Source: Akkermansia sp. (GTDB taxonomy: Bacteria > Verrucomicrobiota > Verrucomicrobiia > Verrucomicrobiales > Akkermansiaceae). Taken from it: a stretch of 64,000 nucleotides of DNA. How positions within the stretch are numbered: the stretch's first letter is position 1; every line of letters starts with the position of its first letter. The notes beneath the pieces were generated by a model that had not been told where the DNA came from, did not search any database, and saw nothing but the letters and a program-made list of their open reading frames with translations. The stretch covers positions 3,820-67,819 of the forward strand of contig JBJEVK010000048.1 of the NCBI GenBank assembly GCA_051884295.1, written 5' to 3'. Made by a program: the position numbers and the translations under genes. This document shows positions 1 to 64,000 of the stretch, piece after piece.

Positions 1-1
1 G

Positions 2-973
2 GACAACCTGACGGACGACGAGAAGAAGAAAATCGGCATGTTCTGCAATGTGCCGCCGCGCAACGTGGTGGCGTTCTGCGATGTGAAGCACAGCATCTAC
101 GAATGCCCGATTGACCTGGGGCGCGACCGCATCGACCGCATCGTCACCGAGGTGTTGGGCATCACCGTGCCGCATCCCAAGATGGCGGATTGGCAGCAGT
201 TTGTCGGTCGCGTCATCCATCCGAACCACAGCGTGCGCATCGCCGTGGTCGGCAAGTACATCTCGTTGCAGGATGCCTACAAGTCCATTTACGAGAGCTT
301 CACGCACGCCGGCGCCGCCAATGACTGCCGCGTGGAGGTCGTGCGCGTGGATGCCGAGGCGCTGGAGCAGGGCAATCCCGAGGAGCTCATCGGCGATGTG
401 GACGGTATTTTGGTGCCCGGCGGTTTCGGCGACCGCGGCATCGAGGGCAAGATTGCCGCCGCGCGCTACGCTCGCGAGCAGGGCATCCCCTACTTCGGCA
501 TCTGCCTCGGCATGCAGATTGCCTGCATCGAGTTTGCCCGCAACGTGCTCGGCTTGGCGGATGCCAACTCCACCGAGTTCGACAAGCACACGCCGCACCC
601 CATCATCTGCCTGCAGGAGGAGCAAAAGCACATCGAGAACATGGGCGCCACCATGCGTCTGGGTGCCTACCCGGCGAACATTAAGCCCGGCACCCTGTGC
701 AGCACCCTCTACGGCGGGGAAGAGACCATCTCCGAGCGCCACCGCCACCGCTACGAGTTCAACGCCGATTACCGCGAGGCGGTGGAGGCGGCCGGGCTCG
801 TCATCTCCGCCGTGAACGATGAGCACGGCTTGGTGGAGGTGGTGGAGCTGCCCGGGCACCCCTTCTACATCGCCTGCCAGTATCACCCCGAGTTCCAGAG
901 CCGCCCGACGCACCCGCACCCGCTCTTCTCGGGGCTGGTGGCCGCCGCCCTCCGGCACAAGAAGGAGGACTGA
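2..973 (+). CDS. pyrG: CTP synthase, C-terminal part (5'-truncated by window edge)
   Basis: Frame is open from base 2. Glutamine amidotransferase motifs VPGGFGDRG, GICLGMQ, ERHRHRYE and QYHPEF are present. Confidence 0.97.
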   Translation, partial: DNLTDDEKKKIGMFCNVPPRNVVAFCDVKHSIYECPIDLGRDRIDRIVTEVLGITVPHPKMADWQQFVGRVIHPNHSVRIAVVGKYISLQDAYKSIYESFTHAGAANDCRVEVVRVDAEALEQGNPEELIGDVDGILVPGGFGDRGIEGKIAAARYAREQGIPYFGICLGMQIACIEFARNVLGLADANSTEFDKHTPHPIICLQEEQKHIENMGATMRLGAYPANIKPGTLCSTLYGGEETISERHRHRYEFNADYREAVEAAGLVISAVNDEHGLVEVVELPGHPFYIACQYHPEFQSRPTHPHPLFSGLVAAALRHKKED

Positions 974-993
974 GGCACGTTTCCTCTCTTTCC

Positions 994-1024
994 GGGCGCG
1001 GCTGAGACCGCGCCCCGTTTTTTC
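994..1024 (+). terminator. Rho-independent terminator-like hairpin after pyrG
   Basis: GGGCGCGG-ctgaga-CCGCGCCC stem followed by cgTTTTTTT. Confidence 0.6.
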
Positions 1025-1027
1025 GCC

Positions 1028-2611
1028 ATGTTCTTCGATTGTTTCGTCATTCTGGCCTACTTCTGCGCCATTTTCGGCATCGGACTCTGCGTCAGCCGCC
1101 GTCAGGACAGCCTGGAGGGCTATGCCCTCGGCAACCGCAGCCTGCCGTGGTGGGCCATTCTCGCCTCCATCATTGCGGCAGAAATCAGCGCTGCCACCTT
1201 CCTCGGCGCTCCCGGCGAGGGCTTTGCGCTGCGCAACTACACCTACATGCAGCTCGCCATCGGCACCATCCTCGGGCGCATCATCGTGGGAAAGCTCTTC
1301 CTCAAGCCCTACTACGACTACCGTGTGGTGTCCATCTACGAGTATCTGGAAAAACGCTTCGGCGTGACCACGCGGCGCTGCGCCAGCATCACCTTCCTCA
1401 TCAGCCGCGTGCTCGCCAGCGGCACCCGCCTGTTCTTCGCGGGCATTCTGCTGGTGATTGCCTACCTGTTCGTCACGGGGCAGGAGAGCGCCGGCAAACT
1501 CGAAACGGTGGTGATCTACATCGCGGCGCTCACCCTCATCACCATCGCCACGGCGGTGTACACCACCCTCGGCGGGCTGAAAGCCGTGGTGTGGACAGAT
1601 GTGCTGCAGGCCTCCATCCTCGCTGTTTCCGTGATCACCACCATCGGCGTTCTCTTTTGCAGCATCATGGGCGAGGGGACGCTCGCGCAGGCCTGGCAGA
1701 GCATCTGCAGCACCTTGGGCAACACCGACTACAACCCCTGCGGCATCCGCAACCTGAAACCCTGGGCCTTCGCGGACACGGGGCTGACGGGGCAGGGCTT
1801 TTGGGCGGATGTCCGCAACATCCTGGGCAATGAGTACACGCTGTGGAGCGCCGTGCTGGGCTCCACTTTCATCACGATGGCGACGCACGGCACCGACCAG
1901 GACATGGTGCAGCGCATGCTCGCCGCCAAGGACAGCAAGACCGGCACCCGCGCCGTCATCATCTCGGGGCTGATGGACATGCCCATCGTGTTCATCTTCC
2001 TCTCCTGCGGCATGCTGCTCTTCGTCTACTTTGCGCGCAACGGTATCACCCCTCCCGAGAAGCAAATCGAGATTTTCCCATGGTTCATCATCCACTGCCT
2101 GCCTGTGGGGGTTCGCGGGCTGCTGGTGGCGGCGCTGCTGGCCACGGCCATGGGATCGCTCTCCACCGCGCTCAATGCGCTGGCCACCACGGCCACGCGC
2201 GACTGGTATCGCGACGTGTTCCGACCCGCGGCGAGCGAGCGGCAGATGCTGCGCGCCGTGCGCGTGCTGACGGTGTGCTTTGCGGCGCTGCTCATCCTCG
2301 TGGGCGCGGTGACGGCCTGGTATGTCGTCATGGATCCAAGCGTGCGCATTCTGCCCATCGCACTGGGGATTTTCGGCTACACCTACGGCTCGCTGCTGGG
2401 GATTTTCCTGCTCGGCATGCTCACCAAGCGCCGCGGCTGCGATGCCGGCAACGTGCTGGGCATGCTGGCGGGCTTTGCTGCCGTCATCACGCTGGAGCTG
2501 CTCGGGCGCCGCGAGCTCATCCCCGCCATCGCCTTCCCGTGGCGCGTGACCATCGGCACCCTCGTCACGCTGGCGGTAGCCGCCTGTTTCCCCACGCCGA
2601 AACGCTCCTGA
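1028..2611 (+). CDS. Sodium:solute symporter (SSS/SLC5) family transporter
   Basis: 527 aa, many hydrophobic segments, SSS motifs SIIAAEISAATFLG, YTTLGGLKAVVWTD, DQDMVQRMLAAK. Confidence 0.9.
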   Translation: MFFDCFVILAYFCAIFGIGLCVSRRQDSLEGYALGNRSLPWWAILASIIAAEISAATFLGAPGEGFALRNYTYMQLAIGTILGRIIVGKLFLKPYYDYRVVSIYEYLEKRFGVTTRRCASITFLISRVLASGTRLFFAGILLVIAYLFVTGQESAGKLETVVIYIAALTLITIATAVYTTLGGLKAVVWTDVLQASILAVSVITTIGVLFCSIMGEGTLAQAWQSICSTLGNTDYNPCGIRNLKPWAFADTGLTGQGFWADVRNILGNEYTLWSAVLGSTFITMATHGTDQDMVQRMLAAKDSKTGTRAVIISGLMDMPIVFIFLSCGMLLFVYFARNGITPPEKQIEIFPWFIIHCLPVGVRGLLVAALLATAMGSLSTALNALATTATRDWYRDVFRPAASERQMLRAVRVLTVCFAALLILVGAVTAWYVVMDPSVRILPIALGIFGYTYGSLLGIFLLGMLTKRRGCDAGNVLGMLAGFAAVITLELLGRRELIPAIAFPWRVTIGTLVTLAVAACFPTPKRS

Positions 2612-2614
2612 GCC

Positions 2615-3601
2615 ATGCTCGCCTCCCTGCAGTGCCTCAGCGCCCTTCTGGCGCGTCACACCTCGGCCTTTGTCATCGCCGTGGCGGTGCTGGCTTTCTT
2701 TTGGCGTGATGCCTTTCTCTGGGTGCACGGCGATACGCAGAGCCTCATCCTCGGCTTCATCATGCTGACGATGGGAATGACCCTCAGCGCGCGCGATTTC
2801 CGCATCCTTGCGGCGCGACCGCTCGACATCCTCATCGGGGCGGCGGCGCAGTACAGCGTCATGCCCCTGCTGGCCTGGGGGCTCACGGCGTTTTTCGATC
2901 TGCCGCCCGGCATTGCGGCGGGGCTCATTCTCGTGGGCTGCTGCCCCGGGGGAGTCTCCAGCAACATCATGAGCTTCCTTTGCAAGGGCGATGTGGCCTA
3001 CTCCGTGGGCATGACCACGGTGTCCACCCTCCTGGCGCCGATGGTGACGCCGCTGCTGGTGCTGTGGCTGGCCGGCGCAGGCATCGAGACGGGTGCCCTG
3101 GGCATGTTCCGCAGCATTCTGCTGGTGACGTTGCTGCCTGTGGCGACGGGGACGCTCTGCAACGTGCTCTGGGGGCAGCGCCACGCCTACGCCGAGCTCT
3201 GCCGCCTGATGCCGGGGCTCTCCGTGCTGGGTCTGGCCTGCATCGTCGGCGGTGTGGTGGCGGCCAAGGGCGGCTGTTTCTTCACGAGCGGGGCGCACAT
3301 CTTCCTCGTCATCTTTCTGCACAACGGTCTGGGCTACGCGCTGGGCTTTGCCATTGCTTGCGCCTCGCGGATGAACCGCCCCAAACGCCGCACGCTTGCC
3401 ATCGAGGTGGGTATGCAGAATGCGGGCATGGCCACGGTGCTGGCCGGGCGTCACTTCGCCGCACTACCCGAGGCGGCGGTGGCTGCCGCCATTTGCTGCG
3501 CGTGGCACAGCATCACGGGAACCCTGCTGGCTGGGCTCTTCAACCGTTGGGATGCGCGCTCCCGCGAGCGCAAGACAGGATATCGAGCCTCCTCGTTCTG
3601 A
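2615..3601 (+). CDS. Bile acid:sodium symporter (BASS) family transporter
   Basis: Motifs MLTMGMTL, CCPGGVSSN, IEVGMQNAG. Confidence 0.92.
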   Translation: MLASLQCLSALLARHTSAFVIAVAVLAFFWRDAFLWVHGDTQSLILGFIMLTMGMTLSARDFRILAARPLDILIGAAAQYSVMPLLAWGLTAFFDLPPGIAAGLILVGCCPGGVSSNIMSFLCKGDVAYSVGMTTVSTLLAPMVTPLLVLWLAGAGIETGALGMFRSILLVTLLPVATGTLCNVLWGQRHAYAELCRLMPGLSVLGLACIVGGVVAAKGGCFFTSGAHIFLVIFLHNGLGYALGFAIACASRMNRPKRRTLAIEVGMQNAGMATVLAGRHFAALPEAAVAAAICCAWHSITGTLLAGLFNRWDARSRERKTGYRASSF

Positions 3602-3605
3602 GTTT

Positions 3606-3637
3606 CTGCTCCGCCGGGGGGAGCAGCTCTCATTTTT
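3606..3637 (+). terminator. GC hairpin after BASS gene (copy at 7676-7696)
   Basis: CTGCTCC/GGAGCAG stem with a pyrimidine-rich tail; the U-tract is weak. Confidence 0.4.
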
Positions 3638-3728
3638 CAGTTGACAGCTGGTGACTTTTTTTTGCTAAATAAGGCCAATAGGATGGTCGTATCATCGACC
3701 GTCCGCTCATCCCTTTCTCCTGATACGC

Positions 3729-6700
3729 ATGAAGATCAAACACCGTCTTTGCCTCCCCGGGGCGCGTTTCGCCCGTCGCCGTGGTTTTGCGCTCATCGCC
3801 ACGCTGACGCTCATGATGCTGCTCGCCATGATTGCCACCGCCCTGATGGCGACCGCCGCTTCGCAGAACCGCATTGCCATGCAGTCAGTGCTGCAGGCCG
3901 AGGCGCGCCAGCAGGCACTCATCGGCTTGGACGCCGCCATCGGTGAGCTGCAGGCGCAGCTGGGTGCCGATCAGCGCGTGACGGCGAGCAGCGGTGTGAC
4001 CTCGGAGAATGAAAACGGCACGCCTCAGCATCTTCTGGGGGTTTGGGACAGCTGGGACGGTCCCATCTACGGCTCCGGGCGCACGGGCAAGTCCAAAGGC
4101 AAGATTCAGGATACCTACACGCAGGGGCGCGCCTCCCGGTTCCGCAAGTGGCTCATTTCGAGCCGCAGCGCGCGCGATACCCGCGATTTTAAGGCGGCCA
4201 AGAGCCTGTGCTCCCGTCGCCCCGGGCAGCGCATCTGCATGGTGGGGGCGGGGACGCTCGGGCGCAGCCTCGACAACACGCACTGGGTGTATGCTGATCT
4301 GCTGAGCATGCCCTCCACGGGCAAGAATCAGGCATGCTTTGCGTGGTGGGTCGGCGGTGAGAACCAGAAGGCCAAGATCTCGGTGGAGGATCCCGAGGAG
4401 AGCAAGGATCCCATCGAGCTGCTGCACCGGACATGGAACACCCCGGCGCCGATGGTGGTGGATAATCGCGACCTGGACTTTGTGCCCTCGCGCGTGGAGA
4501 ATGCGGCCAAACTGACCACGCTCAACAGTCTGCCCTTGCTCGACAGCTCTTCCCAGCCGGCGGGGACGCCCTATTTCTTCGATGTGACGACCTCGTCCTA
4601 CAGCTTGCCCGTCAATGTGAGCATGGGCGGGCTGAAGCAGGATCTGTGCCTGCTGCTCAACAAAGAGACGCTCAAGGGGACGGAGTTCGCCGCGCGCTCC
4701 GATCAGGATTGCCCGCTGGTTGAGGGTAGCGATGTGCCCGTCGGCACGGAGTCTAACATGCCCATCGGCTCGTGGCAGACGCTCTACGCCTACTACAATT
4801 GCTGGCCGAATGGCGATGCCGACACGGAGGACTTCACGGCGCGACTGCCGGGCAGTCTGAAAAATCCCTACACGCGCATGAGCGGTGCGGCCTACACGCA
4901 GAATGGACTGGGCTACTTCCGCGATGCGAACGAGGCGGTTTCCGATGTGCCCAACAGCGTGTTTGATGCTCGTTCCATGATGGACAGCGGCAGCAAGAGT
5001 GCCGGCTATGCCCGTACACCCATTATGCTGGCCTACATGTGCAATTTGGGTCTGGATGTTGAAAGGGGTGACAAGAAAACGGATGATCAGGGTAATGAAA
5101 TTCCCACCTATTCGCTCAATTTCACCTTTGCACCCATGTTCCTGTACTGGAACCCCTACAATGTGCCGATGCGGGTCAAGTCCCGTCGTCTGTGGACCAA
5201 GACAACACCCTACAAGCTGCTGAATCTGGAGTTTAACAATCTGGTGACGAAGGACGGGCGCAGCAACTGGCAGAGCACCGGATGGAAGACGGGCAATCCG
5301 GCTCGCAAGAATGTCGGCAGCTACACGAAGGATAGGCTCTATGCCGACTATGGTCAGTGTCTGCAGAACTCGCTGAACGACAATTCGGATATTGTGTTCC
5401 GTCCCGGTGAGGTGTTGTTCTTCTCGCTGGCTTCGGGGAAGGGGTCGTCCGAGGCGTGGAGAACGCCGCTGGTGCTGCAATTCTGGCCGGATGTCGTCAG
5501 CTCTTACAAGGCGCGCATGTACTCGAATTGCAGCGAGTACATGACGAACGAGGCCTACTTCGATGTCAATCTGGGCGCCGACGAATACATCACCGACGGT
5601 TACTACTTCTCGCGCGGCCATGCGGAGTGCATCACCATTCAGCATGGCTTTGGCGGGCGCCGCGATAATCCTGAGTCCGACAACAACTGGGTTGATCAAT
5701 CGAAATTCTTTGCCATCCAGTCCCCCCAGCGTCATATTCTCAACTGGTTTGCCCCCGGGGAACTGGCTCCGGAGCAGCGTCTGATTTGCTCGAGTCAGTT
5801 GAATGACTCGGTGTGGGACACGAGCATGGTCGAGGATGACCAGCCCTATTTCGTGTGCGCCGTCGGTGTGGTGGCCAAGAGCGCCAACACGCGGGTGGAG
5901 GAGTATCTCTACGGTGACAGCGATTATCGCGGCAAGTTGTGGCAGCATGCCACCCCGGCCACATGGGGCGGTGCGTTGCTGGCTCCGACGGATCAGGAGC
6001 GCCAGTACCACCCCTACCAGTTGGCAACGCTCAAAATCAGCGGTGGTCTGGCAACGGCGCCGATGGACAACATCGGCAACAACGGCTACCTCGGCATTAC
6101 AAGCGATGGCGAGCAGGTCTCCTTTGCCTCGGTTTCCGAGCTGCCGGTGCATCCCCCCTTCTCGCTGGCGGGCCTGGCCGGCATGCGCCTGACGCCCGGT
6201 TGGTATGCTCCCTCCTGGAACGGAGATATCGGATCCTCGGTTGTCGGGGCGATGCGCCGCTCTGCCTACATCGGCGGTGTGCCCGGCGTGGGTATCGGCA
6301 ACGCCTTTGCGGATCCGACCATCCCTGCGGATGGGGTGTATGCCTTCCACCGCACGCAGACCTCGCAGGGGCTCAACGATATGAACGGGGGTGCCTCGGT
6401 GCCGTCGAACAAGCAGATCTACGGCGATTACTTTGACCACGGACTGCTCATCAACGATGCGATGTGGGACCGCTGGTTCATGTCCTCGGTTTCCGACATG
6501 CCGACGGGGGACAATATCCGCAAGGCACAGGAGGTGCTCAGCGACTTCCTCAGCGGCAAGGAGGCGCTGCCCGTGGCGCGCTACAAGAAGTGCGCCACCC
6601 CCTACAACGATGAGCAGGTCATTAGTCGTCTGATGGAGGGTGACGGCTGGAAGTACATTGCGCAGTACCTCATGATTGACGGCGGCTTCAACGTGAACTC

Positions 6701-7508
6701 CACCTCGGTGGAGGCGTGGACGGCGGTTTTGCAGGGCTTGGCTCGCCGCAAGCTCGTCACGGGCGATGGCAATCGTCTCTCGCTGGTGGAGGAGAACAAG
6801 AGCGATCAACAGGTGCTCTTCTCCCGCTTCATGTACTCCACGACCGACAAGAGCGTGGACTCACTCGGCGGCTACAGCATGATGCAGGGCTCCAGCCGCT
6901 TCCGCAACAGCGGCATGCTCAACGCCTGGGGCGAGGTGCGTATGCTCGAGCCGGAATCCATCCGCCGCCTGGCCGAAGAGATGGTGAAGCAGGTGCGCAA
7001 GCGCGGCCCCTTCCTCTCCATGTCCGATTTTGTCAATCGTCGTTTGACGCAGGGCGAGACGGGGCTCAAGGGGGCGCTGCAGGCCGCCATCGACGCCACG
7101 GACATCAACCGCGATTTCCAGGATGTCATCGTGCAGCCGCGCAACAACGGAGACTTGTACGCCAACCCCGAGGCGGAGCGGGGCTCCATGTATACGGCGG
7201 CTCCGGGCTATCTGATTCAGAGCGATGTGCTCATGTCGCTGGGCAACATTCTGACCGTGCGCGACGACACCTTCACCGTGCGCGCCTACGGCTGCGTCAA
7301 GAGCGCCTCCAACGCCATTCTGGCGCAGGCCTGGTGCGAGGCCGTGGTGCAGCGCACGATGAACTACGTGGATCCGACGAACGATCCTTCCGATGCGGAG
7401 TACAATCCCGATGGCACGAAAGGTAAGGGGCTCACTAAGCTGAACCGGGTGTTGGGGCGCCGCTTTCAGGTTGTATCCTTCAAGTGGCTGAATATGTGGG
7501 ATATTTGA
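3729..7508 (+). CDS. Large PilX/GspK-type pilin-like protein (Verru_Chthon cassette protein A-like), copy 1
   Basis: Basic leader followed by G|FALIATLTLMMLL (class III signal without Glu5); C-terminal DVLMSLGNILTVRDDTFTVRAYG...AWCEAVVQR typical of verrucomicrobial cassette-A proteins. Confidence 0.75.
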   Translation: MKIKHRLCLPGARFARRRGFALIATLTLMMLLAMIATALMATAASQNRIAMQSVLQAEARQQALIGLDAAIGELQAQLGADQRVTASSGVTSENENGTPQHLLGVWDSWDGPIYGSGRTGKSKGKIQDTYTQGRASRFRKWLISSRSARDTRDFKAAKSLCSRRPGQRICMVGAGTLGRSLDNTHWVYADLLSMPSTGKNQACFAWWVGGENQKAKISVEDPEESKDPIELLHRTWNTPAPMVVDNRDLDFVPSRVENAAKLTTLNSLPLLDSSSQPAGTPYFFDVTTSSYSLPVNVSMGGLKQDLCLLLNKETLKGTEFAARSDQDCPLVEGSDVPVGTESNMPIGSWQTLYAYYNCWPNGDADTEDFTARLPGSLKNPYTRMSGAAYTQNGLGYFRDANEAVSDVPNSVFDARSMMDSGSKSAGYARTPIMLAYMCNLGLDVERGDKKTDDQGNEIPTYSLNFTFAPMFLYWNPYNVPMRVKSRRLWTKTTPYKLLNLEFNNLVTKDGRSNWQSTGWKTGNPARKNVGSYTKDRLYADYGQCLQNSLNDNSDIVFRPGEVLFFSLASGKGSSEAWRTPLVLQFWPDVVSSYKARMYSNCSEYMTNEAYFDVNLGADEYITDGYYFSRGHAECITIQHGFGGRRDNPESDNNWVDQSKFFAIQSPQRHILNWFAPGELAPEQRLICSSQLNDSVWDTSMVEDDQPYFVCAVGVVAKSANTRVEEYLYGDSDYRGKLWQHATPATWGGALLAPTDQERQYHPYQLATLKISGGLATAPMDNIGNNGYLGITSDGEQVSFASVSELPVHPPFSLAGLAGMRLTPGWYAPSWNGDIGSSVVGAMRRSAYIGGVPGVGIGNAFADPTIPADGVYAFHRTQTSQGLNDMNGGASVPSNKQIYGDYFDHGLLINDAMWDRWFMSSVSDMPTGDNIRKAQEVLSDFLSGKEALPVARYKKCATPYNDEQVISRLMEGDGWKYIAQYLMIDGGFNVNSTSVEAWTAVLQGLARRKLVTGDGNRLSLVEENKSDQQVLFSRFMYSTTDKSVDSLGGYSMMQGSSRFRNSGMLNAWGEVRMLEPESIRRLAEEMVKQVRKRGPFLSMSDFVNRRLTQGETGLKGALQAAIDATDINRDFQDVIVQPRNNGDLYANPEAERGSMYTAAPGYLIQSDVLMSLGNILTVRDDTFTVRAYGCVKSASNAILAQAWCEAVVQRTMNYVDPTNDPSDAEYNPDGTKGKGLTKLNRVLGRRFQVVSFKWLNMWDI

Positions 7509-7605
7509 CGGGGAAGCACCGCTCTGTCCTCTCTTGACGGGCCGGGAGCTGCCACTGCTGGGGTAGGGGGGATTTCCGCATCCTCGCGGGCTCCGGCCGG
7601 CACAG

Positions 7606-7671
7606 ATCTTTCATCGTCGGGAGCGGCGCTTCTGCGAGCGCAGGAGAGGCCGCCGAGCCTCCTCGTCCTGA
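7606..7671 (+). pseudogene. Degenerate remnant of the BASS gene 3' end
   Basis: Gapless match to 3536-3601: IFHRRERRFCERRRGRRASSS* versus LFNRWDARSRERKTGYRASSF*. Confidence 0.7.
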
Positions 7672-7796
7672 GTTTCTGCTCCGCCGGGGGGAGCAGCTCT
7701 ATTTTTCAGTTGACATCTGCCGACTTTTTTTGCTAAATAAGCCCAATAGGATGGTCGTATCATCGGCCGTTCGCTCATCCCTTTCTCCTGATACGC

Positions 7797-10700
7797 ATGA
7801 AGATTCAACAACGTCTCTGCCTCCCTGGGGCGCGTTTCGCCCGTCGCCGTGGTTTTGCGCTCATCGCCACGCTGACGCTCATGATGCTGCTCGCCATGAT
7901 TGCCACCGCTCTGATGGCGACTGCCGCTTCGCAGAACCGTATTGCCATGCAGACGGTGCTGCAGGCCGAGGCGCGCCAGCAGGCACTCATTGGGTTGGAC
8001 GCCGCCATTGGTGAGTTGCAGGCGCAGCTGGGCGCCGACCAGCGCGTGACGGCGAGCAGCGGTGTGACCTCGGAGAACGAAAGCGGTACGCCGCAGCATC
8101 TTCTGGGTGTTTGGGACAGCTGGGACGGTCCCATCTACGGCACCGGGCGTACGGGCAAGTCCAAAAGCAAGATTCAGGATACCTACACGCAGGGGCGCGC
8201 CTCCCGGTTCCGCAAGTGGCTCATTTCGAGCCGCAGCGCGCGCGATACCCGCGATTTTAAGGCGGCCAAGAGCCTGTGCTCCCGTCGCCCCGGGCAGCGC
8301 ATCTGCATGGTGGGGGCGGGGACGCTCGGGCGCAGCCTCGACAACACGCACTGGGTGTATGCTGATCTGCTGAGCATGCCCTCCACGGGCAAGAATCAGG
8401 CATGCTTTGCGTGGTGGGTCGGCGGCGAGAATCAGAAGGCCAAACTCTCGGTGGAGGACCCCGAGGAGACGACGGATCCCATCGAAATGCTGCACCGGAC
8501 GTGGAACACCCCGGCGCCCATGGTTGTGGACAACCGCGACCTCGACTTCGTGCCCTCGCGCGTGGAGCATGCGGCCAAACTGACCACGCTCAACAGCCTG
8601 CCCCTGCTCGACAGCTCCTCGCAGCCGGCGGGCACGCCCTATTTCTTCGATGTGACAACCGCTTCCTACAGCCTGCCTGTCAACGTGAGCATGGGCGGTC
8701 TGAAGCAGGATTTGTGCCTGCTGCTCAACAAGGAGACGCTCAAGGGAACGGAGTTCGCCGCGCGCTCCAATCAGGATTGCCCGCTGGTCGAGGGCGGTGA
8801 TGTGCCCGTCGGCACGGAGTCCAACATGCCCATCGGCTCGTGGCAGACGCTCTACGCCTACTACAATTGCTGGCCGAACGGCGATGAGGGGTCCAACGGT
8901 TTTGCTGCGCGCATGCAGGGTAACCTCAGTTCGGCCTACACGCGCATGAGCGGCGCAGGCTACACCGCCTCGATGGCGGATCTCCAGTCCCCCGTTGCCT
9001 CTTCGGATGAGCGTACGTTCTTTGACACCCGCTCCCTGCTCGACCAGGGGAGCTCGACGGCGGGCTATGCCCGCACCCCCGTGATGCTGGCCTTCATCAG
9101 CAACTTCGCCTTGGTGTCCGAACGGGCTCCCATGCTTGAGGATGAGGAGGGCAAAAAGACTGTTCGCTATAATCTCGGCGTGGGATTCGCGCCGATGGCT
9201 CTCATGTGGAATCCGTATAACGTGCCCATGAGGGTGCGTGGCGGGCAGATGTGGACCCACACCCGCCCGTATAAGACCATGTGGTTGCAGTTCAACAACT
9301 TCGACGCCAAGAACGGACGCTGGGACACGCTCAACGGTACGCAGCAATGGGTGGCCGACAATTTCTACGAGAAAGGGGACTGGAAGAACCTCCCCGGCGG
9401 TAATTTGGACGGCAAGGGCTACGGTGCCGGTAATGCCCGCGGTTTCGGTGCGGAATACGCTTCCCCGCTCTATGCCTCGCGCAATAATCAGTCGTCTGAC
9501 ATCGTGTTCCAACCCGGTGAGGTCTTGTTCTTCTGCCCCGATGCCGGCAGTGATTCGCAGGGTAATCAATCCACCTCGCTCGTGATCGGTTACGACCCCA
9601 CGGCTCTTTGCGTGCCCGATCTGACCAAGAACGCTTTCCACCCCAATGTCCCGGCCAGCGAAGTCGACGCGGGCAACATCTTCCTGAAACTGACTCTGGG
9701 TATCAACGACGGCAAGGAATTCAAATATCCCGCGAGTCAGGTCAACCCCACCGATCTTCTCGATGCGCGCTTCCGCATGTTCGGTCAGCTCAGCTGCATT
9801 ACGGTGCTCAACGGTGTGGGCGGCCTGCAGAGCCTGACGCTCAACAAGGATTTGGAGAAAGATTCAGAGTCGCAGGATGGTCGCCACGGCATCATGCCGC
9901 ACTCCATGATGCTCGGTTGGTATAACACTGCCGAGATGACGCGCGACCAGCTCTATGTCTGCGATCCGTCGCACAACGATTCCGTGTGGTCCACCTCGCA
10001 GAACGATTCTTCCACCCCCTACTTTGTCACGGCGCTGGGCGTGGTGACCAAGTCGGCCAACACGAATCCCGATACCCGCATTCTCCCCGGCGGCGACTAC
10101 CGCGGCAAGCTGTGGCAGCACTCGAACCCTGCGCTCTCCAGCTCGGTGAGCTACAATCCCTCGGATCAGGAGCGTCAATACCTCCCCTACCAGTTGGCTG
10201 TGCTGCCGGTCTCGGGCGGTCTGGGCTCTTCGCCGATCGATAATGTCGGCAACAACGGCTATTTGGGCATTACGAGCGACGGTGAGCAGGTGTCCTTTGC
10301 CTCGGTGTTGGAGCTGCCCGTGCATCCTCCCTTCTCGCTGGCGGGGTTGGCCGGCATGCGTCTCACCCCCGGCTGGTACCGCAGCTCCGAGAGCGGAACC
10401 TATGCGGCTGTTGCGGCGGCGCGCCGCATGCAGTATCAGGGTGGCGTGCCCGGTGTGGGGATTGGCAACTCCTTTGCTGACCCGACGATTCCGGCTGCTG
10501 AGGTCTACGCCTATCACCAGACCAATACGGCAGAGTTCAGTTCGCGGATTCAGGGGAATCAGCGCCTCTTCGGCGACTTCTTCGACCATGGTCTGCTCAT
10601 CAACGATGCGATGTGGGATCGCTGGTTCATGTCCTCGGTCTCCGATATGCCGACCGGAAAGGGGGTTCGCAAGGCACAGGAGGTGCTCAGCGACTTCCTC

Positions 10701-18612: not shown

Positions 18613-20007
18613 ATGAGCGATTCTTACATTTACGACAATCTGGAGGAGTACCTGAAGCTGGGGCAGACGGTGCTGAGCCCGACGATGTATTTGGGCGCGG
18701 GCTTGCAGCCCTACTGGATGCGCGAGGCGACCTACGTCCCCGTGGACGAGGAGGCTGCCGCCCTGAGTCAGGAGGACATGCAGCGGCTGGTGGAGAGCGT
18801 GACCACCCCCGATCAGCGCGCGGAATTGGACGAGCAGGGAGCCGTAGACTTCATTGCCGAGAGTCCCTCCGTGGGCAAGTACCACCTCTACCTCTACGCA
18901 CAGGAAGAGGGCTATCTGCTGGTGACGCTGAGCCTGCATGTGGACAGCTACTTGCAACAGGGGCTGGACTGCAAGTGCTCGGATATTCACCTGCCCTCGG
19001 CTTGCGCGCCCTCGTGGCGCCGCCACGGCTTGTTGCAGCCCATCTGGGAGGGTGCTCCCACCCTGACGCGCGAGGATGCCGAGTGTCTGGTCAACAGTTT
19101 CCTCGGCGCGAAGGAGTGGGCTCGCCTGCGCGAGGTGGGCGATGTGGATTTCGCCTACCAGAACGAGCACGGCCGCTACCGCGCCTCGGTGGTGTCGCAG
19201 CGCCTGGGCTATGACATCTGCTACCGCATCATCAACAGCAAGATTCTGACGATGGAGGACATCAACCTGCCCAAGGAGTATGTGGTGCCGCTGACGCGGT
19301 TCACCAACGGGCTCATTCTGGTGACGGGTGCCGTGGGCTCGGGCAAGTCGACCACGCTGGCCTCCATCATCGACTTCATCAACGGCGACCGCAAGGATCA
19401 CATCATCACGCTGGAGGATCCCATCGAAACGGTGTTCCCCTGCCGCGAGTGCCAGGTCAACCAGCGCGAGGTGCACAGGCACACGGAATCCTTCGGCCGC
19501 GCCCTGCGCGCTGCCCTGCGTGAGGATCCGGATGTCATCATGGTGGGCGAGATGCGCAACCTGGAGACCATTTCGCTGGCGCTCTCGGCCGCAGAGACGG
19601 GTCACCTGGTGCTGGGCACCCTGCACACGGGCTCGGCGGCGCGCACCATCGACCGTATTTTGGATGCCTTCCCCGTGGAGGAGCGCGACCACATCCGCGT
19701 GATGGTGTCGGAGTCGCTGCGCGGCGTGTTCTCGCAGCAGCTCGTGCCCAAGAAAGACGGCAGCGGGCGCGTGATGGCGCTCGAGCTGCTGGTGAACACG
19801 GCGGCCATTGCCAACTGCATCCGCGAGGGCAAGACCTTCATGATTCCCGGCCTGATTCAGACGGGCAAGTCGCAGGGTATGCGCCTGATGGATGATTCGC
19901 TGCAAGAGCTCTACAAGCAAGGGCTGATTTCGGCGCTGGAGTGCCGCATGCGCGCCACCGACTCGGCCACCATGTCCAAGTTCCTTGCCGCTAACCCCGA
20001 ACACTGA
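18613..20007 (+). CDS. PilT/PilU family type IV pilus ATPase with duplicated N-terminal domain
   Basis: Walker A GAVGSGKSTT, TLEDPIE, DPDVIMVGEMR, TLHT, AIANCIRE; start placed at MSDSYI. Confidence 0.9.
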   Translation: MSDSYIYDNLEEYLKLGQTVLSPTMYLGAGLQPYWMREATYVPVDEEAAALSQEDMQRLVESVTTPDQRAELDEQGAVDFIAESPSVGKYHLYLYAQEEGYLLVTLSLHVDSYLQQGLDCKCSDIHLPSACAPSWRRHGLLQPIWEGAPTLTREDAECLVNSFLGAKEWARLREVGDVDFAYQNEHGRYRASVVSQRLGYDICYRIINSKILTMEDINLPKEYVVPLTRFTNGLILVTGAVGSGKSTTLASIIDFINGDRKDHIITLEDPIETVFPCRECQVNQREVHRHTESFGRALRAALREDPDVIMVGEMRNLETISLALSAAETGHLVLGTLHTGSAARTIDRILDAFPVEERDHIRVMVSESLRGVFSQQLVPKKDGSGRVMALELLVNTAAIANCIREGKTFMIPGLIQTGKSQGMRLMDDSLQELYKQGLISALECRMRATDSATMSKFLAANPEH

Positions 20008-20024
20008 ACCTTTTCCGAACGACG

Positions 20025-21119
20025 ATGAGCAACAAAATTGACCACTATTTCCGCATTCTGGTGGAGCAGGGCGGTTCTGACCTGCACCTGTCGGAGGGGC
20101 AGCCCGCTAAAATCCGCGTCCACGGCTCCATTGTGCCCGTGGAGGACAGCGTGCTGACCCACGAGCAGATGGTGGAGCTGATGCAGCCCATCTGCCCGCC
20201 CAAGCTTTGGGCGCAGTACACCGAGGGCGGGGATGCCGACTTTGCCTACGAGATGGATGAAACCTCGCGTTTTCGCTGCAACTACATGAAGCAGCAGCGC
20301 GGCTATTGCTGCGTGTTCCGTCTCATCCCGACCAAGATCCTGACGCTGGAGCAGCTCAACGTGCCCGAGCAAATCAAGAAATTCGGTGAGATGAAGTCCG
20401 GCCTCGTGCTGGTGACGGGGCCGACGGGCTCGGGCAAATCGACCACGCTGGCCGCCATCATTGATTACATCAACACGAACTACTCGCGCCACATCATCAC
20501 GGTGGAGGAGCCCATCGAGTTCGTGCACCCCAGCAAGAAGAGCATCATCACCCAGCGCGAGGTGCCCAACAACTGCCCGACCTTCGCGGACGGTCTGCGC
20601 GCCTCGCTGCGCGAGGATACGGATATCGTGCTGGTGGGCGAAATGCGCGATTTGGAGACCATTTCGCTGGCGCTGACGGCGGCGGAGACAGGGCTGCTCG
20701 TGTTCGGTACCCTGCACACGAACAACGCGCGCAAGACGGTGGATCGTATCATCGACGTGTTCCCCGCCGAGCAGCAGGCGCAGGCGCGCACCATGCTGGC
20801 GGGCTCGCTGCGCGGCGTGGTGGCGCAGTTGCTCATGAAGCGCTGCGACAAGCCGGGGCGCGTGGCCGTCAACGAAATCCTCTTCGCCACGCCCGCCGTG
20901 TCGGCCATCATCCGCGAGGGCGCAACGCAGAAGCTGGCGGATGTCATCGTGGGCGGCAAGCAGCTGGGTATGCAGTTCATGGACGATGCCATTTGGGAAA
21001 AACTGCTCGCCGGGCAGGTGTCGCCCGAAGAGGCTTACATGAAAGCCATCGACAAGAAGCGCTTCCAGAATTTCCTGCCTCCCGAGAGTGCGGCCTTGGC
21101 CAACGCCGGCGGCGCATAA
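20025..21119 (+). CDS. pilT: Type IV pilus twitching motility ATPase PilT
   Basis: GSDLHL, GPTGSGKSTT, EEPIE, VGEMRD, TLHT. Confidence 0.92.
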   Translation: MSNKIDHYFRILVEQGGSDLHLSEGQPAKIRVHGSIVPVEDSVLTHEQMVELMQPICPPKLWAQYTEGGDADFAYEMDETSRFRCNYMKQQRGYCCVFRLIPTKILTLEQLNVPEQIKKFGEMKSGLVLVTGPTGSGKSTTLAAIIDYINTNYSRHIITVEEPIEFVHPSKKSIITQREVPNNCPTFADGLRASLREDTDIVLVGEMRDLETISLALTAAETGLLVFGTLHTNNARKTVDRIIDVFPAEQQAQARTMLAGSLRGVVAQLLMKRCDKPGRVAVNEILFATPAVSAIIREGATQKLADVIVGGKQLGMQFMDDAIWEKLLAGQVSPEEAYMKAIDKKRFQNFLPPESAALANAGGA

Positions 21120-21202
21120 AGCCGTTGCCGCATCCGTGGCTGCCGAGCGAGCGCGTCCTCCCTGTGTCGGGGGATGCGCTCCTGCTTTTTGGGTGCTGCG
21201 CC

Positions 21203-22228
21203 TCAGTTGTAGAGGTCGATGCCGAGCTTGGCCAAATCGCTCAGCGAGAGGGAGCAGGGGTCGGGCGCGACCCAGTGACCGGGCTCGATTTCCTGCGGGG
21301 TCAGATCCATGCCGTAGGTGACCTCGAGGTAAGGGTGGTTGATGCGCCGCCCGAAGGCGCTGCCCGGCGGCGGGTCAATGGGGGAGGGTACATCGCCCGG
21401 CAGGATGGGGATGTGGCGCCTCTGCATCGGGTCGGGGACGGGGATGGCGGAGAGCAGCGCCTTGGTGTAGGCGTGGCGCGGGCGGTGGTAGAGCGCCTTG
21501 GCCGGCGCCATCTCGACAATTTTGCCGAGGTACATGACGGCCACGCGGTCGGAAATATGGCGCACGACGGAAAGATCGTGCGAGATGAAGAGGTAGGCCA
21601 TTTTCAGCTCACGCTGCAGGTCGAGCAGCAGGTTGAGTACCTGAGACTGCACGGAGACATCCAGCGCGCTGACGGGTTCATCGAGCACCAGCAGCTTGGG
21701 GCCCAGCGCGATGGCGCGGGCGATGCCGATGCGCTGGCGCTGCCCGCCCGAAAATTCGTGCGGGAACTTGTCGGCGGCGGAGGCGGGCAGCCCCACGAGG
21801 TCGAGCAGCAGCTCCACCCGCTTGCGGCGCGAGGCGCGCGTGCCGAGCCCGTGGATTTCCAGCGGTTCCGCAATCAGGTGGCGCACATCCATGCGCGGGT
21901 TGAGCGATTCAGCCGGGTCTTGGAATACCATCTGCACGCGGCGGCGCAGCTTGCGCAGCGCCCACTGCGAGCGGTGGGTGATGTCCTGCCCCATGAAGCG
22001 GATGCAGCCGTCCGTGGGATTGAGCAGGCGCACGATGCAGCGCCCGATGGTGCTCTTGCCGCAGCCGCTCTCGCCCACAAGCCCCAGCGTCTCGCCCGGG
22101 GCGATGGAGAAGGAGACATCATCCACCGCCTTGAGGAGGCCGCCTTGCCTGCCCGTTGCGCGGCGCTGCACGGGGAAGTGCATCCGCAGTCGGTTCACTT
22201 CGAGAATGTGGGTGGGAGCGGCACGCAT
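21203..22228 (-). CDS. Oligopeptide/dipeptide ABC transporter ATP-binding protein (OppF/AppF-like)
   Basis: GESGCGKST, FSGGQRQR, LDEPVSALD, HAYTKALLSAIP. Confidence 0.93.
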   Translation of the reverse strand: MRAAPTHILEVNRLRMHFPVQRRATGRQGGLLKAVDDVSFSIAPGETLGLVGESGCGKSTIGRCIVRLLNPTDGCIRFMGQDITHRSQWALRKLRRRVQMVFQDPAESLNPRMDVRHLIAEPLEIHGLGTRASRRKRVELLLDLVGLPASAADKFPHEFSGGQRQRIGIARAIALGPKLLVLDEPVSALDVSVQSQVLNLLLDLQRELKMAYLFISHDLSVVRHISDRVAVMYLGKIVEMAPAKALYHRPRHAYTKALLSAIPVPDPMQRRHIPILPGDVPSPIDPPPGSAFGRRINHPYLEVTYGMDLTPQEIEPGHWVAPDPCSLSLSDLAKLGIDLYN

Positions 22229-22252
22229 GGAGGGTGGGGGAGAACGCACGCT

Positions 22253-22281
22253 ATTCTATCACGCCCCCCGCACGCTGGCAA
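22253..22281 (-). promoter_or_regulatory. Sigma70-like promoter for the ABC ATPase gene
   Basis: Minus strand TTGCCA-17-TAGAAT with TGn. Confidence 0.6.
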
Positions 22282-22639
22282 GCGGCAAAAACAACGCGCG
22301 CAGCGACCGCTCATTGCAAATTCCTCACTCTGGATGATCAGCATGTTTCGAGCGGTATCAACAAAGGGTATCTGCGCGGGAAACTGCCCAGCGGCTCGGG
22401 CTTCCACTGTTGTCGCGTTTACAGATCGGCGGGTTACCCGCCTCAATACTCAGTAGGAAAGCCTTACAACCCTTGAATAGGCACTGTGTTGCGGTAGTGT
22501 CCCGATTATTGACTTATTCATAATTTATTTATTGTCTGTATACTACAACGAGCGATCCAATGCTCGATGAGTTCTCTTTGACATTCTGAAAACCTTCGAT
22601 ACCCGGCAGATTTGAAATTACACCGTGGAGGGTGGATAT

Positions 22640-22785
22640 AGCATTTTGAATGCTGTAGCAAGACTATTTATGCAAGACGCAGCTAATGAGCGTGTTGTGT
22701 TTTTTCTAATTGACAAAGTTCGTCGGCAATCATTTATATCTCGCTGGCTATCTGCAGACTGTACCATAACAGCATTCAAAATGCT
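22640..22785. promoter_or_regulatory. Putative invertible promoter segment A
   Basis: Perfect 17-bp inverted repeat AGCATTTTGAATGCTGT (22640-22656) / ACAGCATTCAAAATGCT (22769-22785) around 112 bp; TATAAT abuts the right repeat (22786-22791). Confidence 0.75.
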
Positions 22786-22801
22786 TATAATGCCTTTTGT
22801 T

Positions 22802-23770
22802 ATGCTGCAAATTTCTACGGAGGAATCTCGGTTGATTAACATCGGACGATTATGCGGGGTGTTGGGGGTGGTGGCTATTCACTGTCGCCTTAATTCTCCC
22901 GTTATTGTCTCTCAAGTGCCCGAAGAGTTGTTGGAGCAGGTGCATTCGTGGTATTGTCTGCTTACTTTTTTCCCGGCATTGCCGATGTTGTTCATTTTGT
23001 CCGGCTACCTGTTCTTCCGCGATGTGGGGGAGGTTTATGGGTGGAAGGAGAATTATTGGATGAAGCTGAAGCGGCGTGGATTGTCGCTTGGCCTTTTTTT
23101 TGTTTTTTGGACCGTGGGTGGTTTTTTGTTTAATGTGTTCATTAGGAAAAATATGCCGGAAGGGGTGACGATTGAGAGGTTTTTATACTCCGGAATGGGT
23201 ATGTGGTATATACGCTCTTTGATGTGTTTTTCCCTCCTGTCTCCGTTGTATTATTTTATCGTCCGCTATCTGAAGCACCTGACTCCCGTCGTTTGCGTAC
23301 TCCTCTTTCCTGTGATACCTATTAACTTTGTGTGGTTTAATGTATACATCCTGTTGGGAGCCTACCTGGCTTATCACGGTATTTCGCTGATGAAAATCGC
23401 TTCGCTGTTGGATTGGAGGATGGCGGTGATAGCTTATTTTGGGATGATGGTTGCTTCTGCCTTTTGGGGGATTCATGTTCCGTGTCTCGTTACCATATTT
23501 GTCGCGTTGGCTGTTTGCCGGGGTATTCTGTTGTGTGTTCCGATACCGACGAGCTTCGTTGCCGGTTCGACATTTATCTATGTGGCTCATTTTTACATTG
23601 TCGGCGGAATGAAAAAAGGTCTTTTCACCTTGTTGCCTCATGAGTTTCCTTATTATCTTCTGAATATGTTGGTGAATTTCACGGTGACACCGATGATTTG
23701 TATTGCTGTATATATTGTTATCCGTCGTTTCCCACGTGTGTGTATGCTGATGACCGGGGGGCGGGGATAA
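22802..23770 (+). CDS. Acyltransferase family 3 (O-acetyltransferase-like) membrane protein, AT-rich
   Basis: N-terminal INIGRLCGVLGVVAIH, LFILSGYLF, MWYIRSL, STFIYVAH, about 10 hydrophobic segments. The ORF-track start at 22625 runs through the invertible segment, so the start is placed at MLQIS. Confidence 0.85.
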   Translation: MLQISTEESRLINIGRLCGVLGVVAIHCRLNSPVIVSQVPEELLEQVHSWYCLLTFFPALPMLFILSGYLFFRDVGEVYGWKENYWMKLKRRGLSLGLFFVFWTVGGFLFNVFIRKNMPEGVTIERFLYSGMGMWYIRSLMCFSLLSPLYYFIVRYLKHLTPVVCVLLFPVIPINFVWFNVYILLGAYLAYHGISLMKIASLLDWRMAVIAYFGMMVASAFWGIHVPCLVTIFVALAVCRGILLCVPIPTSFVAGSTFIYVAHFYIVGGMKKGLFTLLPHEFPYYLLNMLVNFTVTPMICIAVYIVIRRFPRVCMLMTGGRG

Positions 23771-23793
23771 AATGCAGCACCGGACGGATGTGC

Positions 23794-23826
23794 AAAAAAA
23801 CACCTTACGATGTTACTCGTAAGGTG
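23794..23826 (-). terminator. Rho-independent terminator of leuS
   Basis: CACCTTACGA/TCGTAAGGTG 10-bp stem followed by T7 on the minus strand. Confidence 0.8.
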
Positions 23827-23858
23827 CTGAGGATGAGGCTTGCAGGACGCTCGGAAAA

Positions 23859-26435
23859 TCAGTTCGCCACGATGTTGACCAGGCGACCCGGCACCACGAC
23901 GACCTTGCGCACGGTCTTGCCCGCCGTGAACTCGACCACGCGGGGCGAGGCGAGGGCGGCGGCTTCCAGCTCCTCCTTGGCAGCATCGATGGCTACCGTC
24001 ATGCGGTCGCGCAGCTTGCCGTTCACTTGAATGACAATCTCGCGCGTGTTTTCCACGAGGTATTCCTCCCGGTAGCTCGGCCAGGGCTGCGCGCAGAGCT
24101 GCTGCTGCGGCAGCTCGGGGAAAGCGGCGCAGAGAAGACTGTAGAGCTCCTCGGTGATGTGCGGGGCAAAGGGGTTGAGCACATGGAGCAGGGTGGCGTA
24201 GTCGCTGAGTGCGACATTCTCCGCTGCCGTCATGGCATTGGTGCATTCCATCATCTTGGAAATGGCGGTGTTGAAGCTCATGGCCTCGATGTCCTCCGTC
24301 ACCTTCTTGATGGTCTTGTGCAGCTCCTTGCGCACGGGCGTCACCTTGCCGTCATCGGCGGCAGTGACCTTGCCGGAGAGCTGCCACTCGCCCTGCTGAT
24401 TTTCGACCATGGCGATGCGCCATACGCGGGCGAGGAAGCGGCTGATGCCCTCCACACCCTTGGTCGCCCAGGGCTTGACCTCCTTCAGGGGACCCATGAA
24501 CATCTCGTAAAGGCGGATGGAGTCCGCCCCGTACGCGCGCACGATGTCGTCGGGGTTGACCACATTGCCGCGGCTCTTGGACATCTTCTGCCCGTCCTCG
24601 CCGAGAATCAGCCCCTGGTTGACCAGTTTGTTGAAGGGCTCGTTGGTGGACACCAAGCCGTAGTCGTAGAGTACCTTGTGCCAGAAGCGGGCATAGAGCA
24701 GGTGCAGCACGGCGTGCTCGGTGCCGCCGACGTAGAGGTCGACACCGCCGGGATTGCCGCTGCTGCCCATCCAGTACTCCTCGACCTTCTTGTCGACAAA
24801 GGCGCGGTCGTTCTTGGGGTCGAGGTAGCGCAGGTAGTACCAGCAGGAGCCCGCCCACTGGGGCATGGTGTTCGTTTCGCGGGTGTAGCGGTCGGAGTAG
24901 TGAATCCAGTCGGTCGCCTTGACCAGCGGGCCGCGGGGGTCGCCGCTGGGCTTGAAATCCTCCATCTCCGGCTGCAGCAGGGGCAGCTCGCTCTCCGGGA
25001 TGGCGTAGTGGTGGCCGTCCTCCTTATCCCAGATGATGGGGAAAGGCTCGCCCCAGTAGCGCTGGCGGCTGAAGAGCCAGTCGCGCAGCTTGTAGTTCAC
25101 CTTGCCGTGGCCGAAGCCCTGTTCCTCCAGCCAGGCAATCATGCGCTTCTTGGCCTCCGGCACGGAGAGCCCGTTGAGGTGCTCGGAGTTGACCATCGTG
25201 CCGTTGTAGCCCACAAAGTCCTTCCACGGGGTGGCGGGATCATCGGGCTGCACGACCTGCAGGATGGGCAGTCCGAACTTGGTGGCAAACTCGTAGTCGC
25301 GGCTGTCGTGCGCCGGCACGGCCATGACCGCGCCCGTGCCGTAACCGGCCAGCACGTAGTCGGTAATCCAGATGGGAATCTCGCGCCCGTTGACGGGGTT
25401 GACGGCGTAGGCTCCCGTAAAGACACCCGTCTTTTCCTTGGCAAGGTCGGTGCGCTCCAGATCGCTCTTGCCGGCGCAGGCGGCGCGGTAGTCCTCCACC
25501 GCCGCGCGCTGCTCGGGCGTGGTGATGGCATCCACCAGCTCGTGCTCGGGCGAGAGCACCATGTAGGTGGCGCCGTAGAGGGTGTCGGGGCGGGTGGTGT
25601 AGACGGTGATGCGGTGCTCACCGCAGGGGAAGGTGACTTCTGCGCCCTGGCTCTTGCCGATCCAGTTGCGCTGCAGCAGCTTGATGCTCTCCGGCCAGTC
25701 GAGAGGCTCGAGCTCATCAATCAGGCGCTCGGCGTAGGCGGTGATGCGCAGCATCCACTGGCGCAGCTTGCGGCGCTCCACGGTAAAGCCCTTGCTCTTC
25801 CACTCCTCGGCTTCCTCGTTGGCCAGCACGGTGCCCATGTCGGGGCTCCAGTTCACCATCCCCTCGGCCACATAGGCCAAGCGCACCTCGTCAATCTGTT
25901 CGCGCGTCCAACCCTTCGCCTCCAGCTCGCTGACGGGGCGGGCCTTGTTCAGCTCCGTGTTGTAGTAGGAGTTGTACAGGCGCAGGAAAATCCACTGCGT
26001 CCAGCGCACATAGTGCGGGTCGGTGGTGGCGATTTCGCGATCCCAGTCGTAGGAAAAGCCCAGCATCTTGAGCTGGCGGCGGAAATTGTCGATGTTGGCG
26101 TAGGTGGTGATGCTCGGGTGCTGCCCCGTCTTGATGGCATACTGCTCGGCGGGCAGACCGAAGGAATCCCAGCCCATGGGATGCAGCACGTTGAACCCGC
26201 GCATGCGCTTGTAACGGCTCACAATATCCGTCGCCGTGTACCCCTCGGGGTGGCCGACGTGCAGCCCCGCGCCGCTGGGGTAGGGGAACATATCGAGAAT
26301 GTAGCATTTGGGCTTGGAGGCATCAAAGCCCGCTTCGCCCGGGTTGGCCACGCGAAAGGTCTTTTCGGCATCCCAGACGGCCTGCCACTTCGGCTCAAAA
26401 ACATCGAACGGATACGGATTCTTGCGGTCGGACAT
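23859..26435 (-). CDS. leuS: Leucine--tRNA ligase
   Basis: [33 protein letters not shown]; true start MSDRKNPY lies inside the over-long ORF-track call. Confidence 0.97.
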
Positions 26436-26445
26436 ATCGCGCGCG

Positions 26446-26474
26446 ACTATAACGCGCCTGCGGCGGAAATGCAA
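26446..26474 (-). promoter_or_regulatory. Sigma70-like promoter for leuS
   Basis: Minus strand TTGCAT-17-TATAGT. Confidence 0.6.
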
Positions 26475-26577
26475 GGCTGATGTGCCCCCATGACACGCGT
26501 CCGCCCGCTCGGACGGCAGAAGCCCCCGCAGCGCGGGCAGGGCGCGCGCGAAATCTCTCGCATGCCCCCATTGTCGC

Positions 26578-26606
26578 TTGCCATACGGCGGGCGCTTTGC
26601 TAGAAT
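26578..26606 (+). promoter_or_regulatory. Sigma70-like promoter for the PBP gene
   Basis: TTGCCA-17-TAGAAT with TGn. Confidence 0.62.
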
Positions 26607-26618
26607 CGTGCCGTAAGC

Positions 26619-29207
26619 ATGGACCCGCTGGAAGAATTTCGGAGCCGCCGCGCGGCTGATGAGCACCGCCATCGCGCCAAGGAGAACACCTACCGCCGCG
26701 ATGCCCATCCCGTGCGGCGCTTTTTTCGGCGGCTCTTCCTGCTGGGGCTGTTGGCGGCCGTGGTGATGGCCGCGCTGGGCTACCTGCTGTTCACAGTGAT
26801 TACCGCCAAGTATTCCAAGTGGGCTGAGGAGTTCAACCTGGAGGACATCAATAACCTCGACCACCCCTGCATCATTTACGACCGCAATCAGCAGGAAATC
26901 GGGCGCATCTACGATGAGAACCGCAGCTATGTGACCATCGACCGCATCTCGCGCAGCATGATCGATGCGCTCGTGGCGCAGGAGGACAAGACTTTCTGGA
27001 CGCACCACGGCTTTGACCCCATGGGCATCCTGCGCGCGGCCAAGGAAGCCGCCGCCGCCCACGGCAGAGCCAATCAGGGCGCCTCGACCATCACGCAGCA
27101 GCTGGCGCGCAATGCCTACGACCTGGAGCGCCGCACGCAGGCGCGCGGCGGCAGCCGCTACGAGCGTAAAATTGTGGAGATTTTCTTGGCTATGCGTATT
27201 GAGGACAAGTACGACAAGAGCCAAATCATGGAGTTCTACCTCAACCGCGTCTACTTCGGCCGCGGCTTCTACGGCATCCGCTCGGCCTCGCTGGGCTACT
27301 TCGGCAAGGAACCCGCCGACCTGACCGTGCGCGAGGCGGCCAGCATCGCCGCTCTCATCAAGAATCCCGAGAACTACAACCCCATCCGCAACCCCAAGCT
27401 CAATCAAACCTGGCGCAACGATGTCATCGATCGCATGGAGCGCGCGGGTTATCTGACGGCGGGTGAGGCGGCGCGCGTGAAGGAGCAGCCATTGGGGCTC
27501 AACCCCAAGCCGCTGCGCCGCAACACCTCTTTCCTCCACTCGATTGTGCAGCAGCAGGCGGTGGACATCTTCCGCAACCCCGAGCGCGGCGAGGAAATCG
27601 TCAAGAGCCGCGGCATCAAGGTCTACACAACCATCGACAAGCAGATGCAGGAGGCGGCGGAGAGTGCTCTCTCCAAGCGCCTGAGCGAGTTGGAACAGCA
27701 CGAGGGCTACGCCCACGTGCGCTTTGAGGACAAGGACGACCCGCGCTGCGCCCAGCACCGCTACATCGACGGAGCGGTGTACGCCGTTGACAACAAGACG
27801 GGCGGGGTGCTGGTCTACGTGGGCGGGCGCAACTTCGAGCGCGATAATTTCGATATCATCGATGCGGGACGCCGCCCCCTGGGCACGGCCATGCTGCCTT
27901 TCCTCTACATGAGTGCCTTTGACAACGGCTATTCGCCTTGCTCGCGCCTGGTCGACGACGCCATGGACAACCGGCTGGCGGGCATCGGCGGTTCGGAGGG
28001 AATTTTGGGCGAATGGGGCATGGAGGTCAACAAGGGGCGCTACCTCGATTCGGTGACGGCGCGCCAGGCGCTGGAGTGGAGCAAAATCGCCGCGTCGGCG
28101 CGGCTCGGCATCGCTCTGGGCTCGCATCCGACCAAGGGAGCCAAGGCCTTTGTCGACACCCTGACCAACGTGGGTATCACCCCGCCGCCGCGCAACGCCT
28201 CCAGCACCGAGGCCAAGCCGCAGTATTATCCCCGCGTCTATCTGGGCACGGAGCCCGCCTCGCTGCGCGAGGTGACCATGGCCTACACGGTGTTCCCCAA
28301 CGCGGGGCGCCGCCCCATCGCCCCCTACATCGTCACCAAGGTGACGGACAGCAACGGCAAGATCCTGTGGGAAAATCCCCTGGCCGTCACGCACAACATG
28401 GTGGCGAGCACCACCCCCTGCACAGCCTACCGCCTGCACAGTATCATGCGCGAATCGCTCGACAAGGGCTCCGTGCAGCGTCTGCGCCCCTATCTGCCCG
28501 ACGGCTTCAACGGCGCGGCCAAAACCGGCACCAACTACGATTTTGCCGACAACGCGCTCTTTGTCTACAACTCCTCCTTCACCTGCGGCATCTGGCTGGG
28601 CTTCCTCAACGACCACCAGCCCATTTATCCCGAGGCATTCGGCGGCGACACCTGTGCGCCCATCATGGGGGCGGTGTTGCAGGCGGCGGGCAAGCGCTAC
28701 GCGGATGAGCCCCTGCCGCTGCCCGAGGGCGTGGAGGAGGTGGAAATCTGCACCACCGGCGGTCAGCTTGCGACGAACTTCTGCTTTGAATCGGTGATGC
28801 GCAACGGCAAGGCAGGCTATGTGCGCCCCACCTACCGCGAGTATTTCAACAAGGGCGATGTGTCGTTGGGCCTCTGCTCGGTGCACGGCGACGGGAGCCC
28901 CTCGCTCGTGGACTTTCTCGACATTCACGGCGGCCGCCTGAGCAACACGCGTGTGCTGCCCGTGCTGCCCGTGCTGCCCAAATCCTCGGCGCTGCTCGGC
29001 AAGGATCCCTACGAGTGCGACACCACCCTCTCGCCCAAGTACAAGGATGCTGCGGACTTGGGGGATGCCGGCAGCACGGCCGAAGAGGTGAGCGAGAGCG
29101 CCGACGACACCCCCGCGGAGGCGGGCGAAACCCCGACCGACAGCTCGCTGCAGCTGACACCGCCCCGCCCCCTGCGCCATTTGCCCCTTGTCCCCCTTCA
29201 ACTCTGA
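26619..29207 (+). CDS. Class A penicillin-binding protein (PBP1A-like): GT51 domain plus degenerate transpeptidase domain
   Basis: [41 protein letters not shown]; KTG retained, SxxK and SxN not. Confidence 0.88.
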
Positions 29208-29214
29208 TTTTCCC

Positions 29215-30621
29215 ATGTCCACCATCGAACAAGCCCTGGCGGCCACGCAGGAGAAGGCCCTGCACATCAACCTCGACAACACGTTCTACGGCTCCTTTGC
29301 CGAAATCGGTGCCGGGCAGGAAACCGCCAATTGGTTCTTTCGCGCGGGTGCTGCAGCGGGCACCGTGGCCAAGACCATCTCGGCCTACGACATGACCGTG
29401 AGCGACACGCTCTACGGCTCGGCCAAGCGCTACGTCTCCGAGGAGCGCCTGAAGCAGATGCTCGATTACGAATACAGCCACCTCATCGAGCGTTTGGGTG
29501 CCAAGCGCGGGGAGAGTACCTGCTTCTTCACCTTCTGCAACACCGTCAAGTGCAAGGGCTACCGCGACAACGGCCCCTGGTTCGCGTGGCTGGGCGTGCG
29601 CTTTCAGCTGCGCCCCGGTGCCGAGCCCAGTGATTTGGTGATGCACGTGCGCCTGCTGGTGCCCGACCACGACCTGCAGATGCGCGTGCTGGGCATCCTC
29701 GGCGTCAACCTGCTCTATGCGCTCTTCTACAAGCGCGAGCGCATGGAGGAGTTTGTGGAGAGCGTGGGCGAGAACATCGACCGCCACTTCTTTGAAATCG
29801 ACTTCATGCGCTTCTCGGGCAACGGCTTCGGCATGTTCGACAACCGCATCCTCGCCCTGCAGCTCGTGCGCAGCGGGCTTTCCGAGGCGACCCTCTTCTG
29901 CCCCGACGGCACCGTGGCGCAGCCGGCTGACTTGCTCTACAAGCGCCCCATCGTGCTCATGCGCGGCAGCTTCATGCCGCTGTGCAACATCCATTCGGAG
30001 ATGATGGAGGCCGTGCGCGCCAAGTTCCTGCCCACCCTCAGCCCCGAGCAGCGCGAGCGCGCGGTGGACATCTGCGAAATCTCGCTCACCAACCTCCTGC
30101 GCGGCTCGGAGGTGGATCTGCTCGACTTCATCGACCGCGCCGATGCTCTGGCGGCCCTCGGCAAAATCGTCATGGTCACCAACATCACCCACTTCCACCG
30201 CATCTCGCAGCTGCTCAACCAGTTCACAAAGGCGCCCATCGCCATCGCGCTCTCCATCGGCCTGCTCAACGAGCTCTTCAAGGATAAGTGGGCCGACGAC
30301 CTGCCCGGCGGCATTCTGGCCAGCATGGGGCACATCTTCCTCAACGAGACGCGCTTCTACGTCACGCCCTGGATTAACCGCAAGACGGGCGAATTCGTCA
30401 CCGCCGGCACTTACCGAGCCCCGGAGAAATACCACTACCTCTACCGCCACCTGCGCGAGATCGGCGACATCATCGAGGTGCCCTATTTCAACCAAAAGCT
30501 GCTCCTCTGCACCCCGCGCGACATCATTCGCATGATTCAGGAGGGCGATGAGCAGTGGCGCGACTATGTGCCGGAGGCCGCTTGCCGCATGGCCGACCAC
30601 CTGAAAGGAGGCAACGCGTGA
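29215..30621 (+). CDS. Conserved protein with CinA/PncC-like N-terminal and nucleotidyltransferase-like C-terminal regions
   Basis: FAEIGAGQE...SAYD...YVSEERL N-terminal region; [11 protein letters not shown] resembles the G(S/T)FxPxHxGH motif. Confidence 0.55.
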
Positions 30622-31829
30622 CGGACGAGCGGGCTCAGTTCCCCCTGTTGAGCTGCACCGTCGGCAAGGCTCCCCTCGTCTACCTGGACAACGCCGCCAC
30701 GACGCAGAAACCCCTCTGCGTGCTGGAGGCGCTGGAGCGCTACTACCGCAGCGTTAACGCCAACATCCACCGCGGCGCGCACTACCTGAGCCGTCTGGCA
30801 ACGGAGCAGCACGAGGCGGCGCGCCTGACGGTGGCCGAGTTCCTGCACGCCGCCTCGCCCCGCGAGATCATCTTCACCTCCGGCACCACGGCGGGCATCA
30901 ATCTGGCGGCGCAGGTGCTCACCGCATGCTTCAAGCCCGGGGACGAGATCCTGACAACGACCGACGCGCACCACTCCAACATCGTGCCTTGGCAGATGCT
31001 TTGCGAGCGCACGGGCGCCGTGCTGCGCCCCATTCCCTTGACGCCCGAGCTGCGGGTCGACACGGCAGCCTATGAGCAGATGCTCAACCCGCGCACGCGA
31101 CTGGTGGCCATCCCCTGCGTTTCCAACGCGCTGGGCGCGGCGCACCCGGTGCAGCAGATGGTGGCCGCCGCCAAGCGCAACCGCCGCGACACCCTGGTGT
31201 TGCTGGACGGGGCACAGAGCACCGCCCACCAGGCGGTGGATGTGCAGGCGCTCGGCTGCGATTTCTACGTGTTCTCGGGGCACAAGATTTATGCGCCTAC
31301 GGGAACGGGCGTCTTGTGGGGGCGCGAGGAGTTGCTGGAGCAGCTGCCGCCTTGGCAGGGCGGCGGCGAGATGATTGCCGAAGTCAGCTTTGCCGGAACC
31401 ACCTACAACAAACTGCCCTTCAAATACGAAGCCGGCACCCCCAACATCGGCGGCAATATCGTGCTGGCGGAGGCCTTGCGCTATGTGCAGCGCGTGGGGC
31501 TTGAGCGCATTGCCGCTCGCGAGCAGGCGCTCACCCGGCGCCTCTACGACGGCTTGGCGGCCATGGACGGCGTGCAGATTCTCGGCGCGCGCGAGGGCAG
31601 GGGGGCGCTGATTTCCATCGTGGTGCCGGGCGTGCACCACTACGACTTGGGCACCCTGCTGGACCACATGGGCATTGCCGTGCGCACGGGGCACCACTGC
31701 TGCCAGCCGTTGATGGCGAGCCTGGGCATCACGGGCACCACGCGCTACTCCCTGGCGCTCTACAACAACGAGGACGACGTGGAGCGCGCCCTGAGCGCCA
31801 CGCGCCGCGCGCTGGACATGCTGCGCTGA
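30618..31829 (+). CDS. sufS: SufS family cysteine desulfurase
   Basis: YLDNAATTQKP, FSGHKIYAP, VRTGHHCCQP; GTG start after AAGGAGG, overlapping the upstream stop. Confidence 0.92.
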   Translation: MTDERAQFPLLSCTVGKAPLVYLDNAATTQKPLCVLEALERYYRSVNANIHRGAHYLSRLATEQHEAARLTVAEFLHAASPREIIFTSGTTAGINLAAQVLTACFKPGDEILTTTDAHHSNIVPWQMLCERTGAVLRPIPLTPELRVDTAAYEQMLNPRTRLVAIPCVSNALGAAHPVQQMVAAAKRNRRDTLVLLDGAQSTAHQAVDVQALGCDFYVFSGHKIYAPTGTGVLWGREELLEQLPPWQGGGEMIAEVSFAGTTYNKLPFKYEAGTPNIGGNIVLAEALRYVQRVGLERIAAREQALTRRLYDGLAAMDGVQILGAREGRGALISIVVPGVHHYDLGTLLDHMGIAVRTGHHCCQPLMASLGITGTTRYSLALYNNEDDVERALSATRRALDMLR

Positions 31830-31849
31830 TTCTTTTTCCCTCTCCTGTC

Positions 31850-32146
31850 ATGGCAGACGACGAAACACCCTTCCTCATCGGCCAGGCCGTGCTGGCCGCC
31901 GCCATCATCAGGCTCAACTCCATGTGCCCCGACGAAGGCATTATCCTGACGCGCGCGGGGCGCGTGCGCACCGGCAACAGCAGCGATGCGGACTTCCTCT
32001 GCATGCTGCTGCCGGCGCCGCAGCTCGCTCGCCAGCTGACGGCCGACGGCCTGTCCTCCTACACCGGCAAGGAGCTCAAAAAATGGGCCGAGTCCTACGA
32101 CCGCGCCCCGCTGCAGGCCCTTGCCGATGCCGCCCGCAGCGCCTGA
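31850..32146 (+). CDS. Hypothetical protein (98 aa)
   Basis: Fills the gap between same-strand genes with host-like GC3 codon use. Confidence 0.6.
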   Translation: MADDETPFLIGQAVLAAAIIRLNSMCPDEGIILTRAGRVRTGNSSDADFLCMLLPAPQLARQLTADGLSSYTGKELKKWAESYDRAPLQALADAARSA

Positions 32147-32214
32147 CGGAAAAAGCCCGCGCAGGACACAAAATGAGCGTGACAAATGGGTGCGATGTGC
32201 TTTAATGACGCCAT

Positions 32215-33159
32215 ATGCACTATACCCCGTACACTTTGTACCCTGTCGGCGCTCTGAGCGCCCGCGCTGCCGCCCAACCCCGCGAGGGCGTTTTGCTGCG
32301 TGGTGACAATGGCGGGTATGCCTGTTTGCAGGCATGGCCGGAGCTGGGCGATGCTCCGCTGGAGTACGAGCTGGATGCCCTGCGCGAGGGGACGCCCCTG
32401 CGCTTGGGTGAGCGCGCGCTCAAGTGCATGGAGCTCGACGGCGAGGCTCGCGCCAAGGGGGTCAGCCTGTTCGAGGGGCTGCGCGTGCCCCGCAGCCATG
32501 CTACCCTCACCGTCAGTGCCACGCCCTCGCAGGTGTACTGCCTGCACCAAAAAGGCTTCCGCGTGGGCAAAATCAAGGTGATTCCCAAGATTGCCTCCAC
32601 GGTGGAGCGCTTGGTCAATTTGGCCGCCATGGTGCCGGACTGGAAGTGGCGCGTGGATTTTAACTGCACCCTCTCGCCCGAGGCGGCGCTGAAGTTCTGG
32701 GATACGCTTTCGGATGCCATGAAGGAGCGCATTGATTTCATCGAAGACCCCTGCGCCTACGATGTGAACGTGTGGCAGAAGTTGCAGGACGCCGGCATGC
32801 CGCTGGGCTATGACATGCCCGTGGCCGAGGGCAGCAGCATCCCCACGCGCACCAGCAAGCCCATGATGCGCATCGTGAAACCCGCGCATCACCACAGCAA
32901 CACGGGCAAGCCCATCTTCACCAGCTACATGGATCATCCGCTGGGTCAGTGCTGGGCGGCTTACAACGCCGCTTTGTACTACACCGACAAGCCCGAGAGC
33001 GAGGTGCCCCTCTGCGGGCTGGTGACGCAGCATATCTTCAAGCCCAACGCCTTTTCCGAGGAGCTGGGGATGGATGTGACGCCGGAGTTCCGCATTCCCT
33101 CCGGCACGGGTCTCGGCTTTGACAAGCTGCTGGCGGCGCTGCCGTGGAAGAAGCTTTGA
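32215..33159 (+). CDS. menC: o-Succinylbenzoate synthase-like enolase-superfamily protein, stand-alone
   Basis: KIKV, RVDFN, FIEDP, VKP; WPELGD, TSYMDHPLG and GTGLGFDKLL resemble the Bdellovibrio-type OSBS (recalled similarity). Confidence 0.75.
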   Translation: MHYTPYTLYPVGALSARAAAQPREGVLLRGDNGGYACLQAWPELGDAPLEYELDALREGTPLRLGERALKCMELDGEARAKGVSLFEGLRVPRSHATLTVSATPSQVYCLHQKGFRVGKIKVIPKIASTVERLVNLAAMVPDWKWRVDFNCTLSPEAALKFWDTLSDAMKERIDFIEDPCAYDVNVWQKLQDAGMPLGYDMPVAEGSSIPTRTSKPMMRIVKPAHHHSNTGKPIFTSYMDHPLGQCWAAYNAALYYTDKPESEVPLCGLVTQHIFKPNAFSEELGMDVTPEFRIPSGTGLGFDKLLAALPWKKL

Positions 33160-33210
33160 GAGCGCCGCTCATGGTTGCCGCCATGCCGGAGTTTCTCCGG
33201 GCGCTTTGAG

Positions 33211-34287
33211 ATGACCGAGCCGCTCATCAGTGTTATTGTACCGGTGTACAAGGTGGAGCCCTATCTTCGGGCTGCGCTGGACTCGTTGTTGCAGCAAACG
33301 CTGACGGACTGGGAGGCCGTCTGTGTGGACGATGGTTCGCCGGATGCTTCGGGATCTATTCTTGATGAATACGCGCGAGCCGATTCCCGCTTCCGCGTGA
33401 TTCATCAGGCAAACGGCGGGGTCTCGCGTGCGCGCAACGTGGCGTTGGATGCAGCTCGGGGGCGCTATGTGACGATGATGGATCCCGACGATGCCCTGCC
33501 GCCCCGAGCTTTGGAGGCATTGTATCGGCCTTGTCGGCACGATGCGTTTATCGACCTTATTTATGGTCGTGTGCTGTGGATGAGGGATGATGAGGTTATG
33601 TGGCATGCTCCTGCCTTGAACGGGGGGAGCGAAGCGGATCTAGGCCTGTTTACGGATCGGACATTTCTCGTGCGCGTGGCTCCCGGAGGGCCACGCGGGA
33701 TTTTGATGCGGCGTTCCTTGTTGGAGAACCCTCCTCTCCGTTTTCATGAGAAATATCGTTATGGAGAGGATCATGAGTTTAATCTCAGGCTCATCATCAG
33801 ATCCCGGCGATTCTGTGCAATCGATGATCTTGTTGCTTATTATTACATTCGAGGGTCATCGGTCATGCGGAGTTTTGAGTCAGGTGTTGTGTCGTCAGCA
33901 ACTTATATTGATTTCCCCTGTTGCAAAGTCGCTCTGTGTGCTCAACTTCCCCTGTCGTGGAGCCGGGAAGAGCGGATTGGCTGCGCACGGGGACTGGTCT
34001 TTTTCTTTTGGCGCGACTGGGCTCGCAGCTTGAGCGGTGCGGGTAGAGCCGGTGTTTTCAAGATGCTGAGGGTTGCATGTGTTTCGCTGAGCCGTGGTTT
34101 GCAAGAGGCTAGACCTTTGATCGGCTTTTGCTCGTTTTTCGACGTTGCCCGGAACGAGGCAGACAAGGCGTTTTCCGCGGCGCCGCGCTTGTTCAGAACC
34201 CCTGCGCGCTATGTGTTGTACCAAGCTCTGCGTGCGTGTTACCGTCAACTGCGTCGGATGGTGTTTCCGCCGCAAGGATCTTGCTGA
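33211..34287 (+). CDS. Glycosyltransferase family 2 protein
   Basis: ISVIVPVYKVEPYL, VDDGSPD, NGGVSRARN, MDPDD, GEDHEF. Confidence 0.92.
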   Translation: MTEPLISVIVPVYKVEPYLRAALDSLLQQTLTDWEAVCVDDGSPDASGSILDEYARADSRFRVIHQANGGVSRARNVALDAARGRYVTMMDPDDALPPRALEALYRPCRHDAFIDLIYGRVLWMRDDEVMWHAPALNGGSEADLGLFTDRTFLVRVAPGGPRGILMRRSLLENPPLRFHEKYRYGEDHEFNLRLIIRSRRFCAIDDLVAYYYIRGSSVMRSFESGVVSSATYIDFPCCKVALCAQLPLSWSREERIGCARGLVFFFWRDWARSLSGAGRAGVFKMLRVACVSLSRGLQEARPLIGFCSFFDVARNEADKAFSAAPRLFRTPARYVLYQALRACYRQLRRMVFPPQGSC

Positions 34288-34344
34288 GTAAGCGGGTGCT
34301 CACCCGCTCGCCGTGCTGCACGGCAGCTCTTTGGTGTGTTCATG

Positions 34345-34377
34345 AAAAACCGGACGCTCCCGTGGAGGAGCATCCGG
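34345..34377 (-). terminator. Rho-independent terminator of the TPR gene
   Basis: Minus strand CCGGATGCTCC-loop-GGAGCGTCCGG-TTTTT. Confidence 0.7.
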
Positions 34378-34403
34378 CGGTAGGGGGGAAGCTGTGCAAG
34401 CCC

Positions 34404-35774
34404 TTAGCTGTAGGCGGATTCGACGCGGGTGGCGACATCCTTGTAGCCGTAGTCCACCTCGTAGATGACCTTGAAGTTTTCGAGAGCTTTTTCCTTGTTG
34501 CCCGCTTCGTCGCAGAGCAGGCCGATCATGTAGTGGAGCTCCTTCTTGGTCTCGTCCATGACCTGCAGCTCGTTGTTGGCCTCCTCGAGCTGGCGGATGG
34601 CCATGTCGAGCATCTTCTTGGCGTGGTAGCACTTGCCGAGCATGAGCATGGCCTTGATGCGCAGGTTGGGGTTGGTGCGGGCGCGCTGCAGGGCGGGGAT
34701 GGCCTCGGAGAAGTGCTCGGCATCGAAGAGCGCCTGACCGTACTTGAACTGCAGCTGGGCATCGGTGGGGTTGGCCTCCACGCGAGCCTTGGCATCAGCC
34801 ACCACCGCCTCGGCAATCTCCTTCTTGCGGTTGGCGAGGGCGGTCTTGGCCTCCTCGTTGTTCGGGTCGGCGGCCAACACCTGCTCGTAGTAAGCCAGCT
34901 CGGCCTCCATGGCCTTCTCGTGCATCTCCATGGCCTTGTCGTTGATGGAGACATCGGCGCTGCCGCCCAGCTGGAAGGCGTAGGCGTAGAAGGAGTAGGC
35001 ATTGGCGTAGTCCTCCATCTGCTCGTAGCAGGAGGCGATGTCGCGCACGACTTGCAGGTTGGTGTTGTCGGCGGCGTACTGCTCGGAGAGCTGGGCGAGG
35101 CGTGCCTCGAGCTCCGCACCCGTCAGACCCACCTTGTCCGCGCTTTCCAGCGCGGCGGTGGCGCCGGCGTTCTTCATCTTGGTGCGGAAGTCGCCCTTGC
35201 CCTCCCAGTTGCCCTGCTTCATGGACGCGCGGGCGGAGCAGTCCTTCTCGCCGCGCATGGCGATGGGGTCGGTGCGGTCGATGGCCAGCACGCGGCGGTA
35301 GGCATCAGCAGCCTGGGAAAACTGCTCATGCTTGATGTAGTGGTTGGCCAGCATGTGCAGGTGCTTCTTCGGGTTGGGTTGTCCCTGGCAAATGGTCTCC
35401 AGCGCAAAGGCGGCCATGTCGTGCAGGCCCAAGTCGTTAGCGGCGGCAAAGAGCGTTTCGTTGGCGCTGACGGAGTAGGGATCCTTCTCCAGCTCATCCT
35501 CCACGGCGGCCAGCGTCTCCTCGGGATTCTTGCGCGAGGTGGTCAGGCGCATGCCGCCGAAGAGCGAGGTGCGCTTGCCGGCATCGGGTGCCGATTTGAC
35601 TTCGCAGGCTCGCAGCACCTTGCGCCCCTCCAGAAAGCCCGGGGCGCGTTTGATGACCGTGCGCAGAATACTGACGGCGTACTTGTAGTTGCGGGTTTGG
35701 ACAGCCTGCTGAGCCTTGACCCACAGACCGCGGAGGTCGGCGGGAAGCTCGCGTTCGGTGATGATGGTAATCAT
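34404..35774 (-). CDS. Tetratricopeptide repeat protein
   Basis: Helical A/Y/L TPR-like repeats such as QLQFKYGQALFDAEHFSEAIPALQRA; strong GC3 bias. Confidence 0.8.
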   Translation of the reverse strand: MITIITERELPADLRGLWVKAQQAVQTRNYKYAVSILRTVIKRAPGFLEGRKVLRACEVKSAPDAGKRTSLFGGMRLTTSRKNPEETLAAVEDELEKDPYSVSANETLFAAANDLGLHDMAAFALETICQGQPNPKKHLHMLANHYIKHEQFSQAADAYRRVLAIDRTDPIAMRGEKDCSARASMKQGNWEGKGDFRTKMKNAGATAALESADKVGLTGAELEARLAQLSEQYAADNTNLQVVRDIASCYEQMEDYANAYSFYAYAFQLGGSADVSINDKAMEMHEKAMEAELAYYEQVLAADPNNEEAKTALANRKKEIAEAVVADAKARVEANPTDAQLQFKYGQALFDAEHFSEAIPALQRARTNPNLRIKAMLMLGKCYHAKKMLDMAIRQLEEANNELQVMDETKKELHYMIGLLCDEAGNKEKALENFKVIYEVDYGYKDVATRVESAYS

Positions 35775-35907
35775 AGCAAGTGAGGAAAAGAAAAACCGGA
35801 CAGAAAAGTGTGCCGACACGGTGTGGCGGCGCTTTCTGTTTTCTAGCACATTCCCCCGGCGATTTCAACCTTGTTTTTTGAAAAAAATATGGCAGAATTC
35901 GCCTGCA

Positions 35908-36612
35908 ATGCGTGCAGATGCCCTCCTGAGCCGCTATGGCTACTGTTCGCGCCGAGAATGCGCCGCCTGGCTGGCGCAGGGGCGTGTCTTGTTCCGCGGC
36001 GAGCCCGTGCGGCGCGCCAATGCCCCGGTGGAGCCGGCGGAGGTCTTGGTGGACGGTGAGCCCGTCCCCTTCGTCAACGGTCTGTATGTGGCCTTCAACA
36101 AGCCGCTTGGCTGCACTTGCAGCCACCGCGAGGCGGGGAAGCTCGTGTACGATTACCTGCCGCCGCAGTGGCTGGCGCGCAAGCCGGGGGTGAACACAGT
36201 CGGGCGGCTGGACAAGGAGACGAGCGGTCTGCTGCTGCTGACGGATGACGGCGCGTTCGAGCACGCTATGTGCAGCCCGCGCCGCCATGTACCCAAGGAA
36301 TATGCTTTCCGCACGGCGGCTCCGGTGCCCCCTGCGGCGGCGGCGCTGTTCGCGGCGGGGACGCTGATGCTCGAGGGCGAGCGCACGCCCTGCCTGCCGG
36401 CGGAGCTGCGCCTGACGGGAGCCTGCGAGGGCGTGCTGACCCTGCACGAGGGGCGCTACCACCAGGTGCGCCGCATGCTCGCGGCGGTGGGCGCTCCCGT
36501 GGCGGCGCTGGAGAGACGCGCCATCGGTCCGCTGCACTTGGAGAATCTGGGCTTGGCTCCGGGGGCATGGTGTGCCATCGATCCGGCGCTGTTTATCGCG
36601 AGCAAGGGCTGA
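35908..36612 (+). CDS. RsuA family pseudouridine synthase
   Basis: S4-like N-terminus, FNKPLG, VGRLDKETSGLLLLTDDG, EGRYHQVRRM. Confidence 0.92.
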   Translation: MRADALLSRYGYCSRRECAAWLAQGRVLFRGEPVRRANAPVEPAEVLVDGEPVPFVNGLYVAFNKPLGCTCSHREAGKLVYDYLPPQWLARKPGVNTVGRLDKETSGLLLLTDDGAFEHAMCSPRRHVPKEYAFRTAAPVPPAAAALFAAGTLMLEGERTPCLPAELRLTGACEGVLTLHEGRYHQVRRMLAAVGAPVAALERRAIGPLHLENLGLAPGAWCAIDPALFIASKG

Positions 36613-36615
36613 AGC

Positions 36616-37368
36616 ATGGGTGGGGACGAGCCGATTGCCGTGGAGGCGGATTTCCGCATTCTCTACGAGGATGAGGAGGTTCTGGCGGTGGATAAGGCAG
36701 CCCCGCTGCTGATGCACCCCACCGGGCCGAAGCCCGAGCCGACGCTGTGGCACGGACTGCGTGAGCTGTTGGCCTACGAATTGGCCACGGGCGGGCAGCT
36801 CTCGCTCATCAATCGCTTGGATCGCGAGACGAGCGGCATCGTGCTGGTGGCCAAGACGGCGGCGGCGGCGCGCGAGCTGGGTCGGGCGATGATGGAGCAC
36901 CGCCTGCACAAGGAGTATCTCGCTCTGGTGCGCGGCTGCCCGCCGTGGGAGAGTGCCCTTTGCGCCGAGCCCATCGGGCGCATGGAGGGGGTGGCGCCCA
37001 CCCGCGTGCATGTGCGGCAGTGCTGCCGCCCCGACGGCAAAGCCTGCCGCACGCGTTTTGAATGCCTGCGCCGCCTGCCGCAGCGCGGTTGGGCGCTGCT
37101 GCGCTGCCTGCCGGAGACGGGGCGCATGCACCAAATCCGCGTGCATGCGGCGCATCTGGGCTTCCCCCTCGTGGGCGACAAGATTTACGGCGGGCGTGAG
37201 CAGGATTACCTCGATTTCATCGCGGGCGGGTGGACGCCGGAGCTGGCGGAGCGCCTGCTGCTGCCCCGCCACGCGCTGCACGCCGCGCGGCTCTGCTTCC
37301 CGCGGGGCGGACGCATGCTCTGCGTGGAATCGCCCCTGCCGCCCGACATGGCGCGGCTTTTGCGTTGA
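36616..37368 (+). CDS. RluA family pseudouridine synthase
   Basis: VDKAAPL, NRLDRETSG, TGRMHQIRVH, VGDKIY. Confidence 0.92.
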   Translation: MGGDEPIAVEADFRILYEDEEVLAVDKAAPLLMHPTGPKPEPTLWHGLRELLAYELATGGQLSLINRLDRETSGIVLVAKTAAAARELGRAMMEHRLHKEYLALVRGCPPWESALCAEPIGRMEGVAPTRVHVRQCCRPDGKACRTRFECLRRLPQRGWALLRCLPETGRMHQIRVHAAHLGFPLVGDKIYGGREQDYLDFIAGGWTPELAERLLLPRHALHAARLCFPRGGRMLCVESPLPPDMARLLR

Positions 37369-37393
37369 TTTCCGCCGGGCAGGGGGGTAGAAT
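37365..37393 (+). promoter_or_regulatory. Sigma70-like promoter for pyrE
   Basis: TTGATT-17-TAGAAT. Confidence 0.55.
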
Positions 37394-37403
37394 AACCGGC
37401 GTT

Positions 37404-37970
37404 ATGAGTAGCGCCAAGAAAGAATTGCTGGAGATTCTCCTCGCCAAGTCCATCAAGACCGGTCACTTCATCCTTGCTTCGGGCAAGGAGAGCGATTTGT
37501 ACTGCGATTGCCGCGTCACCACGCTCGATGCCAAGGGCGCCAACCTCATTGGCGAGCTGGGCTGGAAGCTCGTGCAGGAGGAAATCCTGCCCCGCTTCCC
37601 CGAGGCCTGCGCCATCGGCGGCATGACCATGGGCGCGGATCCCATCGCGCTGGCCATCGGCATGTACAGCGCGAGCGCCGCGCAGCCGCTCAAGGTGTTC
37701 ACCGTGCGCAAGGAGGCCAAGGACCACGGGCGCGGCAAGCGCATCGAGGGCAATTTCGAGGCCGGGCAGCACATCATCGTGGTCGATGATGTGATCACCA
37801 CGGGCGGCTCCACCCTCAAGGCGATTGACGCCATCGAGGCGGAGGGCGGCAAGGTGGTGGCGGCGCTGGTGCTGGTCGACCGCGAGGAGGGAGGCCGCGA
37901 GGCCATCGAGGGTCGCGGCGTGCCCGTGTTCCCGCTCTTCACGCGCGGCAGCATTTTCGGGGACAAGTAA
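37404..37970 (+). CDS. pyrE: Orotate phosphoribosyltransferase
   Basis: FILASGKES, RKEAKDHG, VVDDVITTGGS. Confidence 0.95.
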   Translation: MSSAKKELLEILLAKSIKTGHFILASGKESDLYCDCRVTTLDAKGANLIGELGWKLVQEEILPRFPEACAIGGMTMGADPIALAIGMYSASAAQPLKVFTVRKEAKDHGRGKRIEGNFEAGQHIIVVDDVITTGGSTLKAIDAIEAEGGKVVAALVLVDREEGGREAIEGRGVPVFPLFTRGSIFGDK

Positions 37971-37973
37971 GCC

Positions 37974-39038
37974 ATGTTGCCGCTGATTGCCGGGATTGAG
38001 GGGCTCGCGCTCACCGAGCGCGAGCGCGCCCTCTTCGCGCGCCTGCAGCCCGCCGGGTACATCCTCTTCTCGCGCAATGTGGCGGATGAGGAGCAGGTTC
38101 GCGAGTTGACGGATGCGCTGCGCCGCCTGACCGAGGGACCGGATGCACCCGTGATTGCCGTCGATCAGGAGGGCGGGCGCGTGGTGCGCACCGCTGCGCT
38201 GGGGCTGCATCTGCCCTCGGCGGCCGCGCTGGCGGCGGCGGGAGATGTGCACCTGATCCGCCAGGCGGCGCTCTACAACGCGGCGGGGCTGCACTCGCTG
38301 GGCATCAACACGGTGCTGGCCCCCGTGCTCGACATCGCGAGCCCGCACGCCAACGCGCTCCCCGGTCGCTGCTGGGGCAGCGATGCGCCGTCTGTGCTGG
38401 AGCGGGCAGGGGAGTGGAACCGCACCGTCAGCCGCCGCTGCATCGCCACCTGCGGCAAGCATTTCCCCGGCATGGGCGCCGCGCAGTGCGACCCGCACCT
38501 CGATTTGCCCGTGCTGCACGGCGATGCCGACTCTTTTTTGGCAGAGGCTGCGCTGCCTTTCCTCGCGCTGATGCCCGAGCTGCCCTCGCTCATGGTGGCG
38601 CACCTGCTCATCCCCGAGATGGATGCCGAGCTGCCCTCCTCGCTCTCCCCGGCGATGATTCGCGATTTCCTGCGCCTGCGCCTGGGCTACGAGGGGGTGG
38701 TGTTCACGGATGACCTCTGCATGGGCGCCATTGCGGGGCGCTACACGCCCGAACAGTCGGTGCCGCTGGCGCTGCGCGCGGGCTGCGATCTGCCCCTCCT
38801 GTGCCACCATGCCTGCGACCATTTGGAGGCGGTGGCGGCAGCGGTGGAGGACGGCGTTCCGCCGGAGCTGCTGGCGGAATCGTCCGAGCGCGTGGCGCGC
38901 TTCCGCCTGCACCTGCATTCCGAGCGCCCCATGCCCTTCATGGCATGGCGGGAGTACCTGCAGCACTGCGCCGAGTTCTGCGCGCGGGTGCCCGAGCCGA
39001 CGGCTGTCCTGCCGGAATCGGCGGTGCAGCGCTATTGA
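37974..39038 (+). CDS. nagZ: GH3 beta-N-acetylhexosaminidase (NagZ-like)
   Basis: AVDQEGGRV, KHFPGMG, DPH, TDDLCMGA. Confidence 0.85.
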   Translation: MLPLIAGIEGLALTERERALFARLQPAGYILFSRNVADEEQVRELTDALRRLTEGPDAPVIAVDQEGGRVVRTAALGLHLPSAAALAAAGDVHLIRQAALYNAAGLHSLGINTVLAPVLDIASPHANALPGRCWGSDAPSVLERAGEWNRTVSRRCIATCGKHFPGMGAAQCDPHLDLPVLHGDADSFLAEAALPFLALMPELPSLMVAHLLIPEMDAELPSSLSPAMIRDFLRLRLGYEGVVFTDDLCMGAIAGRYTPEQSVPLALRAGCDLPLLCHHACDHLEAVAAAVEDGVPPELLAESSERVARFRLHLHSERPMPFMAWREYLQHCAEFCARVPEPTAVLPESAVQRY

Positions 39039-39111
39039 ACAGCCCTGCTGCCCCGGCGCGGGCAGCTTGGGTCTGACCTCTTGTTGCTTGGGGGAGAAAA
39101 AGAGGCGGGTT

Positions 39112-39159
39112 GCGCTACATATTGTGGCATTGTTCAAAAATGGCAACAAAATATAGTGG
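39112..39159. promoter_or_regulatory. Tandem NrdR boxes
   Basis: Cores CTACATATTG (39115-39124) and CAAAATATAG (39147-39156), each 9/10 to CWATATATWG, 32 bp apart, upstream of nrdD. Confidence 0.8.
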
Positions 39160-39189
39160 AAAGAAAATTTCACTTTCCGTTTTTTTTCC

Positions 39190-39218
39190 TTGCCGCGCCG
39201 AGTGCCGCATGCTACATT
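39190..39218 (+). promoter_or_regulatory. Sigma70-like promoter for nrdD
   Basis: TTGCCG-17-TACATT with TGn; a second candidate TTGTTC-16-TATAGT at 39130-39157 overlaps NrdR box 2. Confidence 0.5.
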
Positions 39219-39351
39219 GAGCACGTTCCTGCTCGTTTCGGAGCAGTCGGAGACCCCCGTGTGCCTGCCTCGTGTTGCCCCTTGCGGCAATGCCCGTGTC
39301 CGGCGCGCGCCGTGTTCCCAAACCCGTTTCCATCAACCTTACTACATCGCC

Positions 39352-41469
39352 ATGCCGGAAATCATCAAACGCAACGGAAAACGTGAGCGCTTCGAGGCCT
39401 ACAAAGTGCAGCAGGCCATCGAGAAGGCTTACCACTCCACCCATGAGGACTACAACCCCCTCGTCTACGCCAACGTGCTCGATGCGCTGGCGAAGGAGGA
39501 GTACCTGCCCGTCGAAAAGGTGCAGGACATCATCGAAAAGGAGCTCATGAAGGCGGGTTCGTTTGAGACGGCGCGCAGCTTCATCAAGTACCGCTTCCTG
39601 CACAAATTGCAGCGCGAGCAGATTGCCGGCATGTACCAGGGCAACACCTGGGTGGACTGCAAGCAAACCATCGAGGAATACATCGGCAACACCGACTGGC
39701 GCATCAAGGCCAACTCCAACACCACCTACTCCAACGCCGGGCTGGTCAACAACACGGCGGGCAAGGTGATTGCCAACTACTGGCTCGACCAAGTCTACTC
39801 GCCCGAGGAGGGCGCTGCCCACCGCAACGGCGACTACCACATCCACGATCTCGACTGCCTGACCGGCTACTGCGCGGGCTGGAGCCTGCGCAACCTGCTC
39901 AACGAGGGCTTCAACGGCGTGCGCAGCCGCGTCAACAGCCGCCCGCCCAAGCACTTCCGCGAGGCGCTGGGGCAGATGGCCAACTTCCTGGGCATTCTGC
40001 AGAGCGAGTGGGCCGGCGCGCAGGCCTTCTCCTCCTTCGACACCTACCTCTCCCCCTACCTCTTCAAGGATCAGCTCTCCTTTGACGATGTCAAGAAAGC
40101 CCTGCGCAGCTTCGTGTACAACCTCAACGTGCCGAGCCGCTGGGGACAGAGCCCCTTCACCAACGTCACCATCGACTGGACCGTGCCGCGCGACCTGCGC
40201 GAGCAGACCCCCTACAGCGGCGGGGCGCACATCTTCGAGGGGCTGCATGACGAGCATTTGCTGGCGCTGGCCAAGGAGCGCGGGGTGGAGGAGCTGACGG
40301 AGCTGACCTACAAGCACTTCCAGCCCGAGATGAAGGTGATTCAGCGCGCCTTCTACGAGGTGCTGACCGAGGGCGACAGCACCGGGCAGCCCTTCACCTT
40401 CCCCATCCCCACCGTCAACATCACCGAGGACTTCGATTGGGAGGGGGAGAACGTGCCGCTGCTCTTCGAGAACGCCGCCAAGATCGGCTCCTCGTACTTC
40501 CAGAACTTCATCGGCTCGCAGTATACCTACGACGAGAACGGCAACAAAATCATCGACGAAGCCGCCTACAAGCCCGACGCCGTGCGCTCCATGTGCTGCC
40601 GCCTGCAGCTCGACCTGCGCGAGCTGCTCAAGCGCGGCGGCGGCCTCTTCGGCTCGGCGGAGATGACGGGCTCCATCGGCGTGGTCACCATCAACATGGC
40701 GCGCCTGGGCTACCTCTACAAGGGCAACCGCAACCTGCTCTACAGCAAATTGGGCGAACTGATGGATCTGGCCAAGAGCACGCTGGAGAAAAAGCGCGTG
40801 TTCATCAACAAGCTCTACGAGCGCGGTCTCTACCCCTACACCAAGCGCTACCTGCCGCACCTGCGCAACCACTTCTCCACCATCGGCCTCAACGGCATCA
40901 ACGAGATGCTGCGCAACTTCTCCGGCGACACCATGAACACCGCCACGCCCGAGGGCATCGCCTTTGCCGAGGATGTGCTGCACTACATGCGCGAGCGCAT
41001 CCGCGGCTACCAGGAGGAGACCGGCAACCTCTACAACCTGGAGGCCACGCCGGCCGAGGGCACCACGCACCGCTTCGCCCGCGAGGACCTCAAGCGCTAC
41101 CCCGACATCATCCAGTCCGGCTCGCCGGGGCACCGCTACTACACCAACAGCTCGCAGCTGCCCGCCGGCTACACCCACGACCTCTTCAAGGCGCTCAAGA
41201 TGCAGGACAAGCTGCAGTGCTGCTACACGGGCGGCACCGTCTTCCACATGTACATGAGCGAGGCCATCTCCTCGCCCGAAGCCTGCCGCGACATCGTGCG
41301 CAAGGTGCTGACCAACTTCAAGATGCCCTACATCACCGTCACGCCGCTCTTCTCCGTCTGCGAGAAGCACGGCTACCTCAAGGGGCGGCACGACTACTGC
41401 CCGCTCTGCGACGCCGAACTGTTGGAAAAAGCCCGCCGCGAGGAGCAGCCCCAGCTGCCGCTCTTCTGA
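39352..41469 (+). CDS. nrdD: Class III anaerobic ribonucleoside-triphosphate reductase, large part (ATP cone to Zn ribbon)
   Basis: IIKRNGKRERFE ATP cone, HIHDL, GYCAGWS, SMCCRL, EATPAE, CEKHG...CPLC; the glycyl-radical motif is absent. Confidence 0.93.
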   Translation: MPEIIKRNGKRERFEAYKVQQAIEKAYHSTHEDYNPLVYANVLDALAKEEYLPVEKVQDIIEKELMKAGSFETARSFIKYRFLHKLQREQIAGMYQGNTWVDCKQTIEEYIGNTDWRIKANSNTTYSNAGLVNNTAGKVIANYWLDQVYSPEEGAAHRNGDYHIHDLDCLTGYCAGWSLRNLLNEGFNGVRSRVNSRPPKHFREALGQMANFLGILQSEWAGAQAFSSFDTYLSPYLFKDQLSFDDVKKALRSFVYNLNVPSRWGQSPFTNVTIDWTVPRDLREQTPYSGGAHIFEGLHDEHLLALAKERGVEELTELTYKHFQPEMKVIQRAFYEVLTEGDSTGQPFTFPIPTVNITEDFDWEGENVPLLFENAAKIGSSYFQNFIGSQYTYDENGNKIIDEAAYKPDAVRSMCCRLQLDLRELLKRGGGLFGSAEMTGSIGVVTINMARLGYLYKGNRNLLYSKLGELMDLAKSTLEKKRVFINKLYERGLYPYTKRYLPHLRNHFSTIGLNGINEMLRNFSGDTMNTATPEGIAFAEDVLHYMRERIRGYQEETGNLYNLEATPAEGTTHRFAREDLKRYPDIIQSGSPGHRYYTNSSQLPAGYTHDLFKALKMQDKLQCCYTGGTVFHMYMSEAISSPEACRDIVRKVLTNFKMPYITVTPLFSVCEKHGYLKGRHDYCPLCDAELLEKARREEQPQLPLF

Positions 41470-41526
41470 CAGAGAGCCGGTAGCGTCAATTGCCACCATC
41501 TTACATTCAACCCACATATCCACACC

Positions 41527-41736
41527 ATGAATCCCGAAATCCAAGGAGTCGTCAAGACCGATGAAGAGCTGCTGCAGGAGCACGCAGCCGAGCGCACCAA
41601 GTGCACCGTCTACACCCGCGTGATGGGCTACCACCGCCCGGTGGAAACCTTCAACGCCGGCAAACAGGGCGAGTTTGAAGAGCGCGAGCACTTCGAAGAG
41701 CCCTGCGGCTGCGGCTGCGATGCCATCCTCAAGTAA
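41527..41736 (+). CDS. Stand-alone NrdD C-terminal glycyl-radical domain
   Basis: RTKCTVYTRVMGYHRPVETFNAGKQGEF. Confidence 0.88.
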   Translation: MNPEIQGVVKTDEELLQEHAAERTKCTVYTRVMGYHRPVETFNAGKQGEFEEREHFEEPCGCGCDAILK

Positions 41737-41762
41737 GAGGGGCCGCCTTGCGCGTCATCTCG

Positions 41763-41796
41763 CGGCGTTTGCTGCCCGCCGCGGCAGCAAACGCCG
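41763..41796 (+). other. 14-bp perfect hairpin between the small nrdD ORF and nrdG
   Basis: CGGCGTTTGCTGCC-cgccgc-GGCAGCAAACGCCG. Confidence 0.7.
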
Positions 41797-41808
41797 AATT
41801 TTCCCGCT

Positions 41809-42516
41809 ATGGTGCACCCCATTGACATCACCCCGCTGACCTTCCTCGACTACCCGAAGAAGGCCGCCTGCATCCTGTGGTACACGGGCTGCAACCTGCG
41901 CTGCCCCTACTGCTACAACCCCGAGCTCGTGCTGGGGCACGGCGGGGGGCAGGACGAAATGTCCTTCCTGCGCGAGCGGGCGGGCTTTCTGGATGCCGTG
42001 GTGCTCAGCGGGGGCGAGTGCACCCTCAACCCCGACATCGCGGAACTCTGCCGCGCCATCAAGCGCGAAACAGGGCTGCTCATCAAGATCGACACCAACG
42101 GCTCCAACCCGCAGGTCGTCCGCGCCCTGGCCGAGGAGCAGCTCATCGACTACGTGGCGCTGGACAACAAAATGCCCGGCAACCGCAGCTGGCACCTGCC
42201 CGGCGGCGCTCTCCTCTTCGACCGCTTCCGCGCCACCCTCAAGGTGCTGCAGCACTACGCCCTGCCGCACGAAGTGCGCACCACCGTCCACCCCGGCCTG
42301 CTGGACGAGGCCGACATTCTCCGCATGATTCGCGAGACCAAGTCCTTCGGCTACACGGGCAACTACTACCTGCAATTCTTCTTCGATGCCGGCAAGGGCA
42401 AAACCCTGGGCAATCTGCCGCCCCCCTCGCGCCGCTACGACCGCGGCCTGCTCGACGACATGAGCCCCTTGCCCATCGTCTACCGCAACTTCCCCGAGGA
42501 TCGCTACCGCTATTAA
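41809..42516 (+). CDS. nrdG: Anaerobic RNR activating radical SAM protein
   Basis: GCNLRCPYCYN, VVLSGGE, IKIDTNGS, EVRTT; adjacent to nrdD. Confidence 0.93.
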   Translation: MVHPIDITPLTFLDYPKKAACILWYTGCNLRCPYCYNPELVLGHGGGQDEMSFLRERAGFLDAVVLSGGECTLNPDIAELCRAIKRETGLLIKIDTNGSNPQVVRALAEEQLIDYVALDNKMPGNRSWHLPGGALLFDRFRATLKVLQHYALPHEVRTTVHPGLLDEADILRMIRETKSFGYTGNYYLQFFFDAGKGKTLGNLPPPSRRYDRGLLDDMSPLPIVYRNFPEDRYRY

Positions 42517-42640
42517 CGGCGGCTCCCTCTTGCCTCAGCCTTGCGAGAGCGCCTCGTTATCCGTTGATCAGGCGCCCTATCAGCTCGCCCGCTCTCGGGG
42601 TGAGCGTCCACCGTTGGATGAGCTCGTTCACAGGCGCAGC

Positions 42641-42817
42641 TACAGCCTTGTTCATGCTGTGTCAAGGTGGAATCGTGTATCATTTTGTAAAAATGTTAGC
42701 GTTGAATGCTTTGCGGTGAACAGGCATGGGACGGCAGCTTGCGTGCGTCGAGCTGTTCAAGCTGACTTAGTGATTGATTTTCAATGAACTCATCAACACA
42801 GCATGAACAATGCTGTA
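42641..42817. promoter_or_regulatory. Putative invertible promoter segment B
   Basis: 21/22-bp inverted repeat TACAGCCTTGTTCATGCTGTGT (42641-42662) / ACACAGCATGAACAATGCTGTA (42796-42817) around 133 bp. Confidence 0.75.
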
Positions 42818-42886
42818 TACGTGAGTTGTCAGCCGATGGAGTTCCTGCTCCGATGAGGCGATGACATTCTCACCCCAATTAAGGCT

Positions 42887-45800
42887 ATGAAACTCCATTT
42901 ACCTAAACTGTTGTTGCTGTCATTGTTGAGTATTTACGCCGATGCGGCCACTGCAAATAAGCTTGTTGTTCCCTCCGCAATCATCTCGGTTGAGGCCGAT
43001 CAACAAAAAACTCTCTCCTCCGATGAGGCGCCCGGCTCATTTTACACCTTGGCAAAGGATGGCAGCGGAACCCTCACGGTGACAGGAGACGTGACGCGAA
43101 ACGGCGCTTTATATGTGCGCGAGGGAACGGTTCTCGTCGGAGACGGGGGACAGACGACAAGCAATCTGAAGCTGAAACCGTCCGGTTCGGGATCTACCGG
43201 CCGTTACACAGCGCTGGGCGTTGCCGGCCGGGATGCCCTGATGATTTTTGATGGCGGAAACTATACGTCCGGCACCGAATCCGCGCACTATGTCGGCGGG
43301 TTGGATGGCAACGGGCGCTTGGAGATTCGCAATGGTTCGACCGTTGATATGGGATCCGGTTTGCGGTTTTCCATCGGTGATCACTCCTTGGAGTATGTCG
43401 AGTCACGGGCGGAAAGCAATGGGGGTTATTGGTCCACCATGAATGATCTGACCACGGCCGGAGTCGGCGATGAGAAAATTCTCGAGAACCGCTATGTCGG
43501 CACCTATAGTCAGGCGGAGAACGGGAGCGGGCAGACCTTCGGCCGAGGGGATATCGTGGTCAGCGGTGGATCCACCTTCACGGTAAGCTGCGGAGATTTC
43601 TTGATGTCGGAAGCTTCACTGACCGCTGAGGGCGCCGGCACCATGGTGCAGATCCAAGGAGCCGCCGATTTGGGTAAGGGCGAAAACTCGACCAGCCGCA
43701 TTGCGGTGCTTGGCGGAGCCACTATGGAGTTTAATCTCAAGGGTTTCGATGCGAACACTGGCGTGAGCTCTTCATTCTACCTCACGATTCAGGGGGAGGG
43801 GTCGGTGATGAGACATGTGTCCGGAGACTACAAAGCTGAGTTTGGTAGGTTTTTGCATTCTACTTCCGTTATCGAGGTGTGCGAGGGCGGGAAGCTGCTT
43901 CTGGAGAATGTGATGTCACGGTTCGGCCTCTATTCCGACATAGGTTCACGTGTCTCGCTTTCTGTGGATGCTCTATCTCAGATGACAGCCAGTGATATGG
44001 AGGTGGGCTACGGGGCGGTGGTTGACAACAAGGGGCAAATGACGGTGCAGAGCCTCATCCAAACAGCCGGGCAGATCACCAACAGCGGTACGATGGAGAT
44101 TCTCGGAACCCTTTCCGTGAAGGAGAATGGCAAGCTGACGGTGTCGGAATCCGGTATCCTGAAGGTGGCCGGAGCGCTGACAAACGCGGGAACGATTCAA
44201 CTGTACGGACAGAGTGAGCTCGCAGGCACATTGACGAATAGCGGTACACTGCAACTATACAAGGGGTTGGATGCCTCCTCTCTGGATGGTGATGGCGAAA
44301 CCGAGATTTGCATCAACCGTGGCACACGCGATTTCATCGGCACCGGGTCGGCGGTGCTTTCGCTCAATACTCTGTCGGATGACCAAACGGTGAGCGTCAC
44401 CATTGACCTGAAAGATCCGTTAAGCCTCATCGGCAAGAGGTATGACTTTTTGGAGGTCGGCGGGGTGAAGAAAGCCCTTAACTGCAACGACATCAAAGCT
44501 GAGCATGCTGAGAATGCCACCTTTGACTGGGATAATTATAATGGGCTGCTGTCCTACGACGGCGGCAAGCTCGGCATGGGGTCCACCGACTTTGACAGCG
44601 CTACCAATACCCTGACCAACTGCGGCTTCAAATACTGGGTGGATGCGGTGAATCAAAAAAACATCGGCGGCGTGAACTACGCCCCCGGGATGGGGTATAT
44701 TGACATCGGAAACACCCCCGACGGTGAATATCGCTATGTGACCATTCCTTCGACCGATGGGAGCGGAAGCGTCATGAGCGTCTTCTCCCAAAATGTCAGC
44801 GCGGCGGGCGAGTACACCTGCGCTCTCGTCTTCGCGGGCATGGAGCAAAGTGACGGCACCTATACACCCGTGCAAGTCAACGGCACCATCCTCCTGCTCA
44901 ACCGGGAAACCACCCTGAGCGGCGACCCCAACAAGGAGTCCGTATTCGGTTTCGGTTTCGAGAGTGCGGGGAATGCGATTGGCACAAACGGTCTGCAGAA
45001 AGGCATGATCGACATTGCTCTGGTCAAGGATTCGGTGACCATGAAAGACCTGACGATGAATGTCGGCCAGCGTCTCGAAGTGGACGCCGGACAGTCGCTG
45101 ACGCTCACCAACACCATCCTCAACATCGGCGGCGGCGATGCCAAGGATTTGTCGACCATCACCGTCGGCGGTGCAACCCACCAACTGGGGAGCAGCGATG
45201 TTCTGAAGCTCGACAGCCAAAAAACGACCATCGCCGACGGCGCCACGCTGAAGCTGACGAACAGCACGCTGGCGGGCACCAAGCTGACGAACGGCAGCGG
45301 TGATATTCAGGTGGGCGCCGCCACCATCACCCTGAAGGACAGTAAGCTGGGCAGCAGCGATGCTGCGGCCATGAGCATCACGCTCACCGACAGCAGAGTC
45401 TCCGGCACGGGCTCGATGCACAAGGTGAGCATGAACGGCGGCAGCCTGACCATCGGCAACTCCCCCGGGCAGATGAGCATCGAGGGCGTGAGCGCCACCA
45501 ACAGCTCATGGTCTTTCTACTTCATCACCGATGCCCCGACCTGGAACCCGACCGGAGCCAACGACACGACGAACCCAACGACCGGCGCCTTCTCCCAGCT
45601 CAAGGCTCTGAGTGGCAACAGCGCCTCGGGCATCACCGTGAGCATCGTCTACGAAGATGCCTCCGGCGCGGCCAAGAGCAAGGAGGATTTTACCGCCACC
45701 CTCGGCGCGGGCTTCAGCGTCAAGCTCATTGACGGGGTGGAGAATTTGACGTTCAGCGGCAACAATGTCGTGGACAGAAACAGCCTGCCGACCCTGCGGG

Positions 45801-46831
45801 AGGGGCTGTTCTGGGACACCGACAGCCTCTTCCGCACCGGCTGCCTCTATGTCATCTCCCACGCCGACATCATGGTGGCCGATGCGGGGCGCCTGGCCAA
45901 CACCCTGGTGAGCGCGGCGGACACCACGGTGTTCTTCGGGCGCATGGCGCGCGAGCACTACAAGGATGCGCGCCGCCAGCGCGCCAATGTGTGGGCGGGC
46001 GGCTTCGGCACCTACCTCAACCACGCCGACGCGGGCGGCCGCAGCGGCTTTGAGTACAACACCCACGGCTACGCCATCGGCGCCGACACGGAACTCGCGG
46101 AGGGGCTGGTCGCGGGGCTGGGGCTCGGGCAGAGCTTCGGTAAGCACAAGCCCAACCGGGGCGATGCCTTCTACAACGCGGGCGAGATTGACCAGGACGG
46201 ACTGCTGGCCGCGCTCTACGCCGCCAAGGCCTTTGCCTGCGCCAAGAGCGATAACGAGCTACTGCTGGACGGCTATGTGGCCTACGGTCGCTACGACAAC
46301 AGCAGCACGCGCCGCAGCCTGTCCAACGGCAGCACGGCCCGGGCAGATTGGAAGGAGAATACGCTGGCGGCGGGCGCCACGCTGACGCGCCTCATCAAGC
46401 TGCAGGGCGGCGCGGAGCTGACCCCCTTTGTGGGGGCGGAATACCGTTGGGCAGACATGGAGGACGCGACGGAGCACAACCACTCGAGCATGCGCTACGA
46501 GGGCTCGGCCTACCAAAACCTGTCGCTGAGCGTGGGCATCGGCTGCCGCAAGAGCTACGCGCTGACGGCGGTGCAGAAGCTGACGCCCTATGCGAGCGTG
46601 GCCTATGTGGGCGATGCGCTGCGCGAGGACGGCGAGGTGACGGCGCACGGCTCTGCGGGCGAGGTGCTGCGCGAGAAGTCGGCGGCGCACGGGCGCCACG
46701 CGCTGCAGCTGAATGCGGGAGCGCTGTGGCAAATCACGGACGAGTGGGCAGCGCGCGCGGGCTACACGGGCGAGCTGCGCGAGGGCGCGGATGACCACAA
46801 CGTGAACCTGAGCGCCACCTACAGCTTCTGA
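42887..46831 (+). CDS. Autotransporter (type Va) with beta-helix passenger
   Basis: MKLHLPKLL signal, LAKDGSGTLTVTG passenger repeat, C-terminal barrel (NVWAGGFG...NLSATYSF). Confidence 0.9.
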   Translation: MKLHLPKLLLLSLLSIYADAATANKLVVPSAIISVEADQQKTLSSDEAPGSFYTLAKDGSGTLTVTGDVTRNGALYVREGTVLVGDGGQTTSNLKLKPSGSGSTGRYTALGVAGRDALMIFDGGNYTSGTESAHYVGGLDGNGRLEIRNGSTVDMGSGLRFSIGDHSLEYVESRAESNGGYWSTMNDLTTAGVGDEKILENRYVGTYSQAENGSGQTFGRGDIVVSGGSTFTVSCGDFLMSEASLTAEGAGTMVQIQGAADLGKGENSTSRIAVLGGATMEFNLKGFDANTGVSSSFYLTIQGEGSVMRHVSGDYKAEFGRFLHSTSVIEVCEGGKLLLENVMSRFGLYSDIGSRVSLSVDALSQMTASDMEVGYGAVVDNKGQMTVQSLIQTAGQITNSGTMEILGTLSVKENGKLTVSESGILKVAGALTNAGTIQLYGQSELAGTLTNSGTLQLYKGLDASSLDGDGETEICINRGTRDFIGTGSAVLSLNTLSDDQTVSVTIDLKDPLSLIGKRYDFLEVGGVKKALNCNDIKAEHAENATFDWDNYNGLLSYDGGKLGMGSTDFDSATNTLTNCGFKYWVDAVNQKNIGGVNYAPGMGYIDIGNTPDGEYRYVTIPSTDGSGSVMSVFSQNVSAAGEYTCALVFAGMEQSDGTYTPVQVNGTILLLNRETTLSGDPNKESVFGFGFESAGNAIGTNGLQKGMIDIALVKDSVTMKDLTMNVGQRLEVDAGQSLTLTNTILNIGGGDAKDLSTITVGGATHQLGSSDVLKLDSQKTTIADGATLKLTNSTLAGTKLTNGSGDIQVGAATITLKDSKLGSSDAAAMSITLTDSRVSGTGSMHKVSMNGGSLTIGNSPGQMSIEGVSATNSSWSFYFITDAPTWNPTGANDTTNPTTGAFSQLKALSGNSASGITVSIVYEDASGAAKSKEDFTATLGAGFSVKLIDGVENLTFSGNNVVDRNSLPTLREGLFWDTDSLFRTGCLYVISHADIMVADAGRLANTLVSAADTTVFFGRMAREHYKDARRQRANVWAGGFGTYLNHADAGGRSGFEYNTHGYAIGADTELAEGLVAGLGLGQSFGKHKPNRGDAFYNAGEIDQDGLLAALYAAKAFACAKSDNELLLDGYVAYGRYDNSSTRRSLSNGSTARADWKENTLAAGATLTRLIKLQGGAELTPFVGAEYRWADMEDATEHNHSSMRYEGSAYQNLSLSVGIGCRKSYALTAVQKLTPYASVAYVGDALREDGEVTAHGSAGEVLREKSAAHGRHALQLNAGALWQITDEWAARAGYTGELREGADDHNVNLSATYSF

Positions 46832-46859
46832 GGCATCGGCTCCGCTTCGGAACATCAGC

Positions 46860-46892
46860 CCCCGCAGCTGCTTCGGCAGCTGCGGGGTTTTT
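46860..46892 (+). terminator. Rho-independent terminator of the autotransporter
   Basis: CCCCGCAGCTGC-TTCG-GCAGCTGCGGGG-TTTTT. Confidence 0.9.
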
Positions 46893-47211
46893 GCTCGAAT
46901 TCCTCAGCTCTCTGAGCGAGTCTCATTTGGGTGTTTACAGAAACAAAAAAACAGGTTTTCGGGTGGCCGTGCCGGAGGCAGCTCATCCGCTGACCGATGG
47001 GAGGGCTATGTGAAGGGGCCATACTGGACATCCGGTCATGTATTCACAACGGAATGTCCGGAGTCTTTTTCTCGGGAGTAAGAATTCGTTGGGCGCATCA
47101 CTCCGGAGGAGCGTTTAGCTCATCTTCCGACATGTCGATAGGATGCCTTGTTCGTCTCAGAACGACGATTGCTACGTGGAAAATCGTCAGGGGGCTTGCT
47201 GCCGGGGTATG

Positions 47212-47249
47212 CAAAGGGGGAAGCGCCGTTTGCGGCGCTTCCCCCTTTG
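47212..47249 (-). terminator. 17-bp perfect hairpin terminator after the OMP-like gene
   Basis: CAAAGGGGGAAGCGCCG/CGGCGCTTCCCCCTTTG. Confidence 0.8.
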
Positions 47250-47270
47250 TTGCGCGTTGTGCGGCGGTGA

Positions 47271-48227
47271 TCAGAAGCGGATGCCCAGATCGATGCCGAA
47301 GGTGAAGAGGAAGTGGTCGACGATGCCGGAATCGTAGGCACGCTCGATCTTGCGGGAATTGCAGCCCGACCAGGAGCAGCTGCCCCAGGGGGTGATGTAG
47401 AAGCGCCCGTCGCGACCGACGCTGCCGCCGTGCGTGTAGAGCGGCAAAGCCACGCGGATGCGATAGGCATCGATGCCCTCCACACCGGCGCCCCAGTAGC
47501 CCAGCGAGGGGGCAATGCCCGCCGAAATCTCCACGTCCGAGCCGATGACGGGTCCGTTGAGCACGTTGGTGAGGCGGTAGCCCAGTTCGGCATCAAAGTA
47601 GCTGCCTGTGAGCCCTTGGAAGCCCCAGCCCCAGAGCGCGTGGCCGAAGAAGCCGCGCTGGCGGTCGTTGTAGGACAGGCGCAGGTTGAAATCCTGTGCC
47701 AGGCGATGCGGGCAGTCGCCGCTCGCATGGGCGAGGAAGCCCTCCGCGCCGCCGTGGCGCAGGCTGTAGCCGACCTCGGCCAGCAGGTTCGGGAACAGTT
47801 CCTTGCCGATGGCGTAGTCGAAGCGCACGAGGGGGGTGTCACCAAAGAGATCCTTCGTGTCCCAGATGTAGCCGTATTCGCCGCCGATGCGCTGCTGAAT
47901 GCCGAGACCGAACAGATTGCGGTTCGGCAGGGTCCACGAGCCGCTCAGCGAGGAAAAGCCGTGGTGCGTGAACATGTCGGTGAAGCCCATGCCGCGCACC
48001 GTGTAGTTGGAGCTGTAGGCATTGAGGTTGACATAGCTCACGCGGTCGGAGGAGGATGGGGTCACGGGGGCGGTGTAGGGCACAGCCGGGGCTTGGTAGC
48101 CGCTGTTGTAGCTCGCATCGTAGCTGATGCTGTCGTAGCTGATATCGCCGGAGGGGATGGCGGGGGCGAGTTCGGTTGCTGCGAGCGGCAGCGCGGCAAG
48201 GCTCAGAAGGCAGGGGGTGAGGCGCAT
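47271..48227 (-). CDS. Hypothetical secreted protein, probable outer-membrane beta-barrel
   Basis: Signal peptide MRLTPCLLSLAALPLAA; G/Y/F-rich alternating strands; ends FTFGIDLGIRF. Confidence 0.65.
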   Translation of the reverse strand: MRLTPCLLSLAALPLAATELAPAIPSGDISYDSISYDASYNSGYQAPAVPYTAPVTPSSSDRVSYVNLNAYSSNYTVRGMGFTDMFTHHGFSSLSGSWTLPNRNLFGLGIQQRIGGEYGYIWDTKDLFGDTPLVRFDYAIGKELFPNLLAEVGYSLRHGGAEGFLAHASGDCPHRLAQDFNLRLSYNDRQRGFFGHALWGWGFQGLTGSYFDAELGYRLTNVLNGPVIGSDVEISAGIAPSLGYWGAGVEGIDAYRIRVALPLYTHGGSVGRDGRFYITPWGSCSWSGCNSRKIERAYDSGIVDHFLFTFGIDLGIRF

Positions 48228-48277
48228 GGGATGATGATAGCGTTTGTGGTGAAAAATGCAAGATGAAAGTATGGGCT

Positions 48278-48631
48278 TTACCAAGCCCGCTGCCATTCGA
48301 TGCGGTTTTCGGGTTTCCAGAATTGTTCGAGTTGGTAGAAGCTGCGGGTTTCGTCTCCCATGACATGCACCATGACATCGATGTAGTCCAGCACGGACCA
48401 AAGCGCCTGCGGCGCGCGGTCGGCGTACACGGGGTCGAGCCCGTGTCGTTCGTACACATCGTGATCCACATCGCGCAGCACGGCGCGCAGGTGCGGCACG
48501 GAGGTCGCGGTGCAGACCACGGCAAAATCCGTCAGCGAGGAGGTGCCCCGCAGGTCGTACACGGCAATATCGGTGGCTTTGGCATCATCGGCGGCGGTCG
48601 CGCAGGCGACGGCGAGCTCTCGGGCGGTCAT
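48278..48631 (-). CDS. rsfS: Ribosome silencing factor
   Basis: DAKATDIAVYDL, WSVLDYIDVMVHVM, RSFYQLEQFW. Confidence 0.92.
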   Translation of the reverse strand: MTARELAVACATAADDAKATDIAVYDLRGTSSLTDFAVVCTATSVPHLRAVLRDVDHDVYERHGLDPVYADRAPQALWSVLDYIDVMVHVMGDETRSFYQLEQFWKPENRIEWQRAW

Positions 48632-48637
48632 AGGCAA

Positions 48638-50959
48638 TCAGTGTGTGGGAGGTTGTTCAGTGGGGGAGTCCGTTTCTTTCGGGGTGTTGTCGGCAGCGGA
48701 CGTTTCGGTCGGGGCTTCCGTGGTTTCGCGGGGCTGCTCCGGCTCATCGGTCGGCAGTTCGGGGGGCAGCTCGCGCACGGGAGGCTCGCTCATCGCACCC
48801 GTTTCCAGCAGCTCGCTCACCTGCTTGCCGGTCAGGGTTTCGTATTCCAGCAGCGTGTCGGCAATGAGCAGCAGGCGCTCCTTGTTCTCGCGGATAATGC
48901 TCAGCGCGCGTTCGTAGTTCTCGCTCACAATGCGCTGCACTTCCTCATCAATCAGCTGAGCCGTGTGCTCGGAGAAGCTGCGCCCCTGCGCCAAATCGCG
49001 AGCCAGGAACACCTCGCTGTGGCCGCTGGCATACTCGACGGGGCCGAGCTTGGGGCTCATGCCGTAGACGCACACCATCTTGCGGGCAATGTGCGTGGCC
49101 TGGCGGATGTCCATGCTGGCACCGCCGGAGACATCGCCGCAGATGACCTGCTCGGCGCAGCGGCCGCCCATCGCCATGACGATATAGTCGTGCAGCTCGC
49201 TCTCGTATTCGCTGTGCTTGTCCTCCTCGGGCAGCATCATGGTGACGCCCAGCGCCGGACCGCGCGGGATGATGGTGACCTTGTGCAGGGGGAGGGACTT
49301 GGATAGATTGGTCTTGAGCAGGCAGATGGCGTGGCCGACCTCGTGGATGGCGGTGTTGCGCTTTTCCTTATCCGTGATTTCCAGCGAGCGGCGCTCGCGC
49401 CCCCAGCGCACTTTCTCGCGCGCCTCCTCCAAATCTTCCTGCTGCACGGCGGGGCGGTTCTTGCGGGCGGCAATGAGCGCGGCCTCGTTGACGAGGTTGG
49501 CGAGCTCGGCGCCGGAGAAGCCCGTGGTGGCGCGGGCAATGGGGTTGAGGTCAACCCCGTCGGCCAGCTTCACCTTGCGGGCGTGTACCTTGAGAATCTG
49601 CTCGCGACCGGCGGCATCGGGCAGGTTGACCGTCACTTGGCGGTCGAAGCGACCGGGGCGCAGCAGGGCAGGGTCAAGCACGTCCACGCGGTTGGTGGCG
49701 GCAATGACGATGACATTTTCGTTGGCGGTGAAGCCGTCCATCTCCACCAGCAGGGCGTTGAGCGTCTGCTCGCGCTCGTCGTGCCCGCCGCCGACACCAT
49801 GTCCGCGGTGGCGACCGACGGCGTCAATCTCGTCGATGAAGATGAGGCAGGGCGCGTGCTTCTTGGCCTCGGCAAACATGTCGCGCACGCGGCTGGCACC
49901 CACGCCGACGAACATCTCCACGAAGTCGGAGCCCGAGATGGTGTAGAAGGGCACATCGGCCTCGCCGGCGATGGCGCGCGCCAGCAGGGTCTTGCCCGTG
50001 CCGGGGGGACCGACCATCAGCACACCCTTGGGAATGGTGCCGCCCAGATTGCGGAATTTTTTAGGATTGCGCAGGAACTCGACGATTTCCCACACTTCTT
50101 CCTTGGCTTCGGAGATGCCGGCGACATCCTTGAAGGTGACGTGGTTTTTAGAGGGGTCGAGCAGGCGCGCGCGGCTGCGGGCGAACTTCATGGCGCCGCC
50201 GGGGCCGCCGCTCTGGGCGCGGAAGAAGAAGAAGAGCAGCAGCAGCACGACCGCCAGCGGCAGGAGATTGATGAGAATGTTGCTCCAGGTGTTGTCCTCC
50301 GAACGATAATCGGCGTTGTTGCCCAGCAGCTCGCGCACGGCATCGCCCTGGAAGAGGCGGTTGAAGCGGACGCGCACCGGCTCCACATCGCGCGGCGTCA
50401 CCTTGTCGGTGTAGGCTTTGCGATATTTGCCGATGATGACGTTGTCGCCATTGTTCAGGTGGTAGATGGCGGCGCTGCCGGGGAGGATGCGCCCCTCGAC
50501 GCCCAGCCGCTCAAAGGCTTCGCAGCCGGCCAGCTTGTCGGCCGTCTCGACGGCGGGTTGCTCCATCGCCGGCGGGGTGGAGGTGATGCCGAAGCGGTTG
50601 CAGAGCGTGCGCAGGGTTTCGGAATCGGTGTAGGGGAGCACGAAGGTGCTCTCCTGATAGTTCGGTTTCTTTTTGTAGAGGTAGGCGGTGAGGGTGCTCT
50701 CGCTGCCGGCATCGTTAGTGGTGACTTCGATGGGGTAGTCCTTGGGCTGCGTGGTCACCACCAGCCCCTCGCGGTAGTCCTTGGTGAAGGCGTCGAGCGT
50801 GATGCTGCGCGCGGGGCTGCTCATGGAGCCGTCAAACACGAAGGCCACCAGCAGAATGCCCGTGATGACGGCCATGAGAATCATCACACCCCAGTTCGGC
50901 GAGGAACCGGGCTGCGGGGGGGAGGAAAAAGGGTTTTTCTTGGGGGGAAGCGGGGGCAT
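48638..50959 (-). CDS. ftsH: ATP-dependent zinc metalloprotease FtsH
   Basis: Two TM segments, [24 protein letters not shown]. Confidence 0.96.
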
Positions 50960-51054
50960 GGTGTGTCTATTGCGATTATAAGGGCTGCAGGGGTGCAGGG
51001 AAAAACCCTTTTTGAGGCATGCGGGCGAAAAAGGCTGTCAGCATGGGGACTCGC

Positions 51055-52398
51055 TCAGATGAGGTGCCCCATGCGGTCGCGCTTGGTTTCCAGGTAATGC
51101 TTGTTGTCAGCGTTCGGCGGGATGCTGATGGGCACTTGCTCCGCGATGTCGAGCCCATGCCCCGAGAGACCGACGATTTTGCGCGGGTTGTTGGTCATGA
51201 GCCGCAGGTGGCGCACGCCGAGGTCGCGCAGAATCTGGGCGCCGACGCCGTAGTCGCGCAGGTCGGGCGGGAAGCCGAGCCGCACGTTGGCATCCACGGT
51301 GTCGAGCCCCTGTTCCTGGAGCTTGTAGGCGTGCAGCTTGGCCGAGAGACCGATGCCGCGCCCCTCCTGGCGCAGGTAGAGGATGATGCCGCCCTCGGCC
51401 GCCACGCGGCGCATGGCGGCGTGCAGCTGGCTGCCGCAGTCGCAGCGGCGGCTGCCGAAGACATCGCCCGTCAGGCACTCGCTGTGCACGCGGCAGAGGA
51501 TGGGCTTGTCGGGGTCGATGTCGCCGCGCACGAGGGCGAGGTGCGTCTGCCCGTCCACCTCGCTGTGGTAGGAGTGGCAGGTGAATTCGCCGAACTCGGT
51601 GGGCAGTTTGACGGTCTCCTCGCGGTACACGAGTTTTTCGGTGTGCTGGCGGTGTTCGATGATCTGCGCCAGCGAGCAGGCCTTGAGTCCGTATTGCTTC
51701 TGGAAGCAGCCGAGCTCGCCCAGACGCGCCATGGTGCCGTCGTCCTTCATGATTTCGCAGCAGACCCCCACGGGCTCCATCCCGGCGATGCGCAGCAGGT
51801 CGACGGTGGCCTCCGTGTGCCCGGCGCGGCGCAGCACGCCGCCCTCGCGGGCGCGCAGGGGGAAGCAGTGCCCCGGCTGCACGAAGTCGTCGAGCGTGCT
51901 GCGCGGGTCAGCCAGTTTCATGGTGGTCAGCGAGCGCTCAAAGGCCGAGATGCCCGTGGTCGTGCCCTCCTTGGCATCGACCGAGACGGTGAAGGCGGTG
52001 TGCAGTTTCTCGGTATTGTGCTGCGCCTGCATGGGCAGCCCCAGCTGCTCGATGCGCTCGGGGGCCATGGGCACGCAGATGAGTCCGCGGGCGTGCGTGG
52101 CCATGAAGTTGATGTTCTGCGGGGTGGCAAACTGCCCGGCGCAGATGAGGTCGGCCTCGTTCTCGCGCTGCGGGTCATCCGTGACGAGAATCAGACGCCC
52201 GAGCCGCAGCTCCTCGATGACCTCGGGCAGGGGGGAATAGACGATGGGGTCGCTGCCGTCGGCCACGGGCACGCTCGCGGGCGGGGCGGGCTCGGGCTCG
52301 CGGGGCAGCGCGACCCCGCCCTCTGCGGCATCGCATTGGTTGATGAAGTCGTTCATGTCAAAGACACCGTTCTTGGCGTGGAACTCAATGTGTTGCAT
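51055..52398 (-). CDS. ribBA: Bifunctional DHBP synthase / GTP cyclohydrolase II
   Basis: RENEADL, RAGHTEA, RVHSECLTGD, RQEGRGIG; alternative start at 52356. Confidence 0.95.
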   Translation of the reverse strand: MQHIEFHAKNGVFDMNDFINQCDAAEGGVALPREPEPAPPASVPVADGSDPIVYSPLPEVIEELRLGRLILVTDDPQRENEADLICAGQFATPQNINFMATHARGLICVPMAPERIEQLGLPMQAQHNTEKLHTAFTVSVDAKEGTTTGISAFERSLTTMKLADPRSTLDDFVQPGHCFPLRAREGGVLRRAGHTEATVDLLRIAGMEPVGVCCEIMKDDGTMARLGELGCFQKQYGLKACSLAQIIEHRQHTEKLVYREETVKLPTEFGEFTCHSYHSEVDGQTHLALVRGDIDPDKPILCRVHSECLTGDVFGSRRCDCGSQLHAAMRRVAAEGGIILYLRQEGRGIGLSAKLHAYKLQEQGLDTVDANVRLGFPPDLRDYGVGAQILRDLGVRHLRLMTNNPRKIVGLSGHGLDIAEQVPISIPPNADNKHYLETKRDRMGHLI

Positions 52399-52404
52399 GG
52401 GGGA

Positions 52405-53061
52405 TCAGTGTTCGTAGAGGGTGGGGTCGGGCGCGCCGGCGGCGGCAAAGGCTGCCTTGCGCTCGCGGCAGGTGGCGCAGAGACCGCAGTGGCGCTCGCC
52501 GCCGCGGTAGCAGGAGTAGGTGTGGGCATAGTCCACCCCCAGCCGCAGCCCCTCGCGCACGATGTCGCCCTTGGAGGCGCGGATGAAGGGGCGCAGAATC
52601 TGCAGGTGGGCGTAGGTGCCCAGGCGAATGGCCTCGCCCATGGCGCTCATGAACTCCTCGCGGCAGTCGGGGTAGATGGCGTGGTCGCCCGAGTGGGCGG
52701 CAATGACGATGCCCTCCGCCCCCTTGCTCTCGGCAATGCCGGCGGCGATGGCCAGGAAGATGCCGTTGCGGAAAGGAACGACGGTTTGCCGCAGGTTTTC
52801 GGGGGCGTAGTCCCCGGTGGGGATGGCGTCCGCACCGCTCAGCAGGGCGCTGGAAAGGTGGCTCGCGAGGGTGCTCAGGTCGAGCTCGATGTAGGGAACG
52901 CCCAGATGCTCGGCCTGCCAGCGGGCGCAGGCCAGCTCGCGCTCGGCGTGGTTGCTGCCGTAGCGAAAGGCCAGCGCGCAGGTGATGCGGTGCTCGGCGG
53001 CGGCGCGGTGCAGGGCGGTGGTGGAGTCCAGCCCCCCCGAGAGAAGAACGGCGACATTCAT
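52405..53061 (-). CDS. queC: 7-cyano-7-deazaguanine synthase
   Basis: LLSGGLDS, VPFRN, YPDCR, TYSCY...CGLCATC. Confidence 0.95.
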   Translation of the reverse strand: MNVAVLLSGGLDSTTALHRAAAEHRITCALAFRYGSNHAERELACARWQAEHLGVPYIELDLSTLASHLSSALLSGADAIPTGDYAPENLRQTVVPFRNGIFLAIAAGIAESKGAEGIVIAAHSGDHAIYPDCREEFMSAMGEAIRLGTYAHLQILRPFIRASKGDIVREGLRLGVDYAHTYSCYRGGERHCGLCATCRERKAAFAAAGAPDPTLYEH

Positions 53062-53072
53062 GGTGAGGTCGT

Positions 53073-53483
53073 TCAGAGGGGGCGGTTCTCGGGGTGGTGC
53101 TCGGCGGTGCAGGTGAGCCGGATGCCCCCGCGCGAGCCGAAGCGCCCCTCGACCTTCATCCACGCGGGCTGCACCGCCGCCACGAGGTCGTCGAGGATGC
53201 GGTTGACCACCTGCTCGTTGAAGGCAGGGTAGTTGCGGAAGGAGGCGAGGTAGTACTTGAGGCTCTTGGTCTCCACGCATTTGTCCGCCGGGCTGTAGGT
53301 GATGCTCATCTTGCAGCTGTCGGGCTGCCCCGTCACGGGGCAGAGCGAGGAGAACTCATCCGTCTCCAGCCTTACCACATAGGGGCGCCCCGGCGTGCGG
53401 TTGGGGAAGGCTTCGAGTTTGGCCTCATCGGGACTGGAGAAAAAGGCGGTGTGCCGCCCCAGCATCGAGATGTCGTTGCTCAT
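53073..53483 (-). CDS. queF: PreQ0 reductase, unimodular
   Basis: EFSSLCPVTGQPD, VETKSLKYYL. Confidence 0.92.
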   Translation of the reverse strand: MSNDISMLGRHTAFFSSPDEAKLEAFPNRTPGRPYVVRLETDEFSSLCPVTGQPDSCKMSITYSPADKCVETKSLKYYLASFRNYPAFNEQVVNRILDDLVAAVQPAWMKVEGRFGSRGGIRLTCTAEHHPENRPL

Positions 53484-53498
53484 GGTGTGTGCGGAAAA

Positions 53499-54914
53499 TC
53501 AGAGTTTGGTCAGGGTGTAGCTGTCGCGCCCGTCCTTCATGCCCCAGCCCAGCTGCGCCAGCTCGGCGCGCAGGGCATCGGCGCTTGCCCAATCCTTGGC
53601 GCAGCGGGCCGCCCAGCGCTTGTCGGCGATCGCGCGGATGTCCTCGGGCACCTCGATGTCGGCGTCGGGGTCGGGTAGCTGCAGCCCCAGCGCCTCCGTG
53701 ATGACGCGGAAGGCGCGCCACAGTCCCGTCGCCTCCTCGGGCGACAGGGTGTCGGGCTTCACGCTCCTGATGGCGCTGAACACATGGCCGAGCGCCTCCG
53801 GGGTGTTGAGGTCGTCCTCCAGACTGGCCCAGGCGGGCTCGAAGATGCCGAGGGCAGGGCGCTGCTTCACCAGCTCGCGGTAGGCGGGCTCCTTGGCGCC
53901 GGAAAGCTTGGCGAGCGCCTTGTCGAAGCGCCCGAGCTTGTTGAGGGCGCTCGCGGCGTCCTTCAGCCCGGCGAGGGTGAAGTTGAGCGGGCGGCGGTAG
54001 TAGGCGCCGGCGAGGATGTAGCGCAGCGCGGCGGGGCTGTGCCCCATGCACTGCAGCTGGTCGAGGGTGTAGAGGTTGCCGAGGCTCTTGCTCATCTTGG
54101 CGCCGTCCACCAGCAGGTGGGTGATGTGGAACCAGTGGCGCGCGCTCTCGCCGCCGCAGGCGCAGCGGCTCTGGGCAATCTCGTTCTCGTGGTGCGGGAA
54201 GATGAGATCCACGCCGCCGGAGTGCAGGTCGAAGGTGTCGCCCAGGTACTTGTGGCTCATGGCGGAGCACTCGAGGTGCCAGCCGGGGCGCCCTTCGCCC
54301 CAGGGGCTGGGCCAGAAGTTGGGGCCGTCCTCGGGGCGGCGCGCCTTCCACAGCACAAAGTCCGCTACGCTGTCCTTGTCGTACTCATCGACATCGGCGC
54401 GGGTGGTCGCGGTCTTGCCCAGGTCGAGCGTCTGGCGGTCGAGGTGAGCGAGCCGCCCGTACTCGGGGTAGGAGGAGATGCGGAAGTAAACGGAGCCGTC
54501 CTCGCTGCGGTAGGCATGATCGCTGTCCATGAGGCGCTGCACGATCTCGATCTGCTCGGCGATGTGGTGCACGGCGCCGGGCTCCACATGCGGCGGCAGG
54601 CAGTTGAGCGCCTTGCAGTCCGCGTGGAATTTCTCCGTCCACTGCGCGGTGTAGTCCGCGAGGGGGATGCCCTGCGCCTGCGAGTTGCGGATGGTCTTGT
54701 CGTCCACGTCGGTGATGTTGCGGACGTGTTTGGTGCGCAGGCCGCCGAGCTCGACCACGCGGCGGAAGACATCCTGAATGACAAAGGTGCGGAAGTTGCC
54801 GATGTGGGCGGCGGCGTACACCGTCGGGCCGCAACAGTAGAAGCGCAGCTGTTTGCCGTCTTCCGCCTGTACGGGTTTGAGCGCCCCCGACTGTGTATCA
54901 AAGAGATTCAACAT
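53499..54914 (-). CDS. cysS: Cysteine--tRNA ligase
   Basis: YCCGPTVY...HIGN, GRPGWHLEC, KMSKS. Confidence 0.96.
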   Translation of the reverse strand: MLNLFDTQSGALKPVQAEDGKQLRFYCCGPTVYAAAHIGNFRTFVIQDVFRRVVELGGLRTKHVRNITDVDDKTIRNSQAQGIPLADYTAQWTEKFHADCKALNCLPPHVEPGAVHHIAEQIEIVQRLMDSDHAYRSEDGSVYFRISSYPEYGRLAHLDRQTLDLGKTATTRADVDEYDKDSVADFVLWKARRPEDGPNFWPSPWGEGRPGWHLECSAMSHKYLGDTFDLHSGGVDLIFPHHENEIAQSRCACGGESARHWFHITHLLVDGAKMSKSLGNLYTLDQLQCMGHSPAALRYILAGAYYRRPLNFTLAGLKDAASALNKLGRFDKALAKLSGAKEPAYRELVKQRPALGIFEPAWASLEDDLNTPEALGHVFSAIRSVKPDTLSPEEATGLWRAFRVITEALGLQLPDPDADIEVPEDIRAIADKRWAARCAKDWASADALRAELAQLGWGMKDGRDSYTLTKL

Positions 54915-54924
54915 AACGCCCGCC

Positions 54925-54953
54925 AGTATGAGCGCGCGGGCGCGCGGCGTCAA
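54925..54953 (-). promoter_or_regulatory. Sigma70-like promoter for cysS-queF-queC-ribBA
   Basis: Minus strand TTGACG-17-CATACT. Confidence 0.6.
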
Positions 54954-55062
54954 GCCTTCCCTGTGTCCTATTCCGCAGCGCAGGCTCGCGGGGGACGAAC
55001 GCGCGGCAGCCCCCGCATCGGGGAGCTGCCGCAACGGAAAGCGGGGAAGGAGCGCCGGCGAC

Positions 55063-55536
55063 TCAGTGCAGCCTGGAGAACAGGGTGGGATGGTCGAGGA
55101 TGCTCATGTAGGGGCGGTGGTCGATGCCTGAGTCCAGCAGATAGAGGGTGAGCAGGCGCTTGACGATGGCGAGAATGCGCTCCGGCTGCCAGGGTTTTTC
55201 GATGTAGTTGTCGATGTGCCCGTCGTTGATGGCGTTGATGGTGTCGGCGTGGGTCGCCTGACCGGTCAACAGCACCTTGCGCGTGTGCTTGAAGCGGCGA
55301 TCGGCGGCCACCTTGCCCAAAAGCTCGGTGCCGCTGGCGCCGGGCATCACCTGGTCGGAGATGATGATGGCCACATGGTCGCCGGCCCGGTCGATTTGCT
55401 TGGCGAGGGAGAGGCAGTCCTCCACCCCGGAGGCTTCCTCCAGACGGACGAGCGGCGTGAGCGGACGGAGGTCGCGCAGGACGGAGTCGAGCACCTCCTG
55501 TTGGTCATCAACGCAGATAATGTTGATTTGTTCCAT
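55063..55536 (-). CDS. Single-domain response regulator (receiver only)
   Basis: CVDD, ISDQVMP, LLTG, EKPW; short C-terminal tail with no DNA-binding domain. Confidence 0.9.
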   Translation of the reverse strand: MEQINIICVDDQQEVLDSVLRDLRPLTPLVRLEEASGVEDCLSLAKQIDRAGDHVAIIISDQVMPGASGTELLGKVAADRRFKHTRKVLLTGQATHADTINAINDGHIDNYIEKPWQPERILAIVKRLLTLYLLDSGIDHRPYMSILDHPTLFSRLH

Positions 55537-55650
55537 AGTGTGTCGTGGGGTATAAGCTTTTGTTCGGCTGTTCTTCATCCTAGCAGAGGCAGCGCGCAGC
55601 TGCAACGAAAAAAAAGCGCCGAAAGCCGCAAAAATTGCGGGCAGGGGGTG

Positions 55651-57093
55651 TCAGGTCGCCGTGGCGGCGGGCTCCTCGGTGCTCAGGGGCAGGTAGACGG
55701 CAAAGCAGGTGGCCTGATCATCACTGGTGAGCTCGATGCAACCCTTGTAGCTGTCGATGACGCGGCGCACGATGGCTAGCCCCAGCCCCAGGCCGAAGTC
55801 AAGCCCCAGTTTCTTGGTGGTGAAGTTGGGCTGGAAGATTTTCTCGCGGATGCCCTCGGGGATGGTCGGGCCGTTGTTGGTGAAGGAGACGCGGATGTAG
55901 TCGGTCGGCAGCAGGCGCAGACCGTCAGCGTGGTACAGCTCGGCGCGGATGCTCAGGGTGGGCTGCTCGGTGCCGCCCTGTTCCATGGCATCGCAGGCGT
56001 TTTTGATGATGTTGGTCCACACCTGCACCAGCTCGGTGACATCGGCGGTGATGGGGGGCAGGGCGGGGAAATCGGTCTCGAGCTGGATGTGCTTGAGCTT
56101 GTTGGTCAGCAGGTTCATCGCATCGTTGAGCGATTCGACGACATCGGCATCGGTGTTGCGGGCGGAGTTGCCGCCGCCCAGCATCTTGACGGAGCGCACA
56201 ATGCCCGTGGCGTGGCGGGCGGCAATCTGCATGTCGCGCAGGTCGTGCCCCAGCTCCCAGAAGCGGTAGTTGCTGCGGAGATTTTTGAGGAATTTGCGGT
56301 CGAGTTTCTTCAGCTCGGTCTCATCGGGCGCGATGTGTGCCAGCACCTTGGCGGCATCCTGCGTCCAACCCAGCTCGCGCTCGTAGCGTCGCGCCGTTTG
56401 GCGCAGCTCGGCGGCGGGGGTGAAGCTCTTGTCGATAAAGCCGAGGGTGAAGAGCTTGGAGTTGAGCGGGTTTTCCTCTGCCAAGCAGTAGGTGAGCTGT
56501 TCGGCGACGAATTCCATGCGACGCGAGATGACCCCGACGGCGTTGTTGAGCTCGTGGGCGATGCCCGCCGTCAGCTGGCTGAGCGTGGTCGCCATTTCCG
56601 CGCGCTGGAGCAGGCGGCGCGCTTCCTCCTTCTCGGCGGCGTGGCCGAAGATGCGGCGGTTGCGGGCGGCCAGCTCGTGGATGAGCACGGGGAGAAACTG
56701 GTGCTCCAAGCTGCCGTAGTGCTCCTCATCCACCGCCTGCACCTCGGTGTCGATGTAGGCCAGCTCCGTGTCCTCGAGTGCCACGATGTCGTTGGAGCTG
56801 TGGAAAGCTCCCGAGAAAAAGCTCTGCACACAGACGTAGGACCCCGATTCCACGCGGAAAACCTCGTAGGTGCGGGTGCCCGTCTCGGCCGGCAGACCGC
56901 AGCCGGGGATGGTTTCCTCGTGGCGGTAGGCGGCCAGCGAGCCCTGTAGGATGAGGTAGAGCCGGTGGCTCTCCTCGCCCTGCGCCACCACCATCGCGCC
57001 CTTGTCGACGTGCAGGGTGCGCGCCGGATCGCTGAAGTAGACCTCACGCAGCCGTTGCAGCGAGGCGTTTTGGCCTGTCAGCTCATCGAACAT
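55651..57093 (-). CDS. Soluble histidine kinase with N-terminal cNMP-binding-like domain
   Basis: VVAQGEESHRLYLILQG cNMP-like domain; IAHELNN H-box, NIIKNACDA N-box, FTTK and GLGLGL. Confidence 0.88.
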   Translation of the reverse strand: MFDELTGQNASLQRLREVYFSDPARTLHVDKGAMVVAQGEESHRLYLILQGSLAAYRHEETIPGCGLPAETGTRTYEVFRVESGSYVCVQSFFSGAFHSSNDIVALEDTELAYIDTEVQAVDEEHYGSLEHQFLPVLIHELAARNRRIFGHAAEKEEARRLLQRAEMATTLSQLTAGIAHELNNAVGVISRRMEFVAEQLTYCLAEENPLNSKLFTLGFIDKSFTPAAELRQTARRYERELGWTQDAAKVLAHIAPDETELKKLDRKFLKNLRSNYRFWELGHDLRDMQIAARHATGIVRSVKMLGGGNSARNTDADVVESLNDAMNLLTNKLKHIQLETDFPALPPITADVTELVQVWTNIIKNACDAMEQGGTEQPTLSIRAELYHADGLRLLPTDYIRVSFTNNGPTIPEGIREKIFQPNFTTKKLGLDFGLGLGLAIVRRVIDSYKGCIELTSDDQATCFAVYLPLSTEEPAATAT

Positions 57094-57124
57094 GGGGCGG
57101 AATGGCGGTGGGCAGCGGCGCGGT

Positions 57125-58843
57125 TCAGGCGAAGAAGCCGCAGTTGTTCAGGACGTACATGAGCACGAAGGTCAGCACGAGCCCCGTCAGGCACAGGACG
57201 GTGCCCGAAACGGCCATGCCCTTCTGCTCAACCAGCCCCGTGGCATAGGCCAGCGCGTTGGGCGGCGTGGAAATCGGCAGCGCCATGCCCAGCGAGGAGG
57301 AGAAGGCAATCGCGCAGAGCAGCCCGATGGCGCCCGCGTTGTCCATGACTCCCGCCCCCACCATGGTGCCCGCCACGGCGGCGAGAATGGGCATGAGCAG
57401 CGAGGCCGTCGCCGTGTGGCTCATGAAGGTGGCCATGAAGAGGCAGATGCTACCCGCGCCGACCATGAGCATCGTGGCATTCCAGCTGGCAAAGGGAATG
57501 GCGTTGATGAGATCCTTGGCGAGGTTGGTCTGCTGCAGCGCCACGCCGAGGGCGAAGCCGCCCGCGACCAGCCACAGCACATCCCAGCTCATGCTCTTGA
57601 GATCCTTGGCGGTGATGACACCCGTGACCGCAAACACGCCGATGGGGACAATGGCCACCGTGTTGGCATCCACGCCGATGAGGTCGGAGAACACCCACAG
57701 GAGAATCGACACGGCAAAGGTGACGTAGACGATGATGGCCTTGGGCGTCTTGAGGAACTCGCCCTCCATCTTCAGCTCAATGCTCTTGGCCTTGATGGGG
57801 AACATCTTGATGAGCAGCAGCCAGCCGATGAGCAGCATGACGGCGACAAAGGGGACGCCGAAGAGCATCCACTTGCCGAAGGAAATGGTGAGCCCCATGT
57901 CCTGCATGGCCTTGAGGGCGATGGCATTGGGCGGGGTGCCGATGGGCGTGCCGATGCCGCCGATGTTGGCCGCGACGGGGATGCAGAGGGCAAAGGCGGC
58001 GCGCCCGCGATCCTCCGGAGCAAAGAGAGCAAGCACGGGACCGAGGATGGCGAGCATCATGGCGGCGGTGGCCGTGTTGCTCATGAACATGGAGAAGAGC
58101 GCCGTCACGCACATGAGCCCCAGCAGCACAAACTTGGGATTCGTGCCGAAGGGCTTGAGCAGCGCCTTGGCCAAGCTGATGTCCAGGCGGTACTTGGTGG
58201 CAGCGGCGGCCAGGAAGAAGCCGCCGAGGAAGAGGATGATGATGGGGTCGGCAAAGGTGGCCATCACGGCCTTTTGTTGCATGACGTTGGTGATGGTCAT
58301 GTTCTTGATGGGGGCCAAATCCACCGTGCCGTCGTGCATGCGCAGCACCGCCCCCTGCAAGGCCTCGGCTTCAGCCGCCTTGTCGGGCTCTGCGGGCGCT
58401 TTTTTGGCCGCCTTGGCAGCGTTCTTCATCAGCTCGCCGTCAATGGTGGTGATGATGCCCGTCGCGTCCAAATTCGCCTTGCCCTTGAGGGTCTTCTTGA
58501 TGGCGGCCATCATGTTCTCCTTGGTCGTCGGTGTCAGCTTGCCCAGGGTGGCGCTGTCGACCGTCGCCTCGACCACGGCTGCGTCGTACACGGCGGGGCG
58601 CAGGAAGGTGAACGCGCTGGAGGACATGCAGAGCAGGCAGATGGTGATGACGAGCGTGGAGGTGGTCCAAATCGGAATGGGCTCGAGAATCCACATGAGG
58701 GCAGCCATCACAAAGAGAGCCACCACCCCCTGTTGCACCATGTTGAGCTCCACCCCCCACGAGGCGTAGGGGAGGAAGAACGTGCAGCCGCTGAGCAGGA
58801 GCACGAGCATGATTTTGATGAGTGATTTGGTTGTGCTGTTCAT
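57125..58843 (-). CDS. SLC13/DASS family anion transporter
   Basis: SMFMSNTAT, IGTPIGTPPN, SHTAT, LPISTPPNA. Confidence 0.92.
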   Translation of the reverse strand: MNSTTKSLIKIMLVLLLSGCTFFLPYASWGVELNMVQQGVVALFVMAALMWILEPIPIWTTSTLVITICLLCMSSSAFTFLRPAVYDAAVVEATVDSATLGKLTPTTKENMMAAIKKTLKGKANLDATGIITTIDGELMKNAAKAAKKAPAEPDKAAEAEALQGAVLRMHDGTVDLAPIKNMTITNVMQQKAVMATFADPIIILFLGGFFLAAAATKYRLDISLAKALLKPFGTNPKFVLLGLMCVTALFSMFMSNTATAAMMLAILGPVLALFAPEDRGRAAFALCIPVAANIGGIGTPIGTPPNAIALKAMQDMGLTISFGKWMLFGVPFVAVMLLIGWLLLIKMFPIKAKSIELKMEGEFLKTPKAIIVYVTFAVSILLWVFSDLIGVDANTVAIVPIGVFAVTGVITAKDLKSMSWDVLWLVAGGFALGVALQQTNLAKDLINAIPFASWNATMLMVGAGSICLFMATFMSHTATASLLMPILAAVAGTMVGAGVMDNAGAIGLLCAIAFSSSLGMALPISTPPNALAYATGLVEQKGMAVSGTVLCLTGLVLTFVLMYVLNNCGFFA

Positions 58844-59034
58844 AGTCGTTTTCGCGTGAAAAAGACGGCACCGACGCACCCCTGCGCGCCCGCGCCCACC
58901 CGCGCCGCCGAGCGGTGCGGATGACGTGCCCAGTCTACCCGAAAGCCACCCTGTTGGCAAGCTCAAATAGCGGGCAGAGCGAAAATGAAGCTCCGCTCTT
59001 GCGGCCGCCTCGCCGGGGGTGTATCATGGTGCTC

Positions 59035-59844
59035 ATGCACCGTACGCAACTCACCATGCTCGGCACGGGCAATGCCGCTGCCACCCGCTGCTACAACACC
59101 TGTTTTGCGCTGCGCACGGCGCAGGGCGTGCTGCTGACCGATGCGGGCGGCGGCAACGGCATCCTGCCGCGTTTGGAGGCGGCGGGCATCGGCCTGGAGG
59201 AAATTCACGACATCTTCATCACCCATGCGCACACGGATCACATCCTCGGCGTGATCTGGGTGCTGCGCTTCATCGGGCAGAGGATGAATGCGGGGCGCTA
59301 CGCGGGCGAGCTGCGCGTGTGGAGCCACGACGCGGCGCTGGAGTTCGTCGATTGGGTCTGCCGCCACAGCCTGCCGGGCAAGCTGGTGCGGCTGCTGGGC
59401 GGGCGCATTCGGCTCTGCGAGCTGCGCGACGGGGAGGCCTTCGCCGCTGCGGGAATGCGCCTGCAGACCTTTGATATCCGCTCCTCAAAGGCCAAGCAGT
59501 TCGGCTACCGCGCCCTGCTGCCCGACGGGCAAAGCCTCGTCTGCCTGGGCGATGAACCCTTCAACGAGGCGCTGCGCCCCCACGTGCAGGGCGCGGACTG
59601 GCTGCTCTGCGAGGCCTTTTGTCTGGCAGCGGACAGCGAGCGCTTCAAACCCTACGAAAAGCACCACAGCACCGCCGCCGATGCGGGACGCTTGGCCGCC
59701 ACCCTCGGGGTGCGCCATCTCCTGCTTTACCACACGGAGGACGAGACCCTGCCCACGCGCCGCAGAGCCTACAGCGCCGAGGCGGCGAGCTTCTTCAAGG
59801 GTCATGTCGTTGTCCCCGACGACGGCGAAATCCTGACGCTGTGA
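59035..59844 (+). CDS. MBL-fold metallohydrolase, RNase Z/ElaC-like
   Basis: MLGTG, THAHTDH, HST, LYH; alternative start at 59026. Confidence 0.8.
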   Translation: MHRTQLTMLGTGNAAATRCYNTCFALRTAQGVLLTDAGGGNGILPRLEAAGIGLEEIHDIFITHAHTDHILGVIWVLRFIGQRMNAGRYAGELRVWSHDAALEFVDWVCRHSLPGKLVRLLGGRIRLCELRDGEAFAAAGMRLQTFDIRSSKAKQFGYRALLPDGQSLVCLGDEPFNEALRPHVQGADWLLCEAFCLAADSERFKPYEKHHSTAADAGRLAATLGVRHLLLYHTEDETLPTRRRAYSAEAASFFKGHVVVPDDGEILTL

Positions 59845-59859
59845 GGGGGGCGAAACAAG

Positions 59860-59893
59860 CTCAGCCGCTGCTCCCGACGGAACAGCGGCTGAG
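59860..59893. terminator. Hairpin between convergent genes
   Basis: CTCAGCCGCTG/CAGCGGCTGAG stem. Confidence 0.55.
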
Positions 59894-59920
59894 AAGATGC
59901 TTCCGCAAACGGCAAGAGCC

Positions 59921-60916
59921 TCAGAAGCCCTCTTCTTCCGTCGTCGCCGCAGGTTGCTGCGGCGCGGGAGCTGCCGGGGTAGCAGGCTGCGGCGTCGTTG
60001 CGGCAGGAGCCGCAGCCGGCTGCGGAGCCGGGGCTTCGCCGTGGTCGACCACGGTGTCATCGGAGCTGTCAGCCGGCTTCTTTTCGGGAGCCGGGGCGGC
60101 GGGGGCGGGCGCCGGAGTGGGCGCCGGGGCGGGTGTGGCTGCCTGAGTCAGCGGTTCGTCGGTCTGGGGATTCACCTCTGTGCCGTTGATGAACTTGCGC
60201 GTTTCCATCTGCCCCGTCGCGGGATTGTAGCGGGAAATGCTGCGGACTTCCTTGACATTGCCGGCGGCATCGCGGGTGATGGAGACGGATTCGCTCTGCG
60301 CGCTGAACTGCACGCCGCTGCCCGTGGTGGCGGCGCTGCCGAGGGGGGCGGTCGTCGTGGGCAGGGGGGCGGGAGCCGCCGCGGCATCAGGAGCCGGCTG
60401 GGCGGGGGTGAGGGGCGCCGCGGGGGTGACGGCGGGCGGCGCCTGGCGACGAGCCATGCGGCTGCAGGCGCGGATGGACTCGCCCTGCTGACCGTTGATG
60501 AGGTAGAGGTGGTCAATGCGCAACACCGCTTCCTCGCCGGGCTGCATTTGGGCGATGGTATCCACGATGGAGGCGGGTTGCCCCGGCAGTTGCTTGTTCA
60601 TCGCCACGGTGAACTTGGTGCCGCTCGTCAGCGGACCGTCGCCCAGGCGATTGTATTGCTTGTAGGCAAGGGGTTGGATGACCTGGAACACGGCGACCGG
60701 CACCGTGACGGGAGCGTCATCGTTCACGCCCTGAACGGTGAGGTCGTGCAGCCCGACAAAGGTGGCGCTGACGGTGTTGGCCGCCAGCAGGTCGCAGTTG
60801 GCGCGCGCCTGCATGTTAGCGGGGGCGGCGGGAACCGTCGCGGTAATGTCGGCAAGAACCGCCGGGGTGGTGCCGAGCAGAGCGAGCAGGGTGGACAAGC
60901 GTGCAATTCTGTTCAT
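59921..60916 (-). CDS. Hypothetical secreted Pro/Ala/Thr-rich protein
   Basis: Signal peptide MNRIARLSTLLALLGTTPAVLA; PA-rich linkers. Confidence 0.75.
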   Translation of the reverse strand: MNRIARLSTLLALLGTTPAVLADITATVPAAPANMQARANCDLLAANTVSATFVGLHDLTVQGVNDDAPVTVPVAVFQVIQPLAYKQYNRLGDGPLTSGTKFTVAMNKQLPGQPASIVDTIAQMQPGEEAVLRIDHLYLINGQQGESIRACSRMARRQAPPAVTPAAPLTPAQPAPDAAAAPAPLPTTTAPLGSAATTGSGVQFSAQSESVSITRDAAGNVKEVRSISRYNPATGQMETRKFINGTEVNPQTDEPLTQAATPAPAPTPAPAPAAPAPEKKPADSSDDTVVDHGEAPAPQPAAAPAATTPQPATPAAPAPQQPAATTEEEGF

Positions 60917-60949
60917 ATGTCGTTTAGATAGCAGGAGAAGAGCCTTTGT

Positions 60950-61969
60950 TCAAAGAAATTCCAAATAGGGTGGTCGGTAACGGATAGCGGAGGGGCTGTC
61001 GTCGGCGTACAGCTGCCCCGTTCCCAGCCCCTGGGGAGCCCCCGGGGGGCGGCGGACGCACCAGCGCGCCAGCGCCTCGAGCCCCACGGAACTCTCCAGC
61101 GCCGAGTTGAGCAGCACCCGGCAGCCTTGCGCGCGGGCGGCGCATTCCCACTCCCAAGCGCCGCGCAGGCCGCCGTGCAGCGTGGGCTTGACCACGATGC
61201 AGGCCGGGCGCAGCCGCCGCAAAAAGGCGTGCTTATCGCCCTCGAAGCCCGTCAGCTCCTCATCGAGCGCGATGGGCAGCGGCGCGGCGCTCAGGAACTC
61301 GGGCAAGCGCGGGTCGTCCGGCGGCAGCGGCTGCTCCAGCAGGTGCAACCCCGCCTCAGCCAGCTCGCGGGCGCGCTCGAGCGCTGCCTCGGTGTAGGCG
61401 CCGTTGGCATCGCCGTGCAGGCGGCAGTGCGGGAAACGGCGCGCCGCCTCGCGCACCAACGCCGACTCCTCCGTCCACGGGAGCGCGCCGAGCTTGAACT
61501 TGAGGCAGCGGAAGCCCTCGCGGGCGCGCGCCTCCATCGCCCGCAACATCGCCGCCGCGCTGTCGCGCCAGATGAGTCCGTGCAGCTCGATGCGGCGGCA
61601 CAGGGGGCGATGCTGCTGCCACAGCCCCAGCAGGTCAGCCAGCGCGCCTTCGAGCCCGAAGCGGGCGGCCGACTGCCCGCGCAGCAGCTCCGGACGCAGA
61701 GCCTGCGCCCGCTCCGTCGCCGCGCAGAGGGCTGCCAACGTTTCCGCGTAGTGCTCGCAAGCCTCGGGCGAGCGCCCGGGCAGGGGGGAGCACTCGCCCA
61801 CGCCGGTGCGGCCGTCGGCTGCGCGTGCGTGAACCAGAAACACCTCGCGCTCCCGCAGTTCGCCCCGGCTCAGCCGCGCGGGGCGGTGCAAGCGGAGCAC
61901 GCGCCGCTCCACCCGCAGGGTAAAGGGGGTGTCGGGTTGCTCCAGACGGCGGAAAAACGACGCCTCCAT
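60950..61969 (-). CDS. menC: o-Succinylbenzoate synthase (in men operon)
   Basis: LKFKLG, DANG, LEQP, LDEE, VKP; TGATG overlap with menB. Confidence 0.88.
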   Translation of the reverse strand: MEASFFRRLEQPDTPFTLRVERRVLRLHRPARLSRGELREREVFLVHARAADGRTGVGECSPLPGRSPEACEHYAETLAALCAATERAQALRPELLRGQSAARFGLEGALADLLGLWQQHRPLCRRIELHGLIWRDSAAAMLRAMEARAREGFRCLKFKLGALPWTEESALVREAARRFPHCRLHGDANGAYTEAALERARELAEAGLHLLEQPLPPDDPRLPEFLSAAPLPIALDEELTGFEGDKHAFLRRLRPACIVVKPTLHGGLRGAWEWECAARAQGCRVLLNSALESSVGLEALARWCVRRPPGAPQGLGTGQLYADDSPSAIRYRPPYLEFL

Positions 61970-62787
61970 CAGGGCAGCTTGGGATACTTGCTCCAATCGG
62001 GCTTGCGCTTCTCCAAAAAGGCGCGCGAGCCCTCGTGTGCCTCATCGCACATGTAGTAGAGCGCCGTAGCATCGCCCGCCAGCTCCTGAATGCCTGCCTG
62101 GCCGTCGAGCTCGGCGTTGAGCCCCGCCTTGATGAGCCGCAGCGCCAGCGGCGAGAGCTGCATCATCTCCTCCGCCCACTGCACATACTCATCCTCCAGC
62201 TGCGCCAAGGGCACCACCTTGTTGACCAAGCCCATCTCCAGCGCCTCCTGCGCGCTGTACTTGCGGCAGAGGAACCAGATTTCGCGCGTCTTTTTCTGGC
62301 CGATGCAGCGCGCCATGTACGACGCGCCGAAACCCGCGTCGAAGCTGCCCACGCGCGGCCCCGTCTGCCCGAACACCGCATTCTCGGAGGCGATGCTCAG
62401 GTCGCAGACCAGGTGCAGCACATGCCCGCCACCGATGGCAAAGCCGTTGACCGCCGCGATGACGGGCTTGGGCAGGCTGCGGATCTGCTTCTGCACATCC
62501 AGCACCGACAGCCTCGGCAAGCCCTCGGCGTCCAAGTAGCCGCCGCGCCCCTTGACGTGCATGTCGCCGCCGCTGCAAAAGGCGATGTCGCCCGCCCCCG
62601 TCAGCACCACCACGGCAATATCCTGCAACTCGCGGCAGCGGTAGAGCGCATCGCTCATCTCGGCTGTGGTCAGCGGTGTAAAGGCGTTGCGGTAGCGCTC
62701 GCGGTCGATGGTGATGCGCGCGATGCCGCCGCAGCGCTCGAAGCGAATTTCCTTGTAGTCGCGAATCGGTGTCCAGTCTCGTTTCAT
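61969..62787 (-). CDS. menB: 1,4-dihydroxy-2-naphthoyl-CoA synthase
   Basis: [27 protein letters not shown]. Confidence 0.96.
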
Positions 62788-62806
62788 GGGTCGGGGGTGG
62801 TGGAAA

Positions 62807-64000
62807 TCAGTATTTGCTGCGGAACTCGCGGAGCAGGGCGGCATCGGCGGCGGCATCCGTCATCGCCTGCACCAGCACGGGCGCAGCAGCGTTCGGGGAA
62901 AGCAGCGCCGCCAGCGCGCCCGGCCACTCGCTGCGGCAGCGCACCGTGTGCACCTCCCAGCCGCGCGAGCGCGCCCACGCCGCGGCATCCGTCCTGTGCG
63001 GCGCGCGCACAAAATCATTGGGCGGCATGGGCAGGGTGTCGAAAATCCCCCCGCCGCCGTTGTGCAGCAGCAGCACGCGCAGGTTCGACCCCACGCCGGG
63101 CAGCCACAGCGCATTCATGTCGTAAAAAAAGCTCAAATCGCCGATGAGCACGAGATTGAGCCGCGCATCGCCCGCCGCATAGCCCAGCGCGGCCGAGAGG
63201 GAGCCCTCGATGCCGTTGACCCCGCGGTTGCACTCCGTCTGCGTGCCCTCCGGCAGGGCAACGAGCTGCGCGTAGCGCACCGCCGAGCTGTTGGCCAAGT
63301 GCAGCACACTGCCCGGCGGCAGCGCGGCCAGAGTCTCCGCCACCAGCTGCGCGGCGCCGTAGCCCGCAGGGAGAGGCGGGGGCTCGGGGCAGCGCCAGCG
63401 CGCGGCGTAGGTGGCATCTCCCCCGTCGGCCAAGGGTGCCGACAGGGCAAAAAACGCTTCGCTCTGCCCCTCGACCACGCGGGTCAGTGCCCCGAAGGTG
63501 TCGACCACCGCGCCGTCGGGCGACAGGTGCCAGTGCTCGCGCGGCGGGTGCGCCCGCAGCAGCGCATGCAGGCGTTTGGAGACGACGCAGCCGCCCAGCG
63601 TCACCAGAAGCTCAGGGCTTAGCGACGCCTCCGGCGCAGGGCCGAGCACCGCATCGGGAAAGACACAGCAGGCGCCGCGCGGCGCATTGCAGAGGTGTTC
63701 GCCGACCAAGGCAAAGCCCCCGGCGGCGGCGAATTCGGGCAGGCCGGGAGGCAGCGCCGACATCTGCCCGCAGAGAATCATGCGGCGCGGGCAGCCGCGC
63801 AGCGTGCGCCGCAGCGCCGCGCGTTCTGCCTCGGTACAGCGCGCCGCCTCGGTGCGCCGAATGACCCGCGCCGGCGGTAGAGCGCGCAGCTCGGTTTGCC
63901 CGAACAGCGGCTCCGACAACGGCACATTGAGATGCACGGGGCCGCCGCCGTGGTGGCGCAGCGCGAGCAATGCCTCGTTGATGAGGCGGTTGGCAAAGGG
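62807..64000 (-). CDS. menD: SEPHCHC synthase, C-terminal part (5'-truncated by window edge)
   Basis: [36 protein letters not shown]; frame open to the window end. Confidence 0.93.

Follow-up and report, generated by a model that had tools for sequence, protein, structure and literature searches.

Probable promoter invertons sharing one recombination site class in an Akkermansia genome

Two short intergenic segments in the genome of an uncultured gut Akkermansia sp., one ahead of a gene for a membrane acyltransferase and one ahead of a gene for an autotransporter, are bounded by inverted repeats that separate a -35 element inside from a -10 element outside. Are they switches that turn these genes on and off by inversion and, if so, to which family do they belong and which enzyme acts on them? 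Both lie in the window, the whole 64,000-nucleotide stretch of DNA analysed here. It is quite likely that both are Akkermansia-type promoter invertons, two of at least 30 that share one site class and are served by a trans-acting tyrosine recombinase.

Two candidate switches in the window

Features of locus 1 (22638-22791, acyltransferase switch):
22638..22656: left recombination site ATAGCATTTTGAATGCTGT, its arms flanking the core TTTGA
22656..22661, bottom strand (-): mobile -35 TTGCTA, pointing left, away from the gene (OFF)
22657..22768: invertible segment of 112 nt
22769..22787: right recombination site ACAGCATTCAAAATGCTTA; its core, TCAAA, reverse-complements that of the left site
22786..22791 (+): fixed -10 TATAAT, overlapping the final two bases of the right site
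22832..23770 (+): target gene, membrane acyltransferase (Acyl_transf_3, 312 aa), with a TTG start and a GGAGG ribosome-binding site ahead of it

Features of locus 2 (42641-42821, autotransporter switch):
42642..42660: left recombination site ACAGCCTTGTTCATGCTGT, core TGTTC, with one arm mismatch (ACAGCCT)
42660..42665, bottom strand (-): mobile -35 TTGACA, pointing left, to the 3' end of a radical-SAM gene (OFF)
42661..42797: invertible segment, 137 nt separating the 19-nt sites (133-137 nt depending on repeat bounds)
42798..42816: right recombination site ACAGCATGAACAATGCTGT, core GAACA
42816..42821 (+): fixed -10-like TATACG
42887..46831 (+): target gene, autotransporter (1314 aa, Autotransporter beta-domain)

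An earlier note on this DNA had placed four sites at 22638, 22769, 42642 and 42798, and they are found at exactly these coordinates; the pattern by which it had defined them has 5 matches in the window, with 0.13 expected from shuffles. The note was also right that the cores are reverse complements within each locus and unlike between the two loci, and that each locus has a -10-like hexamer (TATAAT and TATACG) and, where the segment ends on the far inner side, a TTG on the bottom strand (TTGCTA and TTGACA). At both loci a short stretch of intergenic DNA ahead of a gene is enclosed by short inverted repeats. The repeat is perfect over 17 nt at locus 1 (22640-22656/22769-22785) and matches at 21 of 22 nt at locus 2 (42641-42662/42796-42817), and the switches end 44 nt and 70 nt, respectively, ahead of the gene starts.

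Both loci were assembled in the OFF orientation, and promoter prediction found no gene-facing promoter at either as assembled; a search of Rfam found no known RNA at either. Flipping in silico creates TTGCTA-16-TATAAT at locus 1 and TTGACA-17-TATACG at locus 2, where the -10 lacks the conserved final T and the promoter may therefore be weak. The acyltransferase gene is accessory, with an identical gene call on Logan contigs. Locus 1 was not found in 140 other species of the genus and so has no orthologue for comparison.

A genome-wide site class with predicted split promoters

The four sites belong to a much larger family, as the earlier note had anticipated. The consensus across the 1.92-Mb genome is ACAGCAT-N5-ATGCTGT, mostly ACAGCATT-N3-AATGCTGT, with 29 exact occurrences and 64 at ≤ 2 mismatches, compared with 0 to 5 in reversed or shuffled sequence. 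These sites make up 25 intact inverted pairs, in which the two cores are reverse complements and the two sites 119 to 225 bp apart, together with approximately ten half-switches at contig ends. By this count the genome carries about 30 probable promoter switches of one site class, and at least that many.

In Cre/loxP and FLP/FRT two inverted binding arms flank an asymmetric spacer, which alone sets direction, and inverted sites give inversion. The architecture here is alike, although the arms are 6 to 8 bp, the site is 19 bp and the spacer varies by locus. As the arms are palindromic and the centre, being of odd length, never is, direction can be set by the central bases only; dyad arms, an asymmetric centre and inverted partner sites are what tyrosine-recombinase inversion calls for. 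Non-matching cores had been proposed to block recombination between loci. The cores of loci 1 and 2 do differ, but identical cores recur elsewhere (that of locus 1, TTTGA/TCAAA, at C19:1028/1173, and TCGGA and TGCGA at three loci each), so core mismatch is not what stops all cross-locus recombination.

All 25 pairs have a TTG at a fixed inner position, at one end only in 24 and at both ends in one. The outward-facing -35 has the form TTGnnA, the inner-end consensus of the 25 pairs is a/t-rich..cTTGctACAGCAT, and the conserved end a/t-rich..cTTGct is present in every one of them. Outside the sites, 20 of 50 flanks have TAnnnT at a fixed position. The last base of the -35 is the first of the site and the first T of the -10 is the last of the site; the interior of the site is therefore a 16- to 17-nt promoter spacer, so that the idea of a mobile -35 and a fixed -10 parted by the site is supported well beyond the window. 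Under strict sigma-70 criteria nine to ten loci are ON as assembled and seven, including locus 1, are ON only once flipped in silico; ON and OFF layouts thus coexist in a single assembly. Half of the -35 elements face neither a -10 nor a gene.

Targets on the -10 side are seven PEP-CTERM proteins, two autotransporters, two Acyl_transf_3 proteins, LicD, a polysaccharide deacetylase, a sulfatase-domain membrane protein and a Sel1 protein, in keeping with the earlier expectation of surface genes, envelope-modifying enzymes among them. Judged from their layout, the switches would drive promoter activity.

Orthologous switches of this class occur in opposite orientations among the assemblies of related genomes. 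Between this genome (G000, C29:17571) and its orthologue in G128, a genome of the same genus, the flanks are colinear at 95% identity, while the inner segment aligns solely as its reverse complement (77/104) and the cores have changed jointly at both sites. Three more pairs of related genomes have flipped switches with colinear flanks. The switch upstream of a recombinase gene (C20, below) has the ON orientation in G000 and the inverse one in G080, and G105 and G128 have lost it by a clean deletion.

Genomes with ACAGCAT sites are for the most part Akkermansia sp. Outside Akkermansia the pair pattern matched direct repeats, tandem repeats and a repeat with a constant core, none of which belongs to the family. 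The ends of contigs C4 and C48 were considered as proof of mixed orientation and set aside: both stop exactly 55 nt past the last difference, the ordinary result when two paralogous flanks are merged as a repeat, which does not prove inversion. Given the orthologous multi-site region of G128, it is plausible that one promoter is used in common in the C4/C48 region.

Candidate recombinases and competing explanations

No recombinase is encoded in the 64-kb window; other parts of the genome encode candidate tyrosine recombinases, which supports the suggestion that the invertase would be found outside the window. The most likely invertases are one or both of two members of an Akkermansia-restricted tyrosine recombinase clade:
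G000 C20:26852-27910: candidate tyrosine recombinase C20 (PF00589)
G000 C70:40159-41136: candidate tyrosine recombinase C70 (PF00589)

The C20 gene sits behind a degenerate switch of the ACAGCAT class. A reading in which it has a single 'locked' site was ruled out, since its switch has an invertible segment and a second site, though a degenerate one. No recognisable site was found upstream of C70. As the acting enzyme, C20 and C70 cannot be told apart.

Nineteen recombinases with upstream ACAGCAT-type sites form one clade (support 96/100), which also contains C20 and C70, although part of the sample was picked for adjoining ACAGCAT sites and the clustering is to that extent inflated. In many genomes the recombinase genes of this clade lie 5 to 250 bp from sites of the class. 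Recombinases preceded by CGGATT-, ACAGGATT- or CGGATA-type sites belong to other clades, and G000 has neither CGGATT sites nor their associated clade. Alignment of the recombinases to XerA (4a8e) and XerD (1a0p) shows that the catalytic R, K, R, H and Y residues are present, but Asp stands where His-II is usual (DVLRH). From the genomic linkage, the predicted recombinases of the clade probably act on ACAGCAT sites.

In the mechanism that we propose, all switches would share the site class ACAGCAT(T)-N3/5-(A)ATGCTGT, and each would consist of a 100- to 210-nt segment between two inverted sites. One inner end of the segment would carry an A/T-rich stretch and the -35, and the -10 would lie in the flank next to the gene, which stays fixed. 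A trans-acting tyrosine recombinase would invert the segment, which would bring the -35 up to the -10 (ON) or carry it to the opposite end (OFF).

Other explanations fit parts of these data. A 19-nt palindrome placed exactly between -35 and -10 is in the classic position of a repressor, and the sites might be operators of a dimeric transcription factor whose pairing has nothing to do with recombination. A second copy 120 to 160 bp away with a reverse-complement centre would then be superfluous, and the many -35 elements that face no -10 or gene, the inverted orthologous segments between colinear flanks and the co-variation of site classes with recombinase clades all tell against operators, which we consider highly improbable. 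There is scarcely more to be said for a miniature transposable element present in many copies, each with inverted repeats at its ends and a promoter pointing outward, much as insertion sequences form hybrid promoters, but with no site-specific inversion. The elements are indeed short (about 140 to 180 bp), numerous and bounded by inverted repeats, with an outward -35, and the accessory nature of the locus 1 gene would suit such an origin. However, inner segments are not homologous between loci past the -35 end (that of locus 1 resembles the others only in its -35 and A/T-rich end), the repeat centre differs by locus whereas transposon ends copy each other, no target-site duplications were seen, and orthologous loci differ by inversion in place rather than by presence or absence at new positions. 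It is similarly doubtful in the extreme that inversion is due to the single serine recombinase of this genome (C88:3373-4728), the one Resolvase-domain protein that it encodes. Mpi of Bacteroides is a serine recombinase and a precedent for global serine invertases; the analogy with Mpi drawn in the earlier note thus holds for the idea of a global invertase and fails for enzyme class. The C88 protein, with 451 aa, belongs to the large serine recombinases of integrase type; no small Hin- or Mpi-like invertase was found. The odd-length variable centre of 3 to 5 nt suits the 7-nt overlap of tyrosine recombinases better than a 2-nt serine crossover, and it is a tyrosine recombinase clade that is physically linked to ACAGCAT sites in many genomes.

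A further explanation accepts an active family of tyrosine-recombinase switches but regards both window loci as relics that are stuck OFF and have lost a useful rate of switching. No flipped copy of either locus was found in Logan contigs, and scanning metagenomes for the junction of locus 2 gave no match; flipped orientation in related assemblies, expected of active switches, was seen for orthologues of the ACAGCAT class and not for the window loci themselves. Locus 2 is covered by three Logan contigs from three runs (SRR30616814, SRR30616824 and SRR30616825) and locus 1 by one from SRR30616824 (listed in two samples). They run unbroken through both switches, are 100% identical to the window and are all OFF. 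Locus 2 may be decaying: its left arm has the ACAGCCT mismatch, its -10 is without T6, and in the nearest relative, G105, only one degenerate left half-site is left and the autotransporter is missing. At locus 1 both outer arms deviate (ATAGCAT, ATGCTTA). Against a relic state, the repeats are intact over 17 nt and 21/22 nt with cores that are exact reverse complements, the arm deviation at locus 1 itself makes the perfect TATAAT, loci with comparable outer-arm deviations exist in the ON orientation (for example, C79:6887), and minority orientations are invisible in consensus contigs. A relic state of the two loci is, in our view, unlikely, and both can presumably still flip.

Known switches and consequences for Akkermansia

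Switches of this kind are already known in Akkermansia; the recognition sequence found here differs. Invertons of the genus that share a CGGATT..AATCCG repeat and a promoter motif were, according to PMC13343947, described by Jiang et al. 2019 (Science 363:181), and our comparison with their motifs rests on papers that quote them. The cps1 switch of A. muciniphila was shown to flip in 2026 (PMC13343947), and 'inverton group 138' of this species comprises 32 loci (PMC11892184). The published invertons and those described here have in common the genus, many small intergenic switches per genome with one repeat class, palindromic arms around a variable centre flanked by ATT...AAT, and surface-gene targets. 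The layout is also alike, with the -35 inside, the site as spacer and the -10 outside, as seen in the CGGATT switches of G007 (TTGACnn-CGGATTNNNAATCCG-(n)TAnnnT). G007 is a genome of the clade with the published CGGATT motif. However, the arms here are ACAGCAT/ATGCTGT rather than CGGATT/AATCCG, and the ATT-N3-AAT centre alone is shared. CGGATT-N(0-9)-AATCCG has no occurrence in this genome, which makes the ACAGCAT sites a sister site class. The CGGATT class is dominant in other species (21 to 78 sites in six genomes) and the ACAGCAT class in a clade with small genomes (16 to 34 sites). Literature searches for the ACAGCAT motif or an Akkermansia invertase returned primer coincidences or nothing relevant.

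E. coli fimS, switched by tyrosine invertases of the FimB/FimE type (PMC6083910), is likewise a tyrosine-recombinase ON/OFF promoter inversion upstream of a surface-structure gene. It differs in having the whole promoter inside the element, 9-bp repeats, accessory proteins and adjacent dedicated recombinases, whereas here each enzyme class has approximately 30 loci, the -10 is external to the element, the window holds no recombinase and the moving part is the -35 half alone. A mobile -35 also joins a fixed -10 across an element boundary in the hybrid promoters formed by insertion sequences (for example, PMC11894529); there the junction is a one-off product of transposition, while here it would be reversible by inversion, with the site as spacer. 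The proposal of a single trans-acting invertase for many dispersed promoter switches of surface structures recalls Bacteroides. Krinos and colleagues are said to have reported in 2001 that invertible polysaccharide promoters of B. fragilis are under the global invertase Mpi. Those promoters lie wholly within the invertible region, unlike the promoters split across a recombination site here, and the candidate enzymes here are tyrosine recombinases.

A broader scheme, which we put forward tentatively and regard as possible rather than probable, is modular, hierarchical switching by the clades into which one genus-restricted tyrosine recombinase family would have divided, each with its own arm class (ACAGCAT, CGGATT, ACAGGATT or CGGATA). 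Every recombinase gene would lie behind a switch of its own class, so that the enzyme would invert both its own half-promoter and a regulon, which might range from one private switch to more than 30 switches of surface genes. In G007 and G050 the ACAGCAT class is private to one recombinase gene; in the clade of this genome it would have replaced CGGATT as the global class. Under such a scheme the competence to switch would itself be phase-variable (the C20-type gene is ON, OFF or has its segment excised across four close relatives), lineages could re-wire a whole surface regulon by expanding one site class and losing another, and a site within the promoter spacer would let bound recombinase and RNA polymerase compete for the same DNA.

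Akkermansia is a candidate probiotic whose surface (capsule, adhesins and envelope modifications) differs from cell to cell. Invertons are known to cause part of this variation, and a literature search gave no named enzyme for them. This genome reveals several interchangeable site classes in the genus rather than one, and a specific recombinase clade tracks each class, which yields C20, C70 and the CGGATT-linked clade in G007 as candidates. Tools trained on CGGATT would overlook switches of the ACAGCAT class. The split-promoter rule may allow switches to be located and scored as ON or OFF in metagenomes of uncultured Akkermansia.

Probable switch loci of the window

All four sites that the earlier note assigned to AYAGCM-N7-TGCTKW are present, at 22638 and 22769 (locus 1) and at 42642 and 42798 (locus 2), and the observation is real. 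The motif occurs five times in the window, compared with 0.13 matches expected from dinucleotide-preserving shuffles. At each locus an inverted repeat precedes a gene for a membrane or surface protein:

22640-22656 / 22769-22785, inverted repeat of locus 1, 17 nt, perfect
22832-23770, gene downstream of locus 1, membrane acyltransferase (Acyl_transf_3)
42641-42662 / 42796-42817, inverted repeat of locus 2, 21/22 nt
42887-46831, gene downstream of locus 2, 1314-aa autotransporter

A promoter scan found no gene-facing sigma-70-like promoter at either locus as assembled. Flipped in silico, locus 1 gives TTGCTA-16-TATAAT and locus 2 TTGACA-17-TATACG, the latter failing strict promoter criteria solely through the missing final T. 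No flipped copy of either locus was found in Logan contigs or in relatives, and a metagenome scan for the locus 2 junction returned no match. Locus 2 is carried by Logan contigs from three runs and locus 1 by a single contig; all match the window exactly, lie in the OFF orientation and run through the switches without a break. Locus 1 is absent among 140 other species of the genus, and in the nearest relative locus 2 is a degenerate left half-site without the autotransporter. At L160 (G105:C23), the orthologue of window positions 42250-42695, the left half-site ACATCATTGTTAATGCTGT and approximately 35 nt of the segment are kept; beyond them no relationship is left, and the place of the autotransporter is taken by an excinuclease-like gene. 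Gene content beside these switches is fluid. The window also encodes a bacterial RNase P RNA of class A (17256-17628, minus strand, 195.7 bits).

A genome-wide site class with a probable split promoter

The source genome (G000; 1.92 Mb in 116 contigs, 64% G+C, rated 90% complete), in which the window spans C48:3820-67819, has the consensus ACAGCAT-N5-ATGCTGT, most copies being ACAGCATT-N3-AATGCTGT. There are 29 exact sites and 64 with ≤ 2 mismatches, compared with 0 to 5 in reversed or shuffled sequence. Allowing more degenerate partners, 25 intact inverted pairs with reverse-complement centres were recovered. Start-to-start spacing is 119 to 157 nt in most pairs and 225 nt in one; about ten more half-switches are found no farther than 200 nt from a contig end. 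Cores are not private to a locus: TTTGA/TCAAA of locus 1 recurs at C19:1028/1173, and TCGGA, like TGCGA, is found at three loci.

At the ends of contigs C12, C23, C57 and C61, C65, two sequences of ~50 nt (...ctgaattgcaagactaaatgcgacaaagcgaaaacaacttcattttaggcac and ...gtgtaagttgcaaaatcaaatgcgacaccgaaaagccgttgcagaacaccttg) recur beside half-switches and may mark the termini of a repeated element. The genome also has a second, minor site class, CGGATAGGAAAACCG / CGGTTTTCCTATCCG, with sites 159 nt apart:

C96:536-709, pair upstream of the recombinase on contig C96, TTGACA on the inner end
C81:40-213, paralogous pair at the start of contig C81

For comparison of the 25 pairs, every junction was oriented from the segment outward. 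In all 25, an A/T-rich stretch followed by cTTGct or cTTGac abuts the site, at one inner end only except in one pair, where both ends carry it (consensus a/t-rich..cTTGctACAGCAT). The -35 hexamer, TTGnnA, overlaps the site by one base, the final A of the hexamer opening the site, and the interior of the site supplies a spacer of 17 nt (16 nt at locus 1). TAnnnT starting with the last T of the site was found in 20 of 50 outer flanks. At these fixed positions chance would give well under one TTG and about one to two TAnnnT, as estimated from base composition. By strict promoter-scanner criteria applied across the site, nine to ten loci read ON as assembled and seven only when flipped in silico. 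A few switches (C67:8914, C97:39349), with a -10 on either side, could serve two genes in alternation. A transposable-element family is an alternative source of such recurring repeats; the inner segments of different loci share no homology, which argues against it.

Genes on the -10 side form a surface and envelope regulon, as the earlier note had anticipated. They encode seven PEP-CTERM proteins, two autotransporters, two Acyl_transf_3 proteins, a LicD protein, a polysaccharide deacetylase, a sulfatase-domain membrane protein, a Sel1-repeat protein and large polytopic membrane proteins. Outside the window, at C29:17571-17992, a single 1320-aa autotransporter is preceded by two tandem ACAGCAT-class switches. 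Of these, the first is ON; in the second, both inner ends carry a cTTGcc -35, so it would read ON in either orientation. L199 (G128:C269:17900-20700) is a nested region of five sites with one common core (TGAGA/TCTCA). Only one segment there bears a -35, and the three signal-peptide genes of the region are paralogues preceded by the same leader. It looks like a shufflon-type arrangement, with several genes competing for one mobile half-promoter. Two such paralogues stand at the ends of C4 (32727) and C48 (69155, ~1.3 kb past the window) in G000, both assembled against the same promoter end.

Recombinases and inversion

G000 encodes XerC and XerD, two phage-type integrases (one broken), a large serine recombinase (451 aa) and three divergent tyrosine recombinases, on contigs C20, C70 and C96. 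Among 251 genomes from 122 genera of the phylum, the divergent family is confined to Akkermansia (21/21, with 1 to 21 copies per genome) and one other genus. The sole genome outside Akkermansia with close homologues, G335 (same class, 1.9 Mb), has two copies of 39 to 44% identity, a possible sign of transfer between gut lineages. In an alignment with XerA (4a8e) and XerD (1a0p), the C20 protein shows the Arg, Lys, second Arg, His and Tyr of the catalytic set, with Asp at the His-II position.

In relatives, genes of this family lie 5 to 250 bp downstream of an ACAGCAT-type pair. In a tree of 42 members, the 19 with ACAGCAT-type sites upstream group in one clade (support 96/100), to which C20 and C70 also belong. 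This clustering is somewhat inflated because part of that clade's sample was chosen for adjoining ACAGCAT sites; the other classes and the cases in G007, G050 and G115 were found without such selection. Members behind CGGATT-, ACAGGATT- and CGGATA-type pairs fall in other clades, the ACAGGATT type being a private pair found solely at the recombinase gene itself and the CGGATA type taking in C96.

Flipped orientations in related assemblies were found for the site class, but not for the two window loci. At C29:17571-17712 and its orthologue in G128 (MAG Akkermansia sp. LOHA11_bin.038) the flanks are colinear at 95% identity, while the 104-nt inner segment aligns only as its reverse complement (77/104). 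The centres, TGCGC/GCGCA against TGTGC/GCACA, show a compensating change at both sites. Three further pairs of related genomes have a flipped switch between colinear flanks. The switch before the C20-type recombinase gene (L173-L176) is ON in G000, inverted in G080 and cleanly excised in G105 and G128, where one hybrid site is left.

In the most likely mechanism, a dimer of a recombinase from the ACAGCAT-linked clade would bind the palindromic arms at each site; both sites of a switch would then synapse, with strand exchange across the central T-N5-A region. As an odd-length centre is never its own reverse complement, every site is directional, and a pair in inverted orientation leads to inversion. 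The centre of the C20 switch is CTG/CAG, and its orientations differ by the middle base only; with self-complementary outer bases, the two alignments would be told apart by a single base, which may explain the clean excisions there. Inversion would move the -35 and A/T-rich element from one flank to the other, and transcription would start solely where a -10 waits. Since the site is the spacer, bound recombinase might, speculatively, also block RNA polymerase. The promoter-inversion interpretation of the earlier note is, overall, supported.

Relation to published Akkermansia invertons

In a scan of one genome per species, core-motif pairs came mostly from Akkermansia sp. MAG records of animal and human guts. 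Variable, reverse-complement centres occurred in Akkermansia records only; the other matches, being direct or tandem repeats or a constant-core repeat, were rejected as members of the same family. Many loci in Cytophagales and Arcicella records (L041, L043, L051, L059, L070, L073, L074, L076, L107, L127, L139) have inverted TAAGCATCTCCGATGCTAT ... ATAGCATCGGAGATGCTTA pairs ~140 nt apart whose centre does not vary; this is some other repeated element or family of switches in Bacteroidota. Direct repeats of ACAGCATTCATAATGCTGG spaced ~153 nt in Janthinobacterium, Duganella and Massilia (L034, L058, L067, L080, L085, L096, L106 and others) form a tandem array that has no relation to the Akkermansia switches.

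Switches of this kind have already been described in the genus. A. muciniphila ATCC BAA-835 has 32 invertons in one repeat group, whose repeat and promoter motifs are said to match Jiang et al. 2019 (PMC11892184). The published motif is quoted as CGGATT..AATCCG, and the cps1 switch flips in culture, mice and humans by PCR, qPCR and long reads (PMC13343947). Neither paper names a recombinase for these invertons, and a literature search for one found nothing.

CGGATT-N3-AATCCG is abundant in six genomes including two complete ones, G007 and G050 (21 to 78 per genome, few elsewhere). CAGCAT-N5-ATGCTG is abundant in the nearest relatives of G000, namely G080, G128, G115 and G105 (1.8 to 1.9 Mb; 16 to 34 per genome, 0 to 8 elsewhere); 16 other genera of the order lack the ACAGCAT class. 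The whole G000 genome has no CGGATT-N(0-9)-AATCCG and no member of the CGGATT-linked recombinase clade.

Relative to the accessible literature, three elements appear new: the ACAGCAT site class, together with the uncultured Akkermansia clade in which it is the global one; the explicit geometry of the split promoter; and the match of recombinase clades to site classes, every recombinase gene lying behind a switch of the class that it matches. The CGGATT switches of G007 share the split layout of G000 (TTGACnn-CGGATTNNNAATCCG-(n)TAnnnT). The split promoter thus belongs to the genus as a whole, and it is the arms that vary.

Follow-up and report, generated by a model that had tools for sequence, protein, structure and literature searches.

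At the locus studied here, a membrane acyltransferase gene of the Acyl_transf_3 type (22832-23770, plus strand) lies in a window of 64,000 nucleotides, by which we mean the whole stretch of DNA analysed, taken from G000, a 1.9-Mb Akkermansia sp. MAG of an uncultured gut lineage. The gene encodes 312 aa from a TTG start at 22832, with a Shine-Dalgarno sequence GGAGGA (22819-22824, plus strand) 7 nt 5' of it and an alternative in-frame ATG at 22802. A first-pass annotation of this DNA had placed an acyltransferase here, and the product indeed matches Pfam PF01757 (Acyl_transf_3) with 42.6 bits against a cut-off of 31, its residues 12-301 aligning to profile positions 4-319 of 326. A search of NCBIfam with the product gave no match, so that neither a particular subfamily nor a substrate can be assigned. 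In exact-product look-ups, the 312-aa product proved to be the version called on one public contig (run SRR30616824), and the 322-aa and 381-aa forms that start at ATG 22802 and GTG 22625 are not on record.

The gene and the repeat pair upstream of it sit on a low-GC island of 1534 bp (22305-23838), with ~38-49% GC compared to 57-69% in the flanks, and the orthologous site of the relative G043 is without this island. Its right edge is marked by a terminator hairpin with a T-run, behind leuS (23799-23828, minus strand). The left neighbour is an oligopeptide-type ABC ATPase gene (21203-22249, minus strand) that points away from the repeats; a long plus-strand ORF (20993-22456), considered as the upstream gene, matched no Pfam family and probably does not represent a gene. 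Since the acyltransferase gene lies on a recently gained island, the inversion system described below may be a means of bringing new surface-modifying genes under phase-variable control.

The repeat pair, here called inverton A, was found again by an inverted-repeat search at the coordinates first annotated, with arms at 22640-22656 (AGCATTTTGAATGCTGT) and 22769-22785 (ACAGCATTCAAAATGCT) that are 17 nt long, 100% complementary and separated by 112 nt, and with a TATAAT abutting the right arm. Its dimensions and intergenic position are those of Akkermansia-type invertons, in which inverted repeats of ~17 bp bound a segment of ~110-170 bp. Within the window, 3 sequences resemble the arm with up to three mismatches where 0.15 would be expected, a number that none of 100 shuffles attained. 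The arms belong to two recombination cores, the left one being ATAGCATT-TTG-AATGCTGT (22638-22656; 19 nt, of which 22640-22656 form the perfect arm) and the right one ACAGCATT-CAA-AATGCTTA (22769-22787; perfect arm 22769-22785). Both cores are nearly palindromic, AGCATT-NNN-AATGCT, with TTG/CAA as the central triplet at this locus. The 112-bp invertible interior (22657-22768) is conserved within the family at its left end only, where a -35-like hexamer TTGCTA (22656-22661, minus strand) is preceded on the minus strand by the A/T-rich ATAAATAGTC. The -10 hexamer TATAAT (22786-22791, plus strand) is fixed, lying outside the invertible segment.

In the assembled orientation the position that should hold a -35 for this TATAAT reads CCATAA, as the first-pass annotation had stated, and the promoter scan finds no sigma-70-like site using 22786-22791. 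Inversion of 22657-22768 in silico regenerates the flipped junction that had been foreseen, TTGCTA-CAGCATTCAAAATGCT-TATAAT, which scores 10/12, the -35 matching at just 4/6 positions and the spacer being 16 nt, not 17. Because the -35-bearing end points away from the Acyl_transf_3 gene, the layout in the assembly is OFF, and the earlier assignment of OFF to the assembled and ON to the flipped state agrees with the layout of the whole family. We infer that a tyrosine recombinase would exchange strands inside the cores and so reverse the segment. In the predicted ON state, the -35 end would adjoin the right core, with TTGCTA, 16 nt of core as spacer and the fixed TATAAT together directing transcription from a start near 22798 into the acyltransferase gene; in the assembled OFF state, the -35 end adjoins the left core and would be directed leftward, off this gene. 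Single cells would consequently be with or without an acyl modification on a surface or periplasmic glycan. To judge from the sequence, some expression in the "OFF" state could arise from a promoter-like site upstream of the gene (22517-22544, 9/12 in the promoter scan) and from the internal TTGACA at 22710-22715; the latter is present as first noted, and its best -10 (TTTATA, 17-nt spacer) fails the promoter scan. A similar arrangement in its ON state is found in another Akkermansia, in which an acyltransferase homologue of 37% identity has the same split promoter, composed of TTGATA, 17 nt of core and TATACT.

Inverton A is a member of a family that extends over the whole genome. Sites of the form ACAGCATT-NNN-AATGCTGT with up to three mismatches number 67 in G000, compared to 1-3 in shuffled sequence, and they combine into at least 22 inverted pairs with spacings of 122-225 bp, the two central triplets of each pair being complementary. 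The triplet varies by locus, and the half-sites are kept. In 22 of 22 pairs CTTGnn stands against the core at one inner end, preceded by an A/T-rich stretch, and the interiors are otherwise unrelated. It follows that the -35 is carried on the invertible segment, that the recombination site serves as the spacer, and that the -10 lies in the fixed flank, which provides a simple rule for calling ON or OFF from any assembly. As the core doubles as promoter spacer family-wide, recombinase and RNA polymerase may compete for the same DNA.

A second inverton of the family is present in the window (42642-42816; cores at 42642-42660 and 42798-42816), located before an autotransporter gene (42887-46831), and its -35 end (TTGACA) is directed away from that gene, making it OFF as well. 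Genes flanking the invertons of G000 include those for PEP-CTERM proteins, autotransporters, LicD, a polysaccharide deacetylase and a sulfatase-domain membrane protein, as well as two Acyl_transf_3 genes. The AGCATT-type motif is confined to the genus Akkermansia: with up to one mismatch, there are 38 sites in G000, 0-10 in 24 congeners and 0-1 in 16 genomes of other families, and the three closest relatives of G000 carry 34-55 sites at up to two mismatches. Furthermore, 18 of 59 sites lie less than 200 bp from contig ends, where 2.4% would be expected (P = 2e-15), a sign of mixed orientation in the sample.

Three members of the family are flipped in place between closely related genomes, so that both orientations exist among relatives. 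The segment C67:8914/9065, which lies before the second Acyl_transf_3 gene, appears in G043 as its reverse complement, bordered by flanks that match (99% identity on one side and 92% on the other); G041 has C29:17571/17694 in the opposite orientation, the triplets having changed in a compensatory way from GCG/CGC to GTG/CAC; and the inverton of a recombinase gene of G000 (C20, see below) is inverted in G042. With the family of 22 pairs and the promoter layout that its members have in common, these inversions are the evidence behind the inverton reading first proposed for this locus, and from the sequence data we consider it very probable that inverton A really is a switch of the Akkermansia type, operating by site-specific DNA inversion.

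The same observations bear on two readings that involve no inversion system. A MITE might be expected to occur, as this element does, in many copies that are alike in length (122-156 bp) and conserve their terminal repeats, the outward promoter then being a matter of chance; however, the interiors are unrelated except for the -35 end, the central triplet is locus-specific with half-sites that stay constant, no family copy showed a target-site duplication, orthologous copies are inverted in place with their flanks unchanged, and the copies are placed systematically before surface-related genes, all of which makes a MITE highly improbable. Nearly palindromic cores such as AGCATT-NNN-AATGCT are also common in operators, and the pair might be imagined to bind a dimeric regulator with formation of a DNA loop, or to form a long-range RNA stem in the 5' leader, with no DNA rearrangement at all. 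Yet in all 22 pairs the central triplets are reverse complements instead of being identical, which would be needless for a pair of operators, the sister loci are physically inverted, and an Rfam search of 22200-22900 gave no family match, leaving this last explanation scarcely credible.

At inverton A itself, a single orientation is on record. Just one other assembly was found to cover it, the public contig from SRR30616824, whose sample may be the same one or a sister to it; over the aligned part of the inverton region the two sequences agree at 100% identity and in orientation. Since the acyltransferase frame remains open after in silico inversion, a flipped contig would be findable through the 312-aa product, as long as gene calling again placed the start at TTG 22832. 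JGI metagenome contigs were scanned for the right junction, which is independent of orientation, with 0 hits. Among the closest relatives, G043 is without the whole island, the G041 contig begins inside the gene, and the flanks lie on separate contigs in G042. The single orientation is compatible with a frozen relic, derived from the family and no longer inverting here, for instance through changes at the outer core positions, with the acyltransferase gene permanently silent or expressed from another promoter. Indeed both cores are off consensus at their outer positions (ATAGC... and ...GCTTA), with 3 departures in total, and the system does decay, the recombinase's own switch having been lost by deletion in 2 of 4 related genomes. 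On the other hand, the 17 inner arm positions are perfectly complementary, which is unexpected for a decaying relic in a recently acquired island. The outer ends are moreover shared with sister cores, ...GCTTA with one (C79:6887) and ATAGC... with four (C29:24962, C61:177, C92:32918 and C97:39349), and the recombinase gene of G000 is intact with its promoter in the ON layout, so that we regard a frozen relic as quite improbable and favour a switch that still inverts.

A different question is whether the assembled orientation is an OFF state for all neighbours. In a two-way toggle, this orientation would drive the leftward ABC ATPase gene, or a lost or unrecognised gene in 22305-22637, and the flipped one would drive the acyltransferase gene. 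The ABC ATPase gene is suitably oriented away from inverton A, and the left flank carries AATGCTATATCC, a motif that is found on the gene side of the sister invertons C29:24962, C92:32918 and C97:39349, and also in a fourth, C61:177, there in the distal flank. The family includes at least one inverton, C22:11076/11301, that separates a divergent pair of PEP-CTERM genes. Nevertheless, the ABC ATPase start is ~390 bp away and keeps a promoter-like site of its own (22281-22253, 10/12 in the promoter scan) within DNA that is conserved in the island-free relative, the minus strand of 22305-22637 is without a convincing ORF, and the leftward -10 candidates are poor (TATATC with a 15-nt spacer, ATATCC with 16). 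A toggle is accordingly unlikely, and a one-sided switch of the acyltransferase gene is preferred.

Promoter invertons are already established for surface variation in Akkermansia, and one more copy before an acyltransferase gene adds little alone. Those of A. muciniphila have CGGATT..AATCCG as their inverted-repeat motif, published by Jiang et al. 2019 (Science 363:181) and cited here after PMC13343947, and have been classified as "inverton group 138", whose Akkermansia members lie before PEP-CTERM, autotransporter and glycan-modifying genes (PMC11892184); for the inverton of the cps1 capsule locus there is experimental validation (PMC13343947). The family in G000 agrees with them in genus, in repeats of ~17 bp around 110-170 bp, in dozens of copies per genome, in a near-palindromic 6-3-6 core with a locus-specific triplet complementary within the pair, in having a promoter motif on the invertible segment and in the types of neighbouring genes. 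The half-site is different, AGCATT/AATGCT in place of CGGATT/AATCCG, and so is the host, a smaller (1.9 Mb), higher-GC and uncultured Akkermansia lineage. An exact CGGATT-N(1-5)-AATCCG occurs nowhere in G000, compared to 62 times in G007. As the 6-3-6 layout is the same and the published motif is absent, AGCATT represents a site variant, and inverton A is a newly found case of a switch type known before from Akkermansia, with repeats that differ in sequence. Because this lineage uses a different half-site, none of its switches would be found by searches built around the published CGGATT motif.

No invertase is named in the literature searched on the Akkermansia CGGATT inverton family. In G000, a divergent tyrosine recombinase (G000:C20:26852-27910) is the best candidate and the likely invertase, linked to the sites by association. 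It matches PF00589 with 44.8 bits against a threshold of 27.1, and alignment with XerD (1a0p) and an XerC-like protein (4a8e) shows that Arg-I, Arg-II, the GH histidine and the Tyr are kept, with Asp in place of the first His of the HxxR box (PDVLRH vs PHVLRH) and the Lys without confident placement. The gene is intact, and a site pair of the family type immediately precedes its start, the proximal core being adjoined by TTGACA, and its own promoter is in the ON layout in G000. An inverted-repeat pair is present at the same place in ~22 of 34 homologous recombinase loci across the genus, and in G007 the only AGCATT-type site with up to one mismatch is the one before the orthologue of the C20 gene; in several other Akkermansia genomes examined (G007, G013), sites of this type occur mainly or only before the recombinase genes themselves. 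Two further members of the recombinase family exist in G000, C70 and C96, the latter found by tblastn and provided with a CGGAT-type inverton of its own. The site type at the recombinase promoter is AGCATT for C20 and its G007 orthologue, and CGGAT/AGGATT for C96 of G000 and the paralogue "b" of G007, and each paralogue seems to have its cognate site type at its own promoter. The C20 recombinase is therefore a specific, testable and possibly self-switching candidate for the unnamed Akkermansia invertase. The single serine recombinase, C88 (a 453-aa frame), was also considered and weakly rejected; it looks like a large phage-type enzyme, and its contig holds no family site at up to three mismatches.

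Extending this further, we suggest tentatively, and with slightly less than even expectation, that a whole phase-variable surface regulon of at least 22 switches in this small-genome lineage depends on AGCATT-type sites under a self-switching master invertase of the C20 type, an enzyme that would be Akkermansia-specific, have Asp at the His-II position and carry its own -35 on an inverton of its own site type. A comparable organisation is known in Bacteroides fragilis, where Mpi, a serine invertase with global action, flips the polysaccharide promoter invertons (Krinos 2001 and Coyne 2003, as cited in PMC11892184). In either system the promoter invertons of surface structures are dispersed, and a single invertase acts on many of them in trans, or in G000 would do so, although Mpi is a serine invertase and the candidate in G000 is a tyrosine recombinase. 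Besides, the promoter of Bacteroides invertons lies wholly inside the invertible segment, whereas the family in G000 has its -10 outside.

Inversion of a short promoter segment by tyrosine recombinases, giving ON/OFF expression of a surface structure, is known from fimS of E. coli with FimB and FimE. Both fimS and inverton A are short promoter segments whose inversion switches, or at inverton A would switch, a surface trait, the tyrosine recombinase being a candidate here. However, fimS is 314 bp long with 9-bp repeats and a complete promoter inside and exists as a single locus that depends on IHF and Lrp, while inverton A has 112 bp and a split promoter and belongs to a set of at least 22 loci.

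Phase-variable O-acetylation of glycans is represented by oafA of Haemophilus influenzae, which varies by tetranucleotide-repeat slippage. Such systems share with inverton A the regulation of a membrane acyltransferase of the Acyl_transf_3 type and a variable surface-glycan modification, which at our locus is predicted. Possible homopolymer-tract variation has likewise been described for the cps1 acyltransferase amuc_2098 (PMC13343947). The mechanism differs, in that inverton A acts by promoter inversion and oafA by repeat slippage within the coding sequence. Lastly, insertion sequences are known to form hybrid promoters, with the -35 in the end of the element and the -10 in the flank. These have in common with inverton A a promoter built across a recombination junction, from a mobile -35 and a fixed -10, with the distinction that the junction at inverton A would be reversible by inversion, while that of the hybrid promoters is made by transposition.

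Inverton A, the 112-bp segment 22657-22768 lying 5′ of the acyltransferase gene (22832-23770, plus strand), is enclosed by two fully complementary 17-nt arms (22640-22656 and 22769-22785), and TATAAT (22786-22791) adjoins the right arm with an ATG at 22802 downstream, all as described in the first-pass annotation. Each arm is nearly palindromic (AGCATT-NNN-AATGCT) and belongs to a 19-nt recombination core with two 6-nt half-sites around a central triplet. Allowing up to 3 mismatches, the window contains three matches to the arm where 0.15 would be expected; the third of them is part of a further element at about 42.7 kb. The −35 end of inverton A, TTGCTA (minus strand, 22661-22656), adjoins the left core and is directed away from the acyltransferase gene, and a promoter scan of the assembled orientation returned no promoter-like site employing the TATAAT at 22786-22791. 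When 22657-22768 is inverted in silico, the junction reads TTGCTA, 16 nt, TATAAT.

A whole-genome scan of the metagenome-assembled source genome (1.9 Mb in 116 contigs) for ACAGCATT-NNN-AATGCTGT, allowing up to 3 mismatches, revealed 67 sites compared to 1-3 in shuffled genomes, and among them 22 inverted pairs, mostly 122-156 bp apart and in one case 225 bp. The central triplets differ from locus to locus, and in all 22 pairs they are reverse complements of each other. This AGCATT-type motif is restricted to the genus Akkermansia, and is as abundant in the three closest relatives, G041, G042 and G043, each of which carries 34-55 family sites.

With the pairs set in a common orientation, 22 of 22 show CTTGnn directly against one core and an A/T-rich stretch before it; the opposite inner end and the remaining interior are unconserved. 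The −35 hexamers (TTGCTA, TTGACA, TTGATA and similar) end on the first core base, the core serves as the 16-18-nt spacer of the predicted promoter, and the predicted −10 is composed of the last TA of the core and the first flank bases. With the −35 inside, the core as spacer and the −10 in the flank, the predicted promoter straddles the recombination site, and inversion moves its upstream half alone. About half of the loci have the −35 end directed at the obvious target gene, and the others have it directed away. The second inverton of the window (cores 42642-42660 and 42798-42816), located 70 nt 5′ of a 1314-aa autotransporter gene (42887-46831, Pfam Autotransporter), has its TTGACA end directed away from that gene, the OFF layout, and if flipped would read TTGACA, 17 nt, TATACG. 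The earlier assignment of inverton A as OFF when assembled and ON when flipped follows from the layout rule of the 22-pair family as well as from the single locus.

Orientation was assessed by comparing orthologous loci between relatives (Cn:x/y gives a contig of the source genome and the start positions of the two cores). At C67:8914/9065, 5′ of a second Acyl_transf_3 gene, the 132-bp interior is exactly reverse-complemented in G043, between flanks that are 99% identical on one side and 92% on the other. In G041 the switch C29:17571/17694, which precedes the gene for a 1320-aa surface protein, has the opposite orientation and a compensatory triplet change on both cores (GCG/CGC to GTG/CAC), and a third switch, 5′ of a recombinase gene on contig C20, is inverted in G042. 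Reading the repeats as a MITE, an operator pair or an RNA stem is contradicted by these in-place inversions of sister loci, by the complementary triplets within pairs, by interiors that are unrelated to one another and by the absence of an Rfam match at inverton A. Moreover, contig ends fall within 200 bp of 18 of 59 sites, against 2.4% expected (P = 2e-15), the ends concerned being those of C4, C8, C12, C25/C72, C42, C43, the contig of the window (C48), C69, C70 and C83/C107; several overlap one another exactly at a core, some by about 55 nt. Since assemblers break in this way when both orientations coexist in a sample, the breaks point indirectly to a sampled population of mixed orientation. 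For inverton A itself a single orientation is on record, that of the assembly and of one public contig, identical to it over the aligned inverton region; a scan of JGI metagenome contigs gave no match. It might be regarded as a frozen relic that no longer inverts, yet the perfect complementarity over 17 nt speaks against decay. Inverton A is best described as an ordinary but clear Akkermansia-type inverton that has a variant site, comes from a new lineage and is assembled OFF; the repeat structure is confirmed and its interpretation as a switch is supported.

The source genome encodes one serine recombinase, large and phage-like, and several tyrosine recombinases, three of which, on C20, C70 and C96, make up a group specific to Akkermansia. 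The C20 enzyme (C20:26852-27910) scores above the Pfam threshold and retains both Arg-I and Arg-II as well as the GH histidine and the tyrosine; in its HxxR box, Asp stands at the position of the first His. Directly 5′ of its start, at C20:26653-26827, lies a family-type pair, TATGCTTT-CTG-AATGCAGG and ATTGCATT-CAG-AATGCTGG, 137 bp apart, in which TTGACA adjoins the gene-proximal core, the ON layout. In G041 and G043 this switch is cleanly deleted, and the junction consists of the left half of one core and the right half of the other, the product expected when the two cores recombine in parallel alignment, which the nearly palindromic triplet CTG/CAG may allow. An inverted-repeat pair is similarly placed at about 22 of 34 homologous recombinase loci in other members of the genus. 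The Akkermansia genome G007 has a single AGCATT-type site (up to 1 mismatch), 5′ of the C20 orthologue; this genome also has a more distant recombinase paralogue with an AGGATT-type switch, and 62 CGGATT-NNN-AATCCG sites. The third paralogue, on the 2.5-kb contig C96, has its own CGGAT-type switch (C96:534-711, GCGGATAGGAAAACCGT / ACGGTTTTCCTATCCGC) with CTTGACA adjoining the gene-proximal core; apart from this switch the source genome has no CGGATT-type site, and it has none that matches CGGATT..AATCCG exactly. This suggests that the promoter of each recombinase paralogue bears the site type on which that paralogue acts, which would make the C20-type enzyme, by association rather than proof, the likely invertase of inverton A.

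The motif CGGATT..AATCCG with a promoter motif has been attributed to Akkermansia invertons (Jiang et al., 2019, as quoted in PMC13343947), which appear as "group 138" in PMC11892184, and a cps1 capsule switch has been validated experimentally (PMC13343947). Inverton A resembles these in genus, size, multiplicity, kind of target gene and its 6-3-6 core with a locus-specific triplet, but differs in its half-site, AGCATT. The literature covered, including PMC11892184 and PMC13343947 with its quotation of Jiang et al. (2019), was found neither to name an invertase for the family nor to place the −10 explicitly outside the invertible segment. Of more interest are the candidate invertase, which would switch itself, and the split-promoter rule; both leads concern the family rather than this locus.

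The open reading frame downstream of inverton A matches Pfam Acyl_transf_3 (42.6 bits, cut-off 31); an in-frame TTG at 22832, with GGAGGA (22819-22824) ahead of it, is the start used in a public gene call and gives a 312-aa product. Switch and gene share a 1.5-kb low-GC island (22305-23838; about 38-49% GC against 57-69% in the flanks), where neither direct repeats at the borders nor a mobility gene was seen. In G043 both flanks are 94-95% identical to the window with only about 25 bp between them, so the island is absent there; a 24-bp terminator loop stands at its position. The acyltransferase gene is an accessory gene: of 90 other Akkermansia genomes, only 6 have a homologue of its product (36-41% identity). 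In another Akkermansia a homologue's promoter has the same split layout in the ON state (TTGATA, 17 nt of CGGATT-like core, TATACT). On the right lies the end of leuS with a terminator, and on the left an oligopeptide-type ABC ATPase gene (21203-22249, minus strand). A less likely reading is that inverton A would also drive leftward transcription as a two-way toggle: some sister loci have the left flank motif GCTATATCC on the side of their gene, but there is no gene within 390 bp leftward and the ATPase gene has its own promoter-like site. A plus-strand frame of 487 aa (20993-22456) that overlaps the ATPase gene has no family match and is probably a high-GC artefact.

Genes adjoining the 22 switches encode, among others, about ten small PEP-CTERM proteins, autotransporter-type proteins, two Acyl_transf_3 enzymes, a LicD protein, a polysaccharide deacetylase and a membrane protein with a sulfatase domain, in agreement with what is published for A. 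muciniphila, whose main inverton group shows enrichment close to PEP-CTERM genes (PMC11892184). The longest member, C22:11076-11319, has core starts 225 bp apart. The two PEP-CTERM genes on either side of it are divergent paralogues with leaders that are inverted copies, and it looks like a toggle choosing between two surface proteins. Compound arrangements, namely three cores at C83:16-179 (two direct with CGG, one inverted with CCG) and two complete tandem invertons 5′ of one 1320-aa gene at C29:17571-17992, could give more than two states. Both cores of C19:1028/1173 match the 19-nt consensus perfectly, share the triplet TTG/CAA with inverton A and are identical to it over all 17 inner positions; recombination between them and the window cores at 22638/22769, if real, would rearrange the chromosome. 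Contig C6 of G043 joins, at a shared core, sequences that lie on the separate contigs C8 and C61 of the source genome.

Follow-up and report, generated by a model that had tools for sequence, protein, structure and literature searches.

The window, a 64,000-nucleotide stretch from the MAG of an Akkermansia sp., contains a 4.7-kb block downstream of nrdG in which a pair of short inverted repeats precedes a gene for an autotransporter of 1314 residues. The features of this block are as follows, coordinates being those of the window.

42523..47235, no strand: 4.7-kb block comprising the switch, the autotransporter gene, its terminator and 340 bp
42641..42662, no strand: left arm of the inverted repeat, sequence TACAGCCTTGTTCATGCTGTGT, containing the 19-bp recombination site ACAGCCTTGTTCATGCTGT at 42642-42660
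42642-42648, 42649-42653 and 42654-42660: outer half-site (mismatched C at 42647), centre TGTTC and inner half-site of the left arm
42660..42665, minus strand: -35 hexamer TTGACA, its last base being arm base 1; now left-facing
42663..42795, no strand: putative invertible segment of 133 bp, its sequence unique to the locus with no other copy in the genome
42675..42697, minus strand: A/T-rich stretch reading ACATTTTTACAAAATGATACACG on the minus strand, upstream of the -35 box; possibly UP-element-like
42796..42817, no strand: right arm, sequence ACACAGCATGAACAATGCTGTA, containing the 19-bp site ACAGCATGAACAATGCTGT at 42798-42816 with centre GAACA at 42805-42809
42799-42815: predicted ON-state spacer of 17 nt, inside the right-arm site
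42816..42821, plus strand: fixed -10 hexamer TATACG, starting at the last base of the site; no final T
42828..42886, plus strand: predicted ON-state 5' leader, with the TSS probably near 42828
42881-42884, plus strand: AAGG, likely ribosome-binding site
42887..46831, plus strand: autotransporter gene, 1314 aa, with signal peptide MKLHLPKLLLLSLLSIYADAATA, a passenger without Pfam match and a PF03797 beta-barrel
46860..46892, plus strand: intrinsic terminator of the autotransporter gene, a 12-bp stem followed by TTTTT

The encoded protein has a hydrophobic N-terminus, a passenger and a C-terminal beta-barrel matching the PF03797 autotransporter beta-domain (residues 1035-1294, E 1e-39), as is characteristic of type Va (classical) autotransporters. 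No orthologue was found in 30 congeners and no relative in a collection of genome contigs, and an exact-protein look-up returned only two contigs, both already known. Searches with the right arm and its flank among metagenome contigs, and with the switch region among plasmids, likewise gave no match. In the closest related species the 4.7-kb block is missing, nrdG being followed there by ∼36 bp and then by a homologue of the window from 47236 onwards.

The first-pass annotation of the sequence had described an inverted repeat at 42641-42662 and 42796-42817 with a perfect inner part of 15 nt, enclosing an AT-richer segment of 133 nt and ending 69 nt before the ATG at 42887. These figures are all reproduced: the arms of 22 nt are 95% complementary, their sole mismatch is at 42647, and the whole element has a G+C content of 45% compared with 64% for the genome. 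No other pair of inverted repeats of 18 nt or more lying within 3 kb in the 64-kb window exceeds 91% complementarity, and the 19-mer core with up to three mismatches occurs twice in the window but not at all in 100 shuffles. Beyond what had been described, each arm is itself a 19-bp palindrome of the form ACAGCAT-N5-ATGCTGT (42642-42660 and 42798-42816) with an asymmetric centre, TGTTC in the left arm and GAACA in the right. The layout of the locus, with inverted half-sites placed around a short asymmetric overlap that is matched between the partners, fits the sites of tyrosine recombinases.

In the assembled orientation the junction facing the gene consists of TCAACA (42793-42798), a 17-nt spacer and TATACG (42816-42821), exactly as first described. 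Read on the opposite strand, 42660-42665 gives TTGACA, and inversion would place this hexamer at the gene-facing junction, as had also been proposed. The element thus has a promoter part on the invertible segment, TTGACA adjoining the left arm, that is directed toward the gene in one of the two states; its promoter activity is predicted. The -35 box at present faces away from the autotransporter gene, indicating that the locus is OFF as assembled, in agreement with the earlier call, and a scan of 42450-42950 found no complete sigma-70-like promoter on either strand. The caveat attached to TATACG in the first-pass annotation also holds, since this is one of only three among the 27 gene-facing -10 boxes of the family described below to lack the final T. 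The interval from nrdG to the switch yielded no terminator-like site, so that read-through from nrdDG could express the autotransporter regardless of the switch. A similar A/T run also lies ahead of the -35 box in sister elements.

Allowing up to two mismatches, the genome contains 64 ACAGCAT-N5-ATGCTGT sites; 29 sites are exact, against none for the same pattern read backward. At least 23 pairs are formed by these sites (24 listed, 23 non-redundant), with partners 119-225 bp apart, and in all 23 the centres are locus-specific and reverse-complementary between partners. The sites are laid out as 7-5-7, often as 8-3-8. Inner half-sites are nearly invariant across the 7-nt ACAGCAT and variable at position 8, and outer half-sites are degenerate, having at least one mismatch in 28 of 46 cases. 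The half-sites of the autotransporter switch fall within this range. The mismatch had correctly been assigned to the outer, non-exchanged half-site, in agreement with the degenerate outer halves of the family; the C that it places at position 6 of the left outer half-site is rare, occurring in 2 of 46 outer halves. Each locus has an interior of its own, and flanking direct repeats or target-site duplications are absent. A comparison of 20 congener switch loci with the genome revealed almost no orthology at the DNA level. The family switches precede genes for PEP-CTERM surface proteins, a second autotransporter, O-acyltransferases, LicD, an EptA-like transferase and others. One sister element, named inverton A in the first-pass annotation, lies in the window itself:

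22638..22787, no strand: sister element with sites ATAGCATTTTGAATGCTGT and ACAGCATTCAAAATGCTTA, assembled OFF; its -35 box TTGCTA is left-facing and its fixed -10 box TATAAT lies at 22786-22791, ahead of an Acyl_transf_3 gene

Promoter parts occupy the same positions throughout the family. A TTGnnn -35 box adjoins the inner face of the arm in 23 of 23 pairs, and does so at one end only in 22 of them, while TAnnnT starting at arm base 18 or 19 is present in 24 of 27 gene-facing flanks compared with 0 of 19 others (Fisher p 4e-10, the flanks having been hand-sorted into gene-facing and non-gene-facing from ORF evidence). With TTG at the inner arm face and TAnnnT just outside the gene-facing arm, the recombination site therefore constitutes the 17-bp spacer of the promoter.

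Inversion is directly observed for a sister switch. In Logan contigs of two runs the 126-bp interior of the element at C25:26912-27075 is present as its exact reverse complement (0 mismatches) between identical flanks, and in a third run the Logan contig ends 2 nt ahead of the arm. The Logan contigs of this strain derive from runs SRR30616813, -14, -24 and -25. The occurrence of this switch in both orientations among same-strain assemblies indicates that the family flips in this strain. The C25 element, which flips, has mismatched outer halves (AAAGCTGA and ACAGCTTT). Two runs have contigs that stop within the arm of the C19 element, at 3 and 10 nt, and for one of them the stop coincides with the point at which the orientations diverge. 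Across the genome 18 of the 64 sites lie less than 200 bp from a contig end, compared with 2.4% expected (p 1e-14). The contig-end pairs C4/C48 and C42/C43 were rejected as proof of mixed orientation, their shared terminal 55-mer and paralogous gene starts being equally explained by two paralogous loci, and are counted only within this statistic. Between species, two pairs of recombinase-adjacent switches have interiors that match in reverse between co-linear flanks, L065/L125 at 88% over 154 nt and L080/L097 at 75% over 132 nt.

Taken together, the anatomy of the element, its membership of the family, the placement rule for the -35 and -10 boxes and the inversion of a same-strain sister and of between-species relatives lead us to interpret the autotransporter element, with a probability of roughly 0.78, as a phase-variation switch of the Akkermansia promoter-inverton class having a split promoter. 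We infer that the copy at the autotransporter locus flips and that TTGACA-17-TATACG fires after inversion. In the proposed switch, two inverted 19-bp sites flank the 133-bp segment, which bears the A/T-rich run and TTGACA against one site, while TATACG, the leader and the autotransporter gene stay fixed outside the right-hand site. A trans-acting tyrosine recombinase would pair the two sites, exchange strands within the centre and turn the segment round. In the OFF state, as assembled, the -35 box is directed left at a poor -10 box (TAGCTG) with no gene there, and in the ON state the right-hand site would become the 17-bp spacer of TTGACA-N17-TATACG, the autotransporter then being transcribed from about 42828. 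The same recombinase family and site type would run at least 23 other switches in the genome, and because these precede many surface genes the cell surface would be expected to vary combinatorially.

An unlikely but not negligible alternative is that the element belongs to the family by descent and has lost flipping or flips very rarely, in which case the autotransporter would be permanently silent or else driven by another promoter or by nrdDG read-through. No flipped copy of the locus was found in the MAG or in three Logan contigs from three runs, these four assemblies of three or more samples being 100% identical and all OFF, and the flipped-junction 40-mer is absent from the MAG. The three Logan contigs also cross the autotransporter switch without a break, whereas at the C19 and C25 elements such contigs break or show the other orientation. 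The rare C at position 6, the weak -10 box without its final T and the lack of a terminator-like site after nrdG are in keeping with a relic as well. However, neither inner half-site has a mismatch and the 5-nt centres correspond exactly, and outer-half mismatches as frequent as those counted above extend to the flipping C25 element. Moreover, rare variants are lost from contigs, and an unbroken contig is therefore compatible with a minority in the other orientation; contigs are uniform at the C92 element too.

Two further readings concern whether the promoter is split and whether the arms are recombination sites at all. It is quite improbable that the whole promoter lies inside the 133-bp segment, in the style of fimS or of the Bacteroides capsule switches, with the TTGACA/TATACG junction being coincidental. 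Although that arrangement is the textbook one, the segment is A/T-rich and published analyses mention a promoter motif inside Akkermansia invertons (PMC11892184), the scan of 42450-42950 is at odds with it, the TTG box touches the arm in all 23 elements and so leaves no room for an internal -10 box, and TAnnnT lies outside the arm in gene-facing flanks only. The palindromic nature of each arm and the dispersal of the motif through the genome might instead suggest that the arms are two operators bound by a dimeric regulator, or else the termini of a MITE, and not parts of a switch, an interpretation to which we give scarcely any credence. The asymmetric centres are locus-specific and always reverse-complementary within a pair, and such matching is needed for strand exchange but not for operators; paired operators were rejected for this reason. 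Interiors unique to each locus, without target-site duplications, led to the rejection of a MITE or small transposon, and the inversions of the C25 sister and of related elements between species also contradict a static arrangement. An RNA hairpin or terminator was rejected for the arms, which have no T run.

The split-promoter switch proposed here is a further example of a kind already described in Akkermansia. Invertons of A. muciniphila flip in vivo and are enriched near PEP-CTERM genes, and one of them adjoins two autotransporter genes (PMC11892184); the cps1 inverton is phase-variable (PMC13343947), and promoter invertons of this species were reported by Jiang et al. (2019, Science 363:181), as quoted in PMC13343947. 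The autotransporter switch comes from the same genus as the elements of Jiang et al., ‘inverton group 138’ (PMC11892184) and cps1, and like Akkermansia invertons in general it has short inverted repeats, an intergenic segment of 100-300 bp and an adjacent surface-protein gene. Shared with the published elements are paired palindromic xxxATT-N3-AATxxx sites, intergenic segments of ∼120-320 bp, dozens of copies per genome, and placement before PEP-CTERM and autotransporter genes. The published elements are seen in both orientations in sequencing data; here this applies to the C25 sister and, between species, to related elements, and the autotransporter locus is OFF in all four assemblies. In published CGGATT-type elements of another Akkermansia species (G007), TTGAC likewise adjoins one arm. 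Neither PMC11892184 nor PMC13343947 names an invertase for the class or presents the site as a promoter spacer. The site itself differs, being GCATT-N3-AATGC in this lineage and CGGATT-N3-AATCCG in the published case; the motif here, CAGCATT-N3-AATGCTG, has the published ATT-N3-AAT centre and palindromic half-sites in other letters. The genome contains no CGGATT-N3-AATCCG sites, compared with 62-71 in two complete congeners, and a further difference is that the autotransporter has no orthologue in other species (30 congeners). Because of the difference in site, motif-based searches with the published A. muciniphila sequence would miss every switch in this genome.

Bacteroides capsule and surface-protein invertons are operated by the global serine invertase Mpi and by local tyrosine invertases. 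The invertons of Bacteroides fragilis and B. thetaiotaomicron likewise comprise many promoter switches that share one repeat motif and are served in trans, and in both genera the result is combinatorial surface variation in a gut commensal. However, the invertible segment of Bacteroides contains the entire promoter whereas the promoter of the Akkermansia switch is split, and Mpi is a small serine recombinase whereas the enzymes associated with Akkermansia switches are tyrosine recombinases. The fimS element of E. coli (FimB/FimE), which has 314 bp, carries a whole promoter between 9-bp repeats and has adjacent recombinase genes, is similar in that tyrosine recombinases invert a short promoter segment and turn a surface structure ON or OFF. 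In contrast, the Akkermansia switch has a split promoter and 19-bp palindromic sites, with an enzyme that would act in trans on at least 24 loci. IS hybrid promoters, in which an outward -35 box at the IS end meets a resident -10 box, also join a mobile -35 to a fixed -10 at 17-bp spacing; they arise by transposition, whereas the joining in Akkermansia would be reversible and programmed by site-specific inversion.

Akkermansia attracts study as a commensal of the gut associated with health, and it is its surface that host and phages encounter. In this animal-gut species one switch set would run at least 24 surface genes, including those for two autotransporters, many PEP-CTERM proteins and enzymes adding acyl, phosphocholine and phosphoethanolamine groups. 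Only the -35 box is carried round by inversion, the -10 box being fixed, so that an assembly or one read suffices to tell ON from OFF. For the autotransporter locus itself the gain is modest, namely one more probably phase-variable adhesin-like gene, caught OFF.

The invertase is likely a trans-acting member of an Akkermansia-specific family of tyrosine recombinases. No recombinase gene lies in the window or on contig C48, and three candidate paralogues are encoded elsewhere in the genome, on contigs C70, C20 and C96. In all three, alignment with the two Xer-like proteins of the genome places the catalytic R, K, R, H and Y, with Asp replacing the first His (PDxxRH). A serine invertase of the Hin/Gin/Mpi kind was rejected, the sole serine recombinase in the genome being a 451-aa enzyme of phage-integrase type and the sites being 19 bp long with an odd-length centre. 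Of 80 homologous recombinase loci, 69 of them available with all 500 bp upstream, 45 have a perfect inverted-repeat pair (13 bp or longer) whose end lies 10-47 bp ahead of the start of the recombinase gene, and the GCATT-N3-AATGC type is recognisable in most of these. A recombinase also stands behind the switch in 5 of 20 randomly fetched congener switch loci. This association provides a directly testable candidate enzyme family.

The switches might, as a tentative and rather doubtful extension, form a self-wired network, with several orthogonal, self-regulating invertase/site sets in Akkermansia. The site doubles as promoter spacer, so that on this model bound recombinase would sit on every ON promoter that it serves, and the recombinase genes themselves usually lie behind a switch of their own site type. 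If the model holds, the rate of switching would be coupled to the expression of the switched genes, and the clade with Asp for His would turn out to be the invertase of the class as a whole, which has had no name until now. Divergence of the paralogues seems to have gone along with divergence of their sites (GCATT, GGATT and GGATA types); in CGGATT-rich species, recombinase paralogues are found behind GGATT-type, GCATT-type or CGGATA-type switches, the site type varying with the paralogue.

The observation at 42641–42817 is confirmed, and its interpretation as a switch is supported. The locus reads as a split-promoter inverton that is structurally intact and was assembled in the OFF state (with its -35 box pointing away from the gene's fixed -10 box), ahead of a strain-specific autotransporter gene; flipping of the segment and firing of the TATACG promoter are both putative. 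The case is of value mainly for its variant site, its half-promoter rule, and its link to a recombinase. The features concerned are as follows.

42523–47235, lower-G+C block of 4.7 kb holding the switch, the autotransporter gene, a terminator and 340 bp, absent from the closest species
42641–42662 and 42796–42817, arms of the inverted repeat, 22 nt, 95% complementary, with 133 nt between them
42660–42665, minus strand, TTGACA
42887, ATG of the 1314-aa autotransporter ORF, 69 nt past the right arm

The repeat search returned the arms proposed by the first-pass annotation, and its placement and naming of the downstream gene also hold, with a PF03797 beta-domain at the C-terminus of the ORF (E = 1e-39). 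The element, whose interior had been called AT-richer, has 45% G+C against 64% for the genome. Absent from that annotation is the finding that each arm is a palindrome in its own right, ACAGCAT-N5-ATGCTGT; whether the arms are inverted or direct can be read only from the 5-nt centre (left TGTTC, right GAACA) and the outermost bases. The 19-mer core with up to 3 mismatches matches twice in the window versus never in 100 shuffles. Both inner half-sites, located on the moving segment, match the 7-nt ACAGCAT without a mismatch; their next base, G at position 8, occurs in 12 of the 46 inner halves of the family. The right outer half-site, on fixed DNA, is perfect, and the left carries the single mismatch that had been assigned to the outer arm, a C at position 6 seen in 2/46; at least one mismatch is present in 28/46 outer halves, including those of an element on contig C25 that flips. 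Site quality at this locus lies within the family range.

As assembled, TTGACA points left at TAGCTG, where there is no gene, in agreement with the OFF state proposed earlier, and neither a sigma-70-like promoter nor a terminator-like site was found in 42450–42950. Inversion would yield TTGACA-CAGCATGAACAATGCTG-TATACG before the autotransporter gene, exactly the junction predicted. The reservation about TATACG was justified: it is among only three gene-facing -10 boxes that lack the final T, another being TATAAC before a paralogous autotransporter on contig C29.

The window corresponds to C48:3820–67819 of the source assembly (1.92 Mb, 116 contigs, 90% complete). In that assembly, 64 sites match ACAGCAT-N5-ATGCTGT with at most 2 mismatches and 29 match exactly, while the same pattern read backwards has no match. 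The sites form 24 pairs (23 non-redundant) spaced 119–225 bp, 22 of them 119–157 bp, and one of these, at 22638–22787, is the second inverton that the first-pass annotation had placed in the window. The 5-nt centre of every pair is locus-specific and reverse-complementary between partners, and the interiors are unique sequences of 33–56% G+C. Sites of this type occur in 16/24 congeners versus 0/16 genomes of the order's other families. The inner halves of the 23 switches (46 arms) hardly vary from ACAGCAT, and the outer halves are degenerate and often drift to ATGCTTA or ATGCTAT, which form the -10 box; the outer half seems to trade recombinase binding against promoter function. Three orthologous recombinase-adjacent switches from congeners (L077, L080, L097) have half-sites, interiors, and flanks conserved across species, and their central bases differ (TCCTT, TTCAT, TTTTA) yet match between the arms of each element, which implies that the centres evolve in concert.

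When every arm of the 23 elements is read outward, cTTGCT or cTTGAC, after an A/T-rich run, touches the inner arm face in 23/23, at one end only in 22. The last base of the -35 hexamer is arm base 1, and arm bases 2–18 form a 17-nt spacer. TAnnnT starts at arm base 19 (or 18, for a 16-nt spacer) on 24/27 flanks facing a credible gene versus 0/19 flanks without one (Fisher p = 4e-10), the flanks having been sorted by hand from ORFs. The moving DNA therefore carries the -35 half alone and the fixed DNA the -10 half, with the site itself as spacer. Thirteen elements are assembled ON and 10 OFF.

The switch family really inverts. An element before a PEP-CTERM gene (C25:26912–27075) is ON in the MAG, and Logan contigs of the same strain from two other runs have identical flanks around a 126-bp interior that is the exact reverse complement, with 0 mismatches. 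The contig of a third run ends 2 nt short of the arm. At an element on C19, the contig of one run ends 10 nt into the arm and that of another 3 nt into it, the latter precisely at the expected point of divergence between the two orientations. Of the 64 sites, 18 fall no more than 200 bp from a MAG contig end, against 2.4% expected (p = 1e-14). Two comparisons between species, for switches before orthologous recombinase genes, show interiors reversed within co-linear flanks: L065 with L125 (88% over 154 nt) and L080 with L097 (75% over 132 nt). At 42641–42817 itself, four assembled copies, one in the MAG and three in Logan contigs of three separate runs, agree at 100% over 42517–42900, and each is OFF; the contigs pass through the switch without a break, and no flipped-junction 40-mer occurs in the MAG. 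Because contigs drop rare variants, such uniformity limits the ON fraction and does not exclude ON. Flipping of this copy is predicted from its family membership.

Akkermansia has a high inverton density (PMC10028968), and A. muciniphila invertons share a common repeat motif and a promoter motif (Jiang et al. 2019, as quoted in PMC13343947 and PMC11892184). Group 138 comprises 32 invertons enriched near PEP-CTERM genes, one of which, next to a pair of autotransporter genes, changes orientation across generations of mice (PMC11892184); for the cps1 inverton, which is phase-variable, the motif is CGGATT..AATCCG (PMC13343947). CGGATT-N3-AATCCG palindrome pairs account for 62–71 sites in two complete congeners, and the source genome has none. 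Their elements have the same layout as those described here, with TTGAC next to the arm. Given the shared layout and the different motif, 42641–42817 is a member of the known class and has a lineage-specific recognition sequence.

Contig C48, which holds the locus, carries no recombinase gene, so the enzyme must act in trans. The genome encodes two Xer-like recombinases, two phage-type integrases (one broken), a 451-aa phage-type serine recombinase, and three paralogous tyrosine recombinases on C70, C20, and C96 (mutual identity 37–48%). The paralogues give only weak Xer-like NCBIfam scores, far under cut-offs; in an alignment with the Xer-like proteins, Arg-I, Lys, Arg-II, His-III, and Tyr are retained, and Asp stands at the His-II position. 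A gene of this Asp-for-His family begins beside the switch in 5/20 congener loci picked without regard to genes. Conversely, in 45/80 homologous recombinase loci (L046–L125, from many Akkermansia MAGs, mostly animal-gut; full 500 bp upstream in 69/80) a pair of perfect inverted repeats at least 13 bp long ends 10–47 bp before the gene, recognisably of GCATT-N3-AATGC type in most. In CGGATT-rich species, the switch ahead of the recombinase gene varies with the paralogue and is of GCATT, GGATT, or CGGATA type. This strong association makes the Asp-for-His recombinases candidate enzymes of the switch family. Recombinase-adjacent switches (L046–L125; L143–L154) occur in both states. According to PMC11892184, invertons generally cannot regulate the invertases near them, whereas the Asp-for-His genes here appear to be under such control. 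At C20:26600–26860 the recombinase promoter is TTGACA followed by the degenerate site-like ATTGCATTCAGAATGCTGG, and a partner ~190 bp upstream, itself very degenerate, has the matching centre TCTGA and adjoins a divergent MKLHLP... surface-protein gene; the promoter looks like a decayed switch fixed ON for the recombinase.

No orthologue of the 1314-aa autotransporter was found in other species. In the closest species (nrdG 93–95% identical), the homologue of 47236 onwards begins within ~36 bp after nrdG, and 42523–47235 is thus an indel; switch and gene appear to be gained and lost together, as a unit. In that species, all that separates nrdG from the convergent gene downstream is a hairpin flanked by T runs on either side, which looks like a bidirectional terminator. 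Genome-wide, the switched genes encode many PEP-CTERM proteins, two autotransporters, two Acyl_transf_3 proteins, LicD, a sulfatase-family (EptA-like) membrane protein, a polysaccharide deacetylase, and Sel1 proteins, all surface functions.

Several individual switches differ in arrangement. The one at 22638–22802 precedes an Acyl_transf_3 O-acyltransferase gene and is OFF, its TTGCTA pointing away; since a perfect TATAAT (22786–22791) overlaps the first ATG, translation probably starts from ATG 22802, which leaves a very short leader. Tandem switches (C29:17571–17712 and 17851–17992) precede the paralogous autotransporter of that contig (1320 aa), and the second, with TTGCC at both inner ends, may be ON in either orientation. 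Some switches, such as C22:11076–11319, lie between divergent paralogous PEP-CTERM genes with TACAAT on both flanks, so that one -35 box would toggle between two genes rather than ON and OFF. Contigs C4 and C48 end in an identical 55-mer (arm plus 26 nt of interior) beside paralogous gene starts, as do C42 and C43.
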